From Actinomycetota bacterium (GTDB lineage Bacteria; Actinomycetota; UBA4738; HRBIN12), in contig JAXLTF010000013.1 in assembly GCA_046330185.1 (NCBI GenBank), positions 16,568 through 80,567 of the forward strand: 64,000 nucleotides of DNA. The letters are read 5' to 3'. The stretch's first letter is position 1; the number at the start of each line of letters is the position of its first letter. The translations under genes and the position numbers were made by a program. Below are positions 1 through 64,000 of this stretch, in pieces. The notes under the pieces were generated by a model, which was not told the DNA's origin, searched no databases, and saw only the letters and a list, made by a program, of their open reading frames with translations.

Positions 1-379
1 CGAGCGGCGCGGTACGGTCGTGAAATGGCTGGGCGACGGCGTGATGCTGTTCTTCGAGCGCCCGGACGACGGGGTGTCCGGCGCGCTCGAGCTGGTCGAA
101 CGCCTGCCCGCGGCGGGGTTGCCCCCGGCGCACGTGGGGATCGACGCAGGCCCGGTGATCGTCCAGGACGGCGACTACTTCGGGAGCACCGTGAACGTCT
201 CGGCACGGATCGCCGCCCGCGCCGGATCCGGCGAGGTCCTGCTCAGCGCGCGAGCGTTCGACGCGCTCGAGACCCTGCCCGGAGACGTCCGCGCCGAGGC
301 GCTCGGAGCCGTCGAGCTGAAGGGGGTCCCACAGCCGGTCCACCTCCATCGGCTCGAACGCGTCCGGATGACGACCTGA
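1..379 (+). CDS. class III adenylate/guanylate cyclase, C-terminal part of the catalytic domain (5' end lies outside the window)
   Basis: The reading frame is open from base 2. 'ERRGTVVKWLGDGVMLFF...GIDAGPVIVQDGDYFGSTVNVSARIA' matches the class III cyclase catalytic core (K-x-GDG-x-M-x-F ... G-x-x-VN-x-A-x-R). Confidence 0.7.
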   Translation, partial: ERRGTVVKWLGDGVMLFFERPDDGVSGALELVERLPAAGLPPAHVGIDAGPVIVQDGDYFGSTVNVSARIAARAGSGEVLLSARAFDALETLPGDVRAEALGAVELKGVPQPVHLHRLERVRMTT

Positions 380-485
380 CGAGGCCTGCCGCGGGCCGAT
401 CCACGCTCGATCCGCCGCCCGATCGTTCCGTAGCCGTTGGCCTAAGATTCCGCGACCGAGAACCTGAGCGATCGGAGGAAGCGGG

Positions 486-1955
486 ATGAAGCGGATCATG
501 GCGATCGGCGTGTTCTTCGAGCTTGCCCTGTTGATCATCGGGCTCGCGTGGATCGTGCCGATCACCCGCTCGAAGGCGACGTCCACGACGGCGGACGGCA
601 CCACTGCGGCGCCCTCCTACAAGGCCGATGGGCCGAACGGCACCGTGGTCGAGGTGAACCTGACGGCGCACGAGACGACCCAGGAGATCGCGCCCGACGT
701 GAAGTACCACGTGTGGACGTTCAACGACACGACGCCCGGCCCGGTGATCCGCGTGGGCCTCGGCGACACGATCCGCTTCACCCTGACGAACGACAGCGAG
801 ATCGGGATGCAGCACTCGATCGACTTCCACGCGGCGATGACGCCCTGGGCGAACCTCCCGACCGACGGGTCCTCCACCCTCACCGGCAACTACCAGCCGG
901 TCAACCCGGGCGAGACGCTCACGTTCGACTGGGTCGCGATGTACCCCGGCGTCTTCATGTACCACTGCGGCGTGAACCCGGTCCTTCAGCACATCGCGAA
1001 CGGCATGTACGGCGCGATCATCGTCTCGCCCCCGGACCTGCCGGCCGAGCGCGAGTTCGTGCTCGTCTCGAGCGAGTTCTACCCCGGCGCGAAGCCGATC
1101 CAGGGTCTGTTCGAGGGCGATCTGGAGCGGATGCACGCAGTCGACCCCGAGTACGTCGTCTTCAACGGCGGCGCCAACCGCTACGTGACCACCCCGCTCG
1201 AGGTGCGGCCGAACGAGCGGTTCCGGATCTGGGTGATGAACGCGGGACCGACCCTCTTGAATCCCTTCCACGTGATCGGGACGTTGTTCGACGTGACCTA
1301 CGTCGACGGGAACCCCGCCAACCCGCTATACGGGCTGCAGACGTACGGCATCCCGCCCAGCGGCGGAGCGATGTTCGAGCTGCAGATCCCGGACGCGGGG
1401 CTGTATCCGTTCGTCACCCACGCGTTCGCTTACACGGATCGGGGGGCCGTCGGCCTGATCAGGGTCGACCCGAACGCCCCGCCGGCGCCCGAGTCGTACC
1501 CGTTGATGGGCGACCCGTTCACCGCCGGGGCGACCGCGGCGGCGGGCTCAGGGGGCGGCGGAGCGCCTTCCCCGACCGGCCCGACCGGCCCGACCGGCAC
1601 GACCGGCACGACCGGCACGACCGGCACGACGGGCGCGACGGGCTCCACGGCGAGCTGCACCCCCTCCGGATCGAAGCTCACGATCTCGGCGACGAACTCC
1701 GTCTTCGACACGGACTGCCTGGCCGTCCCGGCCGGCACACCGTTCACGATCGCGTTCGACAACATGGATCCCGGCATACCCCACAACGTGTCGATATACA
1801 CCGACAGCTCCGCGGCCACCTCGCTGTTCACCGGCGAGATGATCACGGGGCCGGACAAGATCACGTACCAGGTCGACGCGCTGGAGGCCGGCACCAACTT
1901 CTTCCGGTGCGACGTGCACCCGACGACGATGACCGGGACGTTCGTGGTGGCGTGA
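486..1955 (+). CDS. nirK: copper-containing nitrite reductase (NirK-type) with an N-terminal membrane anchor and a fused C-terminal cupredoxin domain
   Basis: A GGAGGA ribosome-binding site precedes the ATG. 'HSIDFHAA' (T1 His, catalytic Asp, T2 His) and 'MYHCGVNPVLQHIANGMYG' (T2 His, T1 Cys...His...Met) match NirK, and there are no HxH multicopper-oxidase motifs. The N-terminus is hydrophobic ('AIGVFFELALLIIGLAWIV'). The last ~95 aa carry cupredoxin ligand motifs 'HNVSIY' and 'FFRCDVHPTTMTG'. Confidence 0.8.
   Translation: MKRIMAIGVFFELALLIIGLAWIVPITRSKATSTTADGTTAAPSYKADGPNGTVVEVNLTAHETTQEIAPDVKYHVWTFNDTTPGPVIRVGLGDTIRFTLTNDSEIGMQHSIDFHAAMTPWANLPTDGSSTLTGNYQPVNPGETLTFDWVAMYPGVFMYHCGVNPVLQHIANGMYGAIIVSPPDLPAEREFVLVSSEFYPGAKPIQGLFEGDLERMHAVDPEYVVFNGGANRYVTTPLEVRPNERFRIWVMNAGPTLLNPFHVIGTLFDVTYVDGNPANPLYGLQTYGIPPSGGAMFELQIPDAGLYPFVTHAFAYTDRGAVGLIRVDPNAPPAPESYPLMGDPFTAGATAAAGSGGGGAPSPTGPTGPTGTTGTTGTTGTTGATGSTASCTPSGSKLTISATNSVFDTDCLAVPAGTPFTIAFDNMDPGIPHNVSIYTDSSAATSLFTGEMITGPDKITYQVDALEAGTNFFRCDVHPTTMTGTFVVA
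1572..1643 (+). repeat. in-frame 9-bp tandem repeat (8 units) encoding the (PTG)3(TTG)4ATG linker inside nirK
   Basis: Read directly: ccgaccggc x3, acgaccggc x3, acgacgggc, gcgacgggc. It lies between the NirK core and the C-terminal cupredoxin. Confidence 0.9.
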
Positions 1956-1966
1956 GAGGAGCGTCC

Positions 1967-2313
1967 TGGTGGAGGTGAGGGGATTCGAACCCCTGTCTCC
2001 GGGCGACCGTTCGGGGCTTCTCCGGGCGCAGCCAGGCGGTCGGGGTTCGCCTCGAGGCTCCCGCCGGCGGAGACCCTGTCGGCTAGTGCGGGTGAGGTGT
2101 CCGGCGCCGGCCCCCGCACGGAGCCGCCGCCGTGAGCCTGCTCACGACGCCCATCCCCCGGTCGCAGGCGGCCCGAGGGGGGCGGCTACTTAGTTAAGCA
2201 GCGAGCGCGTAGTCATCGGCGCTTGTGTTGGTTCCGGCGTTTAACGAGACTCCGGAGATCTCGGCCCGCTTCTCCCGGACGGCATCCGTCCAGATCGAAG
2301 CCAGAGCACCGCG
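1967..2313 (-). ncRNA. ssrA: tmRNA (ssrA)
   Basis: The minus strand ends ...CAGGGGTTCGAATCCCCTCACCTCCACCA, a tRNA-like T-arm plus ACCA at position 1967. The 5' part, GGTGCTCTGGCTTCGATCTGGACGG...CTCGTTAAAC, resembles the tmRNA 5' consensus. An internal tag frame GCC GAT GAC TAC GCG CTC GCT GCT TAA (2194-2220) encodes ...ADDYALAA*. The 5' end is approximate. Confidence 0.8.
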
Positions 2314-2768
2314 TGCAGGTCCTCGAGCGAACAGGACCCGCTCCGCCCGCGAGACCTCGCGCGTGCGCAGCAGGTCGAGGATGTGGCGGCGACCTCTCCG
2401 ATCGCCTCGGCGATCCCGTTCAGGTACGGCGCATCGCCGACGGCGAGGTCCTCCGGCGTCGGGATCGGCGCGTCCGTGACGAGCGCGAGCGTCACGTTCG
2501 CCTCCGCGTACTCCTTCTCCGCGTCGGCGACGTACCCGGCCCATCGCACCACCGGCTGGCGCGCGCTGGCCTCGAGGCCGTCGTCGATCGCGGCGCGCGA
2601 GTCCGCGATCAGCTGCCGAGCGCGGTCGATCTCGCCGCGATGGATCGCCCTGATCGCGTTCGCGCTGGCGCGGATGGAGCGGCGGGACGCCGGCAGCACA
2701 CGCTCGCGGGCGGCGTTGGTCGCGTCGAGGCGCTCGTGGAGTCCGCGGGCGAGCTCGTCCAGTTCCAC
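2241..2768 (-). pseudogene. translin-family-like protein, frame-disrupted; its 3' end runs into the tmRNA gene
   Basis: The N-terminal ~125 aa ('GYVADAEKEYAEA', 'YLNGIAEAIGE') look translin-like. The expected continuation 'RRHILDLLRTREVSRAERVL' lies in a different frame between ~2395 and ~2337, and the original frame then resumes ('LEDLHAVLW'). The family assignment is from memory of the motif only. Confidence 0.4.
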
Positions 2769-2811
2769 CCGTCGAGCCTACGCGGCTGGGACCCGGCCGC
2801 GTAGGGCTGGT

Positions 2812-3410
2812 TCAGGCGCGGGCCGGCGCCTCCTCAGCGGGCATCACCACGACGTGCACGCGGTCTCCCTCTCCGACCGACCCGAGCCCGTTGAAGGTCG
2901 GGCGCGGCCAGGTGCTACGGCCCTCCGCCACGTAGCGCGGGGCCGCCGTGGCCGCGGGACGCGCCCTGGGCTCCGGGGCGGGCCGGCGTGCGGCGCGTGC
3001 GACCTCATGGGGGTGCGGCGTGCGGTGCTTGATCGTCAGCAGGAGCCACACGTACAGGACCAGCAGCACGCCCAAGATCGCGGTCGCGGCCCACGCGACC
3101 CGACGCAGCGGCGGCACGAGCCCGATCAGGAACGTGAGCCCGATCGCCTCGAGCAGGAAGGCCAGCACCTGACGGCGCCGTTCACGGGCCCTCGCCCGGC
3201 GGCGCTCGGTGGGGCCGACGAACCGGACCCCTTGCGCGGGGTCATGATCCACCGACCGGGCTCGCCGTGCGTCTGTGCCTGCGCCAAGAGCTCCATCCTG
3301 CGTTCGAAATCCTCGACGCTCGCCGAGGCCCTCGCCTCCCGCCGGTTGGCCGACGGGAACAGGAACGCGGCCCACATGATGCCTAACGCGGCGACGAGTA
3401 GCCACTGCAC
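2812..3410 (-). CDS. conserved membrane protein, with one frameshift near 3235
   Basis: The N-terminal piece 'MQWLLVAALGIMWAAFLFPSANRRE...GRWIMTPRKG' (frame of ORF 3126-3410) continues as 'VRFVGPTERRRARARERRRQVLAFLLEAIGLTFLIGLVPPL...' (frame of ORF 2812-3405). There are three hydrophobic segments. Confidence 0.5.
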
Positions 3411-3626
3411 GCGCCAGCCTCCTGTCCGCTCGAACCCCGGTTCAGCACAACATTCAGGCTGGGGGTCGCAGCGTAGCGCCCATATGTGGGGCGGGAAAGC
3501 ACATCCGTGTGATCCGCCGGGAACCGGCCACCGCGGGCCGCCCAGCGGCCGGGGTCGGGGCCGTTTCCCGCGATAGGGACGGAGGACCTACGTGACTCGG
3601 GGAAGGGGACGATAACGTTGAAGGAC

Positions 3627-6035
3627 ATGCGCATAGCCTTCGTCTCCACGTACCCGCCCCGTCGCTGCGGGATCGCCACCTTCACGGCCGACCTGATCGG
3701 GGCGATCCGCGAGGCCGACGACCGTACGAAGGCCCGCGTGGCCGCGATCGACGAGCGCAACGTCGTGCGCGCCTACCGGAACGAGGTCCGCTGGCGCATC
3801 CGCCAGGGCAAGCCCGAGAGCTACGTCGCCACGGCCCACGCGATCAACGGCTCGAACGCCGACGTCGTGTGCATCCAGCACGAGTTCGGCCTCTACGGGA
3901 TCTGGCGCGACGAGGGCTGGGACGGCGATGCCTGGATCGAGGGCAACTACGTCGACCACCTGGTGCCGATGCTGGAGTCGCTCCGCAAGCCCGTCCTGGT
4001 CACGCTCCACACGGTCCTGCCCGAGCCCAGCCCCGCCATCCGCGAGGCGGTGCGCGAGATCGCCGGCGCCGCCGACGGGCTGGTCGTGATGGCCGAGACC
4101 GCGGTGCGGATCCTCGATGAGGTCTACGGCGTCACCGGCACCCCGACGACCGTGATCCCGCACGGCATGCCGCACATCGAGCCGAAGGGCCGCCGGAAGC
4201 TGAAGGACAAGATGGGCCTCGAGGGACGGCAGATCATCTCGACGTTCGGTCTGGTCGGACCGGGGAAGGGCCTCGAGTACGTGATCGAGGCCATGCCCTA
4301 CATCGTCAAGGACCACCCGAACGCCCTGTACCTGATCGCCGGACAGACGCACCCCGAGCTGCTCAAGCACCAGGGCGAGTCCTACCGGAACAAGCTGGTC
4401 GCGATGGTCGAGGGCCTGGGGATGGCCGACCACGTCGCGTTCGTGAACCAGTACCTCGCGCAGAAGGACGTGATCGACTACCTCCTGGCGAGCGACGTCT
4501 ACGTGACCCCGTACCTGGATCCGAACCAGATCACGAGCGGCACGCTGTCCTACGCGCTCGGCGCCGGGAAGGCGGTCGTGTCGACGCCGTACCTGCACGC
4601 CGTCGAGGCGCTCGCCGACGAACGGGGCCTGCTGGTCGAGTTCCGCTCGCCCGAGTCGATCGCCGAGGCCGTGAACGCGATCCTGTCGGATCCGGAGCTG
4701 AAGCGGAAGCTCGAGCGCAACGCGTACGTGTACGCGAACGAGGCCACGTGGCCCAAGACCGGCGCGAGGTTCCTCGAGACGATGCAGGGGCTGATCGATG
4801 CCTCCCCGGAGCGTGTGCGTCGCAAGGAGGGACCGCCCCGCGAACCGGTCCCGATCGCCGCGCGTCTTCCCCGCAACCCGCTGATCCGACCGCGCGACGT
4901 TCCGCCGTCGCAGGAGGGGTTCGAGGTCATCTCGACCATCAACCCCGGCGTCGCGAAGGTGGGCGACGAGACGATCCTGCTGGTCCGGGTGGCCGAACGC
5001 CCGCGGCCGGCGACCGACCTGCCCGAGGACGCTCAGATGGTCGACCTGACCGATGCCGAACCGAAGCTCGTTCCGCTGCCGGCCGAGATCAGCCGTGAGC
5101 GGCTGATCGGCATGGCCTTCTTCGACACGGAGCACGACCCGCCGCACGTCCGGATCGGCTACGTCCCGCGTGATCTGCCGGGGTTGGACCTCTCAGACCC
5201 GCGCACCATCCGCTACCGCAACGCGGCGGGTGCGTTCGCCCCGGGCAACGAGGAGTTCACCGACTACCTCACGCACACGTCGCACCTGCGCGTCGCGCGC
5301 AGCGAGGACGGCGTGCTGTTCGCGGTCGACCCCGATCCGACCATCGTGCCGTCGTCTCGACTGGAGGAGTACGGCATCGAGGATCCGCGGGTCACCCTCA
5401 TCGACGGCGTCTACCACATCACGTACGTGTCCGTGAGCCGGCTGGGGATCACCACGAGCCGCCTGACGACCACCGACTTCCGCAGCTTCAAGCGCGAGGG
5501 CGTGATGTTCCATCCGGACCAGAAGGACGTCGTGATCTTCCCCGAGAGGATCGGCGGCCGCTACGTCGCGCTCACGCGCCCGATGCCCGGCTCCTTCGGG
5601 CGCGTCCTGGGGATCTGGATGGCGAGCTCCGACGACCTCGACAGCTGGGGCGACCACCAGCCGGTTGCGCTGCCCCGTTCCGGCATGTGGGACGAGATGC
5701 GGATCGGCGCGAGCTGCGTCCCGTTCCGCGTCGACGGCGGCTGGCTGGAGATCTACCACGGATCCGACCGCGCCAACCGCTACGGGATGGGCGCGATGCT
5801 CCTGGACGCCGGCGACCCGTCCAAGGTGCTCGCACGGACGCCCCGTCCGATCCTCGCGCCCGAGATCGACTACGAGCACGACGGCTTCCTCCGTGACGTG
5901 GTCTTCCCCACCGGGTGCGTGCCGCTGGACGGGGCGGGATCTCGGGTCCGCGTCTACTACGGCGCCGCGGACGAGTCGCTCTGCGCCGCCGACTTCGACG
6001 TGGCCCAGATCCTGGCGAACCTGGAATCCCTGTAG
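3627..6035 (+). CDS. bifunctional fusion of a GT4 glycosyltransferase (N-terminal) and a GH130 beta-mannoside-phosphorylase-like domain (C-terminal)
   Basis: 'MRIAFVSTYPPRRCGIATFTADL' and 'GKGLEYVIEA...' are typical of the GT4/GT-B family. The C-terminal ~370 aa ('FNPGVAKVGDETILLVRVAE', 'EDPRVTLIDGVYHITY', 'RIGASCVPFRVDGGWLEIYHGSD', 'RVYYGAADESLCAA') are typical of the GH130 five-bladed propeller. The ATG at 3627 follows a GGGAAGGGGA ribosome-binding site. The track ORF starts at a TTG at 3618. Confidence 0.8.
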   Translation: MRIAFVSTYPPRRCGIATFTADLIGAIREADDRTKARVAAIDERNVVRAYRNEVRWRIRQGKPESYVATAHAINGSNADVVCIQHEFGLYGIWRDEGWDGDAWIEGNYVDHLVPMLESLRKPVLVTLHTVLPEPSPAIREAVREIAGAADGLVVMAETAVRILDEVYGVTGTPTTVIPHGMPHIEPKGRRKLKDKMGLEGRQIISTFGLVGPGKGLEYVIEAMPYIVKDHPNALYLIAGQTHPELLKHQGESYRNKLVAMVEGLGMADHVAFVNQYLAQKDVIDYLLASDVYVTPYLDPNQITSGTLSYALGAGKAVVSTPYLHAVEALADERGLLVEFRSPESIAEAVNAILSDPELKRKLERNAYVYANEATWPKTGARFLETMQGLIDASPERVRRKEGPPREPVPIAARLPRNPLIRPRDVPPSQEGFEVISTINPGVAKVGDETILLVRVAERPRPATDLPEDAQMVDLTDAEPKLVPLPAEISRERLIGMAFFDTEHDPPHVRIGYVPRDLPGLDLSDPRTIRYRNAAGAFAPGNEEFTDYLTHTSHLRVARSEDGVLFAVDPDPTIVPSSRLEEYGIEDPRVTLIDGVYHITYVSVSRLGITTSRLTTTDFRSFKREGVMFHPDQKDVVIFPERIGGRYVALTRPMPGSFGRVLGIWMASSDDLDSWGDHQPVALPRSGMWDEMRIGASCVPFRVDGGWLEIYHGSDRANRYGMGAMLLDAGDPSKVLARTPRPILAPEIDYEHDGFLRDVVFPTGCVPLDGAGSRVRVYYGAADESLCAADFDVAQILANLESL

Positions 6036-6075
6036 TCCTGGCCTGGATCTCGATCGTCTGCGACCCTCTCCGGCG

Positions 6076-7113
6076 ATGCTGCGACAGCTGGCCCGCCTGA
6101 CCCGCCCGATGCGCGCCGCGGGCCCGGACGCCCTCGCGGTCGCCGTCTACGGCGACGCGCTCGATCGCCACGTGGACGCGAAGGAGTCCGGGTACGAGGG
6201 CGTCGCGTGCGTCGACGACGCCGCCCGCCTGCTGGACGTCCTGTGCGACGTCTGGCTGCGGACGAGGCTCCCCGCCATCGAGCGGTGGGCGCGGGGGCTG
6301 CTCGACTTCGTGCTGTGGATGCAGACCGACGACGGCCGCTGGGTGAACTTCGTCTACGGCTGGGACGGCGAGCAGAACCACGAGGGCCTCACCTCGGTCC
6401 GCGGCGAGAACTTCTGGCACGCCCGCGCGCTGCTCGGCCTCTCGAACGCCTGGATCGTGCTGAAGGACGAGCGCGCCGAGCGAGCGCTGTCGGCGGGGTT
6501 CGCGCACGCCGCGGCGAAGCCGGCGCCCGCCGACGTGCGAGCGGTCCACATGGAGGTTGCGCGCCGGCTGATCCGGACCGGCTCGACGAAGCTCGTCCCC
6601 GTGCTGGACGGATGGGCGCAGGAGCTGGTCGCCTGTCGTACCGACGACGTGCTGATGAACTCGCTCGAGGAGACGGGCGTGCCGCACCTGTGGGCGCACA
6701 TCCAGGAGGGCGTGCTGGCGGACGCGGGCATCCTGCTCGGCGATCCGAGGCTCGTGGACGTGGCGGCGGAGAGCGCCCGGGCCGTGCTGGTCCCCGCCGT
6801 CGAGGGCGGGTTCGATCGGCCCAGCGTGTCCCCGTACGACGTGTCCAGCACGATCTTCTCGATGGACCGGCTGGCGCGGGCCCGTGACGACGGCGGCTGG
6901 TCATCGCTGGCCGAGGACGCGCGGGACTGGTTCTCGGGCCGCAACACGGCCGGCGCGCCCGTCTACGACGAGGGGCGGGGACGGGTCGCCGACGGCGTCG
7001 ACGAGGGCCGCCTGAACCGGAACTCCGGCGCGGAGTCGAACATCGTGGCCGCCGAGGTGTTGATGGAGGCGGCGATGCGCTCGGCCGCCGAGGTGGAGCT
7101 GCCGGGCGCCTGA
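6076..7113 (+). CDS. hypothetical protein (345 aa), likely co-transcribed with the GT4-GH130 gene
   Basis: The ATG at 6076 lies 40 nt after the upstream stop. The composition is balanced and non-repetitive ('WARGLLDFVLWMQTDDGRWVNFVYGWDG...NFWHARALLGLSNAW'), which is reminiscent of alpha/alpha-toroid glycoside-hydrolase-like proteins. I recognise no firm family. Confidence 0.5.
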   Translation: MLRQLARLTRPMRAAGPDALAVAVYGDALDRHVDAKESGYEGVACVDDAARLLDVLCDVWLRTRLPAIERWARGLLDFVLWMQTDDGRWVNFVYGWDGEQNHEGLTSVRGENFWHARALLGLSNAWIVLKDERAERALSAGFAHAAAKPAPADVRAVHMEVARRLIRTGSTKLVPVLDGWAQELVACRTDDVLMNSLEETGVPHLWAHIQEGVLADAGILLGDPRLVDVAAESARAVLVPAVEGGFDRPSVSPYDVSSTIFSMDRLARARDDGGWSSLAEDARDWFSGRNTAGAPVYDEGRGRVADGVDEGRLNRNSGAESNIVAAEVLMEAAMRSAAEVELPGA

Positions 7114-7149
7114 CCTTGACGCGACCCGATCCCGCACCTTGACGCGACC
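7113..7149. repeat. two perfect 14-bp direct repeats (accttgacgcgacc) with a 23-bp period
   Basis: Read directly at 7113-7126 and 7136-7149. Each copy contains a TTGACG (-35-like) hexamer. They lie between the 6076-7113 gene and the HNH gene. Confidence 0.85.
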
Positions 7150-7172
7150 ACGGGCTCGAGCCCTCGGGTCGC
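7144..7172 (+). terminator. GC-rich hairpin downstream of the 6076-7113 gene (possible intrinsic terminator without a U-tract)
   Basis: GCGACC-ac-GGGCTCGAGCCC-tc-GGGTCGC. The outer arms are complementary and the inner 12-mer is a perfect palindrome. It begins 31 nt after the stop codon. Confidence 0.3.
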
Positions 7173-7292
7173 TCGCGGACCGTCGCCTCGATCCCCCGTT
7201 CGCCTCCGCCCGGTCCCGAATCCTTCCGAGGACTTCACCCATCGAGTGAGCCAGGTCACAGCGGGAGGAGACCGGCACGTAGCATCGAACGC

Positions 7293-8449
7293 ATGTTCGA
7301 GTACGTGGAGAGCACCGCTCCGGCATCGGTCGTGTCGGCGATCACGCCGAGGCCCTGCTCGCCGAGGCCGATGCCGCCCACGCAGAGGTAGGGCCGCCGA
7401 GCTCCGGCTCCTTCGTGCCATCCGTGGGCTGGACGAGGCCGGGGCATGGCTCTGCGAAGGCGCCCGCGACACCTCCCACCTGGTCTCCATGCGCTACGGC
7501 ATCTCGTGCTGGAAGGCACGGCGCTGGATCAGGGCCGCGCACGCCCTGGTGGCGCTGCCCCGGATCGCCCGCGCCCTGGAGCGTGGGGAGCTCTCGCTCG
7601 ACGAGGTATGCGAGCTCGCCCGGTTCGCTACGCCCGCGGACGAGGCGGGCCTGATCGCGTGGGCCGCGCGCGTCTCGGTAGCCACGATCCGGCACCGCGG
7701 CGACCTGGAGGTGCGCCGCACCGCCGAGCAGGTCCTGGAGCCCGAGCGCTGCCGGTACCTCGACACCTGGTACACCGAGGACGGCCGCTTCGGCATGCAG
7801 GCGGAGCTCCCCGCGGCGCAGGGCCGGGTGGTGGAGCTCGCGATCGAACGCCTTACCGAGCGCATCCCCCCGATGCCGGACGAGGCGGGTGAGGAGGGTA
7901 GTCGGGCACGGCGCGCCGACGCCCTGGTGGCGCTCTGCTCGGCGGGCCTCGGGGCCGATCCAGATCCTGACCGGGCAACGGTCGTCGTTCACGCGACGGT
8001 CGAAGCCCTCGGGGGCCGGGCGAACGCCGAGGTGGAGTCGGGTCCGGTGATCAAGGACACCAACGCTCGAGCGCCTCGCGTGCTCGGCCCGGCTGCAGAT
8101 CGTGACCGAGGACGAGGCGGGCACGGTGGTGGAGCACACCCCCGCCCGGCGGGTCCCACCTGCCTGGATGGTGCGCCAGGTGCGCTACCGCGACCGCGGC
8201 TGCACGTTCCCCGGGTGCGGGACCCGCGCGTTCGCCCGGGCTCATCACATCCGGTTCTGGTCCCGCGGCGGGCGGACCGAGCTCTCCAACCTCGCGCTGA
8301 TCTGCTCGTTCCACCACCGGTTGGTCCACGAGTGGGGCTGGGGGCTCGCGAGGGAGCCGGACGGGGACCTCCGGTGGTCCAGGCCCGACGGCCGTCGTTA
8401 CCTGGGTGGTCCGTCGCGGGGAGATCCGGCGCTCGCGGATACGGGCTGA
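7293..8449 (+). pseudogene. DUF222-type HNH endonuclease, with multiple frameshifts
   Basis: It starts 'MFEYVE...' and the sequence then continues in two other frames ('AEALLAEADAAHAEVG', then 'ELRLLRAIRGLDEAGAWLCEGARDTSHLV'). Another shift near 8050 joins '...ESGPVI' to 'TLERLACSARLQIVTEDEAG...YRDRGCTFPGCGTRAFARAHHIRFWSRGGRTELSNLALICSFHHRLVHE' (the HNH motif). Confidence 0.75.
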
Positions 8450-8456
8450 CGGGGCG

Positions 8457-8944
8457 TCAGCCGGCTACGTAGTCGCCGGACTTGCCGCCGGACTTCGCGA
8501 GGAGCCTGAGCCCCTCGATCCTGGCCGCGCGGTCGAACTCCTTCGTGGTGTCGTAGAGGCTGAGCGCCGCCACGGCGGCGGCCGTCAGCGCCTCCATCTC
8601 GACGCCGGTGCGGTCGTTCGCACGCGGTCGTGCGCACCGTCACGGTGCCGGCGGATTCGTCCGGCTCGACCACCACTTCGGCGCCCGTGATCGCGATGGG
8701 GTGACAGAACGGCAGCAGGTCCGGCGTCCGCTTGACCCCCATGACGCCGGCGATGCAAGGCCGCCTCGAGGGGTCGCCCTTGCGGGTGCCGGCGACCAGG
8801 GCCGCCACGGCCTCGCGGGTCGTGTGGAGCACGCATGACGCGGTCGCCTCGCGGCGCGTGACGGCCTTCTCGCCGACCTCGACGATCCGCGCGGGCCGCG
8901 TGCCGTCTTCGGGGGCAACCGGCGCGGTCCGCGCCCACCCTCAA
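8457..8944 (-). pseudogene. moaC: cyclic pyranopterin monophosphate synthase MoaC, with at least 2 frameshifts (possibly sequencing indels)
   Basis: A TTG/GTG start follows a GGGGAGGA ribosome-binding site. 'EDGTRPARIVEVGEKAVTRREATASCVLHTTREAV...GVMGVKRTPDLLPFCHPIAITGAEVVVEP' is in one frame. The C-terminus '[54 protein letters not shown]' is in another, with the switch near 8625. The first ~10 codons are in a third frame. Confidence 0.8.
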
Positions 8945-9085
8945 TCCTCCCCCGAGCGGACACCATCACGCGGACCTCCGATCCGGCCACCGCCGTCTCG
9001 GTTCCCGGCGGGACGATCGCCAGGCCGTTCGCCCGGGCGACGGTCGAGATCAGGTTCGAACCGCAGCTCCCCGTCGGCGTCGCGG

Positions 9086-10201
9086 TCAGCGTCTCCCGCT
9101 CCGCTCTACGCGGACCCGGGCGTACTGCGCCTTGCCCTTGGGCCCGCTGACATCGGCCGTGAGCGTCGCGACGACCTCCGGCCGGAACAGCTCGGTGCGA
9201 CCGGCCATCTTCAGCACCGCCGGCCGCACGAACACCTCGAGCGACACGAACACCGAGACCGGGTTCCCGGGCAGCCCGAAGTACGGCTTGCCCTCGATCT
9301 GCCCGAACCCCTGCGGCATCCCGGGCTGCATCGCGACCTTGTAGAAGTCCACGTCGCCCCGGCGGAAGAACGCAGCCTTCACCACGTCGCGCTCGCCGAC
9401 CGATACCCCGCCCGAGCTCACGAACGCGTCGGCCTGGATCAGCTGCGACAGCACCGTTTCCTTGAGCGCGTCGACGTCGTCCCGGACGATCCCGGCCAGG
9501 ATCGGTATCGCGCCGGCCTCCTTCAGGGCGCCGAAGGTCATGTACGCGTTCGAGTCGCGCACCTGGCCGAACGCCGGCTCCTCGGTGGGCGGGATCAGCT
9601 CGTCCCCCGTCGAGAGCACGATCACACGGGGCCGCGGGTGCACCAGCGGGCTCGAGAAGCCGGCGTTCGCCAGCAGGCCGAGCTCCGGCGGCCCAAGACG
9701 ACGGCCGGCCGCCACCAGGACGGCGCCCTCCTTGACGTCCTCGCCCGCCGGCCGGACGTGGCGCCCGCTCGTCGGCGCCTCGAAGATCTGCACGGTCTCG
9801 CCCTGCGGCCGCGCGTTCTCGATCGGCACGATCGCGTCGGCGCCCGCCGGGATGGGCGCGCCGGTGGCGATCCGGATCGCCTCACCGCCTCCGACCGTGC
9901 CCTCCGGGCGCTTGCCGATCATCGCCCGCCCGACGATCTTGAGCTCGACCGGAGACGCCGGCGAGGCGCCCGCCGTGTCGGAGACGCGCACCGCGAACCC
10001 GTCCATCGCCGAGGAGGCGAACGCCGGCAGGTCGCCGCGCGCCACGACGTCCTCGGCGGCGACGCAGCCGTGCGCCTCGGTCAGGGGCAGCTGAAGCGGC
10101 GCCAGCGGGTGCACTGCCGCGAGCACGTTCGCCTGCGCCTCGGCCACGGGGACCAGCGCCTCGCCCGAGTCGTGGTCGTGGACGCGCGGTCGGTCGGCCA
10201 T
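9086..10201 (-). CDS. moeA: molybdopterin molybdenumtransferase MoeA; the last ~45 aa are displaced into another frame by a 1-nt indel
   Basis: 'LPAFASSAMDGFAV', 'IATGAPIPAGADAIVPIE' and 'VSSGGVSVGERDVVK' are MoeA hallmarks. After ...ERSG the true C-terminal domain ('ETLTATPTGSCGSNLISTVARANGLAIVPPGTETAVAGSEVRVMV') reads on to ~8955 if the GGG run at 9095-9097 is GGGG. Confidence 0.8.
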   Translation of the reverse strand: MADRPRVHDHDSGEALVPVAEAQANVLAAVHPLAPLQLPLTEAHGCVAAEDVVARGDLPAFASSAMDGFAVRVSDTAGASPASPVELKIVGRAMIGKRPEGTVGGGEAIRIATGAPIPAGADAIVPIENARPQGETVQIFEAPTSGRHVRPAGEDVKEGAVLVAAGRRLGPPELGLLANAGFSSPLVHPRPRVIVLSTGDELIPPTEEPAFGQVRDSNAYMTFGALKEAGAIPILAGIVRDDVDALKETVLSQLIQADAFVSSGGVSVGERDVVKAAFFRRGDVDFYKVAMQPGMPQGFGQIEGKPYFGLPGNPVSVFVSLEVFVRPAVLKMAGRTELFRPEVVATLTADVSGPKGKAQYARVRVERSGRR

Positions 10202-10289
10202 CCCGGCAGTCTAGCCACCGATCCCCGGCAGGCGATCGACGGCCGGTCCTCGCGATCCGGTCGGGACGCGATCGGCCCCCCCCGGGTCG

Positions 10290-11168
10290 CTAGACGAGCC
10301 TCTCGCGCCGCGCCAGCTCGCCCAGCCAGTCGCGGAACCCCGGGCCGACGTCGTCGCGCTCGATCGCGAACTCCACCGTGGCCTTCAGGTAGTCGAGCTT
10401 GTTGCCCACGTCGTAGCGCCCGCGGTCGAACCGGTACGCGAACACCGCCTGATCGCGCGCGAGCAGGTTGATCGCGTCCGTCAGCTGGATCTCGCCGCCG
10501 CGGCCCGGCTCCGTGTGCCGGAGCGCCTCGAAGATGTCCGGGGCCAGCAGGTATCGACCGATCACGGCGAGGTTCGACGGCGCCTCGTCCGGCGACGGCT
10601 TCTCCACGATCGACACCGCGCGAGCGAGCGTCTCGTCGACGAACTCGGCCTCGATGCAGCCGTAGAACGCGATGTCCTCGCTAGGAACCTCCATCACGGC
10701 GATCACGCTCCGGCCGTAGCGCTCGTACACGCGGAGCATCTCCTCCAGCAGCGGCATCGAAGGGTGGATGATGTCGTCGCCCAGGAGCACCGCGAAGGGC
10801 TGACCGTCCACGTGCGGCTCGGCGACCGACACCGCGTGTCCCAGGCCGAGCGGATCCCCCTGGCGGATGTAGTGGATCGCGGCGAAGCCGGCGATGGCCT
10901 CGACCATCTTCAGGTCGTCGAAGCTGCCCTTGGCCTCCAGGAAGCGCTCGAGCTCGACCGAGCGGTCGAAATGATCCTCGATCGAGCGCTTGCCGCGGCC
11001 GGTCACGATCAGGATGTCGTCGAGCCCTGCGCGGGCCGCCTCCTCCACGACGTACTGGATGGCCGGCGTGTCGACGACCGGCAGCATCTCCTTCGGCTGG
11101 GCCTTGGTGGCCGGCAGGAACCGCGTGCCGAGCCCCGCCGCCGGGATCACGGCCTTGGTGACCCTCAT
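10290..11168 (-). CDS. galU: UTP--glucose-1-phosphate uridylyltransferase
   Basis: 'MRVTKAVIPAAGLGTRFLPATKAQPKEMLPVVDTPAIQYVVEEA' and 'VGNKLDYLKATVEFA' are classical GalU. The track ORF extends upstream, but the ATG at 11168 gives the canonical 292-aa protein. Confidence 0.9.
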   Translation of the reverse strand: MRVTKAVIPAAGLGTRFLPATKAQPKEMLPVVDTPAIQYVVEEAARAGLDDILIVTGRGKRSIEDHFDRSVELERFLEAKGSFDDLKMVEAIAGFAAIHYIRQGDPLGLGHAVSVAEPHVDGQPFAVLLGDDIIHPSMPLLEEMLRVYERYGRSVIAVMEVPSEDIAFYGCIEAEFVDETLARAVSIVEKPSPDEAPSNLAVIGRYLLAPDIFEALRHTEPGRGGEIQLTDAINLLARDQAVFAYRFDRGRYDVGNKLDYLKATVEFAIERDDVGPGFRDWLGELARRERLV

Positions 11169-11366
11169 GGGGAAGTCCTCCTCTGCCTCGGGAGGAAGTG
11201 TATGCCGTCGGTCCAGACCCATCTCGCGCGCCTCCGGTGGGAGCGGGGCGGGGGAAGCCCACCGGAGCGACCGTACCCGAGCGCCGGAGGTAGACACATC
11301 GGCCGTCGGGCCAGAGGTTGGTCCTAGGCCGGTCGCGGCGGCCTGCCCTCGTACACTGCTCGCGCG

Positions 11367-11774
11367 ATGCCCACCTACGAGTACGTGTGCAAGGCGTGCG
11401 GTCACCGCTTCGAGATCTGGCAGTCGATGAGCGACGACCCGCTCACGATCTGCCGGGAGTGCGGCGGCGAGCTCCGCAAGGTGTTCGCGCCACCTGCGAT
11501 CACCTTCAAGGGATCGGGCTTCTACGCGACCGACCACGGGAAGAAGGCGAAGACGGGCGAGGGCGCGGCGCCCAAGAAGGAGACGGCCTCGACGTCCTCC
11601 AAGGGCTCGGACGGCTCCGAAGGCTCGGGCTCGGGATCCTCCGACTCGGGTGGCTCGGGGGGCTCAGGCGGCTCGGGGGGCTCAGGCGGCTCGGGATCCG
11701 GGTCCTCGGGCTCGAGGGGCTCGGGGTCCTCCGGCTCCACCACCGACGCGTCGGCCAAGGGGTCCTCGTCGTGA
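11367..11774 (+). CDS. FmdB-family zinc-ribbon protein with a disordered Gly/Ser-rich tail (Ruc/Rv0991c-like)
   Basis: 'MPTYEYVCKACGHRFEIWQSMSDDPLTICRECGG' (CxxC...CxxC) is followed by ~75 aa of G/S-rich low-complexity sequence. Confidence 0.75.
   Translation: MPTYEYVCKACGHRFEIWQSMSDDPLTICRECGGELRKVFAPPAITFKGSGFYATDHGKKAKTGEGAAPKKETASTSSKGSDGSEGSGSGSSDSGGSGGSGGSGGSGGSGSGSSGSRGSGSSGSTTDASAKGSSS
11652..11696 (+). repeat. 18-bp tandem repeat (2.5 units) encoding (GSGGSG)n in the zinc-ribbon protein tail
   Basis: Read directly: ggctcgggg ggctcaggc / ggctcgggg ggctcaggc / ggctcggga. Confidence 0.85.
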
Positions 11775-12565
11775 CCGCGTCGGCCGAGATCGGGGTCTTC
11801 GGCGGCTCCGGGTTCCACGGGCTCCTCGACGACGTCGAGGAGGTCACCGTGGATACACCGTACGGCCCGACGTCGGCGCCGATCTCGATCGGCGAGGTCG
11901 GCGGCCGGCGGGTCGCGTTCCTGCCGCGCCACGGATCGAACCACGAGTTCCCGCCGCACCGGATCCCGTACCGGGCGAACGTCTGGGCCATGAAGGAGCT
12001 GGGGGTCGGCCGGATCCTGGGGCCGAACGCGTGCGGGTCGCTCCAACCGGACGTGAGGCCCGGTGAGTTCGTCGTCTGCGACCAGATGGTCGATCGCACG
12101 CGCGACCGGCCCAACACGTTCTACGACGGCCCGGTCACCACGCACGTCTCGTTCGCCGACCCGTACTGCCCGGTGATGCGCGAGACCACGATCGCGGCGG
12201 GGCGTCAGCAGGGGATCCCGCTGCACGAGCGCGGCACCGTGGTCGTGATCGAGGGACCTCGCTTCTCCACGCGCGCCGAGTCGGCGTGGTTCGCCTCGGC
12301 CGGGTGGGAGGTCATCAACATGACGCAGTACCCCGAGTGCGTGCTCGCGCGGGAGCTGGAGCTCTGCTACGCGAACATCTCGCTGATCACGGACTACGAC
12401 GTCGGGGTCGAGGGCGTGCCCCCCGTCTCCAACGACGAGGTGATCCGGGTCTTCGCCGAGAACAACGAGCGGCTCCGCGGCCTGCTGTTCGCAACGATCC
12501 CCGCCCTGCCGGTCGAGCGCGACTGCGTCTGCGCCACCGCGCTCGACGGCGCCAGCTTCGGCTGA
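11771..12565 (+). CDS. mtnP: S-methyl-5'-thioadenosine phosphorylase
   Basis: 'IGVFGGSGF...VDTPYGPTSAPISIGEVGGRRVAFLPRHG..H..PPHRIPYRANVWAMKELGV' and 'NMTQYPECVLARELELCYANISLITDYD' match MTAP. The GTG start overlaps the upstream stop (GTGA). Confidence 0.9.
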   Translation: MTASAEIGVFGGSGFHGLLDDVEEVTVDTPYGPTSAPISIGEVGGRRVAFLPRHGSNHEFPPHRIPYRANVWAMKELGVGRILGPNACGSLQPDVRPGEFVVCDQMVDRTRDRPNTFYDGPVTTHVSFADPYCPVMRETTIAAGRQQGIPLHERGTVVVIEGPRFSTRAESAWFASAGWEVINMTQYPECVLARELELCYANISLITDYDVGVEGVPPVSNDEVIRVFAENNERLRGLLFATIPALPVERDCVCATALDGASFG

Positions 12566-12618
12566 GGGCCGCGGGGCGGCACGGCCGCACGGCGCGGGGG
12601 CCGCCGTATCCTGCCGAC

Positions 12619-12807
12619 ATGACCAACCCGAAGCAGCTCGTGACCGTGGAGCTCCGCTTCGTCAGCGTGGACGACGCCGAGCAGATGGGCGACCGGATCC
12701 GCGAGTCCGTCGCTCAGATCGTCGGCAGGGATGCCCTGGAGGAGTTCCGGATCCGGACGATGCTCCTCGAACCCAAGAAGAGGGGCGCGCTCCGTCCCGT
12801 CGACTGA
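12619..12807 (+). CDS. hypothetical small protein (62 aa)
   Basis: An ATG-initiated ORF with balanced, non-GC-artefact composition ('MTNPKQLVTVELRFVSVDDAEQMGDRIRESVAQIVGRDALEEFRIRTMLLEP'). There is no clear ribosome-binding site and I recognise no family. Confidence 0.35.
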   Translation: MTNPKQLVTVELRFVSVDDAEQMGDRIRESVAQIVGRDALEEFRIRTMLLEPKKRGALRPVD

Positions 12808-12880
12808 CGGCCTCTGGATCCCGCCCCGCGCTGTGAGCGCCGTCACGGTGGCGCGCGGCCGGCTCGCCTAGGGTCGCCGC

Positions 12881-13567
12881 ATGTTCCGGAGGCGGTGGCC
12901 CGCGAGCGCCAAGCTCCTGATGGCTACGGGCGTGCTCCTGGGGACGCTGGCGTTCGTCGGCATGCGCGGGTACGCGGCCGACCTCGAGGCGACCCGCCCG
13001 GTCGTCGGACCGCTCGTCCCCGTCGTGGTGGCCGCCCGGGACCTGGAGCGTGGCACGACGCTCGACGCCTCGATGATCGAGTTGGAAGAGGTCCCCGCCG
13101 CCTACGCGCCGCCGGGGGCGCTTGAGACCCCCTCGGACGCCGAGGGACGCGTCCTCGCCGGCGGCGTGGCCGCGGGCGAGGCGCTGACGGCCAGCCGGAT
13201 GGGCGCGCCGTCCTCGGGCCCGATCGCGGCGGTCGTGCCACCGGGGTTGCGCGCCGTCGTCGTCCCCGCGGGACTGCCGGCGGGGATCGTGCGCGCCGGC
13301 GACCGGGTGGATCTGCTCGCGACGTTCGGCGGCGGCCGTCCCTACACCCAGACCGTGGTCACCGCCGCGGAGGTCCTTCGGGTGCTCGGACCGACGGACA
13401 CGGTCGCCGGCGTCGCCACGGGCGGCGGCGCGCAGCTCGTGCTGCTGGTCGGGCCCGAGGACGCCGAACGGATCGCCTACGCCAAGACGTTCGCGCAGCT
13501 CGAGGTGGCCATCGCTCCCGCGCCGGAGATCGCGACGACCCCTCCGGAGGGAACGGCCTCCCCTTAG
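12881..13567 (+). CDS. CpaB/RcpC-like SAF-domain protein (Flp-pilus assembly family), found alone
   Basis: An N-terminal TM segment ('LLMATGVLLGTLAFVG') is followed by 'VPVVVAARDLERGTTLDASMIELEEVP', a SAF-type motif, and a beta-clip-like C-terminal half. No other tad/cpa genes are nearby. Confidence 0.55.
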   Translation: MFRRRWPASAKLLMATGVLLGTLAFVGMRGYAADLEATRPVVGPLVPVVVAARDLERGTTLDASMIELEEVPAAYAPPGALETPSDAEGRVLAGGVAAGEALTASRMGAPSSGPIAAVVPPGLRAVVVPAGLPAGIVRAGDRVDLLATFGGGRPYTQTVVTAAEVLRVLGPTDTVAGVATGGGAQLVLLVGPEDAERIAYAKTFAQLEVAIAPAPEIATTPPEGTASP

Positions 13568-13618
13568 CGATGTGGACGGCGGCTAGGATGCGGCGGTCCC
13601 CGACCGGAAGGGCCGCCC

Positions 13619-14458
13619 GTGACCGTCCTGCAGGCCATCATCCTGGGCCTCGTCCAGGGCGCCACCGAGTACGCGCCGGTCTCGAGCTCCGGTCACCTGA
13701 TCCTCGTCCCGTGGATCTTCGGCTGGTCGATCCTCGGGGACCCCGAGCTGAACAAGACGTTCGACGTCGCCCTGCACATGGGGACGCTGCTGGGCGCGGT
13801 GATCTACTTCCGGCGCGACATCGTCGCGTACGCGCGGGCGTGGTTCGGCTCGATCCGCCGGCGAACGATCGCGACGACCGACGAGCGCCTCGCCTGGGCG
13901 ATCGTGATCGGGACGATCCCCGGCGTGATCGTCGGGGCGCTGTTCGCCGACACGATCGAGCGCGATCTGGGCCAGCCGTGGCTGATCGCGACGATGCTCG
14001 CCGTGTTCGGGGTGGTGCTGTACCTGGTCGACCGCGTGTGCCGGTCCGACCGGGGGCTCGACTCGATCGGACCGCGGACCGGGCTCGCGCTCGGGTCGGC
14101 ACAGGCGATGGCGCTGCAGCCCGGCATCTCGCGCTCGGGGATCACGATGACCGCCGCCCGCTTGATCGGCATCGACCGGGAGAGCGCCGCACGGTTCTCG
14201 TTCCTGCTGTCGCTGCCGATCATCGCGGGGGCGGGGTTGTTCAAGGGGCTCGATCTGGTGCAGGACGGCTTCGGCGGCTACGCGAGCGAGTTCTTCTGGG
14301 GCTCCGTGTCCTCGGCCGTGAGCGGCTTCGTGGTGATCGCGTGGCTCCTCAGGTACCTGCGGGGCCACAGCTTCGCGCTGTTCATGTGGTACCGCCTGGC
14401 CGTCGCCGCGCTCTGCTTCGCGCTCATCGCGACGGGCACGCGTCCGGGAACGATCTGA
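13619..14458 (+). CDS. uppP: undecaprenyl-diphosphate phosphatase
   Basis: 'ILGLVQGATEYAPVSSSGHLILVP' and 'GISRSGITMTAA' are the BacA/UppP signature motifs. There are 8 predicted hydrophobic segments. Confidence 0.9.
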   Translation: MTVLQAIILGLVQGATEYAPVSSSGHLILVPWIFGWSILGDPELNKTFDVALHMGTLLGAVIYFRRDIVAYARAWFGSIRRRTIATTDERLAWAIVIGTIPGVIVGALFADTIERDLGQPWLIATMLAVFGVVLYLVDRVCRSDRGLDSIGPRTGLALGSAQAMALQPGISRSGITMTAARLIGIDRESAARFSFLLSLPIIAGAGLFKGLDLVQDGFGGYASEFFWGSVSSAVSGFVVIAWLLRYLRGHSFALFMWYRLAVAALCFALIATGTRPGTI

Positions 14459-14500
14459 CGGTGTGCCGGACGGCCGACCGCCAGGAGCTAGAGCTAGAGG

Positions 14501-15853
14501 CTAGAGGCCGGCGAGGGTCATCTCGCCGATCAGGATCGACGGCGTCCCCACCGACGAGAAGAATCGGAGGTCGTCGCCGATACCCGTGATGCCCGCGAGC
14601 ATCTCGGGAAGTGTCGACGCCACGGTCATCTCCCGCAGCGGCTCACCGAGCGCCCCACCGGTGATCCGCAGGCCGGTCGCGCCGACCGAGAACTCGCCGC
14701 TGATCGGGTTCGCGCCCGAGTGGACGCCGCTCACGTCCTGGATAAGCACGCCGCCCTCCGCGGCCGCCAGCAGCTCGGAGACCGGCGACGTCCCCTGCTC
14801 GACGAAGAAGTTCGACGTGCCGACCCCGGGCGCGGACCGGTAGCCGGCGCGTTTCGCGTTCCCGGTCGAGCGCTGACCCCCGCCGGCACGGTGCGCCGTG
14901 TACGTGTCGTGGAGGAACCCGTTCAGCGTGCCGGCCGTGAAGAGCTCCGTTCGCCCCGAGGGGACGCCCTCGTCGTCGAAGGGCCGCGCCGCCGGCCCAG
15001 CCGCGACCCGCCCGTCGTCAACGAGCGTGAACAACCGCGAGCCGATCGTCTGACCGACCATCGTCGCGAACAGCGACCGGCCCTTCTGCACCGCCTCGGC
15101 CGAGAGCGCGCCGGCGAGCACCCCCAGGAACGACATCGCCGCGAACGGATCGAGCAGGACCGGGACCCGCGCCGAGGCGGGCTTCTCGGCGCCCAGCAGC
15201 CGGACCGCGCGATCCACGGACTCGGTCGCGACCGCCTCCCAGCCCACATCGTCGACCCCGCGGGCGATCGTGAAGGAGAACCCGGTCTGCGTGTCGTCGC
15301 CCTCGTTCGCGATCGCGACGCATACGCACCACGCATCCGTGCGCTGGTACTCGGCGGCCACCCCGGCCGTGGACGCGATCGCCGCGCGCGACACGGCATC
15401 GCCGATCTGCGCCATGTCGACCTTCGTCGCGCGGGGATCGATCGAGATCGCCCGCCGCTCCAGGTCGAGCGCGAGCGCGACCTTCCGGTCCGCGGGGATC
15501 GCGGCCTGGCCGGCGCTGAACAGCTCGGGCATCGGCTCGGCCGGCTCGAACGCGGGCAGGACGTTGTGCTCGTCGGGCTCGGCCAGCGCGGCGTTCTCCC
15601 TTGCCCGGCCGACGGCGCCCCGGACCTCCTCCGCGGTCGGGTCCGCCGACCACGCGTAGCCGAGGCGTCCCTCGGAGATCAGGCGGATCCCCACACCGCG
15701 CGACCCGGCGAACGTCAGGCCCTCGACCTCGCCCCGGAGCGCGCTCGCCTCGGTGTGGCGGGTCTCCTCCGCGTAGGCCTCCACGGCCTCGTCGCCGCGG
15801 GCGGCGTCGACCGCCGCGCGGCAGAGATCGGACAGGTCGACGGGATCAGGCAC
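14501..15853 (-). CDS. pmbA: TldD/PmbA-family metalloprotease subunit (PmbA/TldE-like)
   Basis: A 450-aa ORF with the family C-terminal pattern ('GGVLIQDVSGVHSGANPISGEFSVGATGLRITGG'). It overlaps tldD by 8 nt. Confidence 0.8.
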   Translation of the reverse strand: MPDPVDLSDLCRAAVDAARGDEAVEAYAEETRHTEASALRGEVEGLTFAGSRGVGIRLISEGRLGYAWSADPTAEEVRGAVGRARENAALAEPDEHNVLPAFEPAEPMPELFSAGQAAIPADRKVALALDLERRAISIDPRATKVDMAQIGDAVSRAAIASTAGVAAEYQRTDAWCVCVAIANEGDDTQTGFSFTIARGVDDVGWEAVATESVDRAVRLLGAEKPASARVPVLLDPFAAMSFLGVLAGALSAEAVQKGRSLFATMVGQTIGSRLFTLVDDGRVAAGPAARPFDDEGVPSGRTELFTAGTLNGFLHDTYTAHRAGGGQRSTGNAKRAGYRSAPGVGTSNFFVEQGTSPVSELLAAAEGGVLIQDVSGVHSGANPISGEFSVGATGLRITGGALGEPLREMTVASTLPEMLAGITGIGDDLRFFSSVGTPSILIGEMTLAGL

Positions 15854-17234
15854 CCGTGCCCCCCACCGTGAGCCGCGAGATCCGCAGCGTCGGCGAGCCG
15901 CTCCCCACCGGGGCCGACTGGCCGTCCTTGCCGCAGACGCCCTCCCACGTGTCGAAATCGTTCGCCACCGCGTCGACCGCGCTCATCGTGTCGATCGCGC
16001 GACCGATCAGGTTCGCGCCGCGGATCGGCGCGCCGACCTGGCCGCGGTCGAGCAGGAACCCCTCCGCGATCCCGAAGACGAAGTCGCCGGTCGCGGGGTT
16101 CACCTGGCCACCCCCGAGCGAGGTCACGTACACGCCGTGCTCGGTCGACGACAGCACATCGCCGGGGTCCGACGCGCCGTCCAGGATGTAGGTGTTCGTC
16201 ATCCGTGGGATCGGGGGGTGCGCGTACGACTGACGCCGCCCGTTGCCGGTGGGCGGGGCGCCCTCCTTCTCCGCGCGCAGCCGGTCGTAGAGCCATCCCT
16301 GGAGCACGCCTCCGCTGAACAGCACGGTGCGCTGCGACGGGGTGCCTTCGTCGTCGAACGAGAACGACCCCCAGCCGTTCGCGATCGTCGCGTCGTCGAC
16401 GCCGTCGATCAGCTCCGACGAGCAGCGTTCGCCGACCAGGCCCCGGTAGACGCTGACCTCCTTGTCCACCGCGTCGGACTCGAGCGGGTGCCCCACCGCC
16501 TCGTGGAACAGGACCCCGCCCATCCCGGGCGCGAGCACGACCGTCATCTCCCCCGCGGGCGCCGCCACCGAGTCGAGCATCGTGACCGCGCGTCGGGCCG
16601 CGACGCCGGCCACCTCCGCGGGCGGATGCCGGTCGATGAACTCGACGCCGCTGCACGCCGCAGGTCCGTGGAAGCCCGTCTGGATGTTCCCGTCGCGCGC
16701 CGCCACGACCTGCGCCACCAGCCGGATCCGCGGCCGCTCCTCCTCGATCCACGTCCCGTCCGAGGTCGCGATCAGCTTGCGCTGGAGGGAATCACCGTAG
16801 ACGCCGATCACCTGCACGACCTCCGGGCTGCGGGAGCGGGCAACGTCGTCCACCTCGCGCAGCCAGCCGACCTTGTCCGCGGCGGGGACCAGGTCCGCCG
16901 GCCGCTCGACCCGGTTGACCGGCGCGCCGCTCCGCTCCGTGAGGTCGACCACGCTCCCGGGGACGTCGCCGTCGGCCAACGCGGCGGCCGCGGCCTCCGC
17001 GGCGCCCAGCAGGGCGTCGCGGTCGAGCCGGTTCGAGTACGCGTACCCGTACGACGTCCCCCGGCAGACCCGCACGCCCGCCCCCCGGTCGTGCCCCGTG
17101 GTGAGCTCCTCGACCTTGCCGTCGTCGAGGCGGATCGAGGTCGTGGAGGTGTCCTCGACGAACAGCTCCGCGAACGACCCGCCCCGGCGTCGAGCGATGC
17201 GGAGGACCTCGCCGGCCAGCTCGCGGTCCACCAT
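15846..17234 (-). CDS. tldD: TldD-family metalloprotease
   Basis: The 462-aa ORF contains 'GGVLFHEAVGHPLESD' (an HExxxH-type TldD zinc site) and 'VYVTSLGGGQVNPATGDFVFGIAEGFL'. Confidence 0.85.
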   Translation of the reverse strand: MVDRELAGEVLRIARRRGGSFAELFVEDTSTTSIRLDDGKVEELTTGHDRGAGVRVCRGTSYGYAYSNRLDRDALLGAAEAAAAALADGDVPGSVVDLTERSGAPVNRVERPADLVPAADKVGWLREVDDVARSRSPEVVQVIGVYGDSLQRKLIATSDGTWIEEERPRIRLVAQVVAARDGNIQTGFHGPAACSGVEFIDRHPPAEVAGVAARRAVTMLDSVAAPAGEMTVVLAPGMGGVLFHEAVGHPLESDAVDKEVSVYRGLVGERCSSELIDGVDDATIANGWGSFSFDDEGTPSQRTVLFSGGVLQGWLYDRLRAEKEGAPPTGNGRRQSYAHPPIPRMTNTYILDGASDPGDVLSSTEHGVYVTSLGGGQVNPATGDFVFGIAEGFLLDRGQVGAPIRGANLIGRAIDTMSAVDAVANDFDTWEGVCGKDGQSAPVGSGSPTLRISRLTVGGTGA

Positions 17235-17242
17235 GGACGGCG

Positions 17243-19104
17243 ATGCTACCCGACGCGCTACCGTCAGCCGTCATGGAGCCGGCCGCCGAACCGACGCGTT
17301 CGCGCTCGGACCTGGCCTGGCTGGGGGGCGTCGGGGCGATCGTCCTGGGGGTGATGCTCTGGCCCTACCTGCGCCACGGCTACCGGTTCGGCGTCGGCCC
17401 CGACATGCCCGTGTACCTGTGGTGGACCAGGGTCGGCGCGGCCGAGGGGCTCTCCCTCGTCGGCGAGCGACCCGGCATCCCGGCATCGCTCGCCGTCCTC
17501 GGCGGATCCCTCCACCTCCCCCTGGTCGCCGTCGCGGCCGGGCTCCAGGCGGCCCTGGGCACCGCGATCGGCGTGAGCGGCGCCGTCACGGTTCGCGGCC
17601 GAACACGCGATGTCCCCGAGCGGTTCGCGTGGGTCGCGGCGGGCGGGCTCGCCGGGCTGTTCACCGTGCACCTGGGCGCCGGATACCTGGCGAACCTCGC
17701 GTTCGTGCTGCTGTTCCTGGCGGCGGGGATCGCGCTCGCGAGCGCGGGACGCACGGCCGTCCCCGCGATCGCGACGGCGATCCTGCTGGGCGGGGGTGGC
17801 CTCGCGCACCCGCAGTTCTTCCTGGTGGGCGCGGCGATCCTCATGGGCGTCGCGATGTGGCAGCGGTCCGCGGAGGGTTCGGAGGACCCCATCGCGCGAC
17901 GGACCGTGATGGCCGTCGCGGGCGGCGGCGCCGGAGTGGCAGCGGGGCTCGCGTCGATGCTGGCCGGGCCGGCGAGGCTCGACGTCGACACGTCCAAGGA
18001 CGCCTTCCTCCGCCGCGCCGGGCTCACGGGGTCCCTGCGCTCCGCCTACCTCGATCGGTTCGTCCACCGATGGACGCGCTACGTGCAGGTCGTCTCGATC
18101 CCCCTGGCGGTCCCCGGGGCGTTGCGCACGACCGGCTTCACCGCGCGGTTCCTGGTCGGATGGGGGCTGGCGATGCTGGTGGGGGTGCCCATCGGGCTCG
18201 CCACGGGCTGGTACCCCGCGGACCGGCTGGTCACGTTCGCCTTCCCGGTCCCGGTCCTCGCGGGCGTGGGGCTCGCCTGGCTGTGGCGGCGGCTCGAGGC
18301 CCGCAGGGTCTGGGCGATGGCCGCTGTCGGCGTGCTCGCGGCGGCGATGGCCGCCGGCGCCTCGATCGCCTGGGGCCGGCAGGCGCCGTTCCTCACGCCG
18401 CTCGAGGTCGCCGCGGTCACCGAGGCCGGTCGCGTCGCGGACGCCGTCCCGCCCGGCACGCCCCTCGTGTTCGTCGTGGACGACGCCGACGCGACGGCGA
18501 CCTTCCTGGCCACCCGGGCCGCGAACGTGATCCGAGCCGCGGTTCCCCCAGACCGCGTGACCGACGTCTACGTGTTCGTCGGCACGCTCGAGGACCTGCG
18601 CGCCGGCAGGCCCACCGAGCGCGGGGATGCCGAGTACGACGAGCTGTCACGTCGTTCGCTCGCCGCGATCCCCACCGACGGGCCGGCGCCGCTGATCATC
18701 GTCCTGTCCCCGTTCAACCGCTCCGGGGTGGGTGGAGCGCAGGACTTGAATGAGTGGTCGTCGCGGGTTTCCGCCTCGATCCCCGGATCGCTCGACGACG
18801 CGCCGCAGGCCGCGATCCGCTCATGCCATCGTCTCCCGGAGGCATCGCGCTCGCCGCCACGGCGATCCTGGCGCTCCTTTGGGCCGTCGGCTACGGCTGG
18901 TCGCGCTGGGCCTTCGCGGATGGACCGACCGCCATCGCGCTGGCGCCGGCGTTCGGGGTCGCGACGCTGGTCGTGACCGCGATCGCGCTCGAGCGGCTCG
19001 GGCTATCGCTGTCCGGAAGCCTCGGCCCGACGCTCGTCGTCGCGGCCGCCGGCGGCGGGGGGTACCTCGTCCGGATGGTCGGCGAGCGGCGCGCCGGCGC
19101 GTAG
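17243..19104 (+). CDS. large polytopic membrane protein (possible GT-C-type envelope glycosyltransferase), with a frameshift near 18,760-18,830
   Basis: About 10 hydrophobic segments are followed by a soluble domain ('PLVFVVDDADATATFLATRAANVIR'). The terminal TM region 'GGIALAATAILALLWAVGYGWSRWAF...' is in the frame of ORF 18754-19104. The start is uncertain (17243, 17273 or later). Confidence 0.45.
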
Positions 19105-20655
19105 GCGCCGGGAGCCGTCGACGAGCAGCCACGCCATCGCCCCGATCACGACCGGGGTGATCACGTAGTGGCCGACCAGCACGTTGACGTCGTAAGCGGT
19201 CGGGAAGCGCGCGGGCTCCGCCGCCCATTGCGAGACGGCCAGGCACGTGGACACGACCAGTAGCACCGCCCTGGGAACGCGCGGCAGGAGCCATGCGAGC
19301 GGGAGCGCCCATGCCACGTACCAGGGCAACAGCACCGGGCCGAGGAGCATCAGCAGCAGCAGCGACGAGCCCCAGGCGGCGACCGCCTCGAGCGCGTCGC
19401 CGTCGGCCGGAGCCGCGGCACGCGGCGCCCGTCGCCAGACGGCGACGACGAGCCACGCGACCCCGGCCAGCAAGAGGCCGGCGAAGGCCACGCGCGCCAC
19501 GACGCCGAGCGCATCGCCTGAGACCCCGTCGAGGATCCGCCGGAAGAGCCGGGAGGGCGCGAGCCACCCCTCGTGGCCCGCGAGCTCGAGCATCCCGAGC
19601 GTCGGGTCGTGGAGCTGGAGGAACGGAGCGGCGACCACCAGGCCGATCGCGAGCGCGGGGCCGGCGCGCGTGAGGGCCGCGCGCGCACGCTCGTCGCGCG
19701 GCCGACGAGCGACGCACCATACGATCAGCAGGAGCAGCGGCAGCGCGGCCGTCGCCTTCACCAGCGCGGCGAGCGTCAGCACGACGACGGCCGCCAGCTC
19801 CCGGCGGGCCAGCAGCAGCCAGCACGCGCTCGCGATACCGAGCGCGACCCACAGGTCGTTGTGTCCGCTCGCCGCCGACTGGAACAGCACGACGGGGTTC
19901 AGCCCGAACGCGGCGACCGCGAACGCGGCGCGGCCGGGCCAGGCGCGGCGGGCGGTGACCAGGATCGCCCACGCCGTGCCCAGGCTCGCGGCGATCGCCA
20001 GCACGCGGAACGCGGTCACGAGCCCCTCGGCGGACGCGATCGAGCGGGCCAGCATCGCGGACGCGCCCGTGAACAGCGGGCCGTAAACGGCGGGCGTGTC
20101 GACCCACTTCGGCCCGACCAGCAGGGACAGCGGATCCTCCGGGAAGTCGGCGGGGGTCGCCACGTACGGGTTCGCGCCGTGGACACCGGCGATCCGCCCG
20201 TAGAGGGCGTACGAGTACACGTCACGCGAGAACAACAACGGCAGCACAAGGACCACGACGTGGTAGGCGACCGTCAGCGCGAAGACGGCGCGAACGCTCA
20301 CGCGACCCTGCCACGCGGCGCGGAGCACGACGAGGAACGAGCCGGCGGCCACCGCGACCGCGACCACTCCGGCGGCCGCGAGCGCCGGGCCGCTCAACGC
20401 GTCCAGCCCGAGCGCCCGGGCCAGCCAGGCGAAGGGACCGGTCGGCTCGAGGGCGTCGGGGAGCACCGGCTGCAGGGGCGAGCCGGGCACGCTCGCGACG
20501 AGGGCCACCAGCGTCACGCCCAGGACCGACGACGCGATCGCGAGGCTGGCGCTCCGGGACGGATCGCGGGGGCGCTGCACCGCCGCGGACGCTACCACCT
20601 GCACAGATGCGACCTTCGGCGGACCCGCCGCCGCCCTTCGGCCTAGGGACCGCAA
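19003..20655 (-). CDS. GT-C-family membrane glycosyltransferase (polyprenol-phosphate-mannose-dependent mannosyltransferase/MptB-like)
   Basis: A 550-aa polytopic protein. 'FSRDVYSYALYGRIAGVHGANPYVATPADFP' resembles the conserved first periplasmic loop of actinobacterial MptB/DUF2029-type mannosyltransferases. Confidence 0.5.
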   Translation of the reverse strand: MRSLGRRAAAGPPKVASVQVVASAAVQRPRDPSRSASLAIASSVLGVTLVALVASVPGSPLQPVLPDALEPTGPFAWLARALGLDALSGPALAAAGVVAVAVAAGSFLVVLRAAWQGRVSVRAVFALTVAYHVVVLVLPLLFSRDVYSYALYGRIAGVHGANPYVATPADFPEDPLSLLVGPKWVDTPAVYGPLFTGASAMLARSIASAEGLVTAFRVLAIAASLGTAWAILVTARRAWPGRAAFAVAAFGLNPVVLFQSAASGHNDLWVALGIASACWLLLARRELAAVVVLTLAALVKATAALPLLLLIVWCVARRPRDERARAALTRAGPALAIGLVVAAPFLQLHDPTLGMLELAGHEGWLAPSRLFRRILDGVSGDALGVVARVAFAGLLLAGVAWLVVAVWRRAPRAAAPADGDALEAVAAWGSSLLLLMLLGPVLLPWYVAWALPLAWLLPRVPRAVLLVVSTCLAVSQWAAEPARFPTAYDVNVLVGHYVITPVVIGAMAWLLVDGSRRLRAGAPLADHPDEVPPAAGGRDDERRAEASGQR

Positions 20656-20802
20656 CGCGATCCGGGGCGATACTCGCCGGACAGGGATGCCGTGCCCGAC
20701 CCGCGGCGCACCGCACGGCCCGGACCGTCATCCCGCCACTGCCCAAGGCCGACGGCCCGCGAGCTGACCCCTCGCGGGTCGCCTGGCGTCGGGGCCGGTG
20801 CG

Positions 20803-22023
20803 TCAGTTCGAGGAGCCGCCCGGTCTCGGTCGCTCGAAGCGTCCGAAGATCGCGACCAGCCCGACCAGGATGGCGCCCGGCACGACGAGCCAGACGACCC
20901 GCTGGAGCCACCACGACGGCGTCGAGTCGTGATCGCGACCCAGACCGAGCGGCCACAGGAGCAGGATCGCCAGCAGGTAGGCCGTCATGTGCCACAGGAA
21001 CAGCGTCATGATCACGCCGTTCACCAGCACCGTGAACCCCCACGGGCGCGCGCGCTGGAGCCACCGGCTGAGCCAGGGCCGAAGGAGCATCACGGCGCCG
21101 ATCGCCCAGATCCCCGCGGCCATGAAGCACACGGTCGGCGGGTACGCGTTCGAGACCTGCTCGACGTCGGTGCCCAGCAGGCTCTTGGGGTAGGAGCCGA
21201 TCCCCGGGAACCAGGTGAACCTGACATCGCCGAACGGCTCGAACACCCACGGGTTCGTGAGCAGCACGAGCGTGCCCAGCCCCGCCGCGACCATCAGCCA
21301 GTAGGTGCGCCGCGGCTGTGCCGTGAGCGAGCCGTCCGCGTAGGAATGCCCGAGCTGGTGCGGCAGCAGCAGGACGAACGCGACGTTCAGCCAGCGCACG
21401 GCCGGATGTCCGAAACCGAACGCGACGACGTCGACCGCGATCGTGCCCGCGATCATGGCCGCCGGCACCCACAGACGGAAGCGGCGATGGAGCCAGACGG
21501 TGGCGGGGCTGATCGCCACGACTACCACGTAGACCGCGAGGAACCATAGGGGCCCGAACGGGAGCGTGGACCCGGGCGGCAGGTTCCAGCGGAGCAGCCG
21601 GGTGTCTCCCCACAGCGGCGGTCCGGTGGTCCGCCCGACGTCGGCCAGGTGCAGGATCACCTCCACGACCGCCCAGACGCCCAGGAACACGAGCGATGGG
21701 CGAAGGAGCCGAACCTCGCGGCCGCGGACGAACGACCAGGTCGACCCGCCGCGCCGCCGGGTCGCGTCCAGCGCCACCAGGTTCGAGAAACCGCCGACGA
21801 AGAAGAAGACCGGCATCACCTGCAGGAACCAGGTCGCGAGCCACAGGTACGACGTCACCCCGATCGCGCTCGTCATGTACAGGAGCCCGTCCTGCCACCA
21901 CAAGATCCCGATGAACCAGTGGCCGATGACGACCGCGAGGATGCTCAGGGCGCGCAGGAAGTCGACGTAGCGATCGCGCGAAGCGGGCGTCCGCGCCGCG
22001 AGCGACGCGACCTGGTGCCGCAC
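20803..22023 (-). CDS. acyltransferase family 3 (OafA-like) membrane protein
   Basis: 'RDRYVDFLRALSILAVVIGHWF' (the conserved R...H of acyltransferase-3) and ~10 TM segments. Confidence 0.75.
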   Translation of the reverse strand: MRHQVASLAARTPASRDRYVDFLRALSILAVVIGHWFIGILWWQDGLLYMTSAIGVTSYLWLATWFLQVMPVFFFVGGFSNLVALDATRRRGGSTWSFVRGREVRLLRPSLVFLGVWAVVEVILHLADVGRTTGPPLWGDTRLLRWNLPPGSTLPFGPLWFLAVYVVVVAISPATVWLHRRFRLWVPAAMIAGTIAVDVVAFGFGHPAVRWLNVAFVLLLPHQLGHSYADGSLTAQPRRTYWLMVAAGLGTLVLLTNPWVFEPFGDVRFTWFPGIGSYPKSLLGTDVEQVSNAYPPTVCFMAAGIWAIGAVMLLRPWLSRWLQRARPWGFTVLVNGVIMTLFLWHMTAYLLAILLLWPLGLGRDHDSTPSWWLQRVVWLVVPGAILVGLVAIFGRFERPRPGGSSN

Positions 22024-22086
22024 GCCTCCGGTTCTACCTCACTATCCGGCTGGACGCGACCACGCGCCGTCGACGATGCTGGGGCG

Positions 22087-22449
22087 ATGGAGGAGTCACC
22101 GAACGACCAGCCGGGCGCCGACGACCTCGCGCGGCCCGAGGGCCCGCCGGATCGCCCACGGTCCACGGGACCGGCGCACGAGGGGGCGCCGATCGGGATC
22201 GCGATCGGGTTCGTGTCCGCGATCGGGTTCGCCGGTCTCGCGTTCCTGATGGCGTTCGCGTTCTTCGCGGCGGTCGCGATCTACGCGCTCGTCAAGGCGA
22301 TCGGCGGCGGCGAGGGCTCGGGCAACGCGGTCGTGGTCGTCCTGACGACCGTGTTCCTGCTGACGCTGTTCGTCGCCCTGCTGCTCGTCGGGATCGGCAA
22401 GCTCGGCGGCTCGCTCTCACCGAAGAAGCGGCGCCGCGAGGACGCCTGA
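22087..22449 (+). CDS. hypothetical small membrane protein (120 aa)
   Basis: An ATG ORF with two clear TM helices ('IGIAIGFVSAIGFAGLAFLMAFAFFAAVAIYALV', 'VVVVLTTVFLLTLFVALLLVGIG') and a basic tail. Confidence 0.45.
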   Translation: MEESPNDQPGADDLARPEGPPDRPRSTGPAHEGAPIGIAIGFVSAIGFAGLAFLMAFAFFAAVAIYALVKAIGGGEGSGNAVVVVLTTVFLLTLFVALLLVGIGKLGGSLSPKKRRREDA

Positions 22450-22465
22450 CCCGTCGACCGGGCCG

Positions 22466-22657
22466 TCATCGCCCGGTGGGGCGAGCGAGCGAACGGGAAC
22501 GCCGAGATCCAGCCCTCGCCGGCCGGGACGCGCGGGCGATCTGGGCGTTGGCGCGATACCAGCGCGCGACGGCGAACCATCCGGCCGCCCGGTCGAAGCG
22601 CCCGGCCGTCACCGCATCGGCGAAGGCCCGCTCGATCCGCTCCATCGTTCGATCCAC
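22466..22657 (-). CDS. hypothetical small protein (63 aa)
   Basis: A GTG start lies 4-5 nt after a strong GGAAGGGGAAGGG ribosome-binding site. The first ~40 aa ('MERIERAFADAVTAGRFDRAAGWFAVARWYRANAQ') look like a real helical protein. The tail may be frame-shifted. Confidence 0.35.
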   Translation of the reverse strand: MDRTMERIERAFADAVTAGRFDRAAGWFAVARWYRANAQIARASRPARAGSRRSRSLARPTGR

Positions 22658-22826
22658 GAACCCTTCCCCTTCCGACCGACCGGCCCCGGAACACGACGAG
22701 GCCGCGACGGGAACCCCTCCCCTCGTCGCGGCCTCCGGGCGTCTGGTCGGCTTCGGTCTTCCGGAACCAACCTAGTGCGTCGGGCCGGTCACGCGGCCGG
22801 ATCGGACCCCTCGTCACGGCTTCTCC

Positions 22827-23747
22827 ATGTCTCTAGTCTCGGGCTCGGTGGCGCACCGTCTGCTCCTGGACGTCTCGAGCCTGGGCTACCGGGCGTTCTT
22901 CGCGCTGCGCGACGTCGTCCGGGGGCCTGACGGCACCCCGGTGGGCGCGGTCCACGGCTACCTCGACATGGTCACCCGGCTAGTCGCGACGCGGCGGCCG
23001 GACGAGGTCGTGCACGTCTACGACCACGACTGGCGTCCATCCGCTCGAACCGACCTGTACGCCGGCTACAAGGCGAACCGTCCGCCGGACCCGGAGGGAT
23101 TGCCGGAGCAGTTCGAGCTCATGCGGCGCGCGCTGGACCTCACCGGGATGCTGCAGGCGCAGGCGCCCGGCTGGGAGGCCGAGGACGCGATCGGCGCGTT
23201 CGCGGTCGAGGCTCGCGACACCGACGTCATCGAGATGGTCAGCGGCGATCGCGACCTGATCCAGCTCGTGCGCGATCCGTCGGTCCGCCTGCTGTTCACG
23301 GTCCGCGGCGTCTCCGAGCTGCTCGAGCTCGACGAGGCCGCGGTGCTCGCGAAGTACGCGGTCCCGGCCTCTCGCTACGCCGACTTCGCGATCCTACGTG
23401 GCGACCCGTCGGACGGTCTCCCCGGGGTGCACGGCGTCGGCGAGAAGACGGCGGCGGCGCTGATCCAGACCTACGCCTCGCTGGAGGAGCTACTGGACGA
23501 TGCGCAGACCGACGCGCCGCGGCCCGGACCGCTCAAGGGCAAGCCGGCGCTCCGGGCACGGCTCCGCGAAGACCGTGGGTACGTCGAGACGATGCAGCGG
23601 CTCGTCCCGATCAACCTGGACGCGCCGCTCGACGTGTGGGCCGGCGATCGCGACGACGAGGCGCTGAAGGCGCTCGCCGAGGAACATGGGTTCCGCGGGC
23701 CGGCCCTTCGTCTGCTGGCCGCGCTCGACAGCGCGGGTGCCGGCTGA
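22827..23747 (+). CDS. 5'-3' exonuclease (FEN/Pol I N-terminal-domain family)
   Basis: PIN-like 'LLLDVSSLGYRAFFAL', 'YKANRPPDPEGLPEQF', 'WEAEDAIGAF', 'SGDRDLIQLV' and the H3TH motif 'GDPSDGLPGVHGVGEKTAAALIQTYASLEELL'. Confidence 0.85.
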   Translation: MSLVSGSVAHRLLLDVSSLGYRAFFALRDVVRGPDGTPVGAVHGYLDMVTRLVATRRPDEVVHVYDHDWRPSARTDLYAGYKANRPPDPEGLPEQFELMRRALDLTGMLQAQAPGWEAEDAIGAFAVEARDTDVIEMVSGDRDLIQLVRDPSVRLLFTVRGVSELLELDEAAVLAKYAVPASRYADFAILRGDPSDGLPGVHGVGEKTAAALIQTYASLEELLDDAQTDAPRPGPLKGKPALRARLREDRGYVETMQRLVPINLDAPLDVWAGDRDDEALKALAEEHGFRGPALRLLAALDSAGAG

Positions 23748-23784
23748 CCGGGCGCCGACCCCCGCGAGCTAGGGTTGGCCCGCC

Positions 23785-24597
23785 ATGGACGACGTCGGAA
23801 CACCTTCCGCGGAGGTCGTGCGGCTGGACCGGGCCGAGATCGTCGTGGACGGCCGCCGGATCCTGGGTCCCGTCGACCTCGTCGTACATGCGGGAGAGCG
23901 CTGGGTCCTACTCGGGCCGAACGGCTCGGGCAAGACGACGCTCCTCGGCCTCGCCGGGGCGCGCCGGCACCCCACCTCCGGATCCGCCACGATCCTCGGA
24001 TCGACCCTGGGGCGAGGCGACATCCGCGCGCTCCATCCGCGGATCGGACACGGGTCGCACGCCCTGGCTGAGCTGATGCCGCGGCACCTCAGCGCGATCG
24101 ACGTCGTGCTGACCGGGCGACGGTCCTCGCTGGTGACGTGGCTCCAGCCGTACGACGACGAGGACCGTCGGATGGCGCTCGATCGGCTCGCCGAGGCCGG
24201 CTGCGCGAGGTTCGCGGCGCGCACGTTCACGACGCTCAGCCAGGGTGAGCGGCAGCGGGTGATGTTGGCACGCGCCCTGGCCGGCGATCCCGAGCTGCTG
24301 ATCCTCGATGAGCCGGCCGCCGGGCTGGACCTGCCCGCGCGGGAGGCGCTGATCGCCGCGCTCGAGGCGGCGGCCGCGCATCCGGACGGACCGGCGATGC
24401 TGATCGCGACGCACCACCTCGAGGAGATCCCGCCCTCCGCGACGCACGCCGCGCTGCTCCGCGAGGCCGAGCTCGTCGCCGCGGGCCCGATCGAGACGGT
24501 GCTCACCGAGGCGAGCCTTAGCGCGAACTTCGACCTGCCGGGGCTCGAGATCGGACGCCGGCGGGGACGCTGGTGGGCGGCCGCGTCGCCGGGCTGA
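23785..24597 (+). CDS. stand-alone ABC-type ATPase (no adjacent permease)
   Basis: Walker A 'GPNGSGKTT', signature 'LSQGERQRVMLARAL', Walker B 'LLILDEPAAGLD' and H-loop 'IATHH'. Confidence 0.8.
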   Translation: MDDVGTPSAEVVRLDRAEIVVDGRRILGPVDLVVHAGERWVLLGPNGSGKTTLLGLAGARRHPTSGSATILGSTLGRGDIRALHPRIGHGSHALAELMPRHLSAIDVVLTGRRSSLVTWLQPYDDEDRRMALDRLAEAGCARFAARTFTTLSQGERQRVMLARALAGDPELLILDEPAAGLDLPAREALIAALEAAAAHPDGPAMLIATHHLEEIPPSATHAALLREAELVAAGPIETVLTEASLSANFDLPGLEIGRRRGRWWAAASPG

Positions 24598-24604
24598 GGC
24601 GCGC

Positions 24605-26128
24605 TCAGCGCACGATGCGCAGGTCCGTCCCGGCCAGCACGTCGTACCCGTCGTCCGCCAGCAGGTAGACGCGGTAGCGGCCGGGCCGCAACGGCCACGG
24701 GCCCTCGCTCGCCGCGTCCAGCCGTTCCGCCCCCTGGATCGAAGCGTCCGTGTAGAACCACGTCAGGTACTGGTCGATGTTCGGGTCGGCGCCTCGCCGG
24801 TACACGCCGATCCAGTCCCATCGCTGGCCGGGCGCGTTCGCCCAGCGGACCACGATCGGGCGCCCGGTCCGAACGACGTCGTGCGCGAGCGTCACGACCG
24901 GCCCCTGACCGGGCGCGGCCAGCCAGAACCGCGAGCGCGACAGCACCGTCGTCGGCGTCCGCAGCGCGACCCGATAAGCCCCCGGCGCCAGGTCATCGGT
25001 CGGCACGTCGACGGTCCCGTCCTCGACCGCCCCGGTCGGGACGCTGACGAGCGGCGCGTCGTCGCCCGGGCGGGTCACGACCACCGACGCGTCGCTCCCC
25101 GCCGGGGCGTGGAACACGAGCCCCATCGGGACGCCGGTCTCGCCGAGCCGACGCTCGGGCGCGACGAAGGTCGGCGGCGTCCCGGGATCGACCTCCACGG
25201 TCGACACGACGCCGCGGTGGTCCGTCGGCCACGGGTCGATCGCGATGTCGACGCCGGGCCCTCCGGGCTCGCCGACCACCAGGCTCTCGAGGGTCCGCAC
25301 CGCTCCCGCCGCGTACACGAAGTCGATCCGGTCGCGCGGCGCGTTCGGGCCGGGGTTCCAGCCCTCGACCTTCTGCCGGCCGCTCGGCCACGTGATCCCC
25401 TCGTCCGCGACGGGATCGGGGTTTGCGTCGCGGTACGTGTCGCGGAACCCCGATCGCTCGACGAAAGCGCTGACGGGCCAGTGGACCGGGTAGCGGACCT
25501 GCGGCCTGAGACCGACCGTCGCGGCGGTCCAGTCCTGGTGCGAGGGCGCGTTGAAGTCCCCAAGCAGGAACGTGGGGATGCCCGCGTCCGCGAGCCCTGC
25601 GAGGGCCCGCACCGAGGGTCGGACGGCGGGCACGCGGACGCGCCGTTCGATCTCGAGGATCTCCGAACGGGGAGCCCCGCGCAGGATCAGGTTCGGGCTG
25701 TAGGGGCCCGCGGGCAGGTGGACGTTGCCGATCGCCACCACCCGGCCCGGTGCGATCTGCACGAACAGGTACAGGCCGTCGCCGCCGGGCGGGTCGATCA
25801 GCGGGTAGCGCGAGACGACCTGGAGCCGGGCGTCGTAGTGGTACCCGAGCGCCTCGGCGAGCCTGCGCATGTTGCCCCAGCTCTCCTCGATCGCCACCAC
25901 GTCAGCGTCCGCCGCCTGGATCGCCTCGACGACGCTCTCGAACCTGATGAGGGTGCCGCCGTACTCGATGTTGAACTCCATCACCCGCAGCGTGACGGGG
26001 GCGGCCCGCTCCGGCCTGCCGGATGCGGACATGGCCGCGTCCGCGGTGCCCGCCACGGAAAGCGACACGCCCACCAGGCAGAGGGCGATCGCGAGGAGCG
26101 CCGGGTTCCTGGACAGCCTGCGCGACAT
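24605..26128 (-). CDS. secreted endonuclease/exonuclease/phosphatase (EEP) family protein with a C-terminal beta-sandwich region
   Basis: The ATG at 26128 follows a GGGAGGGAG ribosome-binding site. There is a signal peptide 'MSRRLSRNPALLAIALCLVGVSLSVAGTADA'. EEP motifs are 'LRVMEFNIEYGG', 'DADVVAIEE', 'LLGDFNAP' and 'DRIDFVY...TDHRGVV'. The 822-aa track ORF is an over-extension. Confidence 0.75.
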   Translation of the reverse strand: MSRRLSRNPALLAIALCLVGVSLSVAGTADAAMSASGRPERAAPVTLRVMEFNIEYGGTLIRFESVVEAIQAADADVVAIEESWGNMRRLAEALGYHYDARLQVVSRYPLIDPPGGDGLYLFVQIAPGRVVAIGNVHLPAGPYSPNLILRGAPRSEILEIERRVRVPAVRPSVRALAGLADAGIPTFLLGDFNAPSHQDWTAATVGLRPQVRYPVHWPVSAFVERSGFRDTYRDANPDPVADEGITWPSGRQKVEGWNPGPNAPRDRIDFVYAAGAVRTLESLVVGEPGGPGVDIAIDPWPTDHRGVVSTVEVDPGTPPTFVAPERRLGETGVPMGLVFHAPAGSDASVVVTRPGDDAPLVSVPTGAVEDGTVDVPTDDLAPGAYRVALRTPTTVLSRSRFWLAAPGQGPVVTLAHDVVRTGRPIVVRWANAPGQRWDWIGVYRRGADPNIDQYLTWFYTDASIQGAERLDAASEGPWPLRPGRYRVYLLADDGYDVLAGTDLRIVR

Positions 26129-26224
26129 CGTCTCCCTCCCGTCTGCTGAGCGGCCCGCTCCGCCCGCGCGGCCGGACGAGCCGCCCCGCGCGCGCGGGCA
26201 GCCTATAGCGTCGACGGGCACGGG

Positions 26225-26254
26225 TTGACGGGTCGGCGGTCCTTCGAGAATACT
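26225..26254 (+). promoter_or_regulatory. putative housekeeping-sigma promoter of the transketolase operon (TTGACG-N18-AATACT)
   Basis: -35 TTGACG is at 26225-26230 and a -10-like AATACT at 26249-26254. The extended -35 context GTTGACGGGT(C)GGCG recurs at 36265-36279. Confidence 0.35.
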
Positions 26255-26265
26255 GCCGCTCGTCA

Positions 26266-26286
26266 GTGAGCAGGTTATCTGCTCAC
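26266..26286. promoter_or_regulatory. perfect 8-5-8 palindromic operator GTGAGCAG-GTTAT-CTGCTCAC (site 1)
   Basis: Read directly. It lies between the putative promoter and the transketolase start. It shares the motif GCAGGTTATC / GTGAGCAGG with sites at 30069, 34818 and 36284. Confidence 0.65.
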
Positions 26287-26301
26287 CTTCTGACCGAGGG
26301 G

Positions 26302-27133
26302 GTGACCCACGGAGCTGGGAGCGGTATCCGAGCGAACGAGGTCGACCGACCTGGCCAAGCGGATCCGCCGCAGCGTGATCCGCATGGCGGCCGGCAAGGG
26401 CGAGGGATACGTCGGGCAGGGTCTGGACGCGGCGGACATCCTGGCCGTGCTCTTCGGCTCCGAGATGCGCTACGACCCCCTCGATCGGTCTCCGAGCACC
26501 GACCGCCTGATCTTCTCCGCCGGGCACTACTCGATCGGGCTCTGGGCCGCGCTGGCCGAGACCGGGCACCTCGAAGGCTACGACCTCGGGTCGTACGGGG
26601 CGGACGGCGCGACGCTGATCATGTCCACGCACGAGGGCCACCCGCCGCCGATCGAGCTGACCGGGGGGTCCCTCGCCCACGGGCTGGGGGTCGCGGCCGG
26701 CCTGGCGCTCGGGTACCGGATGAAGGGCCACGAGGCACGGATCTTCGCGTTCACGACCGACGGGGAGGTCCAGGAGGGCTCGACCTGGGAGGCCGCGATG
26801 TTCGCGGGATCTCAGCGGCTGGGCAACCTCGTGAACGTCGTGGACGTCAATCGCGTCCAGGCGGACGGCGACCTCGTGCTCGAGATCGAGCCGCATGCGG
26901 ACAAGTGGCGCGCGTTCGGCTGGTGGGCACAGGACGTGGACGGGAACGATGTCGGCGCGTTGCTGGCGGCGTTCGCCCGCGCTCGTGAGGTGACGGACCG
27001 TCCCAAGGCCGTCATCGCGCGGACGACGCTCGGGTTCGGCGTGCCGATGATCATGGAACGCGAGCGGAACCATTTCGTCCGGGTGGGCGACGACGAGTGG
27101 GACGAGGTCGCCAGGCAGCTCGAGGCCTCATGA
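26302..27133 (+). CDS. transketolase, N-terminal (ThDP-binding) subunit; a 1-nt indel follows the probable start
   Basis: 'GEGYVGQGLDAADILAVLF', 'SAGHYSIGLWAAL' and 'GSLAHGLGVAAGLAL...FTTDGEVQEGSTWEAAMFA' match split-transketolase N subunits. The conserved N-terminal 'TELGAVSERTRSTDLAKRIRRSVIRM' comes into frame with the GTG at 26302 only if the CCC run at 26306-26308 is CC. The start is uncertain because the ribosome-binding site is too close. Confidence 0.75.
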
Positions 27134-28107
27134 CGAACGTCTCGACGACGCCGGCGGGGGTCGACCCGGTCGCCCTGGCGAAGTCGGGGCCGGTCGGTCC
27201 GGCCCTGCTCGAGATCGGCGAGCGCCGCGCCGACGTCGTCGCCCTCTCCGCCGATGTGGCGGGCGTCACGGGGCTCACGCCGTTCTCCCAGGCCTTCCCG
27301 GACCGGTTCGTCAACGTCGGCATGGCCGAGGAGAACCTGATCGCCGTGGCGGTCGGGCTCTCGAAGGCGGGCTTCACGCCGGTCGCCACGACGTTCGCCG
27401 TGTTCGCGTCGCGCCGGGCGCTCGACCTGATCGCGATCCAGTGCGCGCTCAACCGAGCCAACGTCAAGATCGTCGCCGCCCTGCCGGGCATCTACTCGAC
27501 GTTCGGTCCCACGCATCAGGGGATCGACGATCTCGCCCACATGCGCGCGCTCCCCAACATGACCGTGATCGACCCCTGCGACAACGCCGAGATGGCCGAG
27601 GCTCTGGCGGCGACGGTCGAGCTCGAGGGACCGGTCTACCTGCGCCAGCTGCTCGGCCGCGAGACGGCCGACGTGGACCGGGCCGGTCACGCGTTCCGGA
27701 TCGGACCGGCGCAGCTGATCCGCGACGGCGGCGACGTCGGGATCGTGACGAGCGGCATCATGGTCCGGAGGTCGCTCGACGCCGCACGGGCGCTCGCGGA
27801 TCGCGGCATCGAGGCGGCGGTCCTGAAGGTCTCGACCCTCAAGCCGTTCGACGGCGAGGCCGTCCTCGAGCTGGCTCGCGGTGTCGGCTCGCTCGTCACC
27901 GCCGAGAACCACTCCGTGATCGGCGGCCTCTTCTCGGCCGTGTCCGAGGTGCTCGCGCGCGCCGGGACCGGCGTGCCGGTTCGACCCGTGGGCGTGCGAG
28001 ACGAGTTCTGCTCGTTCGGGTCCAACGCCTACGTGGCCGAGCGCCACGGGCTCACTGCCGACGCCGTCGTGAACGCGGTCGAGGACGCGATCCGGACGCG
28101 CGGGTAG
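27130..28107 (+). CDS. transketolase, C-terminal (pyrimidine-binding) subunit
   Basis: 'FPDRFVNVGMAEENLIAVAVGLS', 'GPTHQGIDDLAHMRALPNMTVIDPCD' and 'VTAENHSVIGGL'. The ATG overlaps the upstream stop (ATGA). Confidence 0.85.
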   Translation: MTNVSTTPAGVDPVALAKSGPVGPALLEIGERRADVVALSADVAGVTGLTPFSQAFPDRFVNVGMAEENLIAVAVGLSKAGFTPVATTFAVFASRRALDLIAIQCALNRANVKIVAALPGIYSTFGPTHQGIDDLAHMRALPNMTVIDPCDNAEMAEALAATVELEGPVYLRQLLGRETADVDRAGHAFRIGPAQLIRDGGDVGIVTSGIMVRRSLDAARALADRGIEAAVLKVSTLKPFDGEAVLELARGVGSLVTAENHSVIGGLFSAVSEVLARAGTGVPVRPVGVRDEFCSFGSNAYVAERHGLTADAVVNAVEDAIRTRG

Positions 28108-28121
28108 AACCCCGATCGGCC

Positions 28122-29114
28122 TCAGGCCCTGGCGACGACCGAGGCGACGATGGCGTCCGACCTTGGCAGGTACGCGTCCTCGAGCGGCGGGCTGAACGGC
28201 GTCGGGACGTCCGGGGAGGCCACCCTCCACAGCTCGTCCAGCTCACCCCAGCACGTCTCGACGATCGCCGCCATGACCTCCGACGCCCAACCGCCCGTCC
28301 GCGGACCCTCCTCGACCACGACCACCCGGCCGGTCTTCACGGCCGAAGCCGCGAGGGTCTCGGTGTCCATCGGACGGAGGCTCCGAAGATCGATCACCTC
28401 GGCGTCGACGCCGTGCTCCCGGAGCAGCACCTCGGCCGCCTCGAGCGCATCCCCCACGCCCCGCATCGCCGCGACGACCGTGAGATCTGCGCCGGACCGC
28501 GCGACGGATGCGCCGCCGAGGGGCATCTGCTCGTCGCTCCATCGAGGACCCTTCGACGAGTAGAGCATCTTGTGCTCCATGAAGACCACCGGGTGCTCGT
28601 CGAGGATGGCCGCCCGCAGCAGGCCGTACGCCGACGCCGGATCGCTCGGCGCCACGATCTTCAACCCCGGAACCCCGAGCAACCACGAAGCCGGCACCTG
28701 CGAGTGCATGGCCCCCATCCTCGCGCCGGCGCCGACGGCGCAACGGACGACCATCGGCACGGTGCCCTGTCCCGACGAGACGAACGCGTACTTGGCCGCC
28801 TGGTTGATCAGGGCGTCCAGCGCGAGCGGCAGGAAGTCCGCGAACATGATCTCGACGACCGGCCTGGAGCCGGTGACCGCGGCTCCGAAGCCCGCCCCAG
28901 CGAGCGCCATCTCCGAGATGGCCGTATCGATCACGCGACGCGCCCCGAACCGGTCGGCGAGACCCCTCGTGACCTGGAACACGCCCCCCGCCGCGCCGAC
29001 GTCCTCTCCCAGCAGGATCACCGCCGGGTCCTCCTCCATCGCGTCGCTCAGCGCGGCGTGGAGCGCCTCGCGAACCGAGACGAGCTCGCCCATCCCGCTC
29101 AGGGCCGCCCCCAC
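28122..29114 (-). CDS. ThDP-dependent 2-oxoacid/acetoin dehydrogenase E1 component, beta subunit
   Basis: 'DPAVILLGEDVG..GGVFQVTRGLADRFG..RVIDTAISE' and 'VVVVEEGPRTGGWASEV' match E1-beta. Confidence 0.85.
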   Translation of the reverse strand: MGAALSGMGELVSVREALHAALSDAMEEDPAVILLGEDVGAAGGVFQVTRGLADRFGARRVIDTAISEMALAGAGFGAAVTGSRPVVEIMFADFLPLALDALINQAAKYAFVSSGQGTVPMVVRCAVGAGARMGAMHSQVPASWLLGVPGLKIVAPSDPASAYGLLRAAILDEHPVVFMEHKMLYSSKGPRWSDEQMPLGGASVARSGADLTVVAAMRGVGDALEAAEVLLREHGVDAEVIDLRSLRPMDTETLAASAVKTGRVVVVEEGPRTGGWASEVMAAIVETCWGELDELWRVASPDVPTPFSPPLEDAYLPRSDAIVASVVARA

Positions 29115-30058
29115 GATCCGGGGGGCACGGGGTAGGGATCCTCGAAGGCCGCGCGGACGGCCTCATCGATCTCCGCCTGGACGCCCGCCTCGACCGCATC
29201 CAGCTCGCCCGCAACCGCACCCTCGTCGATGAGTCGAGCGCGTTCCTGCGCGACCGGATCTCGCGCGCGCCACGATGCCACCTCGTCGTCCGGCTGGACC
29301 GGGATCGGATCGGCCCGGCTGTGCGGCACGAACCGATAGGTCTCGGCCTCCACGAACGCGGGGGGACCGCCGGACCTGATGCGCCCGAGCAGCGTCGTCG
29401 CCAGCCCGCGGACCGCGCGCACATCCATGCCGTCCACCCGGTGCGTGTCGATGCCGAACGCCTCGGCGCGGGCGCGGATCGTCCCGGCCGTCACCACCCC
29501 CGTGCGCGTGTACTCGCTGTACAGGTTGTTCTCGCAGACGTACAGGACGGGCAGCGAAGCGGTCTTCGCCAGGTTGAGGCATTCCAGGAAGTACCCCTGG
29601 TTCACGGCGCCGTCCCCGAAGAACGCGATCGCCGCCGCGGAGCGATCCCGAAGGGAGATGGCCGCTCCCGTCGCGGCGGCGATGCTGCCCCCCACGATCC
29701 CGAACGACCCCAGCAGCCGATGCTGGCGCGCCACGATGTTCATCGAGCCCGCGAGGCCGCCGCAGACCCCCGTGCGTCGGCCGAGCATCTCGGCGACGAG
29801 TGCCCGCGGAGGCACGCCGCGCGCCAGAGCATGGCCGTGGCCCCGGAACGTGCACGCCACCCAGTCGTCGGGTCCCACGGCCACCCCCACACCGACGCTC
29901 ACCGCCTCCTGACCGGTGGCCAGGTGAACGGCCCCCTCCAGCCCCGCGGAGAGCTGGAGCCGGCGGATCTCCTCCTCGAAGCGGCGAGCCATCACGAGCC
30001 GATCGAACAGGTCGAGGGTGGGTTCCACGCGAACCGGCACGGGGTCGGATGGTAGCAT
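29099..30058 (-). CDS. ThDP-dependent 2-oxoacid/acetoin dehydrogenase E1 component, alpha subunit
   Basis: 'RRFEEEIRRLQ', 'TFRGHGHALARG' and 'AFFGDGAVNQGYFLECLNLAKTASLPVLYVCENNLYSEYT' (ThDP motif). It overlaps the beta-subunit gene by 16 nt. No E2 or E3 gene is in the window. Confidence 0.85.
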   Translation of the reverse strand: MLPSDPVPVRVEPTLDLFDRLVMARRFEEEIRRLQLSAGLEGAVHLATGQEAVSVGVGVAVGPDDWVACTFRGHGHALARGVPPRALVAEMLGRRTGVCGGLAGSMNIVARQHRLLGSFGIVGGSIAAATGAAISLRDRSAAAIAFFGDGAVNQGYFLECLNLAKTASLPVLYVCENNLYSEYTRTGVVTAGTIRARAEAFGIDTHRVDGMDVRAVRGLATTLLGRIRSGGPPAFVEAETYRFVPHSRADPIPVQPDDEVASWRARDPVAQERARLIDEGAVAGELDAVEAGVQAEIDEAVRAAFEDPYPVPPGSWGRP

Positions 30059-30068
30059 CCGCCTCAGG

Positions 30069-30084
30069 TCAGCAGGTTAGCTGA
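30069..30084. promoter_or_regulatory. operator-like palindrome TCAGCAGGTTAGCTGA (site 2) in the 45-bp divergent E1-alpha/VOC intergenic region
   Basis: Read directly. It contains GCAGGTTAGC, which matches GCAGGTTATC of sites 1 and 3 at 9 of 10 positions. The outer arms TCAGC/GCTGA are complementary. Confidence 0.5.
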
Positions 30085-30103
30085 AGAGTCTGGAGGGCGA
30101 ACC

Positions 30104-30571
30104 GTGGCACGGGTCACCGGCGTGGACCACTTCGGCGGCACGGTAAGCGACATCGACGCTTCGTTGCGCTTCTGGCGTGATCTGCTGGGGCTCGAGGTGG
30201 TCGGGCGAGGGGTCATCGAATGGGAGCACATCGACCGGCTCGTGGCACTGCGCGACACGAAGATCGAATGGGTGGAGCTCCGCGTGCCCGGGGGAACCGC
30301 CGTCGAGCTCATGCGGTATCACCGCCCGACGGGCGCCCCCGTGCCGGTCGGGCAGGAGAACGAACCGGGTCGCTCGCACCTGTCGTTGCTCGTCGACGAC
30401 CTAGTTGCGACGCTTGCCGAGCTGCGCGCCGCAGGCGTCCGGTCGCGCACGGAGGAGGCGGTGGCGATGGAGCGGGGAGCGTACACCGGAGGGAAGGGCG
30501 CATACGTCTTCGACCCCGACGGGATCCAGATCGAGCTCATCGAGCGCGCCAGGCCGGACGCCCGAGGCTGA
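30104..30571 (+). CDS. VOC-family (glyoxalase/bleomycin-resistance/dioxygenase) protein
   Basis: 'VDHFGGTVSDIDASLRFWRDLLGLEVV' ... 'SHLSLLVDDLVATLAELRAAGV' ... 'YVFDPDGIQIELIE' forms paired beta-alpha-beta-beta-beta modules. A GGAGGG ribosome-binding site precedes the GTG. Confidence 0.75.
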   Translation: MARVTGVDHFGGTVSDIDASLRFWRDLLGLEVVGRGVIEWEHIDRLVALRDTKIEWVELRVPGGTAVELMRYHRPTGAPVPVGQENEPGRSHLSLLVDDLVATLAELRAAGVRSRTEEAVAMERGAYTGGKGAYVFDPDGIQIELIERARPDARG

Positions 30572-30586
30572 GGAGGACGAGCCAGG

Positions 30587-31303
30587 ATGGAAGATCCTCC
30601 CCCGACCCTGAAGATCGGCCAGGCTCCTCGGCAGAAGCTCGCCGAGACCGTCGCCCAGCAGATCCTGTCGGCGGTCCACGATCTCCCCGCGGGAACGCGC
30701 CTGCCTTCCGAGCGCGAGCTGACCCAGCAGCTCGGCTGCGGCCGTTCGACGGTCAGGGAGGCGCTCAACGGGCTGGCGATGATCGGCGTGGTCGAGATCC
30801 GGCATGGCCAGGGCGTCTTCGTGACCGAGCCGCCGCCGATCCCGCTCGACGACGCCACCGGCGAGCCCAAGGTCATCACGCCCGAGCTGCGCGAGGCGCG
30901 CCGGATCGTCGAGGTCGAGCTGGCGCGCCTCGCGGCGGAACGACACACGCCCGAGGATCTCGCGGCGATGCAGGAGGTCCTCGACCGGCACCGCGCGCGC
31001 ATGACCGACCTCGAGCGGCCCGTCGTCGAGGCGTCCGAGTTCCACCTGCTCGTCGCCGATGCCGCGCGCAACCGCGTGCTGGCGGGCGTCGTGCGCCCCT
31101 TCTTCCGGCTCGCGTTCGAGCTGGGGCCGCAGCTCTACCAGACCACCGAGGGCTACGCGGCGTGGGAGCTCGACCAACACACGAGGATCCGCGAGGCGAT
31201 CGCGTCCGGCGACGGCGAGCTGGCCCGTCTGCGGATGCTGGAGCACGTCACGTCGATGGACCCGCACTACCGGGACGATCGTCCCAGCTCGAGCACCTCG
31301 TAG
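30587..31303 (+). CDS. GntR-family transcriptional regulator, FadR (FCD) subfamily
   Basis: The winged-HTH motif is 'LPSERELTQQLGCGRSTVREALNGLAMIGVVEIRHGQGVFV'. The all-helical C-terminal FCD-type domain contains 'EFHLLVADAARN' and 'HTRIREAIASGD'. Confidence 0.85.
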   Translation: MEDPPPTLKIGQAPRQKLAETVAQQILSAVHDLPAGTRLPSERELTQQLGCGRSTVREALNGLAMIGVVEIRHGQGVFVTEPPPIPLDDATGEPKVITPELREARRIVEVELARLAAERHTPEDLAAMQEVLDRHRARMTDLERPVVEASEFHLLVADAARNRVLAGVVRPFFRLAFELGPQLYQTTEGYAAWELDQHTRIREAIASGDGELARLRMLEHVTSMDPHYRDDRPSSSTS

Positions 31304-32949
31304 GCGCCCAGCGTTCGGTCCGCCTCGAGGATCCCACCGACACGGACGTGCTGCTCGTCCGCCGTCAGGTTGACCAGCACCGGGTCCTGCAACTCGGTGG
31401 CGATCACCCGGACTCGGCGCGGCGCCGAGGAGGCCACCGATCGCAGACGACCGCCGGCACGAGCGGTCAGCAGTCCGATCGCGCGCTCCAGCCCGGCCGA
31501 GCGAAGGACCGTGCGGTCCAGCGCCTCGTGGAACGTGATCGACGCCGCTCCCCCTTCGGCGAGCGCGGCGGCCGACCCGATCGTCCAGGCGGCGCCGAAC
31601 GGATCCAGGGACCGCTCGTCGATCGGGCCATCCCCCGAGGGACCGTGCGGCGCGAGGGTCACGGGCGACACGACCACCGGCACCCCGTCCCATCGCCGGC
31701 TGAGCTGTCGCACCACCTGCGTCTGGACCTCGAGGGTCTCCACCATCCTCACCGCGTCGACGTCGTGGACCTGCGGGGTGATCGCCAGGGCGAGCACGTC
31801 GAGTCCTCCGGGGTCGGGCACGCTGCGGTTCAGCTCCGAGAAGTGCGATGCCGTGCCGCCCCCCACGACGAGGCCATCGAGGGCGGCTCCCCGGACGCCG
31901 GAGACGAACGCTCCACCCGCGGCCTCGCCGTTCCTCCGCAGGATCAGCAGCCGCGCCACGGGAAGCCCTCGGAGCGCATCGAGCCGTCCCAGGGGATCCG
32001 GCCCGTCGTCATCGACCAGGAGGGCCACCTCGAGCGGCAGGCCGCAGTCCCCGACGGTCGGACGAACGTCCCGGGCCGCCCCCGGGCCGTCCAGGACCAG
32101 CCGCAGGTGGCCGGGGTCGAGCGCGCGCACGCGCTCGGGATCGGACGGCCCTGTCGGCGCCGACAGCCCGACCGTTGGCGCGGTGCCGGCGGCGACGGGA
32201 CCGATCGTCACGGTCACCGCCGACCGGTCGCCCTCATCCTCCTCGACATCCGCGGGCGGCGGCCCGGCCACCCGGAGGCTCAGCCGTTGCCGGCATCGCT
32301 CCCCACGACGGATCGTCCGGGGAGCGGACGCCTCCAGCGGGGTCGGGTACGTCTTGAAGGAGGCGTCCGTCCAGTTCCGTTGATCCTCCAGCTCGAAGCC
32401 GCGAGGCTCTCCCTCGAACGAGAAGGTGGCCTCCACCCCCGATCCGGGGAACGTCACCTCCAGGCGGGTGAACGCCGGGATCAGGGCCCGGTAGTGGCCC
32501 TGCACGAGCGGCTGCGGGGCGATCGCCTCTTCGAAGACGCCGTTCGTCGCCGGTCCCACCCCCGAGGCCGTGAAGCGCGCCCCGACGTACGCCTCCCACG
32601 GGTGGAGCACGCACACGCCGATCCGGCGGGCGACGAAGTCCTCGAGGGCCTCGCCCTCCATCTCGCACTCGACCGACCCTGCCCCCATCCGCACGGCTAG
32701 CCGGCAGAGGAACCGGTCCCCGCCGAACACCGATGCGATCCGGAGCTCGGCGGTGCTCCCCGATCCGGCGTCGTCCACCTGGACGATGCGCTGGCCGAGG
32801 GTCCCCCAGCCCTCGTCGCGCACGGTGACATGGATCGACGAGGCGATCGGCTGGGACCCCCAACGCACGTCGGTCAGGGCCGTGCCCAGCCGTTCCGCCG
32901 AGAACCCGCCCGCCCTCACGGGGTGCCGTGCCGAGCGAGCACGCTCCAC
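31267..32949 (-). CDS. hypothetical protein, 560 aa, no family recognised
   Basis: A long ORF with ordinary composition, overlapping the upstream PLP-enzyme gene by 34 nt (probably one operon). Notable strings are 'FELEDQRNWTDASFKTYPTPL', 'GGGTASHFSELNR' and 'ITPQVHDVDAVRMVETLEVQ'. The exact start is uncertain. Confidence 0.55.
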   Translation of the reverse strand: MERARSARHPVRAGGFSAERLGTALTDVRWGSQPIASSIHVTVRDEGWGTLGQRIVQVDDAGSGSTAELRIASVFGGDRFLCRLAVRMGAGSVECEMEGEALEDFVARRIGVCVLHPWEAYVGARFTASGVGPATNGVFEEAIAPQPLVQGHYRALIPAFTRLEVTFPGSGVEATFSFEGEPRGFELEDQRNWTDASFKTYPTPLEASAPRTIRRGERCRQRLSLRVAGPPPADVEEDEGDRSAVTVTIGPVAAGTAPTVGLSAPTGPSDPERVRALDPGHLRLVLDGPGAARDVRPTVGDCGLPLEVALLVDDDGPDPLGRLDALRGLPVARLLILRRNGEAAGGAFVSGVRGAALDGLVVGGGTASHFSELNRSVPDPGGLDVLALAITPQVHDVDAVRMVETLEVQTQVVRQLSRRWDGVPVVVSPVTLAPHGPSGDGPIDERSLDPFGAAWTIGSAAALAEGGAASITFHEALDRTVLRSAGLERAIGLLTARAGGRLRSVASSAPRRVRVIATELQDPVLVNLTADEQHVRVGGILEADRTLGAYEVLELGRSSR

Positions 32950-34037
32950 ACGTCCACGATCCGGTCCGCATCCACGACGATGTAGCTCCCGAACAGGTTG
33001 ACGGTGGTCGGGGCGTATCCGGGAACCATGCGCAGCCGGTCACCGATCGAGTAGGGGGCGCCGCCCGCGAACCACAGCCCGACGTGCTCCTCGTTCACGA
33101 AGGCGACCTCCGCTCCCGGCGGGGGGGCGATCGGGCGCAGGCCGACGTCGATCGACTTGCGGCCGGCGTCCACCACGAGCAACCCGCCGTGGCGACTGAG
33201 GACTGTGGTGACTACCTCGAGCGCGAACCCGAAGCCCTCGACCACGGGCGCGTGGAACCCGTCCATCAGGACGTACGAACCCGCCTGGACCTCGGTCACC
33301 ACGGGCCAGGCGCCGGTGATCTCGAACGTGCCCGTCGCGCCGGCGGACACGACGTCGACCGTGAGACCTGCGCCGCGGCAGGCCCCGACCGCCGCCGACA
33401 GCCGTTCCATGCTCGCGTTCACGCCCGACGTCCGTATCGCCGGATCGGGTTCGCTCGCGCAGTGGCCCTCGTACCCGTAGAGGCCCTCGAAGCGGACGCC
33501 GGCGGTGCTCGCCGCTCGTCGCGCCAGCTCGACCACCGCATCGTCCGACCGCGCCCCGCCCCGACCGAGCCCCACGTCGACCTCCACCAGGACGCCGATC
33601 TCGAGGCGGCGGCCGCGGGCGAGCTCTCCCCATGACGCGAGGTTGTCGAGGTCATCGACGGCGACGCAGACCCGTGCCCGCTCCGCAGCGGCGAGTAGCT
33701 CCACCATCGAGGGGGGGCTCACGACCTCGTTCGCCACGAACACGTCCCCGATGCCCGCCTCGATCATGGCCGTGGCCTCGCGGACGGTCGCGGCGGTAAC
33801 GCCGATCGCGCCCGCCTCGACCTGCATGCGGGCCACCTCGGCGCACTTGTGGGCCTTGATGTGCGGACGGAGATCGGCGGGGAGCGAGGCGATCCGCTCC
33901 GCCATCGTGGCAACGTTGCCGCGCACGACCCCCAGGTCGAGGACCAGCGCGGGGGTGGTGATCTCGTCCATCCACCGGCCGGACGGCCCCGGCCGAGGAT
34001 CTCCCGGCGGTCGAGCGGCTCCAGCGGCGGACGCCAT
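32916..34037 (-). CDS. PLP-dependent D-threonine-aldolase/D-serine-dehydratase-like enzyme (alanine-racemase-N fold, DSD1/D-TA family)
   Basis: 'TPALVLDLGVVRGNVATMAERI...LRPHIKAHKCAEVARMQVEAGAIGVTAATVREA' (the PLP lysine in 'HIKAHK') and the C-terminal 'VGDRLRMVPGYAPTTVNL' are typical of the family. Confidence 0.75.
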   Translation of the reverse strand: MASAAGAARPPGDPRPGPSGRWMDEITTPALVLDLGVVRGNVATMAERIASLPADLRPHIKAHKCAEVARMQVEAGAIGVTAATVREATAMIEAGIGDVFVANEVVSPPSMVELLAAAERARVCVAVDDLDNLASWGELARGRRLEIGVLVEVDVGLGRGGARSDDAVVELARRAASTAGVRFEGLYGYEGHCASEPDPAIRTSGVNASMERLSAAVGACRGAGLTVDVVSAGATGTFEITGAWPVVTEVQAGSYVLMDGFHAPVVEGFGFALEVVTTVLSRHGGLLVVDAGRKSIDVGLRPIAPPPGAEVAFVNEEHVGLWFAGGAPYSIGDRLRMVPGYAPTTVNLFGSYIVVDADRIVDVWSVLARHGTP

Positions 34038-34050
34038 CCCGGGCCGCCGG

Positions 34051-34794
34051 CTACAGCTCCGGCCCGACGGGGGTGATCATCAGCTCGCTGACCGCCACCC
34101 CGGCGGGCTGGGCGAGGGCGAACCCGACCGCCCTTGCCACGTCGTCGACGCTGAGCGCCGCGAACCGCTCCAGCTCGCCGAGGCCTTCGTCGGTCTCGTG
34201 AAGGAGCGGGGTGTCGACCATCCCGGGTTCGATCATCGTCACGCGGACGTCGTGCGGAAGGGCCTCCTTCCGCAGCGCCCAGCCGAGTCCCACGACCCCC
34301 CACTTGGTCGCGATGTAGACGGGCTCGCCCACCCAGGTCTGCCGGCCGGCGATCGACGCCATCAGGACGATCTGCCCGCTGCGCCGCGCCTTCATGTGCG
34401 GGAACACGGCCCGCACGGTGTGCAGCACCCCCAGCAGGTTCGTCTCGACGACCCGACGCCACAGCTCGGGGTCGCCCTCGTCCAGCGACGAGTAGCTCCC
34501 GATCCCCGCGTTGGCCACCGTGAAGTCGATCACGCCGAACGCGCGCAGGCATGCGTCGGCCAGATCCCGCACGCTCGGCCACTCGCGAACGTCGGTGACG
34601 CAGGTCTCCACCTCGCCGCCCGCGTCCCGCAGGCGAGCCGCGGTGGCCGACAGACGTCCCGGCTCCGAATCCGAGAGCATCACCCGTGCGCCGTGGGCGG
34701 CCAGGAGCGCGGCGCAGGCCTCGCCGATCCCTCGCCCGGCGCCGGTCACGATCCCGGCCTTCCCGCTCAGGGCCCCGAAGCCGTCCTCGGCCAT
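34051..34794 (-). CDS. short-chain dehydrogenase/reductase (SDR)
   Basis: The ATG at 34794 follows a GGAGGGTGGAGG ribosome-binding site. Motifs are 'GKAGIVTGAGRGIGEA' (TGxxxGxG), 'NAGIG' and 'YIATKWGVVGL' (YxxxK). Confidence 0.85.
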   Translation of the reverse strand: MAEDGFGALSGKAGIVTGAGRGIGEACAALLAAHGARVMLSDSEPGRLSATAARLRDAGGEVETCVTDVREWPSVRDLADACLRAFGVIDFTVANAGIGSYSSLDEGDPELWRRVVETNLLGVLHTVRAVFPHMKARRSGQIVLMASIAGRQTWVGEPVYIATKWGVVGLGWALRKEALPHDVRVTMIEPGMVDTPLLHETDEGLGELERFAALSVDDVARAVGFALAQPAGVAVSELMITPVGPEL

Positions 34795-34817
34795 CCTCCA
34801 CCCTCCGTAGATGTATG

Positions 34818-34847
34818 GTGAGCAGGCCAGATGATAACAGTGGGCTC
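34818..34847. promoter_or_regulatory. operator-like element (site 4) in the divergent SDR / GS-like promoter region
   Basis: GTGAGCAGG (34818-34826) is identical to the left half-site of site 1. GATAAC at 34833-34838 gives GTTATCAT on the minus strand, as in site 3. On the minus strand TATCAT lies ~37 nt upstream of the SDR ATG. Confidence 0.45.
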
Positions 34848-34908
34848 GGAGCGGCGGAACCCGGGATCCGGGTGGTATCCTCCGGCCCCGTTCAAGGGGG
34901 ATGGAGCG

Positions 34909-36207
34909 GTGGAGCTGGCGGACACGGAACGGGTCCTGACCTCGGTAGATACGGTCGAATGCTGCTTCCCGGACACCTGGGGCATCTTCGTGGGCCGCCG
35001 GATGCCGACCGAGGCGTTCCGCCGCGCGATCGAGCGGGGCCTGAGCATGCCGAACGCACCCTTCGCCTGGAACGTGCTCGGCGACATCGACGCCACCCCG
35101 TTCGCGAGCGCCGACACGGGCTTCCCGAACATCCACGTCGCCCCCGACCTCACGACCCTACGCCTGGCACCGTGGGCCGACCGCACGGCGTTCTGCCTCA
35201 TGGACACGTTCGTGGCGCCCGAGGGCGACCCCAACCCCATGGACTCCCGCGGCATCCTGCGCAGGGCCGTCGGGGCACTGTCCGCCCAGGGTTACGAGGC
35301 ATGGACGGCCCCGGAGCTCGAGTTCTACCTGTGCACCGAGCTCGAGCGGCCCGCGTTCGACGACCACCGATGCTGGTCCATGACGCGCGGGGCGGAGTTC
35401 GAGCCCGTGCTGGGCGAGATCAGGGCCACCCTCCTCGCCGCGGGCGTGCCGGTCGAATCGAGCCAGACCGAGGGCGGACCTGGCCAGTTCGAGATCAACG
35501 TGTCGCCGTCCGCGCCCATCCAGGCCGCCGATCACGCCGCGATCCTCAGGTACGTCGTCAAGCTGATCGCGCGGCGCCACGGCCTGCTGGCCACCTTCAT
35601 GCCGATGCCGTTCAACGACGCGGAGGGCAGCGGCCTGCATATCCATAACAGCCTGCGTCACACCGATCTTCAGGAGAACGTCTTCGCCGTCGACGACGGA
35701 GTGTTCCGGGCCTACCTCGCGGGCACGCTCGCCCACATGATCGACACGACCGCGGTGAACCTCCCCAACGTCAACGCCTACCGCCGCCTGCGCGACTACA
35801 CGTTCGCGCCGAACCGCGTCTGCTGGGGCCAGGACAACCGGACGGTCGCCATCCGGATCCCGTCGGGCGACCCGGACGCTCGCCGGCTGGAGATCCGCAC
35901 GGCCTCCGCGGATGCCAACCCCTACCTCGTACTCGCCGGCATCGTCGCCGCCGGGTCCGACGGGGTCGCCCGGTCGCTCGACCCTCCGCCCCCCGTCGAG
36001 GGCGACGCCTACCTGGACGGTGAGCTCGAGCGGGTCCCGGCGACGCTGGAGGCGGCCCTCGACGCCTTCGCCGGGTCGGCCTTCTGCAAGGAGGTCTTCG
36101 GGGAGGTGTTCGTCGAGACGTTCACGCTGCTCGGCCGGCGCGAGGCCGCCGCCTTCGCCGCCCACGTGACGGACTGGGAGCGCGATCGCTACCTGGAACC
36201 GTCCTGA
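34909..36207 (+). CDS. glutamine-synthetase-family gamma-glutamyl-amine ligase (PuuA/GlnA3-4-like)
   Basis: 'GPGQFEINVSPSAPIQAADHAAILRYVVKLIARRHGLLATFMPMPFNDAEGSGLHIHNSL' and 'NRTVAIRIPSGDPDARRLEIRTASADANPYLVLAGIV' match the GS catalytic domain. A GTG at 34909 follows an AAGGGGGA ribosome-binding site. The track ORF begins at 34831. Confidence 0.8.
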   Translation: MELADTERVLTSVDTVECCFPDTWGIFVGRRMPTEAFRRAIERGLSMPNAPFAWNVLGDIDATPFASADTGFPNIHVAPDLTTLRLAPWADRTAFCLMDTFVAPEGDPNPMDSRGILRRAVGALSAQGYEAWTAPELEFYLCTELERPAFDDHRCWSMTRGAEFEPVLGEIRATLLAAGVPVESSQTEGGPGQFEINVSPSAPIQAADHAAILRYVVKLIARRHGLLATFMPMPFNDAEGSGLHIHNSLRHTDLQENVFAVDDGVFRAYLAGTLAHMIDTTAVNLPNVNAYRRLRDYTFAPNRVCWGQDNRTVAIRIPSGDPDARRLEIRTASADANPYLVLAGIVAAGSDGVARSLDPPPPVEGDAYLDGELERVPATLEAALDAFAGSAFCKEVFGEVFVETFTLLGRREAAAFAAHVTDWERDRYLEPS

Positions 36208-36230
36208 GCGGCCGAGGCGCCCGTATCCAT

Positions 36231-36260
36231 AGGAAGACCGTCTCGAGGAAGACCGTCTCG
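36231..36260. repeat. perfect 15-bp tandem direct repeat (aggaagaccgtctcg x2), each unit containing the palindrome AGAC-c-GTCT
   Basis: Read directly at 36231-36245 and 36246-36260. The repeat ends 5 nt upstream of the TTGACG hexamer at 36266. Confidence 0.85.
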
Positions 36261-36265
36261 CTGCG

Positions 36266-36299
36266 TTGACGGGTGGCGTGGTAGGCAGGTTATCATGCC
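36266..36299 (+). promoter_or_regulatory. putative promoter (TTGACG-N19-TATCAT) overlapped by operator site 3 (GGCAGGTTATCATGCC)
   Basis: The -35 context GTTGACGGGTGGCG parallels 26224-26239. GGCAGGTTATCATGCC (36284-36299) has complementary GGCA/TGCC arms, and its downstream flank CACCTGACC parallels CACCTTCTGACC after site 1. Confidence 0.5.
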
Positions 36300-36351
36300 A
36301 CCTGACCACCGCGGCGGTCGCGGATGGTGCGCCGATCGGGGAGGGGGAGAG

Positions 36352-37548
36352 ATGGGCGACGCGCAGGATCGCGAGCGCAGGTTCGTGCTCGATCGCAGGC
36401 GGTTCCTGGGACTCACGGGAGGCGCGGCCGCGGCGGCCTTCCTCGCCTCGTGCGGGCTCTCGGGCGACGACGGCGCCACGACCACCGGTCCCAGCCCCAC
36501 GGGGTCCACGGGCGCTGCCTCCCCGAGCCCGCTCCCGCCGGTGGGCGGCCCCTTCAACTACTACACCTGGGAGGGCTACGACACCGCCGGCGACTTCACG
36601 AAGTGGTTCAAGGACAACGGGATCGAGCTGAACACGAAGTACATCTCCGGCCCCGAGGAGGTGCCGACCGTCCTCAAGGGCCCCGGCGGTGACCAGTGGG
36701 ACGCCTCGTACGGCGACAACGTCGTGCTGCTCTACTTCAAGGAGCTGGGCATCCTCACGCCGCTGACCGAGGAACAGGTGCCCGGTCTCGCCGGGCTGAT
36801 GCCCGCCTTCCAGGTGCCTCCGTTCAAGAACGAGGACGGCACGTACAACGCCGTCCCCTGGACCTGGGGGTTCTCCGGGGTGACGTACCGCACCGACCGG
36901 GTGCCGGAGCCGACCAGCTGGCACGACCTGCTGGATCCGAAGTACGAGGGGCGGGTCTCGACGATCGACAGCGCGCTGAACAACGTCGCGCTCGGATCGC
37001 TCGCGGTGGGGATCGACCCCGACACGCTCACCTCGGACCAGCTGAACGGCGAGGTGAAGGAGTACCTCACGTCCCTGGTCGGCCAGATCAAGGCGCTGGC
37101 GCCCACGATCGGAGACTCGATCTCGCTCCTGCTCTCGGGCGACGTCGACTACATGGTCGTCGGGCTGGCGTTCATGGACTCGGTCACGGCGGACGAGGGC
37201 ATCCCCACCGAGACGATCGTCCCGTCGGAGGGCGCGATCGGCTGGAACGACTCGGTGTTCCTCACGCCCACCGCGCCGAACCCGCAGAACGCGCTGGCGT
37301 TCATGAACCACCTGGTCGATCCCGCGGCGAACGCGGAGGCGAACAGCAGCATCCTCCAGGGGCCCGGCGTCCAGGCGGCGATCCCGCTCCTGTCGAAGGA
37401 GGCGGCGGCGCAGTATCCCTTCGACGACATCGACAACTACCTCTCCAACACGCTGACGTTCAACCAGGGGTTCCCGCACGAGCCCGACGGCGATCGCGCC
37501 ACTTACGACGAGGTCCTCGCCCTGTGGGAGGAGGTCAAGGGATCCTGA
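36352..37548 (+). CDS. PotD/PotF-family periplasmic substrate-binding lipoprotein with a Tat-type signal
   Basis: The ATG follows a GGGAGGGGGAGA ribosome-binding site. 'RRFVLDRRRFLGLTGGAAAAAFLASCG' contains twin arginines and a lipobox. The mature part ('NYYTWEGYD...VPWTWGFSGVTYR...') resembles polyamine/amine-binding proteins. Confidence 0.75.
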   Translation: MGDAQDRERRFVLDRRRFLGLTGGAAAAAFLASCGLSGDDGATTTGPSPTGSTGAASPSPLPPVGGPFNYYTWEGYDTAGDFTKWFKDNGIELNTKYISGPEEVPTVLKGPGGDQWDASYGDNVVLLYFKELGILTPLTEEQVPGLAGLMPAFQVPPFKNEDGTYNAVPWTWGFSGVTYRTDRVPEPTSWHDLLDPKYEGRVSTIDSALNNVALGSLAVGIDPDTLTSDQLNGEVKEYLTSLVGQIKALAPTIGDSISLLLSGDVDYMVVGLAFMDSVTADEGIPTETIVPSEGAIGWNDSVFLTPTAPNPQNALAFMNHLVDPAANAEANSSILQGPGVQAAIPLLSKEAAAQYPFDDIDNYLSNTLTFNQGFPHEPDGDRATYDEVLALWEEVKGS

Positions 37549-37567
37549 ACCGGATGCCGACCTAGGC

Positions 37568-38434
37568 GTGTCGCTCTCCCGGCGCCTGGCCGCGTTCCTG
37601 CTCACCCCGCTCGGGGCACTGCTCCTGTTGGCCGTCCTGGTCCCGACGGCCATGTTGTTCGCGTTCTCGTTCTTCCACCTCCGGCTGCTGGAGATCGTGC
37701 CCGGCGCGAGCCTCGACAACTACGAGCGGGTCGTCACGACGTCGTTGTACCGGCGTTACGCGCTGAACACGCTGCTGATCGCCGGCCCAACCGCGCTCCT
37801 GTCGACGATCGGGGGATACGTGCTGGCGTACTTCCTCGTCTTCCGCGCCCGCCGCTCGCGCGCCGTGCTGCTGGTCGCGATCGTCATCGCCCTGATGGGG
37901 AGCTACCTCGCGTTGATCTACTCCTGGCGGACGCTCTCGGGCGAGAGCGGGATCTTCAACTCGCTGCTGCAGGCGCTGAACCTGACCGAACGGCCGCTCG
38001 GGATCCTGCTGTTCTCGCGCACCGCCGTCATCGTCGCGGAGGTGAACTTCTTCCTGCCGTTCACGACCCTGGTGCTGTTCTCGAGCCTGTCCTCGATCTC
38101 GCCGGAGCTCGAGCCGGCCGCGCGCGACCTGGGGGCATCCCGGTCCATGACGCTCCGCAGGATCCTCCTGCCGCTGTCCGGATCCGCGATCTTCGGAGCG
38201 CTGCTGTTCGTCTTCTTCCTGTCCGCGGGCGACTACATCACGCCGGTCTTCCTGGGAGGCATCGGGTCCAGCGCGATGATGGGCACCTTGATCGCTGACC
38301 AGCTCACGACCGGGCTGAACTACCCGCTCGGCGCAGCCATGGCGTTCGTGATGCTCGCGTGCTTCCTGGTCCTCGTCGTGCTGCTCAGGCTCGGTATGCG
38401 CGCCGGCGGATTGCTCCCGAGGCACACGGGATGA
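37568..38434 (+). CDS. ABC transporter permease (PotB-like)
   Basis: Six TM segments and the EAA-type loop 'ELEPAARDLGASRSMTLRRILLPL'. Confidence 0.8.
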   Translation: MSLSRRLAAFLLTPLGALLLLAVLVPTAMLFAFSFFHLRLLEIVPGASLDNYERVVTTSLYRRYALNTLLIAGPTALLSTIGGYVLAYFLVFRARRSRAVLLVAIVIALMGSYLALIYSWRTLSGESGIFNSLLQALNLTERPLGILLFSRTAVIVAEVNFFLPFTTLVLFSSLSSISPELEPAARDLGASRSMTLRRILLPLSGSAIFGALLFVFFLSAGDYITPVFLGGIGSSAMMGTLIADQLTTGLNYPLGAAMAFVMLACFLVLVVLLRLGMRAGGLLPRHTG

Positions 38435-39252
38435 CCCGGCGGCCGCATCTGCTGACGATCGTCGTGGCGGTGCTGATCGTCTTCATCTACCTGCCGCTCG
38501 TGGTCGTGGTCATGTACGGGCTGAACTCCGGATCCAACCTGAGCTGGCCCCCGCACGGCGTCTCCTTCAGGTGGTTCCGCTTCATCTTCGGCACGGCGCA
38601 GTTCCGATCGGGCCTTCGAACCAGCGCGATCGCGGCGACGGCGACCGCTCTGATCGCCGGAGCGATCGGGACCGCAGCGGCGTTCGCCTTCACCCGCCGC
38701 CCCTCCCGCGCGGCGGGCTGGCTCGAGAGCGGCTCGCGGCTGCCCGTGATGCTGCCGCCGCTGTTCATCGGGATCTCGCTCGTCGCCGCGATGAAGGCCT
38801 TCGCGATCGACCCATCGATGTACACGATCGTCGCCGGTCACGTGATCGTCACGACGCCGTTCGTGATCCTGATCGTCGGCGCGCGCCTGCGCCACTACGA
38901 CGTGGCGGTCGAGCAGGCGGCGAGGGACCTGGGGGCCCGGCCGTCGATGGTGCTGCGGAGGATCACGGCGCCCTTGATCGGCCCCTCGGTGGTCGGGGCC
39001 ATGATGATCGCGTTCGCGATCTCTTTCGATGAGGTCCTGATCACCAACTTCACGTCGGGCACGCAGGTGACCCTTCCCCTGTTCGTCCTGTCGCGGCTCC
39101 GCCGTACGATCGACCCGTCGATCAACGCGGTGGCCACCATCCTGCTGATCGTTCCCTGGATCGCGGTCGCCCTGTCCTTCGCGTTCCAGCGACGCCGCTC
39201 GTCCCGTCAGGCGGTCAGGGATCAGGCCGAGGCGCTGGCGAGGGTGGCATGA
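38431..39252 (+). CDS. ABC transporter permease (PotC-like)
   Basis: The ATG overlaps the upstream stop (ATGA). The N-terminus is 'MTRRPHLLTIVVAVLIVFIYLPLVVVVMYGLN' and the EAA loop is 'AVEQAARDLGARPSMVLRRITAPL'. Confidence 0.8.
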   Translation: MTRRPHLLTIVVAVLIVFIYLPLVVVVMYGLNSGSNLSWPPHGVSFRWFRFIFGTAQFRSGLRTSAIAATATALIAGAIGTAAAFAFTRRPSRAAGWLESGSRLPVMLPPLFIGISLVAAMKAFAIDPSMYTIVAGHVIVTTPFVILIVGARLRHYDVAVEQAARDLGARPSMVLRRITAPLIGPSVVGAMMIAFAISFDEVLITNFTSGTQVTLPLFVLSRLRRTIDPSINAVATILLIVPWIAVALSFAFQRRRSSRQAVRDQAEALARVA

Positions 39253-40391
39253 CCCCGCATCCGTCGACCGGAACGGTGTCGATCCGAGGCGTGACGAAGC
39301 ACTTCGGAGAGGTGGCGGCGCTGCACACGCTCGACCTCGACATCCCTGCGGGGTCCTTCTTCAGCCTCCTCGGGCCGAGCGGCTGCGGCAAGACGACCCT
39401 GCTCCGGATCATCGCCGGGCTCGAGTCGCCGGACGCGGGCTCGGTGCAGAGCGACGGCGAGGACATCACTGCGCGCCCGCCGGAGCGCAGGCCGTTCAAC
39501 ATGGTGTTCCAGCACTACGCGCTGTTCCCGCACATGACGGTGGCCGACAACATCGGGTTCGGGCTCACCACGCAGTCGAAGCAGCAGCGCGAGACCAGGG
39601 ATGAGCGCAAGCGACGGGTCCTCGAGATGCTCAGCCTGGTGAGCCTCGAAGGGTTCGGGCACCGATACCCGTCAGAGCTCTCGGGCGGGCAGGCGCAGCG
39701 CGTGGCCGTGGCCCGGGCCCTGGTGAACCGGCCGCGCGTGCTGCTCCTCGACGAGCCGCTCAGCGCGCTCGACCGGAACGTGCGTTTCGCGCTCCGGGAG
39801 GAGCTCCTGCGGATCCATCAGGAGCTCGGCACGACGTTCGTGTTCGTCACGCACGACCAGGACGAGGCGCTGAGCATCTCGCAGCTGGTCGGGGTCATGA
39901 ACGACGGCAGGCTCGAGCAGGTCGCCGATCCCCAGACCGTCTACCGATCTCCGGCAACCCTGTTCACCGCCCGCTTCATCGGTGCCGGGTCCTTCGTGCC
40001 CGCGACCGTGCTGTCCCGGGGCATCGGAACCGCTGAGGTCGAGGTTGCCGGTCACCGGTTCAGAGCAACCGACGCCGGCACCGACGGCTCCGCCACGGCC
40101 CAGGTGCTCCTGCGACCCGAGGAGCTCGAGGAACGGGAGCGCGGCCGCGGGGTACTCGAGGGCGTGGTCGAATCCTGCTCGTTCTTCGGCTCGCACTTCG
40201 AGGTCCTGACCCGGACCTCCGTCGGCCCGTGTCGCCTGCGCCTCCGCGCGCCCAGGTCGCCCGGTGAGACCGTCTCGATCGGCTGGCCCGAGAGCGCCGG
40301 GATCGCCTACCGCGACGACCCGGGCGGACCCGCCCCGCAGCCAGGCGAGACTCCGACAACGGGGCACGCCACACCACCGGTCGTCGGATAG
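39249..40391 (+). CDS. ABC transporter ATP-binding protein (PotA-like, with a C-terminal TOBE-type domain)
   Basis: 'GPSGCGKTTLLRIIAGLE', 'LSGGQAQRVAVARAL', 'LLLDEPLSALD' and 'VTHDQDEAL'. It overlaps the upstream permease gene by 4 nt. Confidence 0.85.
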   Translation: MTPHPSTGTVSIRGVTKHFGEVAALHTLDLDIPAGSFFSLLGPSGCGKTTLLRIIAGLESPDAGSVQSDGEDITARPPERRPFNMVFQHYALFPHMTVADNIGFGLTTQSKQQRETRDERKRRVLEMLSLVSLEGFGHRYPSELSGGQAQRVAVARALVNRPRVLLLDEPLSALDRNVRFALREELLRIHQELGTTFVFVTHDQDEALSISQLVGVMNDGRLEQVADPQTVYRSPATLFTARFIGAGSFVPATVLSRGIGTAEVEVAGHRFRATDAGTDGSATAQVLLRPEELEERERGRGVLEGVVESCSFFGSHFEVLTRTSVGPCRLRLRAPRSPGETVSIGWPESAGIAYRDDPGGPAPQPGETPTTGHATPPVVG

Positions 40392-40414
40392 CCCGACGTT
40401 CGGGAGAGGCGGTC

Positions 40415-41359
40415 CTATCCGGCCGGATCGATGGAGCGGGTCTCCGGCAGCGCGACGTCGGGGTCGTCCGCCCGGCTCCCCCGGGCCGACCGGACGACGA
40501 TCGCGCCTGTGGCGGCGACCACGAGCAGCCCGCCCACGATCACGAGCGGCGTGAGCGGCTGCTCCAGCAGGAGCCAGGCGAGGATCGACGCGACGACGGG
40601 CTGGCACTGCGTGATCAGCGAGGACCGCCACGCCTCCAGGTGGCGGTGCGACCAGGCCACCATCAGGTGACCGAGCGTCCCGGGGATCAGGACCACCACC
40701 CACAGCCAGATCCGGTCGGTCCCCTGCGGCGGCGCGAGCGACACACCCCCGATCGCGGTAACAGCGATCACCACGATCGCCGCAACCAGCGTCGCCGTGG
40801 CCATGTACTCGAGCGCGGACACGTTCAGGCGGGCGCGCTTCGAGAACAGCCAGTACGCCGTCCACGACACCGCGCTGCCGAGGGCCATCAGGTCCCCCAT
40901 CGGGTTCCAGGCCGACGAGCCGACCGAGCCGACCGCGACCATCCCGACGCCGACGAACGAGAGCGAAGCGAACAGCGCCTCGCGCCCCCCGAATCGCTCG
41001 CCGAACCAGCGGGAGGCTCCGAGCGCGATGAAGATCGGCGCGAGGGCCCCGATGACGGTGGCGCTCGCCACGCTGGTCACCCGGAACGCCCCGAACGCGA
41101 GCACGAGGTCTCCGGCGTAGAGCACTCCCCCGAGCCAGTACGAACGGACGGCCGACCACCGTTGACGACGGCCGGTCGCCAGCAGGGCGAGCTGCAGGAT
41201 GATCGCGCCGAAGGCGAGCCGCCAGCTGGCGAACCCCAGCGTGGGCATCTGGACCTGCCTGAGGATGATCGGCGCCGTGCCCCAGGCGACGGTGGTGGCC
41301 CCGACCGCCGCCACCGCGAGCCGCCTCTCCCGGGTCGCGGACCGGGTGCGTCGCGTCAT
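40415..41359 (-). CDS. EamA/DMT-family transporter
   Basis: A 314-aa protein with ten hydrophobic segments arranged as two EamA-like halves ('WGTAPIILRQV...', 'AVSWTAYWLFSKRA'). Confidence 0.7.
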   Translation of the reverse strand: MTRRTRSATRERRLAVAAVGATTVAWGTAPIILRQVQMPTLGFASWRLAFGAIILQLALLATGRRQRWSAVRSYWLGGVLYAGDLVLAFGAFRVTSVASATVIGALAPIFIALGASRWFGERFGGREALFASLSFVGVGMVAVGSVGSSAWNPMGDLMALGSAVSWTAYWLFSKRARLNVSALEYMATATLVAAIVVIAVTAIGGVSLAPPQGTDRIWLWVVVLIPGTLGHLMVAWSHRHLEAWRSSLITQCQPVVASILAWLLLEQPLTPLVIVGGLLVVAATGAIVVRSARGSRADDPDVALPETRSIDPAG

Positions 41360-41418
41360 GGCGGGACGCTACCAGCGACCCTCGGCGCGACCGCGTACAC
41401 TGGGCCGCTTCCACCGTC

Positions 41419-43308
41419 ATGACCGACCCCAGACGACCTTCCCCGCTCGCGGCCGCGTTCATCGTGCTCGCCGTCCTGGCGCCGTTCGCGCTGGCGAGCG
41501 GCGTCCCCGGGGCCGCGGGCGATCCGCGCTCCGTCGCGCGGCACGGTGACGGAACGGCCGGATCCTCGGGCGACGCGGCGTCCGGTCGCCTCCACGTACG
41601 GATGGCTCCGCCTCCGAACACGCTCCCCGGGATCGACGTCTCCCACCATCAGGACGAGATCGACTGGGCTCAGGTCGCCGCGTCGGGCATCCGGTTCGCG
41701 TTCCAGAAGGCGACCGAGGGCACCGGCTACGTCGACCCGACCTACGCGACGAACCGCGCGGGGGCGACCGCGAACGGGATCGTCTTCGGCGCGTACCACT
41801 TCGCGCGTCCCGACCTACATCCCTTCGATCCGGTACCGGAGGCGGACCACTACGTCGACACGGCGCAGCTCGGCCAGGGGAACCTGCTCCCGGTCCTGGA
41901 CCTCGAGCGCTCGGGGAACCTCGACCAGCAGGAGCTGACCGACTGGATCCTCGGGTGGCTCGACCGCGTCTACGAACGCACCGGCGTCAGACCGATCGTC
42001 TACACGAGCCCGAACGGCTGGGACGAACGCACCGGCGACACGACCGCGATCGCCGACGCCGGCTACTCGACGCTCTGGGTGGCACACTGGAACACGCAGA
42101 GCCCCCGCGTCCCGGCGAACGAGTGGCAGGGCTACGGCTGGACCTTCTGGCAGTACACGAACTGCGCCTCGATCGCGGGGATCGGCGGCTGCGTCGACGG
42201 CGACTGGTTCGACGGGCTGGACCTGACGCCGTACACGATCCCGTCGCCCGACACGACGGCGCCGGTCGCGTCGCTCGCGACCCCAACCGGCGTGGTCGGA
42301 CCGGTGACCGTGACCTTCAGCGAGATCGTCCGCGCGGTCACACCACAGAACGTGCTCGTCCGAGAGCTCGACACCGGTGCGATCGTTCCGGCGACGCTCT
42401 CGTGCTGGTCGAAGGCCGGGACCGAGGTCGCGTGCGCCACAGGGAAGCTCGTCACCGTCGTCGCCGAGCCCGAGGCGCCCCTGATCCCGGGGCAGGCATA
42501 CGCCGCGGTCATGAACCCCGCCGGCGCGACCCCGGTCGTCGACCGCAGCGGCAACCCGGCGACGCCCGCGGAGCAGCCGTTCGCGGCGCCCACCGAGATC
42601 GAGCAGGCGAGCCCGGCGATCGCGTACGACTGGCGGAGCGTTCCCTCCGGCAAGGCCTACGGCGGCTCGTACGTCGTGGAGCGCGGCAAGGGTGCCGCGG
42701 CCACGTTCGCGTTCAGCGGCCGCCAGGTCACGTGGTTCACGGTCACTGGGCCGACCTTCGGACGGGCGATCGTGCTGATCGACGGCCGCGTGCGCGGGAC
42801 GTTCGACCAGTTCGCCGCGTCGAACCGGTTCGAGGTGGAGCGCGCCATCCATGGGCTCGCCGCCGGGCCGCACACGATCACGGTGCGCGCCACGGGCAGG
42901 CGCTCACCGGGGGCCTCCGATGCGCTCGTGGCGATCGACGCTTTCCGCGCCGGCGGCAAGACCGTGTGGTCGCCTCCGCTGCGCGGTTCGTGGCGGACGC
43001 AGCGCGTCGGGGGCGGGACGGCGGCGGTGACCGACCTCGGCCGGGCGAGCGCGACGTTCGTGTTCCACGGGACCGGCGTGCGGTGGCGGACGGCGCGCGG
43101 CCCCTTCAGGGGCAGGGCCGAGGTTTGGCTCGACGGGGCGCTGCTGAGGACCGTGGACAACTTCGCTCCGGCGCCGAGCCCGGTGACCCGGACGATCGAC
43201 GGCCTCGCGCTCGGGACCCACACCCTGCGCATCGTCGTGCTGGGGACGGCGCGCCCGGCTGCCAGGGGCACCGAGGTTGCGGTCGACGGGTTCTCGGTCC
43301 TGCCCTGA
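41419..43308 (+). CDS. secreted GH25 muramidase (lysozyme) with Ig-like and duplicated C-terminal beta-sandwich domains
   Basis: There is a signal peptide. The GH25 core is 'LPGIDVSHHQDEIDWAQVAASGIRFAFQKATEGTGYVDPTY...GAYHFARP...LPVLDLE'. The C-terminal ~110-aa module occurs twice ('ATFAFSGRQVTWFTVTGPTFGRAIVLIDG' and 'ATFVFHGTGVRWRTARGPFRGRAEVWLDG'). Confidence 0.8.
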   Translation: MTDPRRPSPLAAAFIVLAVLAPFALASGVPGAAGDPRSVARHGDGTAGSSGDAASGRLHVRMAPPPNTLPGIDVSHHQDEIDWAQVAASGIRFAFQKATEGTGYVDPTYATNRAGATANGIVFGAYHFARPDLHPFDPVPEADHYVDTAQLGQGNLLPVLDLERSGNLDQQELTDWILGWLDRVYERTGVRPIVYTSPNGWDERTGDTTAIADAGYSTLWVAHWNTQSPRVPANEWQGYGWTFWQYTNCASIAGIGGCVDGDWFDGLDLTPYTIPSPDTTAPVASLATPTGVVGPVTVTFSEIVRAVTPQNVLVRELDTGAIVPATLSCWSKAGTEVACATGKLVTVVAEPEAPLIPGQAYAAVMNPAGATPVVDRSGNPATPAEQPFAAPTEIEQASPAIAYDWRSVPSGKAYGGSYVVERGKGAAATFAFSGRQVTWFTVTGPTFGRAIVLIDGRVRGTFDQFAASNRFEVERAIHGLAAGPHTITVRATGRRSPGASDALVAIDAFRAGGKTVWSPPLRGSWRTQRVGGGTAAVTDLGRASATFVFHGTGVRWRTARGPFRGRAEVWLDGALLRTVDNFAPAPSPVTRTIDGLALGTHTLRIVVLGTARPAARGTEVAVDGFSVLP

Positions 43309-43432
43309 TCGCCCTCCGCCGTGGCCGAAGGGCGGTAGCCGCCCGACGCCGGCGCGTGAGAACCTGACCGCGGACCGCGGAACCCGCAGCGCCGGTGGGG
43401 ACCGGCGACGCGGCCGCCTGGAGGGCGTAACG

Positions 43433-43968
43433 ATGCGACGCACCCTGACGACGACGGCACTCGTCCTGGTGGCCACGCTGTTCGTCGGCGTGCAGCCGAC
43501 CCTGGCCGCGACGATCGTCGAACAGATCCCCGGCCACGTCCGGCAGGACCTCTCGACGTTCTGCGGCGGCTCGCGGGACGTGGTCGACCAGCGTGACCCG
43601 CGGACGATGACGACGTTCACCGATCGGCGCGGCGCGATCGTCCTGCAGACCCTGGCGACGCAGACGACCGACCTGTTCACACGGGGCGACGGGGCCCTGA
43701 TGGACCTGCCGGAAACGTCGCTCGTCGCGGTCCGCCCGGATCGGAACGGCGACGACGCATCCATCCTGTGGATCGGCCGGGGCGCGCTCTGGGGCACGAA
43801 CGAGTCGAACGGCGGCGCGGGATTCCTGCTGTGGTGACGGGCGCCGTGTTGATGAAGGGAAGCTTCAACCACAAGACCGGCGCGTACGCGCTGTCATCCA
43901 TGGCGATCGTGGGACAGCAGACGGACCTGTGCGAGGCGATCGACGAGGGCCTGAAGCCGCGTCACTGA
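43433..43968 (+). CDS. secreted hypothetical protein, with a frameshift near 43835
   Basis: A GGAGGG ribosome-binding site and signal peptide 'MRRTLTTTALVLVATLFVGVQPTLAA'. The ORF stops at 43837, but the sequence continues plausibly in the frame of ORF 43768-43968 ('VTGAVLMKGSFNHKTGAYALSSMAIVGQQTDLCEAI'). Confidence 0.45.
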
Positions 43969-44029
43969 ACCGAGCGCCCGACGCCTCCCCGCCTCCGCGG
44001 GGCGCTGGCTCGAGCGGCCCTGGGGCCGC

Positions 44030-44823
44030 ATGCGGGTACAAGACGTCGGCGGCGAGGGTCGGGCGGTGCTGGCGGTCCACGGGCAGGCGGCTCCGGCCGG
44101 TGACTGGCAGGGGCTCGTCGAGCGGATCGGCGACCGGTTCCGCGTGATCGCTCCCGACCTGGCGGGCTTTCGGCGCCTCGGCCAAGCCACACGTCGCGTA
44201 CGACCGGCCGATGCAGCTCGCGAACCTCGACGCCGCGTTGGAGGCCGCATGGGTCCCTGGCGAGCGGCGCCGGTCCGGTGATCGTCGTCGCCCATTCCCT
44301 GGGGCGCCGTGTTCGCCACGCTCTGGGCGGCGGAGCACGTCGAGCGCGTGCGCGGGCTCGCGCTCGTAGCGGCCCCGTGGCTGAGCGCGACGGCGGCCCC
44401 GGCTGGGCGCGCCAGGACCGTCGCCCCGCGCTGGCGTTCAGGGTCGCCGGGCGCGCTGCTCGGCCTGATCACGCCCGCGATCGCCGTTCCGGTCGGGGTG
44501 GCCCGTGGGTATCCGGCCGGGGTCGCGGCGGACTTCGGGCGGCAGACGCTCCGAGCCCGCACGCGGACCCTGTTCACCGCGTCCACGACCCGGCGCTGGG
44601 CGTGGAGCTCACCACGGCGAGCGCTGCGCTGGGCCCGGGGATCCCGCAGCTCCTCGTGCGCGCGAGGGACGACCGCACGGTCACCGCCTCGTCGCAGGCG
44701 AGGTGGAGGAAGCGCTGCCGCACGCGGAGTGTTCGGACGGTCGGGTCCGGGGGCCACCAGTTCCCTGCTGCGCGACGGGTTCGAGCCGCTCGTCACGTGG
44801 CTCCGCGCGCTCCCGGGGGTTAG
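44030..44823 (+). pseudogene. alpha/beta-hydrolase, with multiple frameshifts
   Basis: The pieces lie in three frames: 'VLAVHGQAAPAGDWQGLVERIGDRFRVIAPDLAGF', '(V)IVVAHSLG' (nucleophile elbow), 'FATLWAAEHVERVRGLALVAAPW' and 'GGHQFLLRDGFEPLVTWLRALPG'. Confidence 0.65.
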
Positions 44824-45245
44824 GTCTCGTTCGCTCGGGCCCGGTCGGCCGCCATCCGGCGGAGAGGCGGTCGGTCAGCTCCGGCATCTGAGCGGTGAGC
44901 TCCTCGAGCCGCTCGTACCCGATCGCGATCGCCCGGACCGGCTCGCGGGCCCGGACCATGGCGACCGCCCTCCGCTGGCCGAGCAGGCCCATCTCCCCGA
45001 CCACGTCCCCGGGGCCGAGCGTCGCCAGGCCGCTCGTCGTCGAGCATCACCTCCACGGTCCCCGGCTCGATCACGATCAGGTCGCGCGGCAGGTCCCCCT
45101 GCCGGATCAGCGCATCTTCCCGGCGCCAGCTCGATCTCGCGGACCCATGAGGCCACGACCGACAGATCGTGGTGATCGAGCTCACCGAAGAGCGGCAGCA
45201 CGCGAAGCCGTTCGACCTCCACGGCGGCATCGTCCCACACCGTCC
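44820..45245 (-). pseudogene. cyclic-nucleotide-binding-domain protein, with multiple frameshifts
   Basis: 'VEVERLRVLPLFGELDHHDLSVVASWVREIELA', 'EDALIRQGDLPRDLIVIEPGTVEVMLDDER' and 'VVGEMGLLGQRRAVAMVRAREPVRAIAIGYERLEELT' are consecutive cNMP-binding-domain segments found in three different minus-strand frames. Confidence 0.65.
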
Positions 45246-45250
45246 GTGCG

Positions 45251-46365
45251 ATGATGCCGGGGCCGTGGACACCCGCACCCCCAGCCTCCCGCAGATCCAG
45301 CGGGCACCGAAGGTCCCTCCACGACCATCTCGACGGCGGCCTGCGTCCGGTCACGATCGTCGAGCTGGCGGATCGGGACGGCTACGAGGCGCTCCCGACC
45401 CGCGACCTGGACGAGCTCGCCGCCTGGATGACGCGCGGCGCCAGCCGCCGAGACCTGGTCTCTTCTCGAGACGTTCGCCCACACGGTCGGCGTCCTGCAG
45501 ACCCCGGATGCCCTCTCCAGGGTCGCCCGCGAGTGCGTCGAGGACCTGGCGGCCGACGGGGTGGTGTACGCCGAGGTCCGGTTCGCGCCGGAGCTTCCAC
45601 CTGGCGCGCGGGATGCGGCTGGACGAGGTCGTGGAGGCGGTGCAGGACGGGTTCGGGAGCGGGCAGGCGCAGGCGCGCGGCCACCGGACGATCCGCGTCC
45701 GCACCCTCCTACCGCGATGCGGACGGCCGCGCGGAGCCCGAGATCGCGGAGCTGGCCGTCAGGTGGCGCGACCGCGAGGTCTGCGGCTTCGACATCGCCG
45801 ACGGAGGCGGGCTTCCCGGGCCGACCCGGCACCTCGACGCGTTCGAGCACGTCCGCCGGGGAGAACTTCCACCTAACGATCCATGCCGGGGAGGCGTTCG
45901 GACCGCCCTCCATCTGGGAAGCCGTCCAGCTCTGCGGCGCGGAGCGGCTCGGCCACGGGGTCCGGATCGCCGACGATCTCGACCTGAACGGCGAGGGCCC
46001 GCCGCGCCTCGAAGCGCCGGCTTCGCGGCCCTCATCCGCGACCGCCGGATCCCGCTGGAGCTGTGCCCGACCTCCAACGTGCACTCCGGCGCGGTCGCCT
46101 CGATCGCCGAACATCCGATCGGGGCGCTGGCCGCCCTGCTCTTCCGCGTCACGGTGAACACCGACAACCGGTTGATGTCCGCGACCTCGGTCTCGAGCGA
46201 GCTCGCACGGCTCGTCGACGCGTTCGGGTGGGGCCATGAGCTCGAGCGCGTCGCCGTCGACGCCATGAAGTCGGCGTTCCTGCCGTTCGACAAGCGGCTG
46301 GCCCTGATCCAGGGGACTCCTCCTGCCCGGCCTACCCGGCGCTGCGCGAGGAACAGCCGGCCTAG
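45251..46365 (+). pseudogene. add: adenosine deaminase, with many frameshifts
   Basis: The fragments are in order but in alternating frames: 'LHDHLDGGLRPVTIVELA', 'VYAEVRFAPE', 'HLTIHAGEAFGPPSIWEAVQLCGAERLGHGVRIADD', 'ELCPTSNVHSGAV...RVTVNTDNRLMS.TSVSSE' and 'AMKSAFLPFD'. Confidence 0.75.
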
Positions 46366-46370
46366 GCCGG

Positions 46371-47166
46371 TTGGAGGGCGCGATGGATGCCAACCGCAGC
46401 GGCCGGATGCCCGTGGGGTTCGTGGGCCACGGCAACCCGTTGAACGTGGCGATCGAGGCCCCGCCACGAGCCGTGGCGCGCGTGGGGGAAGTCGTTGTCC
46501 AGGCCGAACGCGATCCTGACGGTGTCCGCCCACTGGGAGGACACCCCGGTCACGATCGGACGCACCCGCGCGCACGACGAGCCCTGTACGACTTCTGGGG
46601 GTTCCCGGAGTTCATGTACCGGATGCGCTATCCGGCGCTGGCGCGCCAGACCTGGCGGACCGGGTGAGCGGCTCCTCGAGCCGCACGTCCCGGTGGCCCG
46701 CGCAGACCGGCCGATCGACCACGGCGCGTGGGTGCCGCTGATCCACGTCTTCCCGGAGGCCGACATCCCGGTGCTCCAGCTCTCGATGCCGATGGCGATG
46801 TCCGAGGAGGAGCTCGTCGCGCTCGGCGCGGAGCTGTCACCGCTGCGGGACGAGGGCGTGTTCGTCCTGGCCACCGGCAACCTGGTGCACGACCTGCGCC
46901 ACGCGGTCCTGACCGGCGACGTGCCGCCGCCGGACTACGCCGTCGCGTTCGACGCGTGGGTCGCGACGGCGCTCGAACGTCACGACGACCACGCGATCCG
47001 GGACTGGCGGCACGCCGCGCCCGAGCCGCTGCTCAGCCACCCGAGCGCCGAGCACTACCGCCCCGTGCTGGTCGCACTGGGGGCGGCCCGCGGCGACGCG
47101 GCGCGCTTCCCGGTGGACGGGTTCGAACACGGCACGATCGCCCGCCGGTCGGTCGAGCTCGGCTAA
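46371..47166 (+). pseudogene. 4,5-DOPA-dioxygenase-extradiol-like (YgiD/LigB-type class III extradiol dioxygenase), frameshifted
   Basis: 'MPVGFVGHGNPLNV', 'ILTVSAHWE', 'LYDFWGFPEFMYRMRYPA' and 'PIDHGAWVPLIHVFPEADIPVLQLSM...ATGNLVHDLR' lie in at least 3 frames. Confidence 0.7.
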
Positions 47167-48439
47167 TCCGCGTCCTGTTCCCGTGCGATCCGACCCTCGA
47201 GGAACCGCGCGCGCGTCGGGCCTTTCCCCTTCAGGTCGAGCACGCAGACGTCGCTGAAGCGGTAGAGGTCCTGGAGCGCCGCGACCGTCGCCTCCGAGAC
47301 GAGGATCCGGCCCGGCGTCCCGTTCGACTCCAGGGCGGCCGCCAGGTTCACGGTGTCGCCCCACAGGTCGTACGAGAACCGGCGGCGCCCGATCACGCCC
47401 GCCACCACCGGGTCCCGTGGCGATGCCCACACGGGCCCGGATCGGCTCGCCGCCCGGCCATCGCTCGTCCCGGAGCGCCTCGAGGATCGAGAGCCCCATC
47501 TCGGCCGCCGCCACGGCGTGGCCCGGCCGCGGCTCGGGCCCCGCGGCCGCCATGCAGGTCGCCGACGGTCTTGATCTTCTCCATGCCGGTGCGGTCCGCG
47601 ATCGCGTCGAAGCGCTGGGGAACACCTGGTCGAGGATCTCGACCAGGTGTCCCGGGGCGATCGACCCGGCCCGCTCCGCGAACCGCACGAGGTCGGGCGA
47701 ACAGACTGTCACCTCGGCGAGCGCGTCGGCGAGACGGCTCGCCTGCGGGTCCTCGTGCCGGTCCTTCAGACGCTCGACGATCGCCCTGGGCAGCGTATTG
47801 TCGAGCAGGCGCGTCGGCCTCGAGCCCGCGCGCGTTCGAGCCCGAGCCGCGCAGGTACAGGAGCCGCGCCGAGCGCTCCAGCCTGGGACGCGGCCGGCGC
47901 CGACGATCGCGAACGACACCAGGAAGAAGTCCGCGTAGAGCAAGCGGAACGGGTCCGGTTGTGCGCGAACGACGCCTCGACGACGTTGAAGCAGGCGATC
48001 GCGAACGCCCCGAGGACCGGACGCGTAGACGAACGGCAGGCGGGTCATCACGTACGCGAAGGCCAGCAGCAGCATCATCCCGGCCCAGCTCCACGAGGGC
48101 CGGGCCTCGCCCACGAACACGCGATGGAACGACCAGGACGATCGCCGAGATCGCGACCACCGCCGACACCGTGAGCTTCCAGTCAGCGGGGAACCAGGAC
48201 GTGTACGTCAGCGCGAGGCTGATCGCGATCAGCGGGATGCCGATGGCGTACCGGATCACCAGATCCGCCACCTGGATCCCGCTCGAGCTCGACGGCAGCC
48301 AGGATCCCGAGCAGGATCCACAGGGCGATGCCCAGCACGTTGGCGATCCGGATGTACGGGAGCGCGTCGCGGAAGTAGACGCGCTCGTGCTCTCGCTCGA
48401 TCGCGGGATCGAGGAACGTCAGCGTGAACGGGGGTGCAT
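47163..48439 (-). pseudogene. membrane-anchored class III adenylate cyclase, with multiple frameshifts
   Basis: The N-terminus 'MHP(P)FTLTFLDPAIEREHERVYFRDALPYIRIANVLGIALWILLGI' plus TM segments is followed by the catalytic pieces 'LPRAIVERLKD', 'EVTV(LF)SDLVRF', 'VEILDQVF' and 'GVIGRRRFSYDLWGDTVNLAAALESNGTPGRILVSE' in different frames. Confidence 0.7.
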
Positions 48440-49448
48440 CTCCGGGGCGTGCTCGAGGAACTGCCCGACCGGCTTCGGGATCGACCTCAGGACGTGGCGG
48501 CCGAGCGGCTCGCCGCTCATGTGCCGGTCAGCGCCGCCGTACCGTCCACGATCGCCCGGAGCAGCGGGTATGTCGGCCGGATCGTCGGTGAACTGCGACG
48601 GCTTGATGCAGATCGTCCTGAAGCCCCGGCCCACCTGCTCGGGGATCGCCGCGAGGGCCTCGCCCAGGTCGGCGGCGCTCGATCCGTCGGGGAACCGGCC
48701 GCGGCGTCCCGCCGACCAGCTCCAGGGAGTCCAGGTCCCGGCCGGCGGCCATCGCCTCCGCGAGCCGCGGCAGGACGTCCGGCTCGGGCGTCCCGAGCGG
48801 GTTGACCCCGAGCCGTACGTCACGATCCTGCGGACCAGGGCCGCGTGCAGGCTGCTCCCGCCGAACCAAGGACCGCCGCCCGCGCGGTACGGCTTCGGCT
48901 CGAGCGACACGTCGATGGATCGATAGTGGACGCCCGCGAACGACGCGGGCGTCCGCGCCCACAGGGCGCGCCACGCCTCCAGGTGCTCGTGTCGAGGCGT
49001 GCGCCCCGGGTCGCGAAGTCCACGCCGAGCGCCTCGTACTCGGCGCGGTGCCAGCTGACGGTCGGCTGCATCGACCAGGCGTCCCTCCGACAGGAGGTCC
49101 AGCGTGGCGAGCTGCTTCGGCCAGCAGGACCGATGGCGGAGCGGAGGGATGATCGCGCCCGCGACCAGCCGCAGTCGCGTGGTGACCGACGCGACGGCCG
49201 CCAGCAGGCGTCAGCGCGGTCGGGCCAGGGGGTCGACGGGTCCTGGTTGCCTGGGAGCGCGTAGTCGCGCGGGTTCTCCGGCAGGCCGCGCTCGTCGGCG
49301 CCCGGCCCCATCGCGACGTGCTCGACCATCACCGCATCGAAGCCCGCGTCCTCCGCCCGCTCGCCATGTCCACGAGACCCCCAGGTCCCGGCGGCGGCAC
49401 GAGCGTGTGGTTCTCGCTCAGGATCAGGACGAGCCGGACGGTCGCCAT
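48419..49448 (-). pseudogene. luciferase-like (LLM-class) flavin/F420-dependent oxidoreductase, with multiple frameshifts
   Basis: 'MATVRLVLILSENH', 'GFDAVM(V)VEHVAMGPGADERG', 'SLEPKPYRAGGGPWFGGSS' and 'RGFRTICIKPSQFTDDPADIP' lie in alternating minus-strand frames. Confidence 0.55.
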
Positions 49449-49557
49449 CGCGGCGAGGATACCGAGGCGGAGATCCGCCGATGGACGTACGGCACGGTCG
49501 CGCCCGAGCCCCCCGGGCTCACTCCCGACGTGGCCCGGCGGAATCGCAGGCGCGCGG

Positions 49558-50385
49558 TCAGGGGACGACCCGGAGCGAGGCCGTCGGATCCACCCTCCGC
49601 CTAGCCGGGAACGACACCCGGAACCGCGCGCCGCCTCGCGGGCTCCCGTCCACGGAGACGGTGGCGCCGAGCGGCCGCGAGCTCGTGGACGATGCAGAGG
49701 CCGAGCCTGCTCCCGCCCGAGCCTCGCCTCCGCGCGCGTCGTCGAGGCGCACGAACCGCTCGAAGATGCGGTCGCGGTCGCTCTCGTGATCCCGGGACCG
49801 TCGTCCTCGACGGTCAACAACACGCTGCCGTCGGCGGCGGCGCGCAGGGCGACGGCGACGACCCCTTCCGCGTGGCGCGTCGCGTTCTCGGTCAGGTTCC
49901 GGACCAGGCGGCCGAGGCTCGCCCCGTCGCCCATCACACGGCCGGAGGACACCGCCGCCGTGTCGATGCGCAGCGGCGGCATCGCGCGCAGGCGTCGCCT
50001 CCTCGGGGACCAGGTCGTCCAGGTCGACCGGCTCGGAGCGCAGCCGGGAGGCGCCCTCGTCCAGGCTCGCCAGGAGCAGGAGGTCGTCGACGAGCCGCTG
50101 CAGCCGGTCGTCTTCCTCGAGGACGACCGCCGCGAGCTCCGAGACGGACGTCACGTCGGGGTAGGCCATCGCCACCTCAGCGTGCTGACGCATCGACGAG
50201 ATCGGGGAGCGGAGCTCGTGCGATGCGTCGGATACGGCTTCTACGCTCGCGGAGATGTCCGGCCTCCAACCGGGCGAGCATCGCGTTCATGGTCGCGGCG
50301 AGCCTGGCGATCTCGTCACGGCCGGCGGGATCGGGGACGCGACGATCGAGCCCGCTCGTCGAGATCTCAGCCTCATCGAACTCGG
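49558..50385 (-). pseudogene. sensor histidine kinase lacking its N-terminal sensor/TM region, with several frameshifts
   Basis: HAMP 'VPDPAGRDEIARLAATMNAMLARLEA', H-box 'SHELRSPISSMRQHAEVA', N-box 'LGRLVRNLTENATRHA', 'LTVEDDGPGI' and 'IFERFVRLD' appear in order but in different frames. Nothing kinase-like lies upstream of ~50385 and there is no response-regulator gene. Confidence 0.65.
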
Positions 50386-50389
50386 TCGA

Positions 50390-50880
50390 TCCTGGGGATC
50401 CGGGCGGTCGTGGTCCACGATGTCGTCCGCGAGGCGGGCGCGCTGGTCGAGAACACCTGGGACTGGTTCGCGCAGGACGTCTGCGGCAGCGTCTGGTACC
50501 TGGGCGAGGCCACCCGGGAGTACGAGCACGGCGTCGTGGTCAGCACCCAGGGCTCGTGGGAGGCTGGGTCGACGGCGCCCAGCCCGGCGTGATCATGCCC
50601 GCGCACCCGCAGGTCGCGATGGCCTATCGGCAGGAGTCCCTGCCCGGCGAGGCCGAGGATCGGGCCGAGATCCTGAGCCTCGGACGAACGGGGCGGGTGC
50701 TGGCTGGGGCGGTACGTGGACGTGCTCCTGAGCAAGGAGTTCACCCCGCTCACCCCGGACATCCTCGAGTACAAGCTGTACGCACCCGGGGTCGGCGTCG
50801 TGCTGTCGCTGGGGGTGTCGGGCGGCTCCGGTCGCGAGGAGCTCGTGCGGTACAACGCCGGGGGCCCGGCTGAGCTCCAT
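50390..50880 (+). pseudogene. 5'-truncated, frameshifted fragment of a hypothetical protein
   Basis: 'NTWDWFAQDVCGSVWYLGEATREYEHGVVVSTQGSWEAG', 'PGVIMPAHPQVAMAYRQESLPGEAEDRAEILSL' and 'DVLLSKEFTPLTPDILEYKLYAPGVGVVLSLGVSGGSGREELV' follow one another in three frames. There is no start codon or N-terminus. Confidence 0.45.
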
Positions 50881-50911
50881 GCAGCACGAACCGGGGCAGA
50901 GCGGCCACGGC

Positions 50912-51410
50912 ATGGATACTGGCAACGTGGAGGATGCCGGGACATCCGGGACGATCGCGGCGGATGCCATGGGGCTGGCCTTCGAGGTGGTGCGCACCGA
51001 CCGGCCGAGCACCGTACAGGAGAGAGCGCCGCGATGCAGGGCATCCCCGTCGGGAGCCTGCTGCGCACGATCGTCGTGCCCCGCGCGGCGGACGACTACG
51101 TCTTCGTGCTGGTGCCGGGCGGGCGGCAGATCGACTGGCCGAAGCTCCGCTCCTGCCTGGGGCGTGAACCGCCTCTCGCTGCCCGGACGCGGAGGAGGCG
51201 AGGGCCGTCACCGGCTACGAGCGGATCACGCCGTTCGGTTCCCGAACGGCGTGGCCTGTGATCGCCGACGTGACCGTCGCCTCCGCCGATCGCGTCGCGA
51301 TCGGCGGAGGCGCCCGCGGCGTGAACATGCACCTGCGTGCCTCCGACCTGATCTCGGCGACGGGAGCCGAGGTGGCCGAGGTGACGCGTCCCGCCGATGC
51401 AGATGCGTGA
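50912..51410 (+). pseudogene. YbaK/EbsC-type aminoacyl-tRNA deacylase domain protein, frameshifted
   Basis: 'MGLAFEVVRTDRPSTVQE', 'GIPVGSLLRTIVVPRAADDYVFVLVPGGRQIDWPKLRSCLG', 'VNRLSLP', 'TGYERITPFG' and 'VAIGGGARGVNMHLRASDL' lie in alternating frames. Confidence 0.55.
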
Positions 51411-51432
51411 GCTTACTGCCGATACGGGAACG

Positions 51433-52056
51433 ATGTCGGCACGCAAGATCGCGTGACGATCCTGGCGGCCCTGGCCGTGCTCACGGCCACGCCCGTCGAT
51501 GCCGCCCCCAACGGGGACCACACATCCGACGGGCCTCGGTCGAGGAGCGCGTCGACGTCCTTGACGACTACTTCCTGCCGTCGGTGGTGCGGGTAGCTCC
51601 CCGGCGGACGCGTCGTGTGGGAGTTCACCGGCTCACGGACGCACACGGCTACGGACGCGACCGGCATGGGACTGTTCGACTCCGGGCTCGTCGCGCCCGG
51701 CGGACCGAGCTTCGCGCACGGGTTCGTCTCGGCCGGGACCTACCGATACGTCTGCTCCCTTCACGAGACGATGCGGGGGCGCGTGTGGGTCGTCGTGCAG
51801 GTCTCGAAGCGTCGATCGCCGCGTGGGAGGCCGGTCGAGCTCACCTGGGCCACCGCCTCGGCGACGGAGGGATACGTCTACGACGTGCAACTGAGACGAC
51901 CGGGTGGTCCCTGGCGCGCCTGGCTCATCGACACCACGGAGGCGAGCTCGCGATTCACGCCGCGCCGCACCGGCGTCTTCCGCGTCCGCGCTCGGCCCGA
52001 GCCTGACCGCCTACCGCGCCGAGTGGTCGCCGGGAACCGGCTTCGTCGCGACCTGA
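51433..52056 (+). pseudogene. secreted cupredoxin (plastocyanin/azurin-like) protein with a C-terminal beta-sandwich, frameshifted
   Basis: Signal-like 'MSARKIA(V)TILAALAVLTATPVDAA', then 'VDVLDDYFLPSVVRVAPGG' and 'VVWEFTGSRTHTATDATGMGLFDSG...GTYRYVCSLHETMRGRV' (Cys-x2-His-x2-Met copper-site pattern) lie in different frames. Confidence 0.6.
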
Positions 52057-52068
52057 GCGTCCCGCTGA

Positions 52069-53072
52069 TCACGAGCGGGTTCGACCCTCGGCGAACGCCA
52101 TGGCGACGGCCGTCACCACCCAGGCGCCGAACGAGACCCAGAAGGCCCCCGCCCCGATCCACGCTCCGAACGGCAGGCCGATGGCGTCGATCATCCTGGC
52201 CGTGGCCACCGAGTACATCCCCAGCGGGAAGACGATGGCCCAGAGCTGGGGGTCGTACCGAGCGGCACGCGGCGGAACCCGTGACGCCAGACGGCCCATG
52301 ATGATCAGCAGGGGCACCCACCACGTGGTGGCGAAGGCCCAGAACAGCAGCGTGGATCCCTTCAGGAAGGGAGCGAGCTCCTCCAGCAGGTCCCAGCCGG
52401 GCGCGGCGAGGAGCAGGGCGGAGCGCGAGCGTCGTGATCGCCAGCGCTCCCATGTTGATCCAGTACGGAGGCGTCGTGTGTCCGCCGCCATCGGGAAGAA
52501 GGTCCATCTGTAGAAGATGAGTCCGATCACGACCATGTAGAGCATGGCGCCGATCAGATGGGTGAACAGCGCCACGAACAGCACCCCGCGCGTCGCCATG
52601 TGCGGGCGACCATCGCCGAGCACGGCGATCGACTCCGTCGACACGACCAGCAGGAGCCAGGCGCCCTGGATGCCCGCCCCGAGATCGGGTTTCGGCTCGG
52701 CGAACGTCACGGCGGTGAGGAACGCGTACAGGAGCACGGCCCACAGAGCGAGCCCGACCCACCACAGCGCGACCGCCGCACCAGGGGCGCCCCCGACCAG
52801 CGCGAGCTGCTCCCCGAGGACGTTCGTGCCCGCCACGATCGTGAGGAAGCTATCTTCTGGTGGCTGGTCAGGTCCGCCAGCACTCGCTCCCGGGAACGGC
52901 CCAGGCGGACCAGGTACAGCGACCACAGGACCACGTAGGCGGCGACGTTGAGCCAGAGCATGACGACCGCCACACCGTGCAGGCCCCGGATCTCCGCCCC
53001 GATCGAGACGATCCCGGTCGCCATGACCAACGCGAAGTAGCCCGGCGAAAGGTCGGCGAGGCTCGACCGCAC
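52069..53072 (-). pseudogene. TehA/TDT-family (tellurite-resistance/dicarboxylate, SLAC1-like) anion transporter, frameshifted
   Basis: The N-terminus 'LADLSPGYFALVMATGIVSIGA' is followed by 10 TM segments. The conserved 'TTPPYWINMGALAITTLA' lies out of frame between two indels at ~52,440-52,500, and another shift occurs near 52,880. Confidence 0.65.
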
Positions 53073-53106
53073 GCCCGCGGGCCGGGCGAGACGCGCGCGC
53101 GATCCG

Positions 53107-53424
53107 TCATCGATCCCTCGGGGCCATCCACCAGATCGCGAACGACAGCAAGAAGGAGACGACCTGGAACGCGAGGAGCCACCAGACGATCGTCATCCGC
53201 TCCTCGGAGGTAGGCATCGAGGGCCGTCGCGCGCCCCAGAGTTGGCCGACGACCACCGTCGCCACCAGGGCGATCCTCGCCACCACGACGGCGGTCCGCT
53301 CGGGATCCCGGTCCGCTCCGGCGCCCGGACCGGGCCCCGGCGCCCCGAGCCGAAGCGGAGGCGGGGCGTCCGCTTCAACGCACCACCGCCCGGACCGCGT
53401 AAACACCGTCGGATCGTTCCTCAA
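53107..53424 (-). CDS. hypothetical small membrane protein (true start probably internal)
   Basis: Only the C-terminal part looks protein-like ('RIALVATVVVGQLW...EERMTIVWWLLAFQVVSFLLSFAIWWMAP', two TM helices). It lies downstream of the Rieske gene on the same strand. Confidence 0.3.
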   Translation of the reverse strand: MRNDPTVFTRSGRWCVEADAPPPLRLGAPGPGPGAGADRDPERTAVVVARIALVATVVVGQLWGARRPSMPTSEERMTIVWWLLAFQVVSFLLSFAIWWMAPRDR

Positions 53425-53862
53425 GCTCGATCACCGGTAGCGGGCGGGGCGGTGGACCGGACAGCACCCCGCGCCGTCGAGCGCCGAGAAGCGTCCCTGG
53501 TGACACGGGCAGAGCAGCTCGTCGCGTTCGCGCTCCCACAGGACGGCGCACGACAGGTGCGTGCAGATGGACGAGTACGCGACCAGCGAGCCGTCCGGCA
53601 GCCGCATGGCGATCGCTCGATCGTCCGGACCCGGATACGAGAACGCAAAGGCCTCGCCCTGCTCGATCCGGCCAGCGATCCGCACGGCTCCGACGGACCC
53701 CGTCCGGCGGGGGAACAGCCCCGCCGCGACCGCGACGGCGCCCAGGACCAGCCCGCCCGAGATCGTGACCAAGATCCGCAGGTAGTCGCGCCGCGTCACG
53801 ACCGCGTCTGCGCGGATCCGCTCGAAGGCCGAAGGTTCGGCGCGGCGGCGAGCGCGGCTCAC
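53375..53862 (-). CDS. Rieske [2Fe-2S] protein with a Tat-type signal anchor; 1-nt indel near 53,468
   Basis: The GTG start overlaps the ferredoxin stop (GTGA). 'VVTRRDYLRILVTISGGLVLGAVAVAAG' is a twin-arginine motif plus TM segment. 'CTHLSC...CPCHQGRF' is the Rieske ligand set. The C-terminus 'VLSGPPPRPLPVIELEERSDGVYAVRAVVR*' is in the adjacent frame after a G-run. Confidence 0.8.
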
Positions 53863-54421
53863 GGCGTCCCCGGGATCGCGTCGGCGACGTAGTCCCTCGG
53901 CACGACCACCGCGACCCCCGTGCGGATCGCCTGCTCGCCGAAGACCGTGAGATCGGTCGCCGCGGCGTTCGGCCGATCGGCCAGGAGCTCGTCGATGCTC
54001 CCGTAGAAGATCGCTCCCGTCGGGCAGACGGCCGCGCACATCGGGGCGAGACCGACCGAGGAGCGGTCGTAGCACATGTTGCACTTGTACTGGAGCATCT
54101 CCTCCATCTCGATCTTGGGCACGCCGAAGGGACACGCGTGCACGCAGTTCGCGCACGCGATGCAGCGCTCCTTCGCGGCCTCATGCACCACTCCGTCCGC
54201 GGTGACGAGGATCGCGTCCGTGGGGCACACCTCCGCGCACGGCGCCACGGGATCCTCGCAGTGCATGCACACCGTCGGCATCGAGGCGACCGTCGAACCC
54301 TGGTCGATGTAGTCGAGGCTGATCATCGACTTACCCCGGTGCGAGTCGCATTCACGGCAGCCCGCGACGCACGCCTGGCAGCCGATGCAACGCCCTGGAT
54401 CGATGAACAGGGTCCTGCCCA

Positions 54422-54425
<4 letters not shown>
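53859..54425 (-). CDS. 4x[4Fe-4S] ferredoxin-type electron-transfer subunit (DmsB/NrfC/PsrB-like)
   Basis: There are four cysteine groups: 'CIGCQACVAGC', 'CMHCEDPVAPCAEVCP', 'CIACANCVHACP' and 'CNMCYDRSSVGLAPMCAAVCP'. Its ATGATG start overlaps the stop of the molybdoenzyme gene. Confidence 0.85.
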
Positions 54426-56713
<2,288 letters not shown>

Positions 56714-56715
56714 CG

Positions 56716-57762
56716 TCAGAACCCGCGTTTGACGTGCCGCAGGTATGCCTCCCCACGCTGCTCCCGCTTGCACCGGGGACAGGTCTCGACGAGCTCGCGA
56801 TACGCGAGATCGAGCTCGTCCATCGTCTCCTGCAGGTTGCGCACGAACGCCGCGCCCTCGAGCGGCGCGCCGCACCGCCTGCAGTCGACGACGCCTTCTC
56901 GGTCCTGTGAGGTCTGCTTGAACATGTGCACCCCCACGGTCGCGGGCCGCTGGATCACGTGGAAGAACTTCCCGAACGGGATGAAGATGAGCGACAGCAC
57001 CACCACGCCCATGTGGAGGATCGCGAGGAAGCCGTAGCCCTCGCCATCCAGCAGCGCGCTCGACATGGTCAGCAACAGGCCGGTCGCCGAGATCGCAACC
57101 AGCGCCACCAGCGGCACGAAGTCGTAGCCCAGGCGCTGACCGCTCGATGCCTCCCGGTCTCGGATGCGGCGCCAGATGAAGTAGCCGCATCCCGCGATCA
57201 CGAGCACGGCCGAGATGTCGAGGATGTGGAACGTGATCCACCCCAGCCACGTGAGCGGATCGAACGTGATGACGTTCACGCCGAAGACGAACATCCGGTA
57301 CCGATCCGACGCCGTCGCCTCGAAGTGGATCCACCCCCAAGCGAGCGTGAAGGTCATCAGCGTGGCGATGACCACGCCCCAGAACAGCGACTGGTGCGCG
57401 AGCCAGCGGCCGGTTCCGCGCCGCCTGATGAAGGTCTGCAGACCCAGGTAGCTCACGATGCCCCGCGGCACCATCGAGGGGAACCGACGGAAGTTCGCGA
57501 ACGATAGGAACGCCCGCCAGCCGCGGACCAGGTAGCGGCGCGTGGGTGGGGTCTGCACCCACATCACGTACCTGTACACGACCCCGAACGTCAGGACGAC
57601 GGTCGCGGTCGCGTACCCGATCAACGCGGCATCGAAGTTGCGGAGCGCATCGCTCCCGAAGTAGATCATGACCGCCAGGACCACCGCGACGATCGCCCCG
57701 GCCACGCTGGCGCGGACGCTCTCCCGCGAAGGCCCCGTCGCCCCGAGCCCGTCGCTGTCCAT
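56716..57762 (-). CDS. NarI/DsrM-like membrane cytochrome-b-type subunit with a C-terminal CxxC...CxxC zinc-ribbon
   Basis: There are five or six TM segments. 'LSLIFIPFGKFFHVIQRP' resembles the conserved last-helix motif of NarI/HdrE/DsrM-type proteins, and several His residues sit in TM helices. The tail is 'CRRCGAPLEG...TCPRCKRE'. Its stop lies 2 nt before the molybdoenzyme ATG. The start (57762) is tentative. Confidence 0.6.
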   Translation of the reverse strand: MDSDGLGATGPSRESVRASVAGAIVAVVLAVMIYFGSDALRNFDAALIGYATATVVLTFGVVYRYVMWVQTPPTRRYLVRGWRAFLSFANFRRFPSMVPRGIVSYLGLQTFIRRRGTGRWLAHQSLFWGVVIATLMTFTLAWGWIHFEATASDRYRMFVFGVNVITFDPLTWLGWITFHILDISAVLVIAGCGYFIWRRIRDREASSGQRLGYDFVPLVALVAISATGLLLTMSSALLDGEGYGFLAILHMGVVVLSLIFIPFGKFFHVIQRPATVGVHMFKQTSQDREGVVDCRRCGAPLEGAAFVRNLQETMDELDLAYRELVETCPRCKREQRGEAYLRHVKRGF

Positions 57763-57887
57763 CGGTGTCCGGCTCAAGCGGCCTCCCTCGACCGGCTGGG
57801 TCGTCAGCCTGTCACATCCTCGCGGCCCACAGGCAGGACCCGGGGGGACCTTCGTACCATCCGATCCGGGACCCGGGTTCGCCCCCG

Positions 57888-59135
57888 CTAGCTCCCCCAG
57901 ACGGCCCGCGCCCGATCGGTCTCCACCCGCCCGCGGGCGATCACGGGGAACAGCCATGCCTTCGCGAGCCCGAGAACGATGCCCGCGAACGCGGCGATCC
58001 ACCCCGCCTCGCCCCACCTCCCCTCCAGCCACCCGGCCCCGGAGGCCGCGAGCAGCGCGAGACCCCCGTTCAGCAGGACGAGCTGGATCGGCGCGATCAG
58101 CTCGAACACGGCCAGCCACCGTCGCCGGTCCGTCGGATGCCCGGGTCGCTGCATCGGGAGCATGTAGGCCCAGGCGCCCAGCAGCACCTGGACCAGGAAC
58201 CCGCCGACGAAGGCGGTCAGATACACGGACCGGTACCGGTCGAACCCAGCCGGCCCGGCGAGCAGCGCGCGGGCCAGGCCCAGCGACCCGAGCACGAACC
58301 ACGCGACGGCGGCGATCATGTGGGACCCCGCCGCCGGGATCGCCCACGTCCGCTGGACGCGTAGCACGCCGACCGCCAGCCCGACGACGCCGACCGCGCC
58401 GACGGCGTAGGCCACGCCCCCCGCCGCGAGGAGCCCATCCGCCGGAACCAGCCAGCCGAGCAGCTGCAGTACGAGGCCGCCCACGAGCGCGACCAGGATC
58501 CATCGGCCGCGCCGGGGCGGCATCCGCACCCGGAGCACGGTCGGCAGCAAGGTGATCAGCGTCCCCACGACGGTGAGCGACGCCCAGCCCAGCAGGTTCG
58601 CCGTCTGGTGCGCGTGTCGCAAACGCAGGTACGCGGCCCCGGAGACCGCTCCGCTGCCGATGAGCGCGCCGAACGTCGCCCCGATCAGCACGAACGCCAC
58701 CGCGGCCCCGTAGGCGGCCATCGGGAACGGGTGGCGCCTGGTGAGGGACCGTCGCCACGCGCGCAGGAGCATCCACCCCAGGATCGCCATCCCCCCCACG
58801 AAGGCCGTCCCGCCCACTGCGACCAGCGCCGCCGTGGATGTCGGCACGCCGACGGCGATCGACGCCGCGCCCATCGTCACCAGGACGAACTGCGCGCGGA
58901 CCAGCCACCCCGGGGGCGCCGGCGTTGCCGTCAGTGTCAGCATGAAGTTCTGCATCGCGCCTGAGATCGCCGTCGAGATCGCGCCGGCGAGGACCAGGTG
59001 GAGCGGGAGCCAGATGCCTGCCCGCCAGCGGGACGGCAGGAGGAACGAAACCGCGGCCGCGGTCAGCCAGACGCGGGCGGCCGTCTGATACAGGATCGTG
59101 ACGCTCCGTGGCCGCATGAACGTCTCGCCGGTCAC
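57888..59135 (-). CDS. polytopic membrane protein (~12 TM), function unknown
   Basis: A 415-aa ORF. His-containing TM motifs are 'LPLHLVLAGAISTAISGAMQNF', 'LRLRHAHQTANLLGWASLTVVG' and 'AAGSHMIAAVAWF'. The start overlaps the DUF1697 stop (ATGA). Confidence 0.55.
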   Translation of the reverse strand: MTGETFMRPRSVTILYQTAARVWLTAAAVSFLLPSRWRAGIWLPLHLVLAGAISTAISGAMQNFMLTLTATPAPPGWLVRAQFVLVTMGAASIAVGVPTSTAALVAVGGTAFVGGMAILGWMLLRAWRRSLTRRHPFPMAAYGAAVAFVLIGATFGALIGSGAVSGAAYLRLRHAHQTANLLGWASLTVVGTLITLLPTVLRVRMPPRRGRWILVALVGGLVLQLLGWLVPADGLLAAGGVAYAVGAVGVVGLAVGVLRVQRTWAIPAAGSHMIAAVAWFVLGSLGLARALLAGPAGFDRYRSVYLTAFVGGFLVQVLLGAWAYMLPMQRPGHPTDRRRWLAVFELIAPIQLVLLNGGLALLAASGAGWLEGRWGEAGWIAAFAGIVLGLAKAWLFPVIARGRVETDRARAVWGS

Positions 59136-59707
59136 CGGCGCCCGCGCGATCCCATCGCGCTCGGGTGCGAACGCATGAGCTCGCGCACGGCGAGCGTCGT
59201 GCGAAGGTTGCGGATCGTCATCTCGCCGTAGGCCGGGTGCTCGGTCAGCTTGCCCATGGCGCTTCGCGTGATCTCGGCGATCGGCGCCGACCAGTAGAGC
59301 GCGTGCCGCCCCCAGGCGAGCGCGTCGACCTCGGGCTTGGTGGACAGGGACGGTCCGATCTCGCGGCCGTCCACCCCGTCGGTCAGGAAGATCACGTAAT
59401 GCCGGGTCGCTTCGTCCTCCGCGTCCCAGCCCGCGGGTATGCGACGGACGACACCCTCGACCTCCGGCATCGTCCGGACCACGAGCCGGAGTTCGTGGCC
59501 GAACGTGGCCTCGAGCCGCCGCTCGAGCGAGGACACGGTGCGTGCTCCCTTGGTCCGCGTCGAGCCCACGATCACGTTGCCGCTGGCGATGTAGGTGACC
59601 GGGTCGCCGTAGCCCATCTCGGCGAACGCCTCACGGAGCGCACCCATCCGCACGGGTCGCTTCCCGCCGACGTTGATCCCGCGCAACAGCACGAGCCAGG
59701 TCTGCAC
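59132..59707 (-). CDS. DUF1697-family protein
   Basis: 'MQTWLVLLRGINVGGKRPVRMGALREAFAEMGYGDPVTYIASGNVI' is the characteristic DUF1697 N-terminus. Confidence 0.75.
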   Translation of the reverse strand: MQTWLVLLRGINVGGKRPVRMGALREAFAEMGYGDPVTYIASGNVIVGSTRTKGARTVSSLERRLEATFGHELRLVVRTMPEVEGVVRRIPAGWDAEDEATRHYVIFLTDGVDGREIGPSLSTKPEVDALAWGRHALYWSAPIAEITRSAMGKLTEHPAYGEMTIRNLRTTLAVRELMRSHPSAMGSRGRR

Positions 59708-59745
59708 TCAACGGATGCTAGCCGCGGCACGACCCGGACCGGTCG

Positions 59746-60438
59746 CTACCTGCGGGGGTCATCGGGGAGCCGGGACGGCCCGACGTGCCCGTGCAACCAC
59801 TCGTTGAGGGGTTCGGACGCGCGGAAGAACACCTCGATCCTGTCCTTGGCCCGGTGCGTGCCGAGCCACGCCCCGGTCGACCACGCCTTCCACGCGGCGA
59901 GTCCTCTGTACCGAAGCAGCGCGATACGTGGGTGATCCCTCGGGTAACCGCGAGGCGTGGTCTTCAGCATGCCTCGGCCCGTCGTCTCGAACCCCAGCCG
60001 GCGGACCTCCTCGACGATGCGCTCGAGAGAGACGCCGGCCCTGGGGGAGTCGACGGCTCCTCGGTACCTCTCGAGCTGGTCGGGGGCCATCTCCCACATC
60101 CCCGATCCGGCCGCCATGCCCTCGGCCCCGAGTTGGATGTAGCCATCGCCGATCACGGCTCCGATGTGCGTCTTGTACGGGGACCTGTCGACGCTGAACC
60201 GGACGTCGCGGTAGGGGCGGAAGATCCTCCACTCGCCCCAATTGGGCTCGAGCTCGGTGAGCAACGCTTCCATCGGCTCCCGCACGAGCGTGTCGTACTC
60301 GTGCCTGTGCCGCTGCCAGTACGCCTTCGTGTTCTCGGCCTCGAGGCCGTCGTAGAACTCGAGGGCCTCAGCGGGCCATCCTCGGAACCTCCTCATCTCA
60401 CCTCCATCCGCTGCCGCCGGAACGATACGCGAACGCAT
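59746..60438 (-). CDS. DUF2461 (TIGR02453)-family protein
   Basis: 'FRGWPAEALEFYDGLEAENTKAYWQRHRHEYDTLVREPMEALL' and 'RIFRPYRDVRFSVDRSPYKTHIGA' are typical of the family. Confidence 0.75.
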   Translation of the reverse strand: MRSRIVPAAADGGEMRRFRGWPAEALEFYDGLEAENTKAYWQRHRHEYDTLVREPMEALLTELEPNWGEWRIFRPYRDVRFSVDRSPYKTHIGAVIGDGYIQLGAEGMAAGSGMWEMAPDQLERYRGAVDSPRAGVSLERIVEEVRRLGFETTGRGMLKTTPRGYPRDHPRIALLRYRGLAAWKAWSTGAWLGTHRAKDRIEVFFRASEPLNEWLHGHVGPSRLPDDPRR

Positions 60439-60464
60439 CCACGGGCCTAGGGCCGAACGGCCTC

Positions 60465-62522
60465 TTGACCCCGATGAGCCACCCGTGGGAGCGTTCCGTG
60501 GTGGGCCGACCCCCGAGACTCCACCGTCCCCTGGCGCTCGCCGTGGCTTGCTGCGCGCTCGTCATCGCGTCCGTCGCATGGGCGCCGGGGGTCGTGGCCG
60601 TCGACCAGCCGGTGGGTGACGCATCTCCGACGGTGGAAACCACTCCCGTCGGGCACTCGGGCGATGCGGCCGACGATCCCGCCATCTGGCGCGATCCGGT
60701 GGATCCATCCCGTTCGATCGTGATGGGGAACGACAAGAAGGGAGCGCTCGAGGTCTATGACCTGTCGGGAGCCAGGATCCAACGGCTCACAGGTGGCTTC
60801 TACGGCAACGTCGATACGCGATCCGGATTCGCGACGGGGACCGGCACGATCGACATCGCCGTCGCCTATCGGCTCGGCATCCGCGTGTACCGGATCGATC
60901 CCTCGACCCGTCAGCTGGTGAACGTCACCGATGCCTCGTCGGGCAGCATCGCGTCACCGATCGGCGGTGAGGGCCTCTGCCTGTATCGCAGTCCTTCCAG
61001 CGGCCAGCTGTACGTCTTCGTCAACGCGCGCAACGGGATGGTCGCGCAACTGGCGCTCGCCGACGCGGATGGCGACGGTCTCGTCGAGGGCACGACGGTG
61101 CGTCAGTGGGACGTCGGTTCCGAGGTCGAGGGATGCGTAGCCGACGACGAGCTCGGGAACCTCTACATCAGTGAGGAGAACGTCGCGATCTGGAGGTACG
61201 GGGCGGAGCCGACCGCACCCACCGGAACCGGATCACGGGTGGCGGTAGACCGTACGATCGGTGCTGGAGGTCACATCCGTCCGGACGCCGAGGGTCTCAC
61301 GATCGTCTATCAGCCCGGCGGGACCGGCTACCTGATCGCCTCGTCGCAGGCCGCCTCCGACACGTTGAACTCCTATCTCGTCTACGAGCGGCAAGGCGAC
61401 AACGCGTTCATTAGGTCGTTCCGCATCGAGAACGCCACCGGGGTCGCGGACGGGTGCGGACGCACCGACGGCATCGATGCGCTCGCCGCCGACCTCGGGC
61501 CCTCCTTCCCGAACGGCATCTTCATCTGCCAGGACAACGACAACACGACGCCGGGCTCGAGCGGGAACCAGAACTTCAAGCTCGTGCCCCTGGAGCGGGT
61601 CGTGGGCCTTTCGAACGAGCCGCCGCCGAACCAGGATCCGACGGCCGCGATCGACGTGGGGTGCTCGGGTCTCACCTGCTTCGCCGACGGAACGGGCTCG
61701 ACGGATGCCGACGGTCAGATCACGCGCTACGACTGGGACTTCGGCGACGGCGCCACGGCATCCGGCGCCACGGTGGAGCACACCTTCGGGAGTCCCGGTT
61801 CCTACACGATCACGCTCACCGTGACCGACGATGACGACGCGACCGACCAGGCTGCCCAGGCGGTGACCGTCAGCGAAGCCGGGGCGTCGATCGGCTTCGT
61901 GGGCGCGTCGACCTCGAACGTGAATGCGCAGACGCACAGCGTGACGATGCCGCCGGGCGTGCAGGCGGGAGACGGGCTGCTCCTGCTCTTCGCGACGAAC
62001 ACCGACGCCACGATCGCCGAACCGTCGGGGGTGACCGACTGGCTGCCGCTGGACACGCTGTCGATGTCGGGGGCGGTGACCCGGGTCTGGCGCAAGGTCG
62101 CGGCTCCGGGCGACGCCGGCGAAACCGTCGAGATCGGCCTCTCCCGAAGGTCGAAGGGGAACCTCGTCCTGCTCGCGTATCGTGGAACTTCGGGTGTGGA
62201 TCCGGTCGCGACGTTCGCATCCGACATCGATGCGGCCGGGCTCTCGGCACACACGACCCCGATGGTGACCGTGTCGATCCCGGACGCCTGGGTGGTGTCG
62301 TACTGGACGCACAAGGACTCCTCGGGTTCGCTGCTCACCGCGCCCGGGGGCGTCGCCGTCAGGGCGAACGGGACCCAGACGGGCAGCGGCACCGTCAAGG
62401 GACTGGTTGCCGACAGCGGGGGATCCGTTCCCGCGGGCCCTTACGGGGGACTGACCTCCACCGCCGGAGCCGCCGCATCGAACGCCACCATCTGGACGAT
62501 CGTCCTGGCGGCGGCGGGCTGA
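60465..62522 (+). CDS. secreted beta-propeller phytase (BPP) with a PKD domain and an uncharacterised C-terminal domain
   Basis: There is a signal peptide. 'GDAADDPAIWRDPVDPSRSIVMGNDKKGALEVYDLSG', 'GEGLCLY', 'VEGCVADDELGNLYISEE' and 'AEGLTIVY' match the BPP fold. 'ADGTGSTDADGQITRYDWDFGDGATASGATVEHTFGSPGSYTITLTVTDD' is a PKD domain. Confidence 0.8.
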   Translation: MTPMSHPWERSVVGRPPRLHRPLALAVACCALVIASVAWAPGVVAVDQPVGDASPTVETTPVGHSGDAADDPAIWRDPVDPSRSIVMGNDKKGALEVYDLSGARIQRLTGGFYGNVDTRSGFATGTGTIDIAVAYRLGIRVYRIDPSTRQLVNVTDASSGSIASPIGGEGLCLYRSPSSGQLYVFVNARNGMVAQLALADADGDGLVEGTTVRQWDVGSEVEGCVADDELGNLYISEENVAIWRYGAEPTAPTGTGSRVAVDRTIGAGGHIRPDAEGLTIVYQPGGTGYLIASSQAASDTLNSYLVYERQGDNAFIRSFRIENATGVADGCGRTDGIDALAADLGPSFPNGIFICQDNDNTTPGSSGNQNFKLVPLERVVGLSNEPPPNQDPTAAIDVGCSGLTCFADGTGSTDADGQITRYDWDFGDGATASGATVEHTFGSPGSYTITLTVTDDDDATDQAAQAVTVSEAGASIGFVGASTSNVNAQTHSVTMPPGVQAGDGLLLLFATNTDATIAEPSGVTDWLPLDTLSMSGAVTRVWRKVAAPGDAGETVEIGLSRRSKGNLVLLAYRGTSGVDPVATFASDIDAAGLSAHTTPMVTVSIPDAWVVSYWTHKDSSGSLLTAPGGVAVRANGTQTGSGTVKGLVADSGGSVPAGPYGGLTSTAGAAASNATIWTIVLAAAG

Positions 62523-62652
62523 GCAGTTCGCTCGGCGATCGCTGCCGGGGCGGCGCGTCCGGCTACGTTGCGCTGTCCGAAACGGCCGGCGCGACAGCGG
62601 CGGCCCGCTCAGGCATCATGCGTCCCTGAGCCCGCGAGGAGGGACCCACCCG

Positions 62653-64000
62653 ATGACCGCACCGCCCACTGAAGCGAACGTCGTCGTGATCGGCGCCGGG
62701 ATCGTCGGCAACAGCATGGCCTACCAGCTGGCGCTGCACGGCTGGAGGGACATCGTCCTGTTGGACAAGGGCCCGCTCCCGAACCCGGGCGGCTCGACGG
62801 GCCACGCGTCGAACTTCATCTTCCTGGTCGACCACTCGAAGGAGATGACCGACTTCACGCTCGACAGCGTGCGGCAGTACGAGGAGCTCGGCGTCTTCAC
62901 GCGGAGCGGCGGCATCGAGGTGGCGCGCACGGCGGAGCGGATCGAGGAGCTGAGGCGGCGGATGGCCTCCAGCCACGCCTGGGGGATCGAATCGGAGCTG
63001 ATCACCCCGGCGCGGGTGCGTGAGCTCGTCCCCTACGTCGAGGACTCGGTGATCCTGGGCGGCTTCCACACGCCGGGCGTCGGCGTCGTCGACTCGCTCC
63101 GCGCCGGCACCCTGATGCGCGAGAAGGCCGCCGAGCTGGGCGCGCTCACGGCGATCGCCGGCACCGAGATCACCGGGATCGACGTCGAGGACGGCCGCGT
63201 CCGCGGCGTCCGCACGCTCGCCGGTGACATCCGGGCCGAGACCGTCGTGATCGCGTGCGGCGTGTGGAGCCCGCGGATCGCGCGGATTGCGGGGGCGAGG
63301 ATCCCGCTCACGCCGGCGGTCCATCAGATGATCAGCGTCGGACCGGTGCCGCTGTTCGAGGACACGGTCGGCGAGATCAGCTACCCGATCGTCCGCGACA
63401 TGGACACGAACATGTACGAGCGCCAGCATGGCGGCGACCTGGAGGTCGGCTCGTACGCGCACCGGACGATCGTCGTGGAGCCCGACGACATCCCCTCGAT
63501 CGAGGAGTCGGCGCTGTCCCCCACGGAGCTGCCGTTCACGCAGGACGACTTCGACCTCCAGATGGAACAGGGCCTGGAGCTCGTCCCGGACATCCTGGGC
63601 GACGAGCGCGTCGGGATCCGTCACGCGATCAACGGGCTCCTGTCGCTGACGCCCGACGGCATGCCGATCCTCGGCGAGACGCCCGAGGTGCGCGGCCTCT
63701 GGTCCGCCGCCGCGATCTGGATCAAGGAGGCGCCGGGGATCGCGCGCTGCGTCGCGGAGTGGATGACTGACGGGACCCCCGAGATCGATCCCCACGCGTC
63801 CGACATCGCGCGCTTCCACGCGCATCAGACGACGCGGACACACGTCGTGGCCAGGGCCGGCGAGGGATTCAACAAGACCTACGGCATCGTCCACCCGATG
63901 GAGCAGTGGTCCTCGAACCGGGACGTCCGGCTCGCGCCGTTCAACCACCGCGAGCGCGAGCTGGGCGCCGAGTTCTTCGAGGCGGTCGGATGGGAGCGCC
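62653..64000 (+). CDS. FAD-dependent dimethylglycine/sarcosine dehydrogenase-oxidase family protein (3' end outside the window)
   Basis: This ORF is not in the supplied track because it has no stop in the window. It starts at ATG 62653 after a GAGGAGGGA ribosome-binding site. 'VVVIGAGIVGNSMAYQLA' is the dinucleotide-binding motif, followed by 'GGSTGHASNFIF' (a covalent-FAD His context) and 'VIACGVWSP'. The sequence ends as a GcvT-like domain would begin. Confidence 0.75.
   Translation, partial: MTAPPTEANVVVIGAGIVGNSMAYQLALHGWRDIVLLDKGPLPNPGGSTGHASNFIFLVDHSKEMTDFTLDSVRQYEELGVFTRSGGIEVARTAERIEELRRRMASSHAWGIESELITPARVRELVPYVEDSVILGGFHTPGVGVVDSLRAGTLMREKAAELGALTAIAGTEITGIDVEDGRVRGVRTLAGDIRAETVVIACGVWSPRIARIAGARIPLTPAVHQMISVGPVPLFEDTVGEISYPIVRDMDTNMYERQHGGDLEVGSYAHRTIVVEPDDIPSIEESALSPTELPFTQDDFDLQMEQGLELVPDILGDERVGIRHAINGLLSLTPDGMPILGETPEVRGLWSAAAIWIKEAPGIARCVAEWMTDGTPEIDPHASDIARFHAHQTTRTHVVARAGEGFNKTYGIVHPMEQWSSNRDVRLAPFNHRERELGAEFFEAVGWER

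Follow-up and report, generated by a model that had tools for sequence, protein, structure and literature searches.

A conserved gene cluster of uncultured Actinomycetota with the parts for a proposed gamma-glutamyl-tagged, phosphate-independent catabolism of an amino-sugar-like amine

Which compound might a bacterium degrade with a gene set that joins a glutamine-synthetase (GS)-like ligase and an amine-type importer to carbohydrate-type, PLP and ThDP enzymes? The question is raised by a block at 26223-40391 of the window, the 64-kb stretch of Actinomycetota DNA analysed here. GC3 frame analysis together with Pfam and NCBIfam scans gives 14 genes in six transcription units, running from the tkt promoter at 26225 to the stop codon of potA at 40391: tktN-tktC (+), E1beta-E1alpha (-), VOC-gntR (+), ApnL-like/DTA-like/SDR (-), GS-like (+) and potDBCA-like (+). 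A first-pass annotation had recognised the same gene set and its six units; it counted sixteen genes although its own list adds up to 14, and the start that it gave, 26223, opens a promoter-like site (26225-26254) and not a gene. The genes are as follows.

26297..27133, plus strand: tktN, N-terminal (ThDP/PP) subunit of a split transketolase (Pfam Transketolase_N, 115 bits)
27130..28107, plus strand: tktC, C-terminal (Pyr + C) subunit of the split transketolase (Pfam Transket_pyr and Transketolase_C)
28122..29093, minus strand: E1 beta-like ThDP enzyme subunit, accessory (Pfam Transket_pyr/Transketolase_C)
29099..30040, minus strand: E1 alpha-like ThDP enzyme subunit, accessory; alternative start ATG 30058 (Pfam E1_dh, 188 bits)
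30104..30571, plus strand: VOC/glyoxalase-fold protein (Pfam Glyoxalase, 59 bits)
30587..31303, plus strand: GntR/FadR-subfamily regulator, wHTH and FCD (Pfam GntR and FCD), presumed repressor of the four operators
31267..32919, minus strand: Apionate_lact-family (ApnL-like) protein, 550 aa from GTG 32919 (NCBIfam ApnL, 126 bits against a cutoff of 750)
32916..34037, minus strand: fold-type III PLP enzyme of the D-threonine-aldolase/D-Ser-dehydratase family, 'GYAP' subfamily without metal site (Pfam Ala_racemase_N and D-ser_dehydrat)
34051..34794, minus strand: classical SDR oxidoreductase, 247 aa (Pfam adh_short, 170 bits)
34909..36207, plus strand: GS-family ATP-dependent ligase with PuuA-type amine pocket, 432 aa from GTG 34909 (Pfam Gln-synt_C, 301 bits)
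36352..37548, plus strand: PotD/PotF-family substrate-binding lipoprotein (Pfam SBP_bac_6/SBP_bac_1), Tat signal RRRFL...LASC in the translation
37568..38434, plus strand: PotB-like ABC permease (Pfam/NCBIfam scans)
38431..39252, plus strand: PotC-like ABC permease, ATGA overlap with potB (Pfam/NCBIfam scans, translation)
39249..40391, plus strand: PotA-like ABC ATPase with TOBE domain, ATGA overlap with potC (Pfam/NCBIfam scans, translation)

Profile scans agree with the earlier claim that an aldehyde dehydrogenase, a PuuD-type (gamma-glutamyl) hydrolase, E2 and E3 are missing: none was found in the block, nor in the ORFs scanned around it (ten upstream, six immediately flanking). No kinase was found in the cluster, and the flanking ORFs in the window are unrelated housekeeping genes.

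The promoter regions of the block carry the following sites.

26225..26254, plus strand: sigma-70-like promoter of the tkt operon, TTGACG-18-AATACT, directly upstream of operator O1
26266..26286: operator O1, perfect palindrome GTGAGCAG-GTTAT-CTGCTCAC
30068..30084: operator O2, TCAGCAGGTTAGCTGAA, in the 45-63 bp divergent E1alpha/VOC region
34816..34840: operator O3, GGTGAGCAGGCCAGATGATAACAG, in the divergent SDR/GS region
36281..36296: operator O4, GTAGGCAGGTTATCATGCC, overlapping the -10 region of the potD promoter

The motif GCAGGTTAKC has exactly three matches in the 64 kb (26270, 30072 and 36285), all in promoter regions of the cluster, and none in 100 shuffles of the sequence; the fourth site (34816-34840) is related to it and is not among the exact matches. 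All four sites are kept at orthologous positions in distant relatives. O1 lies upstream of tktN in L001, L002, L003, L009, L015 and L047, and the -35/-10 arrangement of the tkt promoter is likewise kept in orthologs. O2 is found in L001, L002 and L003, adjoining a conserved GATGCTACCAT element, with a two-mismatch variant at this region in L018. The O3 block TGTTATCATCTGGTCTGCTCACCATA recurs in eight orthologous loci, single-base variants aside, and O4 as GGTGGCATGATAACCTGCC in seven, with a GTCAAC -35 box upstream. Because the operator is conserved in all four promoter regions, the block is, to judge from these sites, one GntR/FCD regulon, as had been proposed from the related motifs at first sight. 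The four GCAGGTTAKC-type operators, either overlapping the promoters or lying downstream of them, would be bound by the GntR protein, which would let go when an intermediate is present. Its identity is 68-85 % in PotABCD-type orthologs with intact sequence, 61-64 % in L068 and L074 (divergent or low-quality) and 55-56 % in the APC variant described below. The 3' end of gntR overlaps that of the convergent ApnL-like gene by 37 bp.

The co-conservation check put forward with the first-pass annotation came out in favour of a single unit. About 17 species-level MAGs of uncultured Actinomycetota share its gene content and gene order, with protein identities of 50-85 % and unrelated genes on either side; the strictly co-occurring set forms a discrete module. 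A Solirubrobacterales variant has an APC permease in place of PotABCD, plus an M20 hydrolase that most closely resembles glutamate carboxypeptidase; the permease is of the amino-acid/amine type, weakly similar to ethanolamine and GABA permeases. The GS-like gene is core in every variant and the VOC gene is kept in each of them; the VOC protein has no equivalog match in NCBIfam. The E1 alpha/beta pair, initially counted as part of the pathway, is accessory and not core: it is missing from six orthologous loci (L008, L009, L011, L015, L025 and L047) and from the APC variant. E1 beta scores 306 bits against the PDH E1-beta subfamily cutoff of 321; E1 alpha, which carries a GDG...NN ThDP motif, scores 275 bits with TIGR03182 (cutoff 394) and has human PDH E1-alpha as its best PDB match (153 bits).

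The ligase points to an amine. It is catalytically complete, with all metal, ATP and Glu ligands retained, and shows D50 to Pro, S53 to Pro and E327 to Phe replacements and a deletion of Y179; orthologs are mostly 432 aa. With its ammonium site changed as in PuuA, the protein is probably not a glutamine synthetase but a ligase that forms gamma-glutamyl amines, which supports the initial proposal that it gamma-glutamylates an amine. The ABC system is most likely an importer, also as first proposed, since its binding protein is a PotD-family Tat lipoprotein; this protein scores 53 bits with the PotD model (cutoff 582), and its best PDB match is Lmo0810, followed by PotD/PotF. Polyamines are the best-known ligands of PotD-type proteins. 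The cluster has in common with the Puu (E. coli), GlnA2/GlnA3/GlnA4 (Streptomyces), Ipu and Pau (Pseudomonas) pathways a GS-family ligase with complete catalytic core and PuuA-like ammonium-site replacement, together with an importer for amines and a repressor encoded nearby. It departs from them in having neither a gamma-glutamyl-aldehyde dehydrogenase nor a PuuD-type hydrolase, and in its extra enzymes: split transketolase, ApnL-family protein, fold-type III PLP enzyme, VOC protein and the E1 pair of some variants.

One explanation is therefore Puu/GlnA4-type gamma-glutamylation of a simple amine (polyamine, ethanolamine or aminopropanol), in which GS-like ligase, SDR and PotABCD are the real pathway and the ThDP, PLP and ApnL-like genes handle small aldehydes (glycolaldehyde, aminoacetaldehyde, acetaldehyde). 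The PuuA-like pocket, the PotD-family importer, the weak similarity of the APC permease to ethanolamine and GABA permeases, an SDR nearest to an aldehyde/primary-alcohol enzyme and a transketolase residue that would fit non-hydroxylated aldehydes (Phe, see below) are all in its favour. We nevertheless consider it unlikely: every variant lacks both the gamma-glutamyl-aldehyde dehydrogenase and a PuuD-type amidotransferase-fold hydrolase, amine-pathway equivalog scores fall far under cutoff (249 bits against 650 for gamma-glutamylputrescine synthetase, GGputSyn, as well as the PotD score above), and the ApnL-like protein and its coupled PLP partner are a strictly conserved core, found elsewhere in sugar clusters. 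The best PDB match of the SDR is clavaldehyde dehydrogenase (2jah, 134 bits), and this nearest solved relative has a primary alcohol/aldehyde pair as substrate, not a sugar hemiacetal.

The split transketolase has kept its cofactor chemistry and lost its phosphate site. The first canonical in-frame start of tktN is GTG 26375; since orthologs are about 279 aa, the start probably lies near 26297 (ACG or CTG), and the 98%-identical strain L080 has the same start-codon problem. The best PDB match of TktN is the split-TK N chain 6yak; H66, H100, D155, N185 and H261 are retained, and H26 is Tyr. TktC, whose ATG overlaps the tktN stop (ATGA), matches 6yaj at 226 bits and retains E411, F434, F437 and H473. 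Thus all ThDP and catalytic residues are kept, and the phosphate-binding R358, S385 and H461 (now Ser, Val and Ala/Pro) and the 2-OH-recognising D469 (now Phe) are gone; these changes are invariant in PotABCD-type orthologs with intact sequence, D469F also occurring in the APC variant. The original call of a split transketolase holds for the N and C subunits, but these residues set the enzyme apart from standard sugar-phosphate transketolases. A Phe in place of D469 would be better suited to a non-hydroxylated aldehyde than to an aldose. Sulfoquinovose sulfo-TK (SqwGH) is a catabolic split transketolase acting on a sugar-like substrate with a non-phosphate handle; the likeness is one of concept, and the cluster has no sulfosugar genes. 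We hypothesize that the handle here, unlike that of sulfo-TK, might be a gamma-glutamyl-amine.

A carbohydrate is suggested by the ApnL-like protein, first described as a 560-aa orphan. It is 550 aa long and belongs to a carbohydrate-type family (NCBIfam ApnL; PF25837/PF25838 in relatives including the 98%-identical P0001). The predicted structure (AF2, pLDDT 90) shows a mutarotase-like beta-sandwich at the N terminus, then a TIM barrel, and a beta domain at the C terminus, and Foldseek retrieves GH36/GH97 alpha-galactosidases at E 2e-13, among them a GalN-specific enzyme. A mutarotase-like domain plus TIM barrel, predicted here as in GH36/GH97, speaks for a carbohydrate-type substrate. The sole characterised relative, going by the NCBIfam family name, is a sugar lactonase.

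Could the locus then be a variant D-apiose or branched-sugar pathway (ApnL lactonase, AptAB-type transketolase) merely adjoining unrelated amine genes? Both families, Apionate_lact and split transketolase, are shared with D-apiose pathways (ApnL; AptA/AptB apulose-4-phosphate transketolase), of which they are reportedly hallmarks. The dehydrogenase-plus-lactonase logic of oxidative sugar routes is shared as well, and JGI labels orthologs of the ApnL-like protein 'D-apionolactonase'. However, no retrieved relative scores above 340 against the ApnL equivalog (cutoff 750; 126 in the window), and there is no apiose dehydrogenase, oxidoisomerase, kinase, RLP gene or sugar-type binding protein in the cluster, whose transporter is of the amine type. 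Apulose 4-phosphate is phosphorylated, yet the transketolase has lost its phosphate-binding residues, and transketolases beside other ApnL-like genes (L042, L052, L064) are only 34-41 % identical. The GS-like and PLP genes are core, and the amine genes share operator and synteny with the rest of the cluster. We give the apiose explanation hardly any weight.

The ApnL-like gene is translationally coupled to that of the PLP enzyme, its GTG start overlapping the PLP-gene stop (GTGA). The PLP enzyme shares the two-domain fold-type III architecture and the PLP lysine motif (KAHKC) of metal-dependent D-threonine aldolase (DTA), BhcC and the D-Ser and D-threo-3-hydroxyaspartate dehydratases. Its best PDB match is DTA 4v15 (184 bits), followed by D-3-hydroxyaspartate aldolase 6qkb (163 bits), and it scores 206 bits with the BhcC equivalog (cutoff 690). 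In contrast to those enzymes, it has Tyr and Pro (PGYAPT) at the positions of the two metal ligands (H347 and D349 in 4v15); orthologs and sister loci share the change, which is conserved throughout the subfamily found paired with ApnL-like proteins. The aldolase activity that comes with its first description as a D-Thr-aldolase-like aldolase/dehydratase is therefore not to be assumed. Aldolases and dehydratases of the family alike use the metal site that is lost here.

In sister loci the PLP/ApnL-like pair stands with an FGGY sugar kinase, a DeoC/LacD aldolase, an RPE-like epimerase, a xylose-isomerase-fold protein, a SorC regulator and RidA, which suggests that the pair is a portable unit. 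These loci have no GS-like ligase, so glutamylation would not be intrinsic to what the pair does, which makes the step order uncertain.

A second way to read these parts is that a D-configured beta-hydroxy-alpha-amino acid or amino-sugar acid (e.g. a 2-amino-2-deoxy-aldonate) is imported as such, that its deamination by the PLP enzyme yields a 2-oxo acid which the E1 pair and/or transketolase decarboxylate, and that the ligase only detoxifies or scavenges a side-product amine. The D-amino-acid-specific family of the PLP enzyme, the RidA and 2-hydroxyacid dehydrogenase adjoining a sister module, an E1-type 2-oxoacid enzyme without E2 or E3 and the APC amino-acid permease fit such a route. It is rather improbable, as PotD-family proteins normally take amines without carboxylate, the GS-like gene is core in every variant and is driven from a separate promoter under operator control, the E1 pair is dispensable, and the PLP enzyme is much nearer to aldolases (184 bits) than to dehydratases (90 bits).

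Natural-product pathways, too, employ GS-like ligases, DTA-type enzymes and E1/transketolase C2 donors, and the genes might instead be a small cluster for biosynthesis, perhaps of a gamma-glutamylated metabolite, or one containing a beta-hydroxy amino acid, built up from ThDP-derived C2 units. This is very unlikely given the importer with its lipoprotein-signal binding protein (or uptake permease in the variant), the FadR-type repressor with operators on every unit, the housekeeping flanks and a cluster without NRPS, PKS, ATP-grasp, exporter or tailoring genes.

Quite possibly, then, the whole block is a single regulon, repressed by the GntR/FCD protein, that serves the breakdown of a small, cationic, hydroxylated nitrogen compound. 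An amino sugar, or an amino-sugar acid or amino-polyol close to it, would be the most likely substrate. The amino-polyol, amino-ketose or hydroxy-amine suggested earlier is compatible with the data; we narrow it somewhat, without proof, to amino sugars and amino-sugar acids. As in non-phosphorylative oxidative sugar pathways (dehydrogenase, lactonase, C2/C3 elimination), an SDR, a lactonase-family protein and a C2/C3-acting enzyme stand in one operon without a kinase. The difference is a PLP enzyme in the dehydratase's place, which would imply an amino group at C2. Counted against an amino sugar are the nearest relative of the SDR, the Phe at D469, the polyamine link of PotD, the sister loci without ligase, the lost metal site of the PLP enzyme and the fact that no deglutamylating enzyme is assigned in the window.

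From the parts, their conservation and their residue patterns, which are observed, we infer each chemical step of the following route. The amine would enter through the PotD-type importer, or the APC permease in one variant, and be gamma-glutamylated by the PuuA-like ligase at the expense of ATP, which would trap and protect it; the glutamyl group may replace a phosphate handle. The SDR would oxidise a hydroxyl or hemiacetal, and the ApnL-family protein would open a ring or hydrolyse. Glutamate would then be removed, in the APC variant probably by the M20 hydrolase given its resemblance to glutamate carboxypeptidase. The metal-free PLP enzyme would cleave C-N or C-alpha/C-beta of the resulting alpha-amino compound, handing a non-phosphorylated fragment (aldehyde, ketose or 2-oxo acid) to the phosphate-independent transketolase, assisted by the E1 pair where present. 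The VOC protein could be an isomerase/epimerase or a detoxifier of a reactive keto-aldehyde.

No described pathway matching the gene set was found in the literature searched or among NCBIfam equivalogs, where every match is far below cutoff, in line with the first impression. The cluster has so far been found only in uncultured soil actinobacteria, and in no cultured organism. Taken together, ligase, split transketolase and DTA-like PLP enzyme appear to have kept their cofactor chemistry on remodelled substrate sites that are conserved in orthologs. Our best reading, with substrate and step order inferred, is that the cluster would allow these organisms to catabolise an amino-sugar-like amine via a gamma-glutamyl tag and, as there is no kinase and the transketolase has lost its phosphate-binding residues, without phosphorylation.

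The block between 26223 and 40391 holds 14 genes in six units. Because the window has a G+C content of about 72 %, genes were selected by third-position GC bias and then checked against Pfam and NCBIfam. The first-pass annotation had counted 16 genes here; the block is real, and the corrected number of 14 is also what its own gene list sums to. Position 26223 is not a gene start; it opens a sigma-70-like promoter (TTGACG-18-AATACT, 26225-26254).

Units of the cluster
+ strand: tktN-tktC, split transketolase
minus strand: E1beta-E1alpha
+ strand: VOC-gntR
minus strand: ApnL-like gene, PLP enzyme and SDR
+ strand: GS-like ligase
+ strand: potD-potB-potC-potA-like transporter

Inside the units, genes are closely packed or translationally coupled, with ATGA overlaps at tktN/tktC, potB/potC and potC/potA and a GTGA overlap joining the PLP gene to the ApnL-like gene. 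Start codons were refined by comparison with orthologs.

Refined start codons
32919, - strand: GTG of the ApnL-like gene, 550 aa, the same as its relative P0001
34794, - strand: ATG of the SDR gene
34909, + strand: GTG of the GS-like gene, 432 aa, the length of most orthologs
36352, + strand: ATG of the potD-like gene

For tktN, there is no canonical start codon at the position from which the orthologs, of about 279 aa, are translated (window 26266-26384). Its frame reads TGA followed by CCC-ACG-GAG-CTG, with a good Shine-Dalgarno sequence GAGGGGG 6 nt before the ACG, and a GTG at 26266, the sole one nearby, lies in another frame. Translation may start from the ACG or CTG, or from GTG 26375 or ATG 26384; the latter two would give a shortened N-terminus. 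A sequencing error was rejected as the cause: the same frame arrangement is found in the independent assembly L080, a near-identical strain with 98.2 % DNA identity over 20 kb and the same flanks as the window. The gntR gene converges with the ApnL-like gene and their 3' ends overlap by 37 bp (31267-31303). An overlap of about 33-37 bp is also present in orthologs (for example 11617-11653 in locus L001); the arrangement may cause transcriptional interference or serve both genes as a bidirectional terminator region.

The flanking genes are unrelated to the cluster. Upstream are a secreted endonuclease/exonuclease/phosphatase-family protein, an ABC ATPase and a 5'-3' exonuclease, downstream an EamA transporter and a GH25 lysozyme, and farther out cell-envelope and cofactor genes. 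The block had been called an island, a term that holds for a portable module but not for a horizontal-transfer island: its GC content (0.68-0.73) resembles that of the flanks (0.69-0.75), the window contains no tRNA genes and no mobile-element genes were found among the scanned flanking ORFs.

Elsewhere in the window, one 805-aa ORF (3618-6035) joins a GT1-family glycosyltransferase domain to a GH130 domain of the beta-mannoside phosphorylase type, and two adjacent minus-strand genes at 14501-17234 encode a TldD/PmbA metallopeptidase pair. A strong positive AT skew of 0.26-0.47 on the plus strand at 19500-22200 coincides with two minus-strand membrane-protein genes (GT87-like and acyltransferase_3-like); the skew is compositional and comes from these genes, and a special element was rejected. 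Between 44000 and 57500 few ORFs pass the GC3 filter except a 1046-aa ORF (54422-57562, minus strand), so that coding density or gene type in this region is unlike the remainder of the window.

Four promoter regions of the cluster share a palindromic motif, as had been noticed earlier. The GCAGGTTAKC core has exactly 3 matches in the 64-kb window compared to 0 in 100 shuffles. All three are located in promoter regions of the cluster and a related fourth site accompanies them.

Operator sites
26270: core match within the perfect palindrome GTGAGCAG-GTTAT-CTGCTCAC, immediately 3' of the tkt promoter
30072: core match in the short divergent E1alpha/VOC region
34816-34840: related site GGTGAGCAGGCCAGATGATAACAG in the divergent SDR/GS region
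36285: core match overlapping the potD -10 region

Relatives with only 50-85 % protein identity have the operator sequences at matching promoter positions, in intergenic DNA that has otherwise diverged. The block itself contains a FadR-subfamily GntR gene, and both the wHTH and FCD domains of its product were confirmed. Given this conserved footprint and the regulator gene inside the block, the straightforward reading is a single repressor-controlled regulon, as had been proposed, in which the GntR protein would bind all four sites.

We asked how widely the gene set recurs. A search with the 550-aa ApnL-like protein returned one 98 %-identical metagenomic copy, the next closest relatives being only about 52 % identical. 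Three relatives of this latter type lie on long MAG contigs on which the whole 14-gene set recurs, with unchanged order and orientation, between wholly different flanks. A one-genome-per-species scan of 185,579 species gave 68 loci, onto which the 14 window proteins were mapped. The full cluster is found in about a dozen uncultured 'Actinomycetes' MAGs, and co-conservation of the gene set is thereby established. No cultured carrier was found: three homolog searches and the species scan returned only MAG or metagenome sequences. Identity to orthologs is 65-85 % for most cluster proteins compared to 48-54 % for the ApnL-like protein, which diverges much faster than its neighbours despite translational coupling to the PLP gene. 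One MAG (MFD09964.bin.1.67) appears to have two cluster copies on separate contigs (L018 and L067), reflecting either a duplication of the cluster or a bin that mixes two strains.

Two reduced or altered forms define the core. Six loci (L008, L009, L011, L015, L025 and L047) have all cluster genes minus E1 alpha/beta. Three Solirubrobacterales MAGs (L041, L045 and L054) and a JGI soil contig (L075) carry a rearranged form, hereafter the APC variant, composed of tktN-tktC, an M20 hydrolase, a second GntR, the GS-like ligase, an APC permease of the amino-acid/amine type, SDR, PLP enzyme, ApnL-like protein, GntR and VOC; PotABCD and E1 are absent from all four of these loci. Since such loci exist, the core consists of the transketolase, GS-like ligase, SDR, PLP enzyme, ApnL-like protein, VOC, GntR and an amine-type transporter, and E1 alpha/beta is accessory.

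As a general statement, we tentatively favor import and catabolism of a hydroxylated amine that carries a positive charge; an amino sugar, or a compound closely related to one, is the likeliest candidate. We consider this reading plausible without calling it probable. Any particular order of steps deserves much lower confidence.

The GS-like ligase (Pfam Gln-synt_C, 301 bits) was aligned with E. coli GlnA and PuuA. The metal ligands (E129, E131, E212, E220, H269, E357), the ATP/phosphate ligands (R339, R344, R359) and the glutamate ligand R321 are intact, while the ammonium site is replaced (D50 to Pro, S53 to Pro, Y179 deleted, E327 to Phe). This pattern is like that of PuuA, which has Pro, Val, a deletion and Tyr at the same positions. 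All nine aligned cluster-type and related sequences have a non-acidic residue at D50 (Pro or Ala) and lack Y179; at S53 (Pro, Ala, Ile) and E327 (Phe, Tyr) they differ among themselves but never have the residue of true GS. Because the catalytic ligands are kept and the ammonium site is replaced, the protein is predicted to be a competent ligase for an amine bigger than ammonia, in line with the gamma-glutamylation role first ascribed to it. It matches no curated equivalog and scores 249 bits against the GGputSyn cutoff of 650. A more distant GS-like homolog (45 % identical, L076) lies in an unrelated P450/Rieske/hydrolase cluster and was uninformative for the pathway.

Such a ligase would also fit a simple-amine route of the Puu/GlnA4 type, and the cluster partly resembles known gamma-glutamylation amine pathways. 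It differs from them in that the window cluster and all its orthologs lack both a PuuC-type gamma-glutamyl-aldehyde dehydrogenase and a PuuD-type hydrolase, the APC variant having only its M20 hydrolase; the absence of both enzymes had been noted from the start. Two features count against our amino-sugar reading at this point: the SDR, otherwise generic, has as its nearest relative an aldehyde/primary-alcohol enzyme (the closest structure is clavaldehyde dehydrogenase), and the Phe that replaces D469 of the transketolase, described next, would suit non-hydroxylated aldehydes.

The closest solved relative of the split transketolase is the split enzyme of Carboxydothermus. In alignments with TktA and PDB sequences (numbered as in E. 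coli TktA, whose residue roles are well established), the ThDP, metal and catalytic residues H66, H100, D155, N185, H261, E411, F434, F437 and H473 are kept. The canonical substrate-binding residues are not: the phosphate-binding positions R358, S385 and H461 are Ser, Val and Ala/Pro, leaving R520 as the sole phosphate-site residue possibly retained, D469, which recognizes the acceptor 2-hydroxyl, is Phe, and H26 is Tyr. Every PotABCD-type cluster ortholog with intact sequence shows the same replacements. In the APC variant, H26Y and D469F recur and positions 358, 385 and 461 differ. In L041, L045 and L054, tktN has also lost the H100 motif (GHP to GGG) and is farther from canonical transketolases. 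Whereas sugar-phosphate transketolases have a phosphate site, the cluster enzyme should be ThDP-active and unable to bind a sugar phosphate in the usual manner. The cluster contains no kinase.

The PLP enzyme is a two-domain fold-type III protein (Pfam Ala_racemase_N and D-ser_dehydrat). Nearest to it are D-threonine aldolases (4v15, 184 bits) and D-3-hydroxyaspartate aldolase (163 bits), with dehydratases much farther away (about 90 bits), and the PLP lysine is present in a KAHKC motif aligned to K59 of 4v15. The metal-ligand motif P-x-H-x-D-P-T, found in 4/4 aldolase structures, is however P-G-Y-A-P-T, with His changed to Tyr and Asp to Pro, so that the metal site of the D-threonine aldolase/BhcC family is missing. 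All cluster orthologs carry this 'GYAP' signature, and so do the PLP enzymes that accompany ApnL-like genes at other loci. The GYAP enzymes form a distinct metal-free subfamily, for which homology does not reveal the reaction type.

The neighbouring protein, first described as a 560-aa orphan, is 550 aa long and belongs to the Apionate_lact family. Our own Pfam scan of the 560-aa ORF returned no family; the precomputed matches of the 98 %-identical P0001 and of all relatives include PF25837/PF25838 and give an Apionate_lact N/M(/C) architecture, and the local scan or its filters miss the family. The ApnL NCBIfam model (NF049900) aligns with 126 bits compared to an equivalog cutoff of 750, and ten ApnL-like relatives reach 163-340 bits, which places the protein, by these scores, far from characterised D-apionate lactonase. 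A PDB sequence search found nothing and only the fold search was informative. The confident AlphaFold model built with 19 sequences (pLDDT 90, pTM 0.91) predicts a TIM barrel between a beta-sandwich and a C-terminal beta domain. Residues that do not vary within the family are H116, E186/E188/D189, H281, R283, E307, E372 and H395. Foldseek matched it to GH36/GH97 alpha-galactosidases, including a galactosamine-specific GH36 enzyme (E ~1e-13), with global TM scores that are low because of domain placement. The model thus points to a carbohydrate-type architecture.

An ApnL family member raises the possibility of a variant apiose pathway, and two protein families are indeed in common with apiose pathways (ApnL and the AptAB transketolase, by NCBIfam name and background literature). 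The very low ApnL score argues against this explanation, as does the lack of apiose genes: apiose dehydrogenase, ApnO, OiaK and the sugar transporter are not in the cluster.

One relative, P0084 (L073, 1213-3381), appears as a 722-aa fusion of D-ser_dehydrat, the PLP C-terminal domain, with Apionate_lact at the start of a long-read contig. We rejected a natural fusion: the two genes normally overlap, and a frameshift artefact is most likely because the E1-alpha gene is broken in the same contig. Similar split genes are seen in the Microflora Danica long-read MAG loci L006, L013, L025, L067 and L068.

GYAP PLP enzymes (44-50 % identical) and ApnL-like proteins (30-37 %) also co-occur in sister loci that have no ligase or transketolase.

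Neighbours of the PLP/ApnL-like pair in sister loci
L040: Dpp-type ABC importer, DeoC/LacD aldolase, FGGY sugar kinase, PTE-family protein
L058: SorC sugar regulator, SDR, DUF4432, RPE-family epimerase, 2-hydroxyacid dehydrogenase
L081 and L082: VOC protein, 2-hydroxyacid dehydrogenase, FGGY kinase
L082 in addition: xylose-isomerase-fold protein, RPE-like epimerase, DeoC aldolase, APC permease, SDR, RidA

As these neighbours are of sugar type (kinase, aldolase, epimerase), the pair is a portable unit that probably feeds a sugar-type carbon route. By analogy, the window would have a phosphate-independent transketolase, with or without E1, in place of the kinase, aldolase and epimerase of the sister loci. 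That sister modules function without glutamylation counts against the amino-sugar reading. Another explanation has a D-amino or amino-sugar acid taken up and deaminated to a 2-oxo acid for the ThDP enzymes, of which the cluster has two.

The second of these, E1 alpha/beta, is PDH- or acetoin-type (E1_dh and Transket_pyr/C domains, GDG...NN ThDP motif) and scores below the equivalog cutoffs (alpha 275 vs 394, beta 306 vs 321). Unlike 2-oxoacid dehydrogenase complexes, which pair E1 with E2/E3, neither the cluster nor its orthologs contain E2 or E3, as first observed. The transporter has the four-component PotABCD architecture. Its binding protein is a remote relative of solved PotD/PotF (53 bits vs a PotD cutoff of 582) with a Tat signal and lipobox (RRRFL...LASC), which makes the ABC system an importer. 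A biosynthetic cluster is a further rival, to be weighed beside this direction of transport. For the SDR, the binding protein and E1, the closest solved structures are generic or remote and were discarded as clues to the substrate.

From the parts present, their co-conservation, the shared operator, the import direction and the intact catalytic cores with altered substrate sites, we infer the following chemistry for the amino-sugar reading. A cationic hydroxylated amine, probably an amino sugar or close relative, would be taken up and gamma-glutamylated after import. The glutamylated compound would be oxidized by the SDR and hydrolysed or ring-opened by the ApnL-like protein, and glutamate would then be removed, a step for which the APC variant has its M20 hydrolase and the window's pathway would need some other enzyme. 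PLP-dependent C-N or C-C cleavage would yield a carbon fragment for phosphate-free ThDP chemistry, with VOC acting as isomerase, epimerase or detoxifier. No deglutamylase could be assigned in the window, which counts against this scheme.

A bolder version, which we regard as unlikely, is a phosphate-free 'glutamyl-sugar' pathway. The gamma-glutamyl group on the nitrogen of an amino sugar or amino-polyol would serve as a phosphate-like handle, and the transketolase with H26Y, R358S, S385V, H461A/P and D469F would directly cleave or build N-glutamylated keto-sugars. If true, transketolases would gain a new class of substrate, and a metal-free DTA-like PLP enzyme would be functionally paired with an ApnL-fold hydrolase in a new way.

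The claim that the cluster matches no described pathway stands: it departs from each known system, also sharing only part of its features with oxidative non-phosphorylative sugar pathways, and a literature search gave no description of this gene combination. Taken together, the block, genes and motif reported in the first-pass annotation are confirmed with corrections, and its interpretation is supported in part. Every component family is known and the cluster is not categorically new; it joins gamma-glutamylation-dependent amine catabolism to sugar-type chemistry. Three of its families, the transketolase, the DTA-like enzyme and the ApnL-family protein, keep the catalytic core with the canonical substrate-binding residues replaced.

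We conclude that the cluster represents a genuine pathway, conserved, co-regulated and not yet assigned; its carriers, uncultured soil Actinomycetota, are known from metagenomes only. A large fraction of soil organic nitrogen consists of amino sugars and other hydroxylated amines. The cluster unites gamma-glutamylation, sugar-type and ThDP/PLP chemistry in an undescribed combination, under one repressor and within sharp limits, and its operators, binding protein and ligase give in vitro access without culture of the host. Its transketolase is possibly a natural enzyme for non-phosphorylated, non-alpha-hydroxylated substrates and as such of biocatalytic interest. If the pathway were solved, hundreds of metagenomic proteins now mislabelled 'glutamine synthetase', 'D-apionolactonase' or 'D-serine deaminase-like' would gain a function.

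Follow-up and report, generated by a model that had tools for sequence, protein, structure and literature searches.

Conserved promoter elements in an actinobacterial amine-catabolism gene island, candidate operators of its own FadR-subfamily GntR regulator

Described FadR-type repressors and the island regulator

In C. glutamicum, LldR binds TGGTCTGACCA at positions -4 to +13, and a second dimer occupies a weaker adjacent site (PMC2602784). The consensus operator of the FadR subfamily is TKGT-N(2-3)-ACMA, and many members of the GntR family have extra half-sites at 7-12 nt from the operator centre (PMC4494728). E. coli NanR has a (GGTATA)3 operator, a repeat array that three dimers bind asymmetrically, with cooperativity mediated by a 32-residue N-terminal extension (PMC8012715). 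LldR, the extra half-sites and NanR all set precedents for operators of composite build. In the EpuRI-GlnA4 system of S. coelicolor, the repressor gene adjoins a gamma-glutamyl-amine synthetase gene and expression is induced by amines (PMC6529630).

We analyzed a stretch of 64,000 nt of actinobacterial DNA, hereafter called the window (G+C ~72%). The sequence occurs in wastewater or activated-sludge metagenomes, and its closest genomes are uncultured Actinomycetes MAGs. It holds an amine-catabolism gene island of ~14 kb, whose genes run from 26.3 to 40.4 kb and were mapped using third-position GC and Pfam. The first operon, on the plus strand, is a split transketolase-like pair, tktN-tktC (26375..28107; Pfam Transketolase_N, Transket_pyr and Transketolase_C), in which tktN covers 26375-27133, with homology upstream to about 26309, and tktC covers 27097-28107. 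It is preceded on the minus strand by a secreted exo/endo/phosphatase gene (24605-26128) that is missing from relatives. Next come the minus-strand genes for E1 beta (28122-29114) and E1 alpha (29099-30058) of a TPP-dependent 2-oxo-acid or acetoin dehydrogenase-like enzyme (Pfam E1_dh, Transket_pyr, Transketolase_C), then, on the plus strand, a VOC/glyoxalase gene (30104-30571, Pfam Glyoxalase) and gntR, the gene of a GntR/FadR-subfamily regulator (30587-31303, Pfam GntR and FCD). A minus-strand operon encodes an SDR (34051-34794), a PLP aldolase/D-Ser-dehydratase-like protein (32916-34037) and a 560-aa protein (31267-32949), in an order kept in all clades of relatives. The last two units, both on the plus strand, are a glutamine-synthetase-like (GS-like) gene (34909-36207), whose product is nearest to gamma-glutamylputrescine synthetase with a score under the cut-off, and an ABC importer operon (36352..40391) for a PotD-like binding protein, two permeases and an ATPase (Pfam SBP_bac_6, BPD_transp_1 twice, ABC_tran with TOBE_2). 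A preliminary description of this DNA had named the FadR-type GntR as the only regulator of the island, and indeed no other was found among the genes from 26.3 to 40.4 kb. We consider it probable that four sites in the island promoters are the operators of a local regulon of this GntR, where it would block RNA polymerase without inducer.

The protein, of 238 aa, has the domains that define the GntR family and the FadR subfamily, namely a GntR winged helix-turn-helix (PF00392, residues 19-79, E = 6e-17, 61.5 bits for a cut-off of 27) and an all-helical C-terminal FCD domain (PF07729, residues 100-222, E = 3e-22, 79.7 bits for a cut-off of 24.3). This is the architecture of E. coli FadR, and sequence similarity to FadR is limited to the DNA-binding domain, where query residues 31-77 align to FadR residues 23-69 (phmmer). 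FadR residues R35, R45, R49, H65 and G66, which we take to be the base contacts in FadR-DNA structures, have R43, R53, R57, H73 and G74 as counterparts, invariant in four orthologues. Such conserved FadR-type DNA-reading residues fit the GGT/ACC boxes found in all the sites described below. Among named NCBIfam models, NanR scored best (115.9 bits for a cut-off of 260) and LldR second (94.5 bits for a cut-off of 311).

Like LldR, whose operator spans the transcription start, the island GntR would be an actinobacterial FadR-type local repressor, and the motif of its homologue family opens with the same TGGTCTGA as the LldR operator. It differs from LldR in that the GGT/ACC boxes are 6 nt (site 4 and homologues) or 9 nt (sites 1-3) apart, compared to 3 for LldR; moreover the island targets are unrelated to lactate, and the protein is not an LldR equivalog. 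Compared with the FadR subfamily, GGT/ACC boxes are present and, as in many members, extra weaker boxes flank the main site, whereas the consensus has nothing corresponding to the CAGGTYATCTG core of sites 1-3, and the strict pattern (TKGT/ACMA with GT and AC 2-3 nt apart; PMC4494728) was not found in the four sites, their boxes being 6 or 9 nt apart. The comparison with NanR is also mixed. In sites 1-3, AGGTNANC boxes recur every 8 bp (AGGTCAGC then AGGTTATC, for instance), but these boxes switch orientation (GGT GGT ACC ACC), no GGTATA triple repeat occurs in the four sites, and the island GntR is ~14 residues shorter at its N-terminus (query residue 12 corresponds to NanR residue 26), leaving the extension incomplete. 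With EpuRI-GlnA4, compared by locus description, the island shares a repressor and a glutamine-synthetase-like gene in an actinobacterial amine-utilization locus; it differs by its TPP enzymes, aldolase-like gene and PotABCD-like importer, and PMC6529630 gives neither the family nor the operator of EpuRI. Literature string searches with the motifs returned unrelated primers only.

Four sites in the promoter regions of the island

On the gene map, each site falls in an intergenic region bearing a promoter (26129-26374, 30059-30103, 34795-34908 and 36208-36351), in agreement with the preliminary description, which had put all four elements at island promoters and whose site strings were all recovered at their positions. 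The promoter scanner returned a sole sigma-70-like promoter in 26-37 kb, TTGACG-18-AATACT, directly before site 1; the remaining promoter elements (sites 2-4 and GS-like gene) were read from conservation.

The promoter of tktN-tktC (26225..26254, plus strand) consists of a -35 TTGACG (26225-26230), an 18-nt spacer and a -10 AATACT (26249-26254). Downstream, the site 1 operator (26264..26295, plus strand) contains the perfect 8-5-8 palindrome GTGAGCAGGTTATCTGCTCAC (26266-26286), which can also be read as 10-1-10 with one G.T mismatch, and the core AGCAGGTTATCTG (26269-26281). Its four 8-bp boxes, CAGTGAGC, AGGTTATC, TGCTCACC and TTCTGACC, form GGT-N9-ACC plus an outer ACC. With a predicted transcription start that puts it at about +4 to +35, site 1 is probably transcribed, and might be thought to act as an RNA hairpin in the 5' leader (8-bp stem, GUUAU loop), such as an attenuator or a protein-binding leader, the more so as the palindrome is perfect in the window and L033 has a symmetric change, GTCAGCAG...CTGCTGAC. 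However, among 13 sequences, 5 of the 8 stem pairs are disrupted in 3-6, shuffled sequences do as well in pairing and covariation (79/500 reach the observed value), the conserved part is a 13-nt primary sequence with asymmetric arms, and what sites 3 and 4 overlap are -10 elements, not leaders. A search of 24-42 kb against Rfam gave no match at E up to 1. Pair counts and the Rfam result led us to reject the hairpin, which we hold to be highly improbable.

Reading the sites as DNA operators, site 2 (TCAGCAGGTTAGCTGA at 30069-30084, within an operator at 30066..30089, plus strand) has the boxes AGGTCAGC, AGGTTAGC and TGAAGAGT and the core AGCAGGTTAGCTG (30071-30083). It lies in a 45-bp gap and, relative to the VOC-gntR promoter, covers about +1 to +25; the extended -10 of this promoter, TGGTAGCAT (30050..30058, plus strand), overlaps the E1 alpha start codon. 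Within this promoter, GGATGGTAGCATC is invariant in the window, L001-3, L016 and L017, and L018 reads GATGCTAGCATC. The E1 operon diverges from site 2, and on the reverse complement of the site TAACCT (30074-30079) is a possible -10 for it.

Site 3, upstream of the importer operon, has the string GGCAGGTTATCATGCC (36284-36299) in an operator at 36279..36310 (plus strand), with boxes TGGTAGGC, AGGTTATC, ATGCCACC and TGACCACC giving GGT-N5-GGT-N9-ACC-N5-ACC. The -35 of the transporter operon is TTGACG (36266..36271, plus strand), of which TTGAC is kept in L001-3, L023 and L027, and its -10, TATCAT (36291-36296), sits within the operator.

Site 4, between the SDR operon and the GS-like gene, comprises GTGAGCAGG from 34818 and ATGATAAC (reverse complement GTTATCAT) at 34831-34838. 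As for GTTATCAT, which sites 3 and 4 both contain, its most suitable reading is a -10 element (TATCAT). The conserved block of site 4 (34807..34840, given without strand) is GTAGATGTATGGTGAGCAGGCCAGATGATAACAG; it includes a 16-mer of the homologue-family type (34815-34830), reading CTGGCCTGCTCACCAT on the minus strand, which is abutted by the hexamer TATCAT (34831-34836) of a minus-strand extended -10, TGTTATCAT. The GS-like gene has a probable promoter of its own, with an extended -10 TGGTATCCT (34873..34881, plus strand): GGTG(G)TATCC is kept in L001-3, L027 and L028, the full TATCCTCCGG in L001, L027 and L028, and L023 carries TGCTACCGT at this position. The likely start of this gene is roughly 45-65 nt downstream of site 4, which makes its control by the site doubtful.

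Transcription starts are predicted near 26261 (+), 30065 (+), 34824 (-), 34888 (+) and 36303 (+). Sites 1 and 2 fall within about +1 to +35, and the other two sites overlap both the -10 and the start. A repressor would be expected at such positions, which fit repression and autoregulation. In 9 lineages the -10 (NATACT or TAGGCT) is found 7-17 nt upstream of the site 1 core, and such a variable distance is typical of a repressor operator, not of an activator site. It also bears on the possibility that no dedicated regulator is involved, the blocks being conserved promoter elements (-10, extended -10, discriminator, start region) of a common architecture. TATCAT in sites 3 and 4 and TAACCT in site 2 are plausible -10 hexamers, and intergenic DNA is relatively AT-rich in this 72% G+C genome, which inflates promoter similarity. 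Yet the invariant core of site 1 stands downstream of the -10 at a distance that varies, the blocks are longer (25-35 nt) than promoter elements, and the CTGGTCTGMTCACC motif, which matches site 4, is 22-fold enriched upstream of homologous regulator genes; we regard promoter architecture alone as a quite unlikely explanation. In X15, the one RNA run that contains this sequence (13% of sampled words), only low-depth fragments and chimeric joints were found over 24.5-41.5 kb, from which neither starts nor operons could be read.

Allowing at most one mismatch, the string GCAGGTTATC is found at 4 places in the window for 1.03 expected, and none of 100 shuffles reaches 4. Three of the four matches are intergenic, the fourth (16806, minus strand) being within a high-GC3 ORF. 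The preliminary description had the same half-site recurring in two divergent intergenic regions besides the two copies of its module: the four elements are related, but in a more complex way than by one common half-site, and site 4 is an operator subtype different from sites 1-3.

Conservation among relatives and association with the regulator

With the GntR protein as query, genome and metagenome collections yielded 95 related loci, which were sorted into four groups by tblastn of the island proteins. In the first group (85% clade), gene order is as in the window. In the second (~70% clade), tktN-tktC-VOC-gntR is one operon, without the E1 genes, which are confined to the window and the 85% clade. 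Further groups are a 55% clade and many 43-53% homologues on short contigs. In all loci of the 85% and ~70% clades that hold the region, each site is an invariant block amid unalignable intergenic DNA, and this conservation extends to GntR orthologues at least about 68% identical.

The 13-nt core AGCAGGTYATCTG has 15 occurrences in the 95 loci, all upstream of tktN or VOC(-gntR) and all on the gntR strand. At site 1 it is present in the 9 loci, out of 9, that have the tktN upstream region, with the consensus NATACT(-10)-N7..17-[GR]AGCAGGTYATCTG[CA][TC][CG]ACC[WT]TCTRAC. Site 2 reads GTCAGCAGGTTATCTGAACA in six loci; the exact core AGCAGGTTATCTG is there in 6/6 related loci, the window copy having changed T to G once. 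The blocks of sites 3 and 4 were found at homologous positions only: CAGGTTATCATGCCAC[CA]TGACCA for site 3 (CAGGTTATCATGCCAC in 5/5 loci with that region), and GGTGAGCRGRCCASATGATAAC in six loci for site 4 (block in 6/6 loci with that region). Among contigs of four independent sludge metagenomes, six SNPs fall in 26150-26450 and none in 26224-26300, numbers too few for significance.

In every lineage, gntR belongs to an operon with one of the sites at its head: this is site 2 in the window and the 85% clade, where the operon is VOC-gntR, and site 1 in the ~70% clade, where it is tktN-tktC-VOC-gntR. An operator-like site in the promoter of the regulator's own operon is therefore conserved together with the regulator, and autoregulation of gntR, suggested earlier as a potential property, can be called probable.

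More distant relatives link the sites to this family of regulators. Upstream of the 43-53% homologues, CTGGTCTGATCACC or CTGGTCTGCTCACC recurs; CTGGTCTGATCACC with at most 2 mismatches was found within 200 nt upstream in 19 of 48 of them, 22-fold more than elsewhere on their contigs, and a locus often has 2-3 sites. Site 4 matches this operator type, CTGGTCTG(A/C)TCACC. Its version in L001, L027 and L028, CATCTGGTCTGCTCACC, is a 17-mer also present upstream of a 50%-identical homologue in L073, and the window copy is one base off. In the 55% clade, CTGGTCAGGTGACCAG lies directly before the -10 of the VOC-gntR operon, the palindrome CTGGTCAGGTGACC(A/G)G immediately preceding the TATCCT -10, and CTGACCWGACCAC is found upstream of the GS-like gene.

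Scanning the window for CTGGTC-N4-GACCAG with at most 2 mismatches gave coding-region matches only. A fixed consensus was therefore too strict, and we turned to a matrix. A weight matrix was built from the 19 distinct homologue sites only and scanned on both window strands (~128,000 positions). Site 4 ranked first (13.3 bits), site 3 second (13.0 bits), site 2 fifth (7.6 bits) and site 1 both ninth and tenth. Five of the top ten positions are within the four predefined 30-bp sites, which is beyond chance. Since the sites, at 6-13 bits, do not outscore the best of random sequence (12.8 +/- 2.6), the argument rests on the location of the top matches, not on their scores. The scan also gave a weak match at 26137-26154 (7.4 bits), within noise, near the start of the exo/endo/phosphatase gene.

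The sites are thus conserved, promoter-positioned DNA elements that co-occur with the regulator and resemble the operators of its homologues. With footprints co-occurring with gntR and a homologue-operator matrix that picks all four sites, the GntR, proposed from the start as regulator, appears as the best candidate. We infer from this pattern the physical binding, sign of regulation, stoichiometry and inducer of the following scheme. In the absence of inducer, GntR would bind the four sites as one or more dimers and block RNA polymerase at the island promoters: at site 1 for tktN-tktC, at site 2 for the back-to-back E1 and VOC-gntR promoters, with autoregulation of gntR, at site 4 for the SDR-aldolase-560aa operon and possibly also the GS-like gene, and at site 3 for the ABC importer. 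A substrate or intermediate of the pathway would then bind the C-terminal FCD domain and release the repressor; candidate effectors are polyamines, amino alcohols, their gamma-glutamyl derivatives and 2-oxo or hydroxy acids. If confirmed, this would provide a defined operator and regulon for an uncharacterized GntR/FadR clade of uncultured wastewater and soil Actinomycetota, and would join the importer, the gamma-glutamyl-amine-synthetase-like enzyme, the SDR, the PLP aldolase-like protein and the split TPP enzymes in one inducible catabolic pathway, the regulon offering a handle for finding its substrate.

Operator geometry and the likeness between regions 1 and 3

In sites 1-3, the arrangement is GGT-N9-ACC with the core CAGGTYATCTG; in site 4 and the homologue sites, it is GGT-N6-ACC. 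Box spacing therefore differs by 3 bp between the two types, and one rigid dimer is not expected to fit both. Symmetry in site 4 and the homologue sites is highest about CTGGTCTG|ATCACCNG, where 57% of pairs are complementary; some homologue sites can instead be read with 3 nt between the boxes, as TGGTCTGATCA, but site 4 cannot. Attempts to place all four sites in a single register (8-5-8, 10-1-10, 6-4-6 or 8-bp boxes) were abandoned, as none covers every conserved base. The site 1 copy of L025, CAGGTCATCTGACCAC, fits the 6-4-6 format of the family, and bridges both types.

This difference in spacing could mean that two regulators are at work, GntR binding site 4 only and another, unlinked factor reading the AGCAGGTYATCTG core of sites 1-3. 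Such a division would also account for the low matrix scores of sites 1 and 2 (6-8 bits), and for the lack of the core in the 55% and 43-53% clades despite the same DNA-reading residues. Several observations argue against it: among the window and the 95 loci the core is found in this island only, site 1 or site 2 heads the gntR operon in every lineage, the family matrix gives site 3 a score as good as that of site 4, the L025 copy joins the two formats, and the island has no conserved second regulator gene. We hold it unlikely that a second factor reads sites 1-3.

Keeping GntR as the regulator of all four sites, a more specific and rather doubtful idea is that one FadR-type repressor reads two geometries, a 16-bp GGT-N6-ACC palindrome and a clade-specific GGT-N5-GGT-N9-ACC-N5-ACC array with the CAGGTYATCTG core. 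If so, the two geometries would imply two or more dimers per operator, in a NanR-like manner without the full N-terminal extension of NanR, and would make a previously undescribed operator class, in a GntR clade widespread in soil and sludge Actinomycetota. More generally, the non-canonical box spacing, if confirmed, would inform on the flexibility of FadR-type dimers in reading DNA. Judging from the sequence comparisons, the circuit is most likely an ordinary local repressor regulon, previously undescribed, and unusual by its half-site spacing and its two operator subtypes.

Finally, we considered how regions 1 and 3 came to look alike. The flanks that sites 1 and 3 had been said to share are both present, upstream as GTTGACGGGT(C)GGCG (26224-26238 and 36265-36278) and downstream as CACCTTCTGACC (26284-26295) versus CACCTGACC (36300-36308). 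Local alignment of the two regions scores 15.4, versus 8.2 +/- 1.6 for a null of other window tiles, a score reached by 7 of 6334 window tiles and 4 of 2000 shuffles. What the two regions have in common is functional (the -35 TTGAC, the core and the ACC boxes), and the extended likeness of the -35 flank is not kept in all relatives. The preliminary description saw in region 3 a copy of region 1 with about 24 bp deleted. A gap does exist, of 25 nt between the common parts (MAFFT), but the reading as a duplicated module with a deletion fails, the two layouts being separately conserved. The 25 "extra" nt of region 1 carry the -10 of its own promoter (AATACT, 26249-26254), and region 3 has its -10 inside the operator. 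Because both arrangements persist in lineages down to ~70% regulator identity, a recent duplication followed by deletion was rejected.

A better candidate for a copy is site 2, which with site 1 forms the pair that most resembles one. Site 2 is restricted to lineages carrying the E1 alpha and beta genes, inserted between tktC and VOC, and the 20-mer ACAGGTCAGCAGGTTATCTG is common to site 2 and to site 1 of L023.

Site 2 and the E1 genes

Among the related loci found with the island's GntR protein, the E1 alpha and beta genes (within 28122-30103) were present only in the window and in the clade whose regulators share 85% identity with that of the window. In the ~70% clade (L021-L040), tktC directly adjoins the VOC gene, and site 2, the putative operator lying between E1 and VOC-gntR, is absent. 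Because both E1 and site 2 are missing there, and because a 20-mer, ACAGGTCAGCAGGTTATCTG, is common to site 2 and to site 1 of one member of this clade (L023), site 2 may be a copy of site 1, gained along with the E1 insertion.

Promoter elements and sites at related regulators

Immediately 5' of the transporter promoter's -35 element, the 14-mer GGAAGACCGTCTCG is exactly duplicated in tandem (36232-36260, period 15 nt). This duplication was not found in L001-3, L023 or L027, and no further exact copy of GGAAGACCGTCTCG occurs in the window. Site 4 lies ~45-65 nt upstream of the likely start of the glutamine-synthetase-like (GS-like) gene. A near-palindrome, CCCGGGATCCGGG, at 34860-34872, is specific to the window, and the probable extended -10 of the GS-like gene that directly follows it, TGGTATCCT (region 34860-34881), is conserved.

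In the 55% clade (L004 14180-17925 and the equivalent stretches of L005 and L048), a gene for an amino-acid/polyamine-type permease of ~507 aa is located between the SDR and GS-like genes. A second GntR paralogue, 33% identical, separates the GS-like gene from an inverted tktC-tktN pair; this stretch carries the motif CTGGTC-N4-GAYCRG as well as TCTGACCA boxes that recur. At many of the 43-53% GntR homologues (L058, L060, L069, L082, L087 and others), two or three CTGGTCTGATCACC-type sites were found per locus, one of them 5' of the regulator gene and the rest 0.8-2.8 kb away at adjacent operons. Judged from this placement, multi-site local regulons seem typical of the clade.

Reading frames in the window and in related assemblies

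No canonical in-frame start is found 5' of the tktN GTG at 26375 (window 26294-26375). Homology to the N-termini of relatives reaches ~26309, upstream of this GTG, and a TGA at 26303 is in frame with tktN. The GTG at 26302 has a good Shine-Dalgarno (GAGGGGG), but its frame is off by one base relative to tktN. Across four independent metagenome assemblies, no indel was detected in the start region (26294-26375). In the MAG contigs of L001-L003, several island genes were broken into two to four tblastn segments, which suggests frameshift errors of those assemblies rather than real pseudogenes.

Island enzymes and substrate

The 560-aa protein (31267-32949, minus strand) has no Pfam domain, and its N-terminus shows weak similarity to the D-apionate lactonase ApnL (1.5e-36, far under the cut-off). 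Its neighbours in the island are the split transketolase-like pair (26375-28107), a BhcC-like PLP aldolase, an SDR, the GS-like ligase and a PotABCD-like importer. Amino-polyols or hydroxylated amines are possible substrates of the island.
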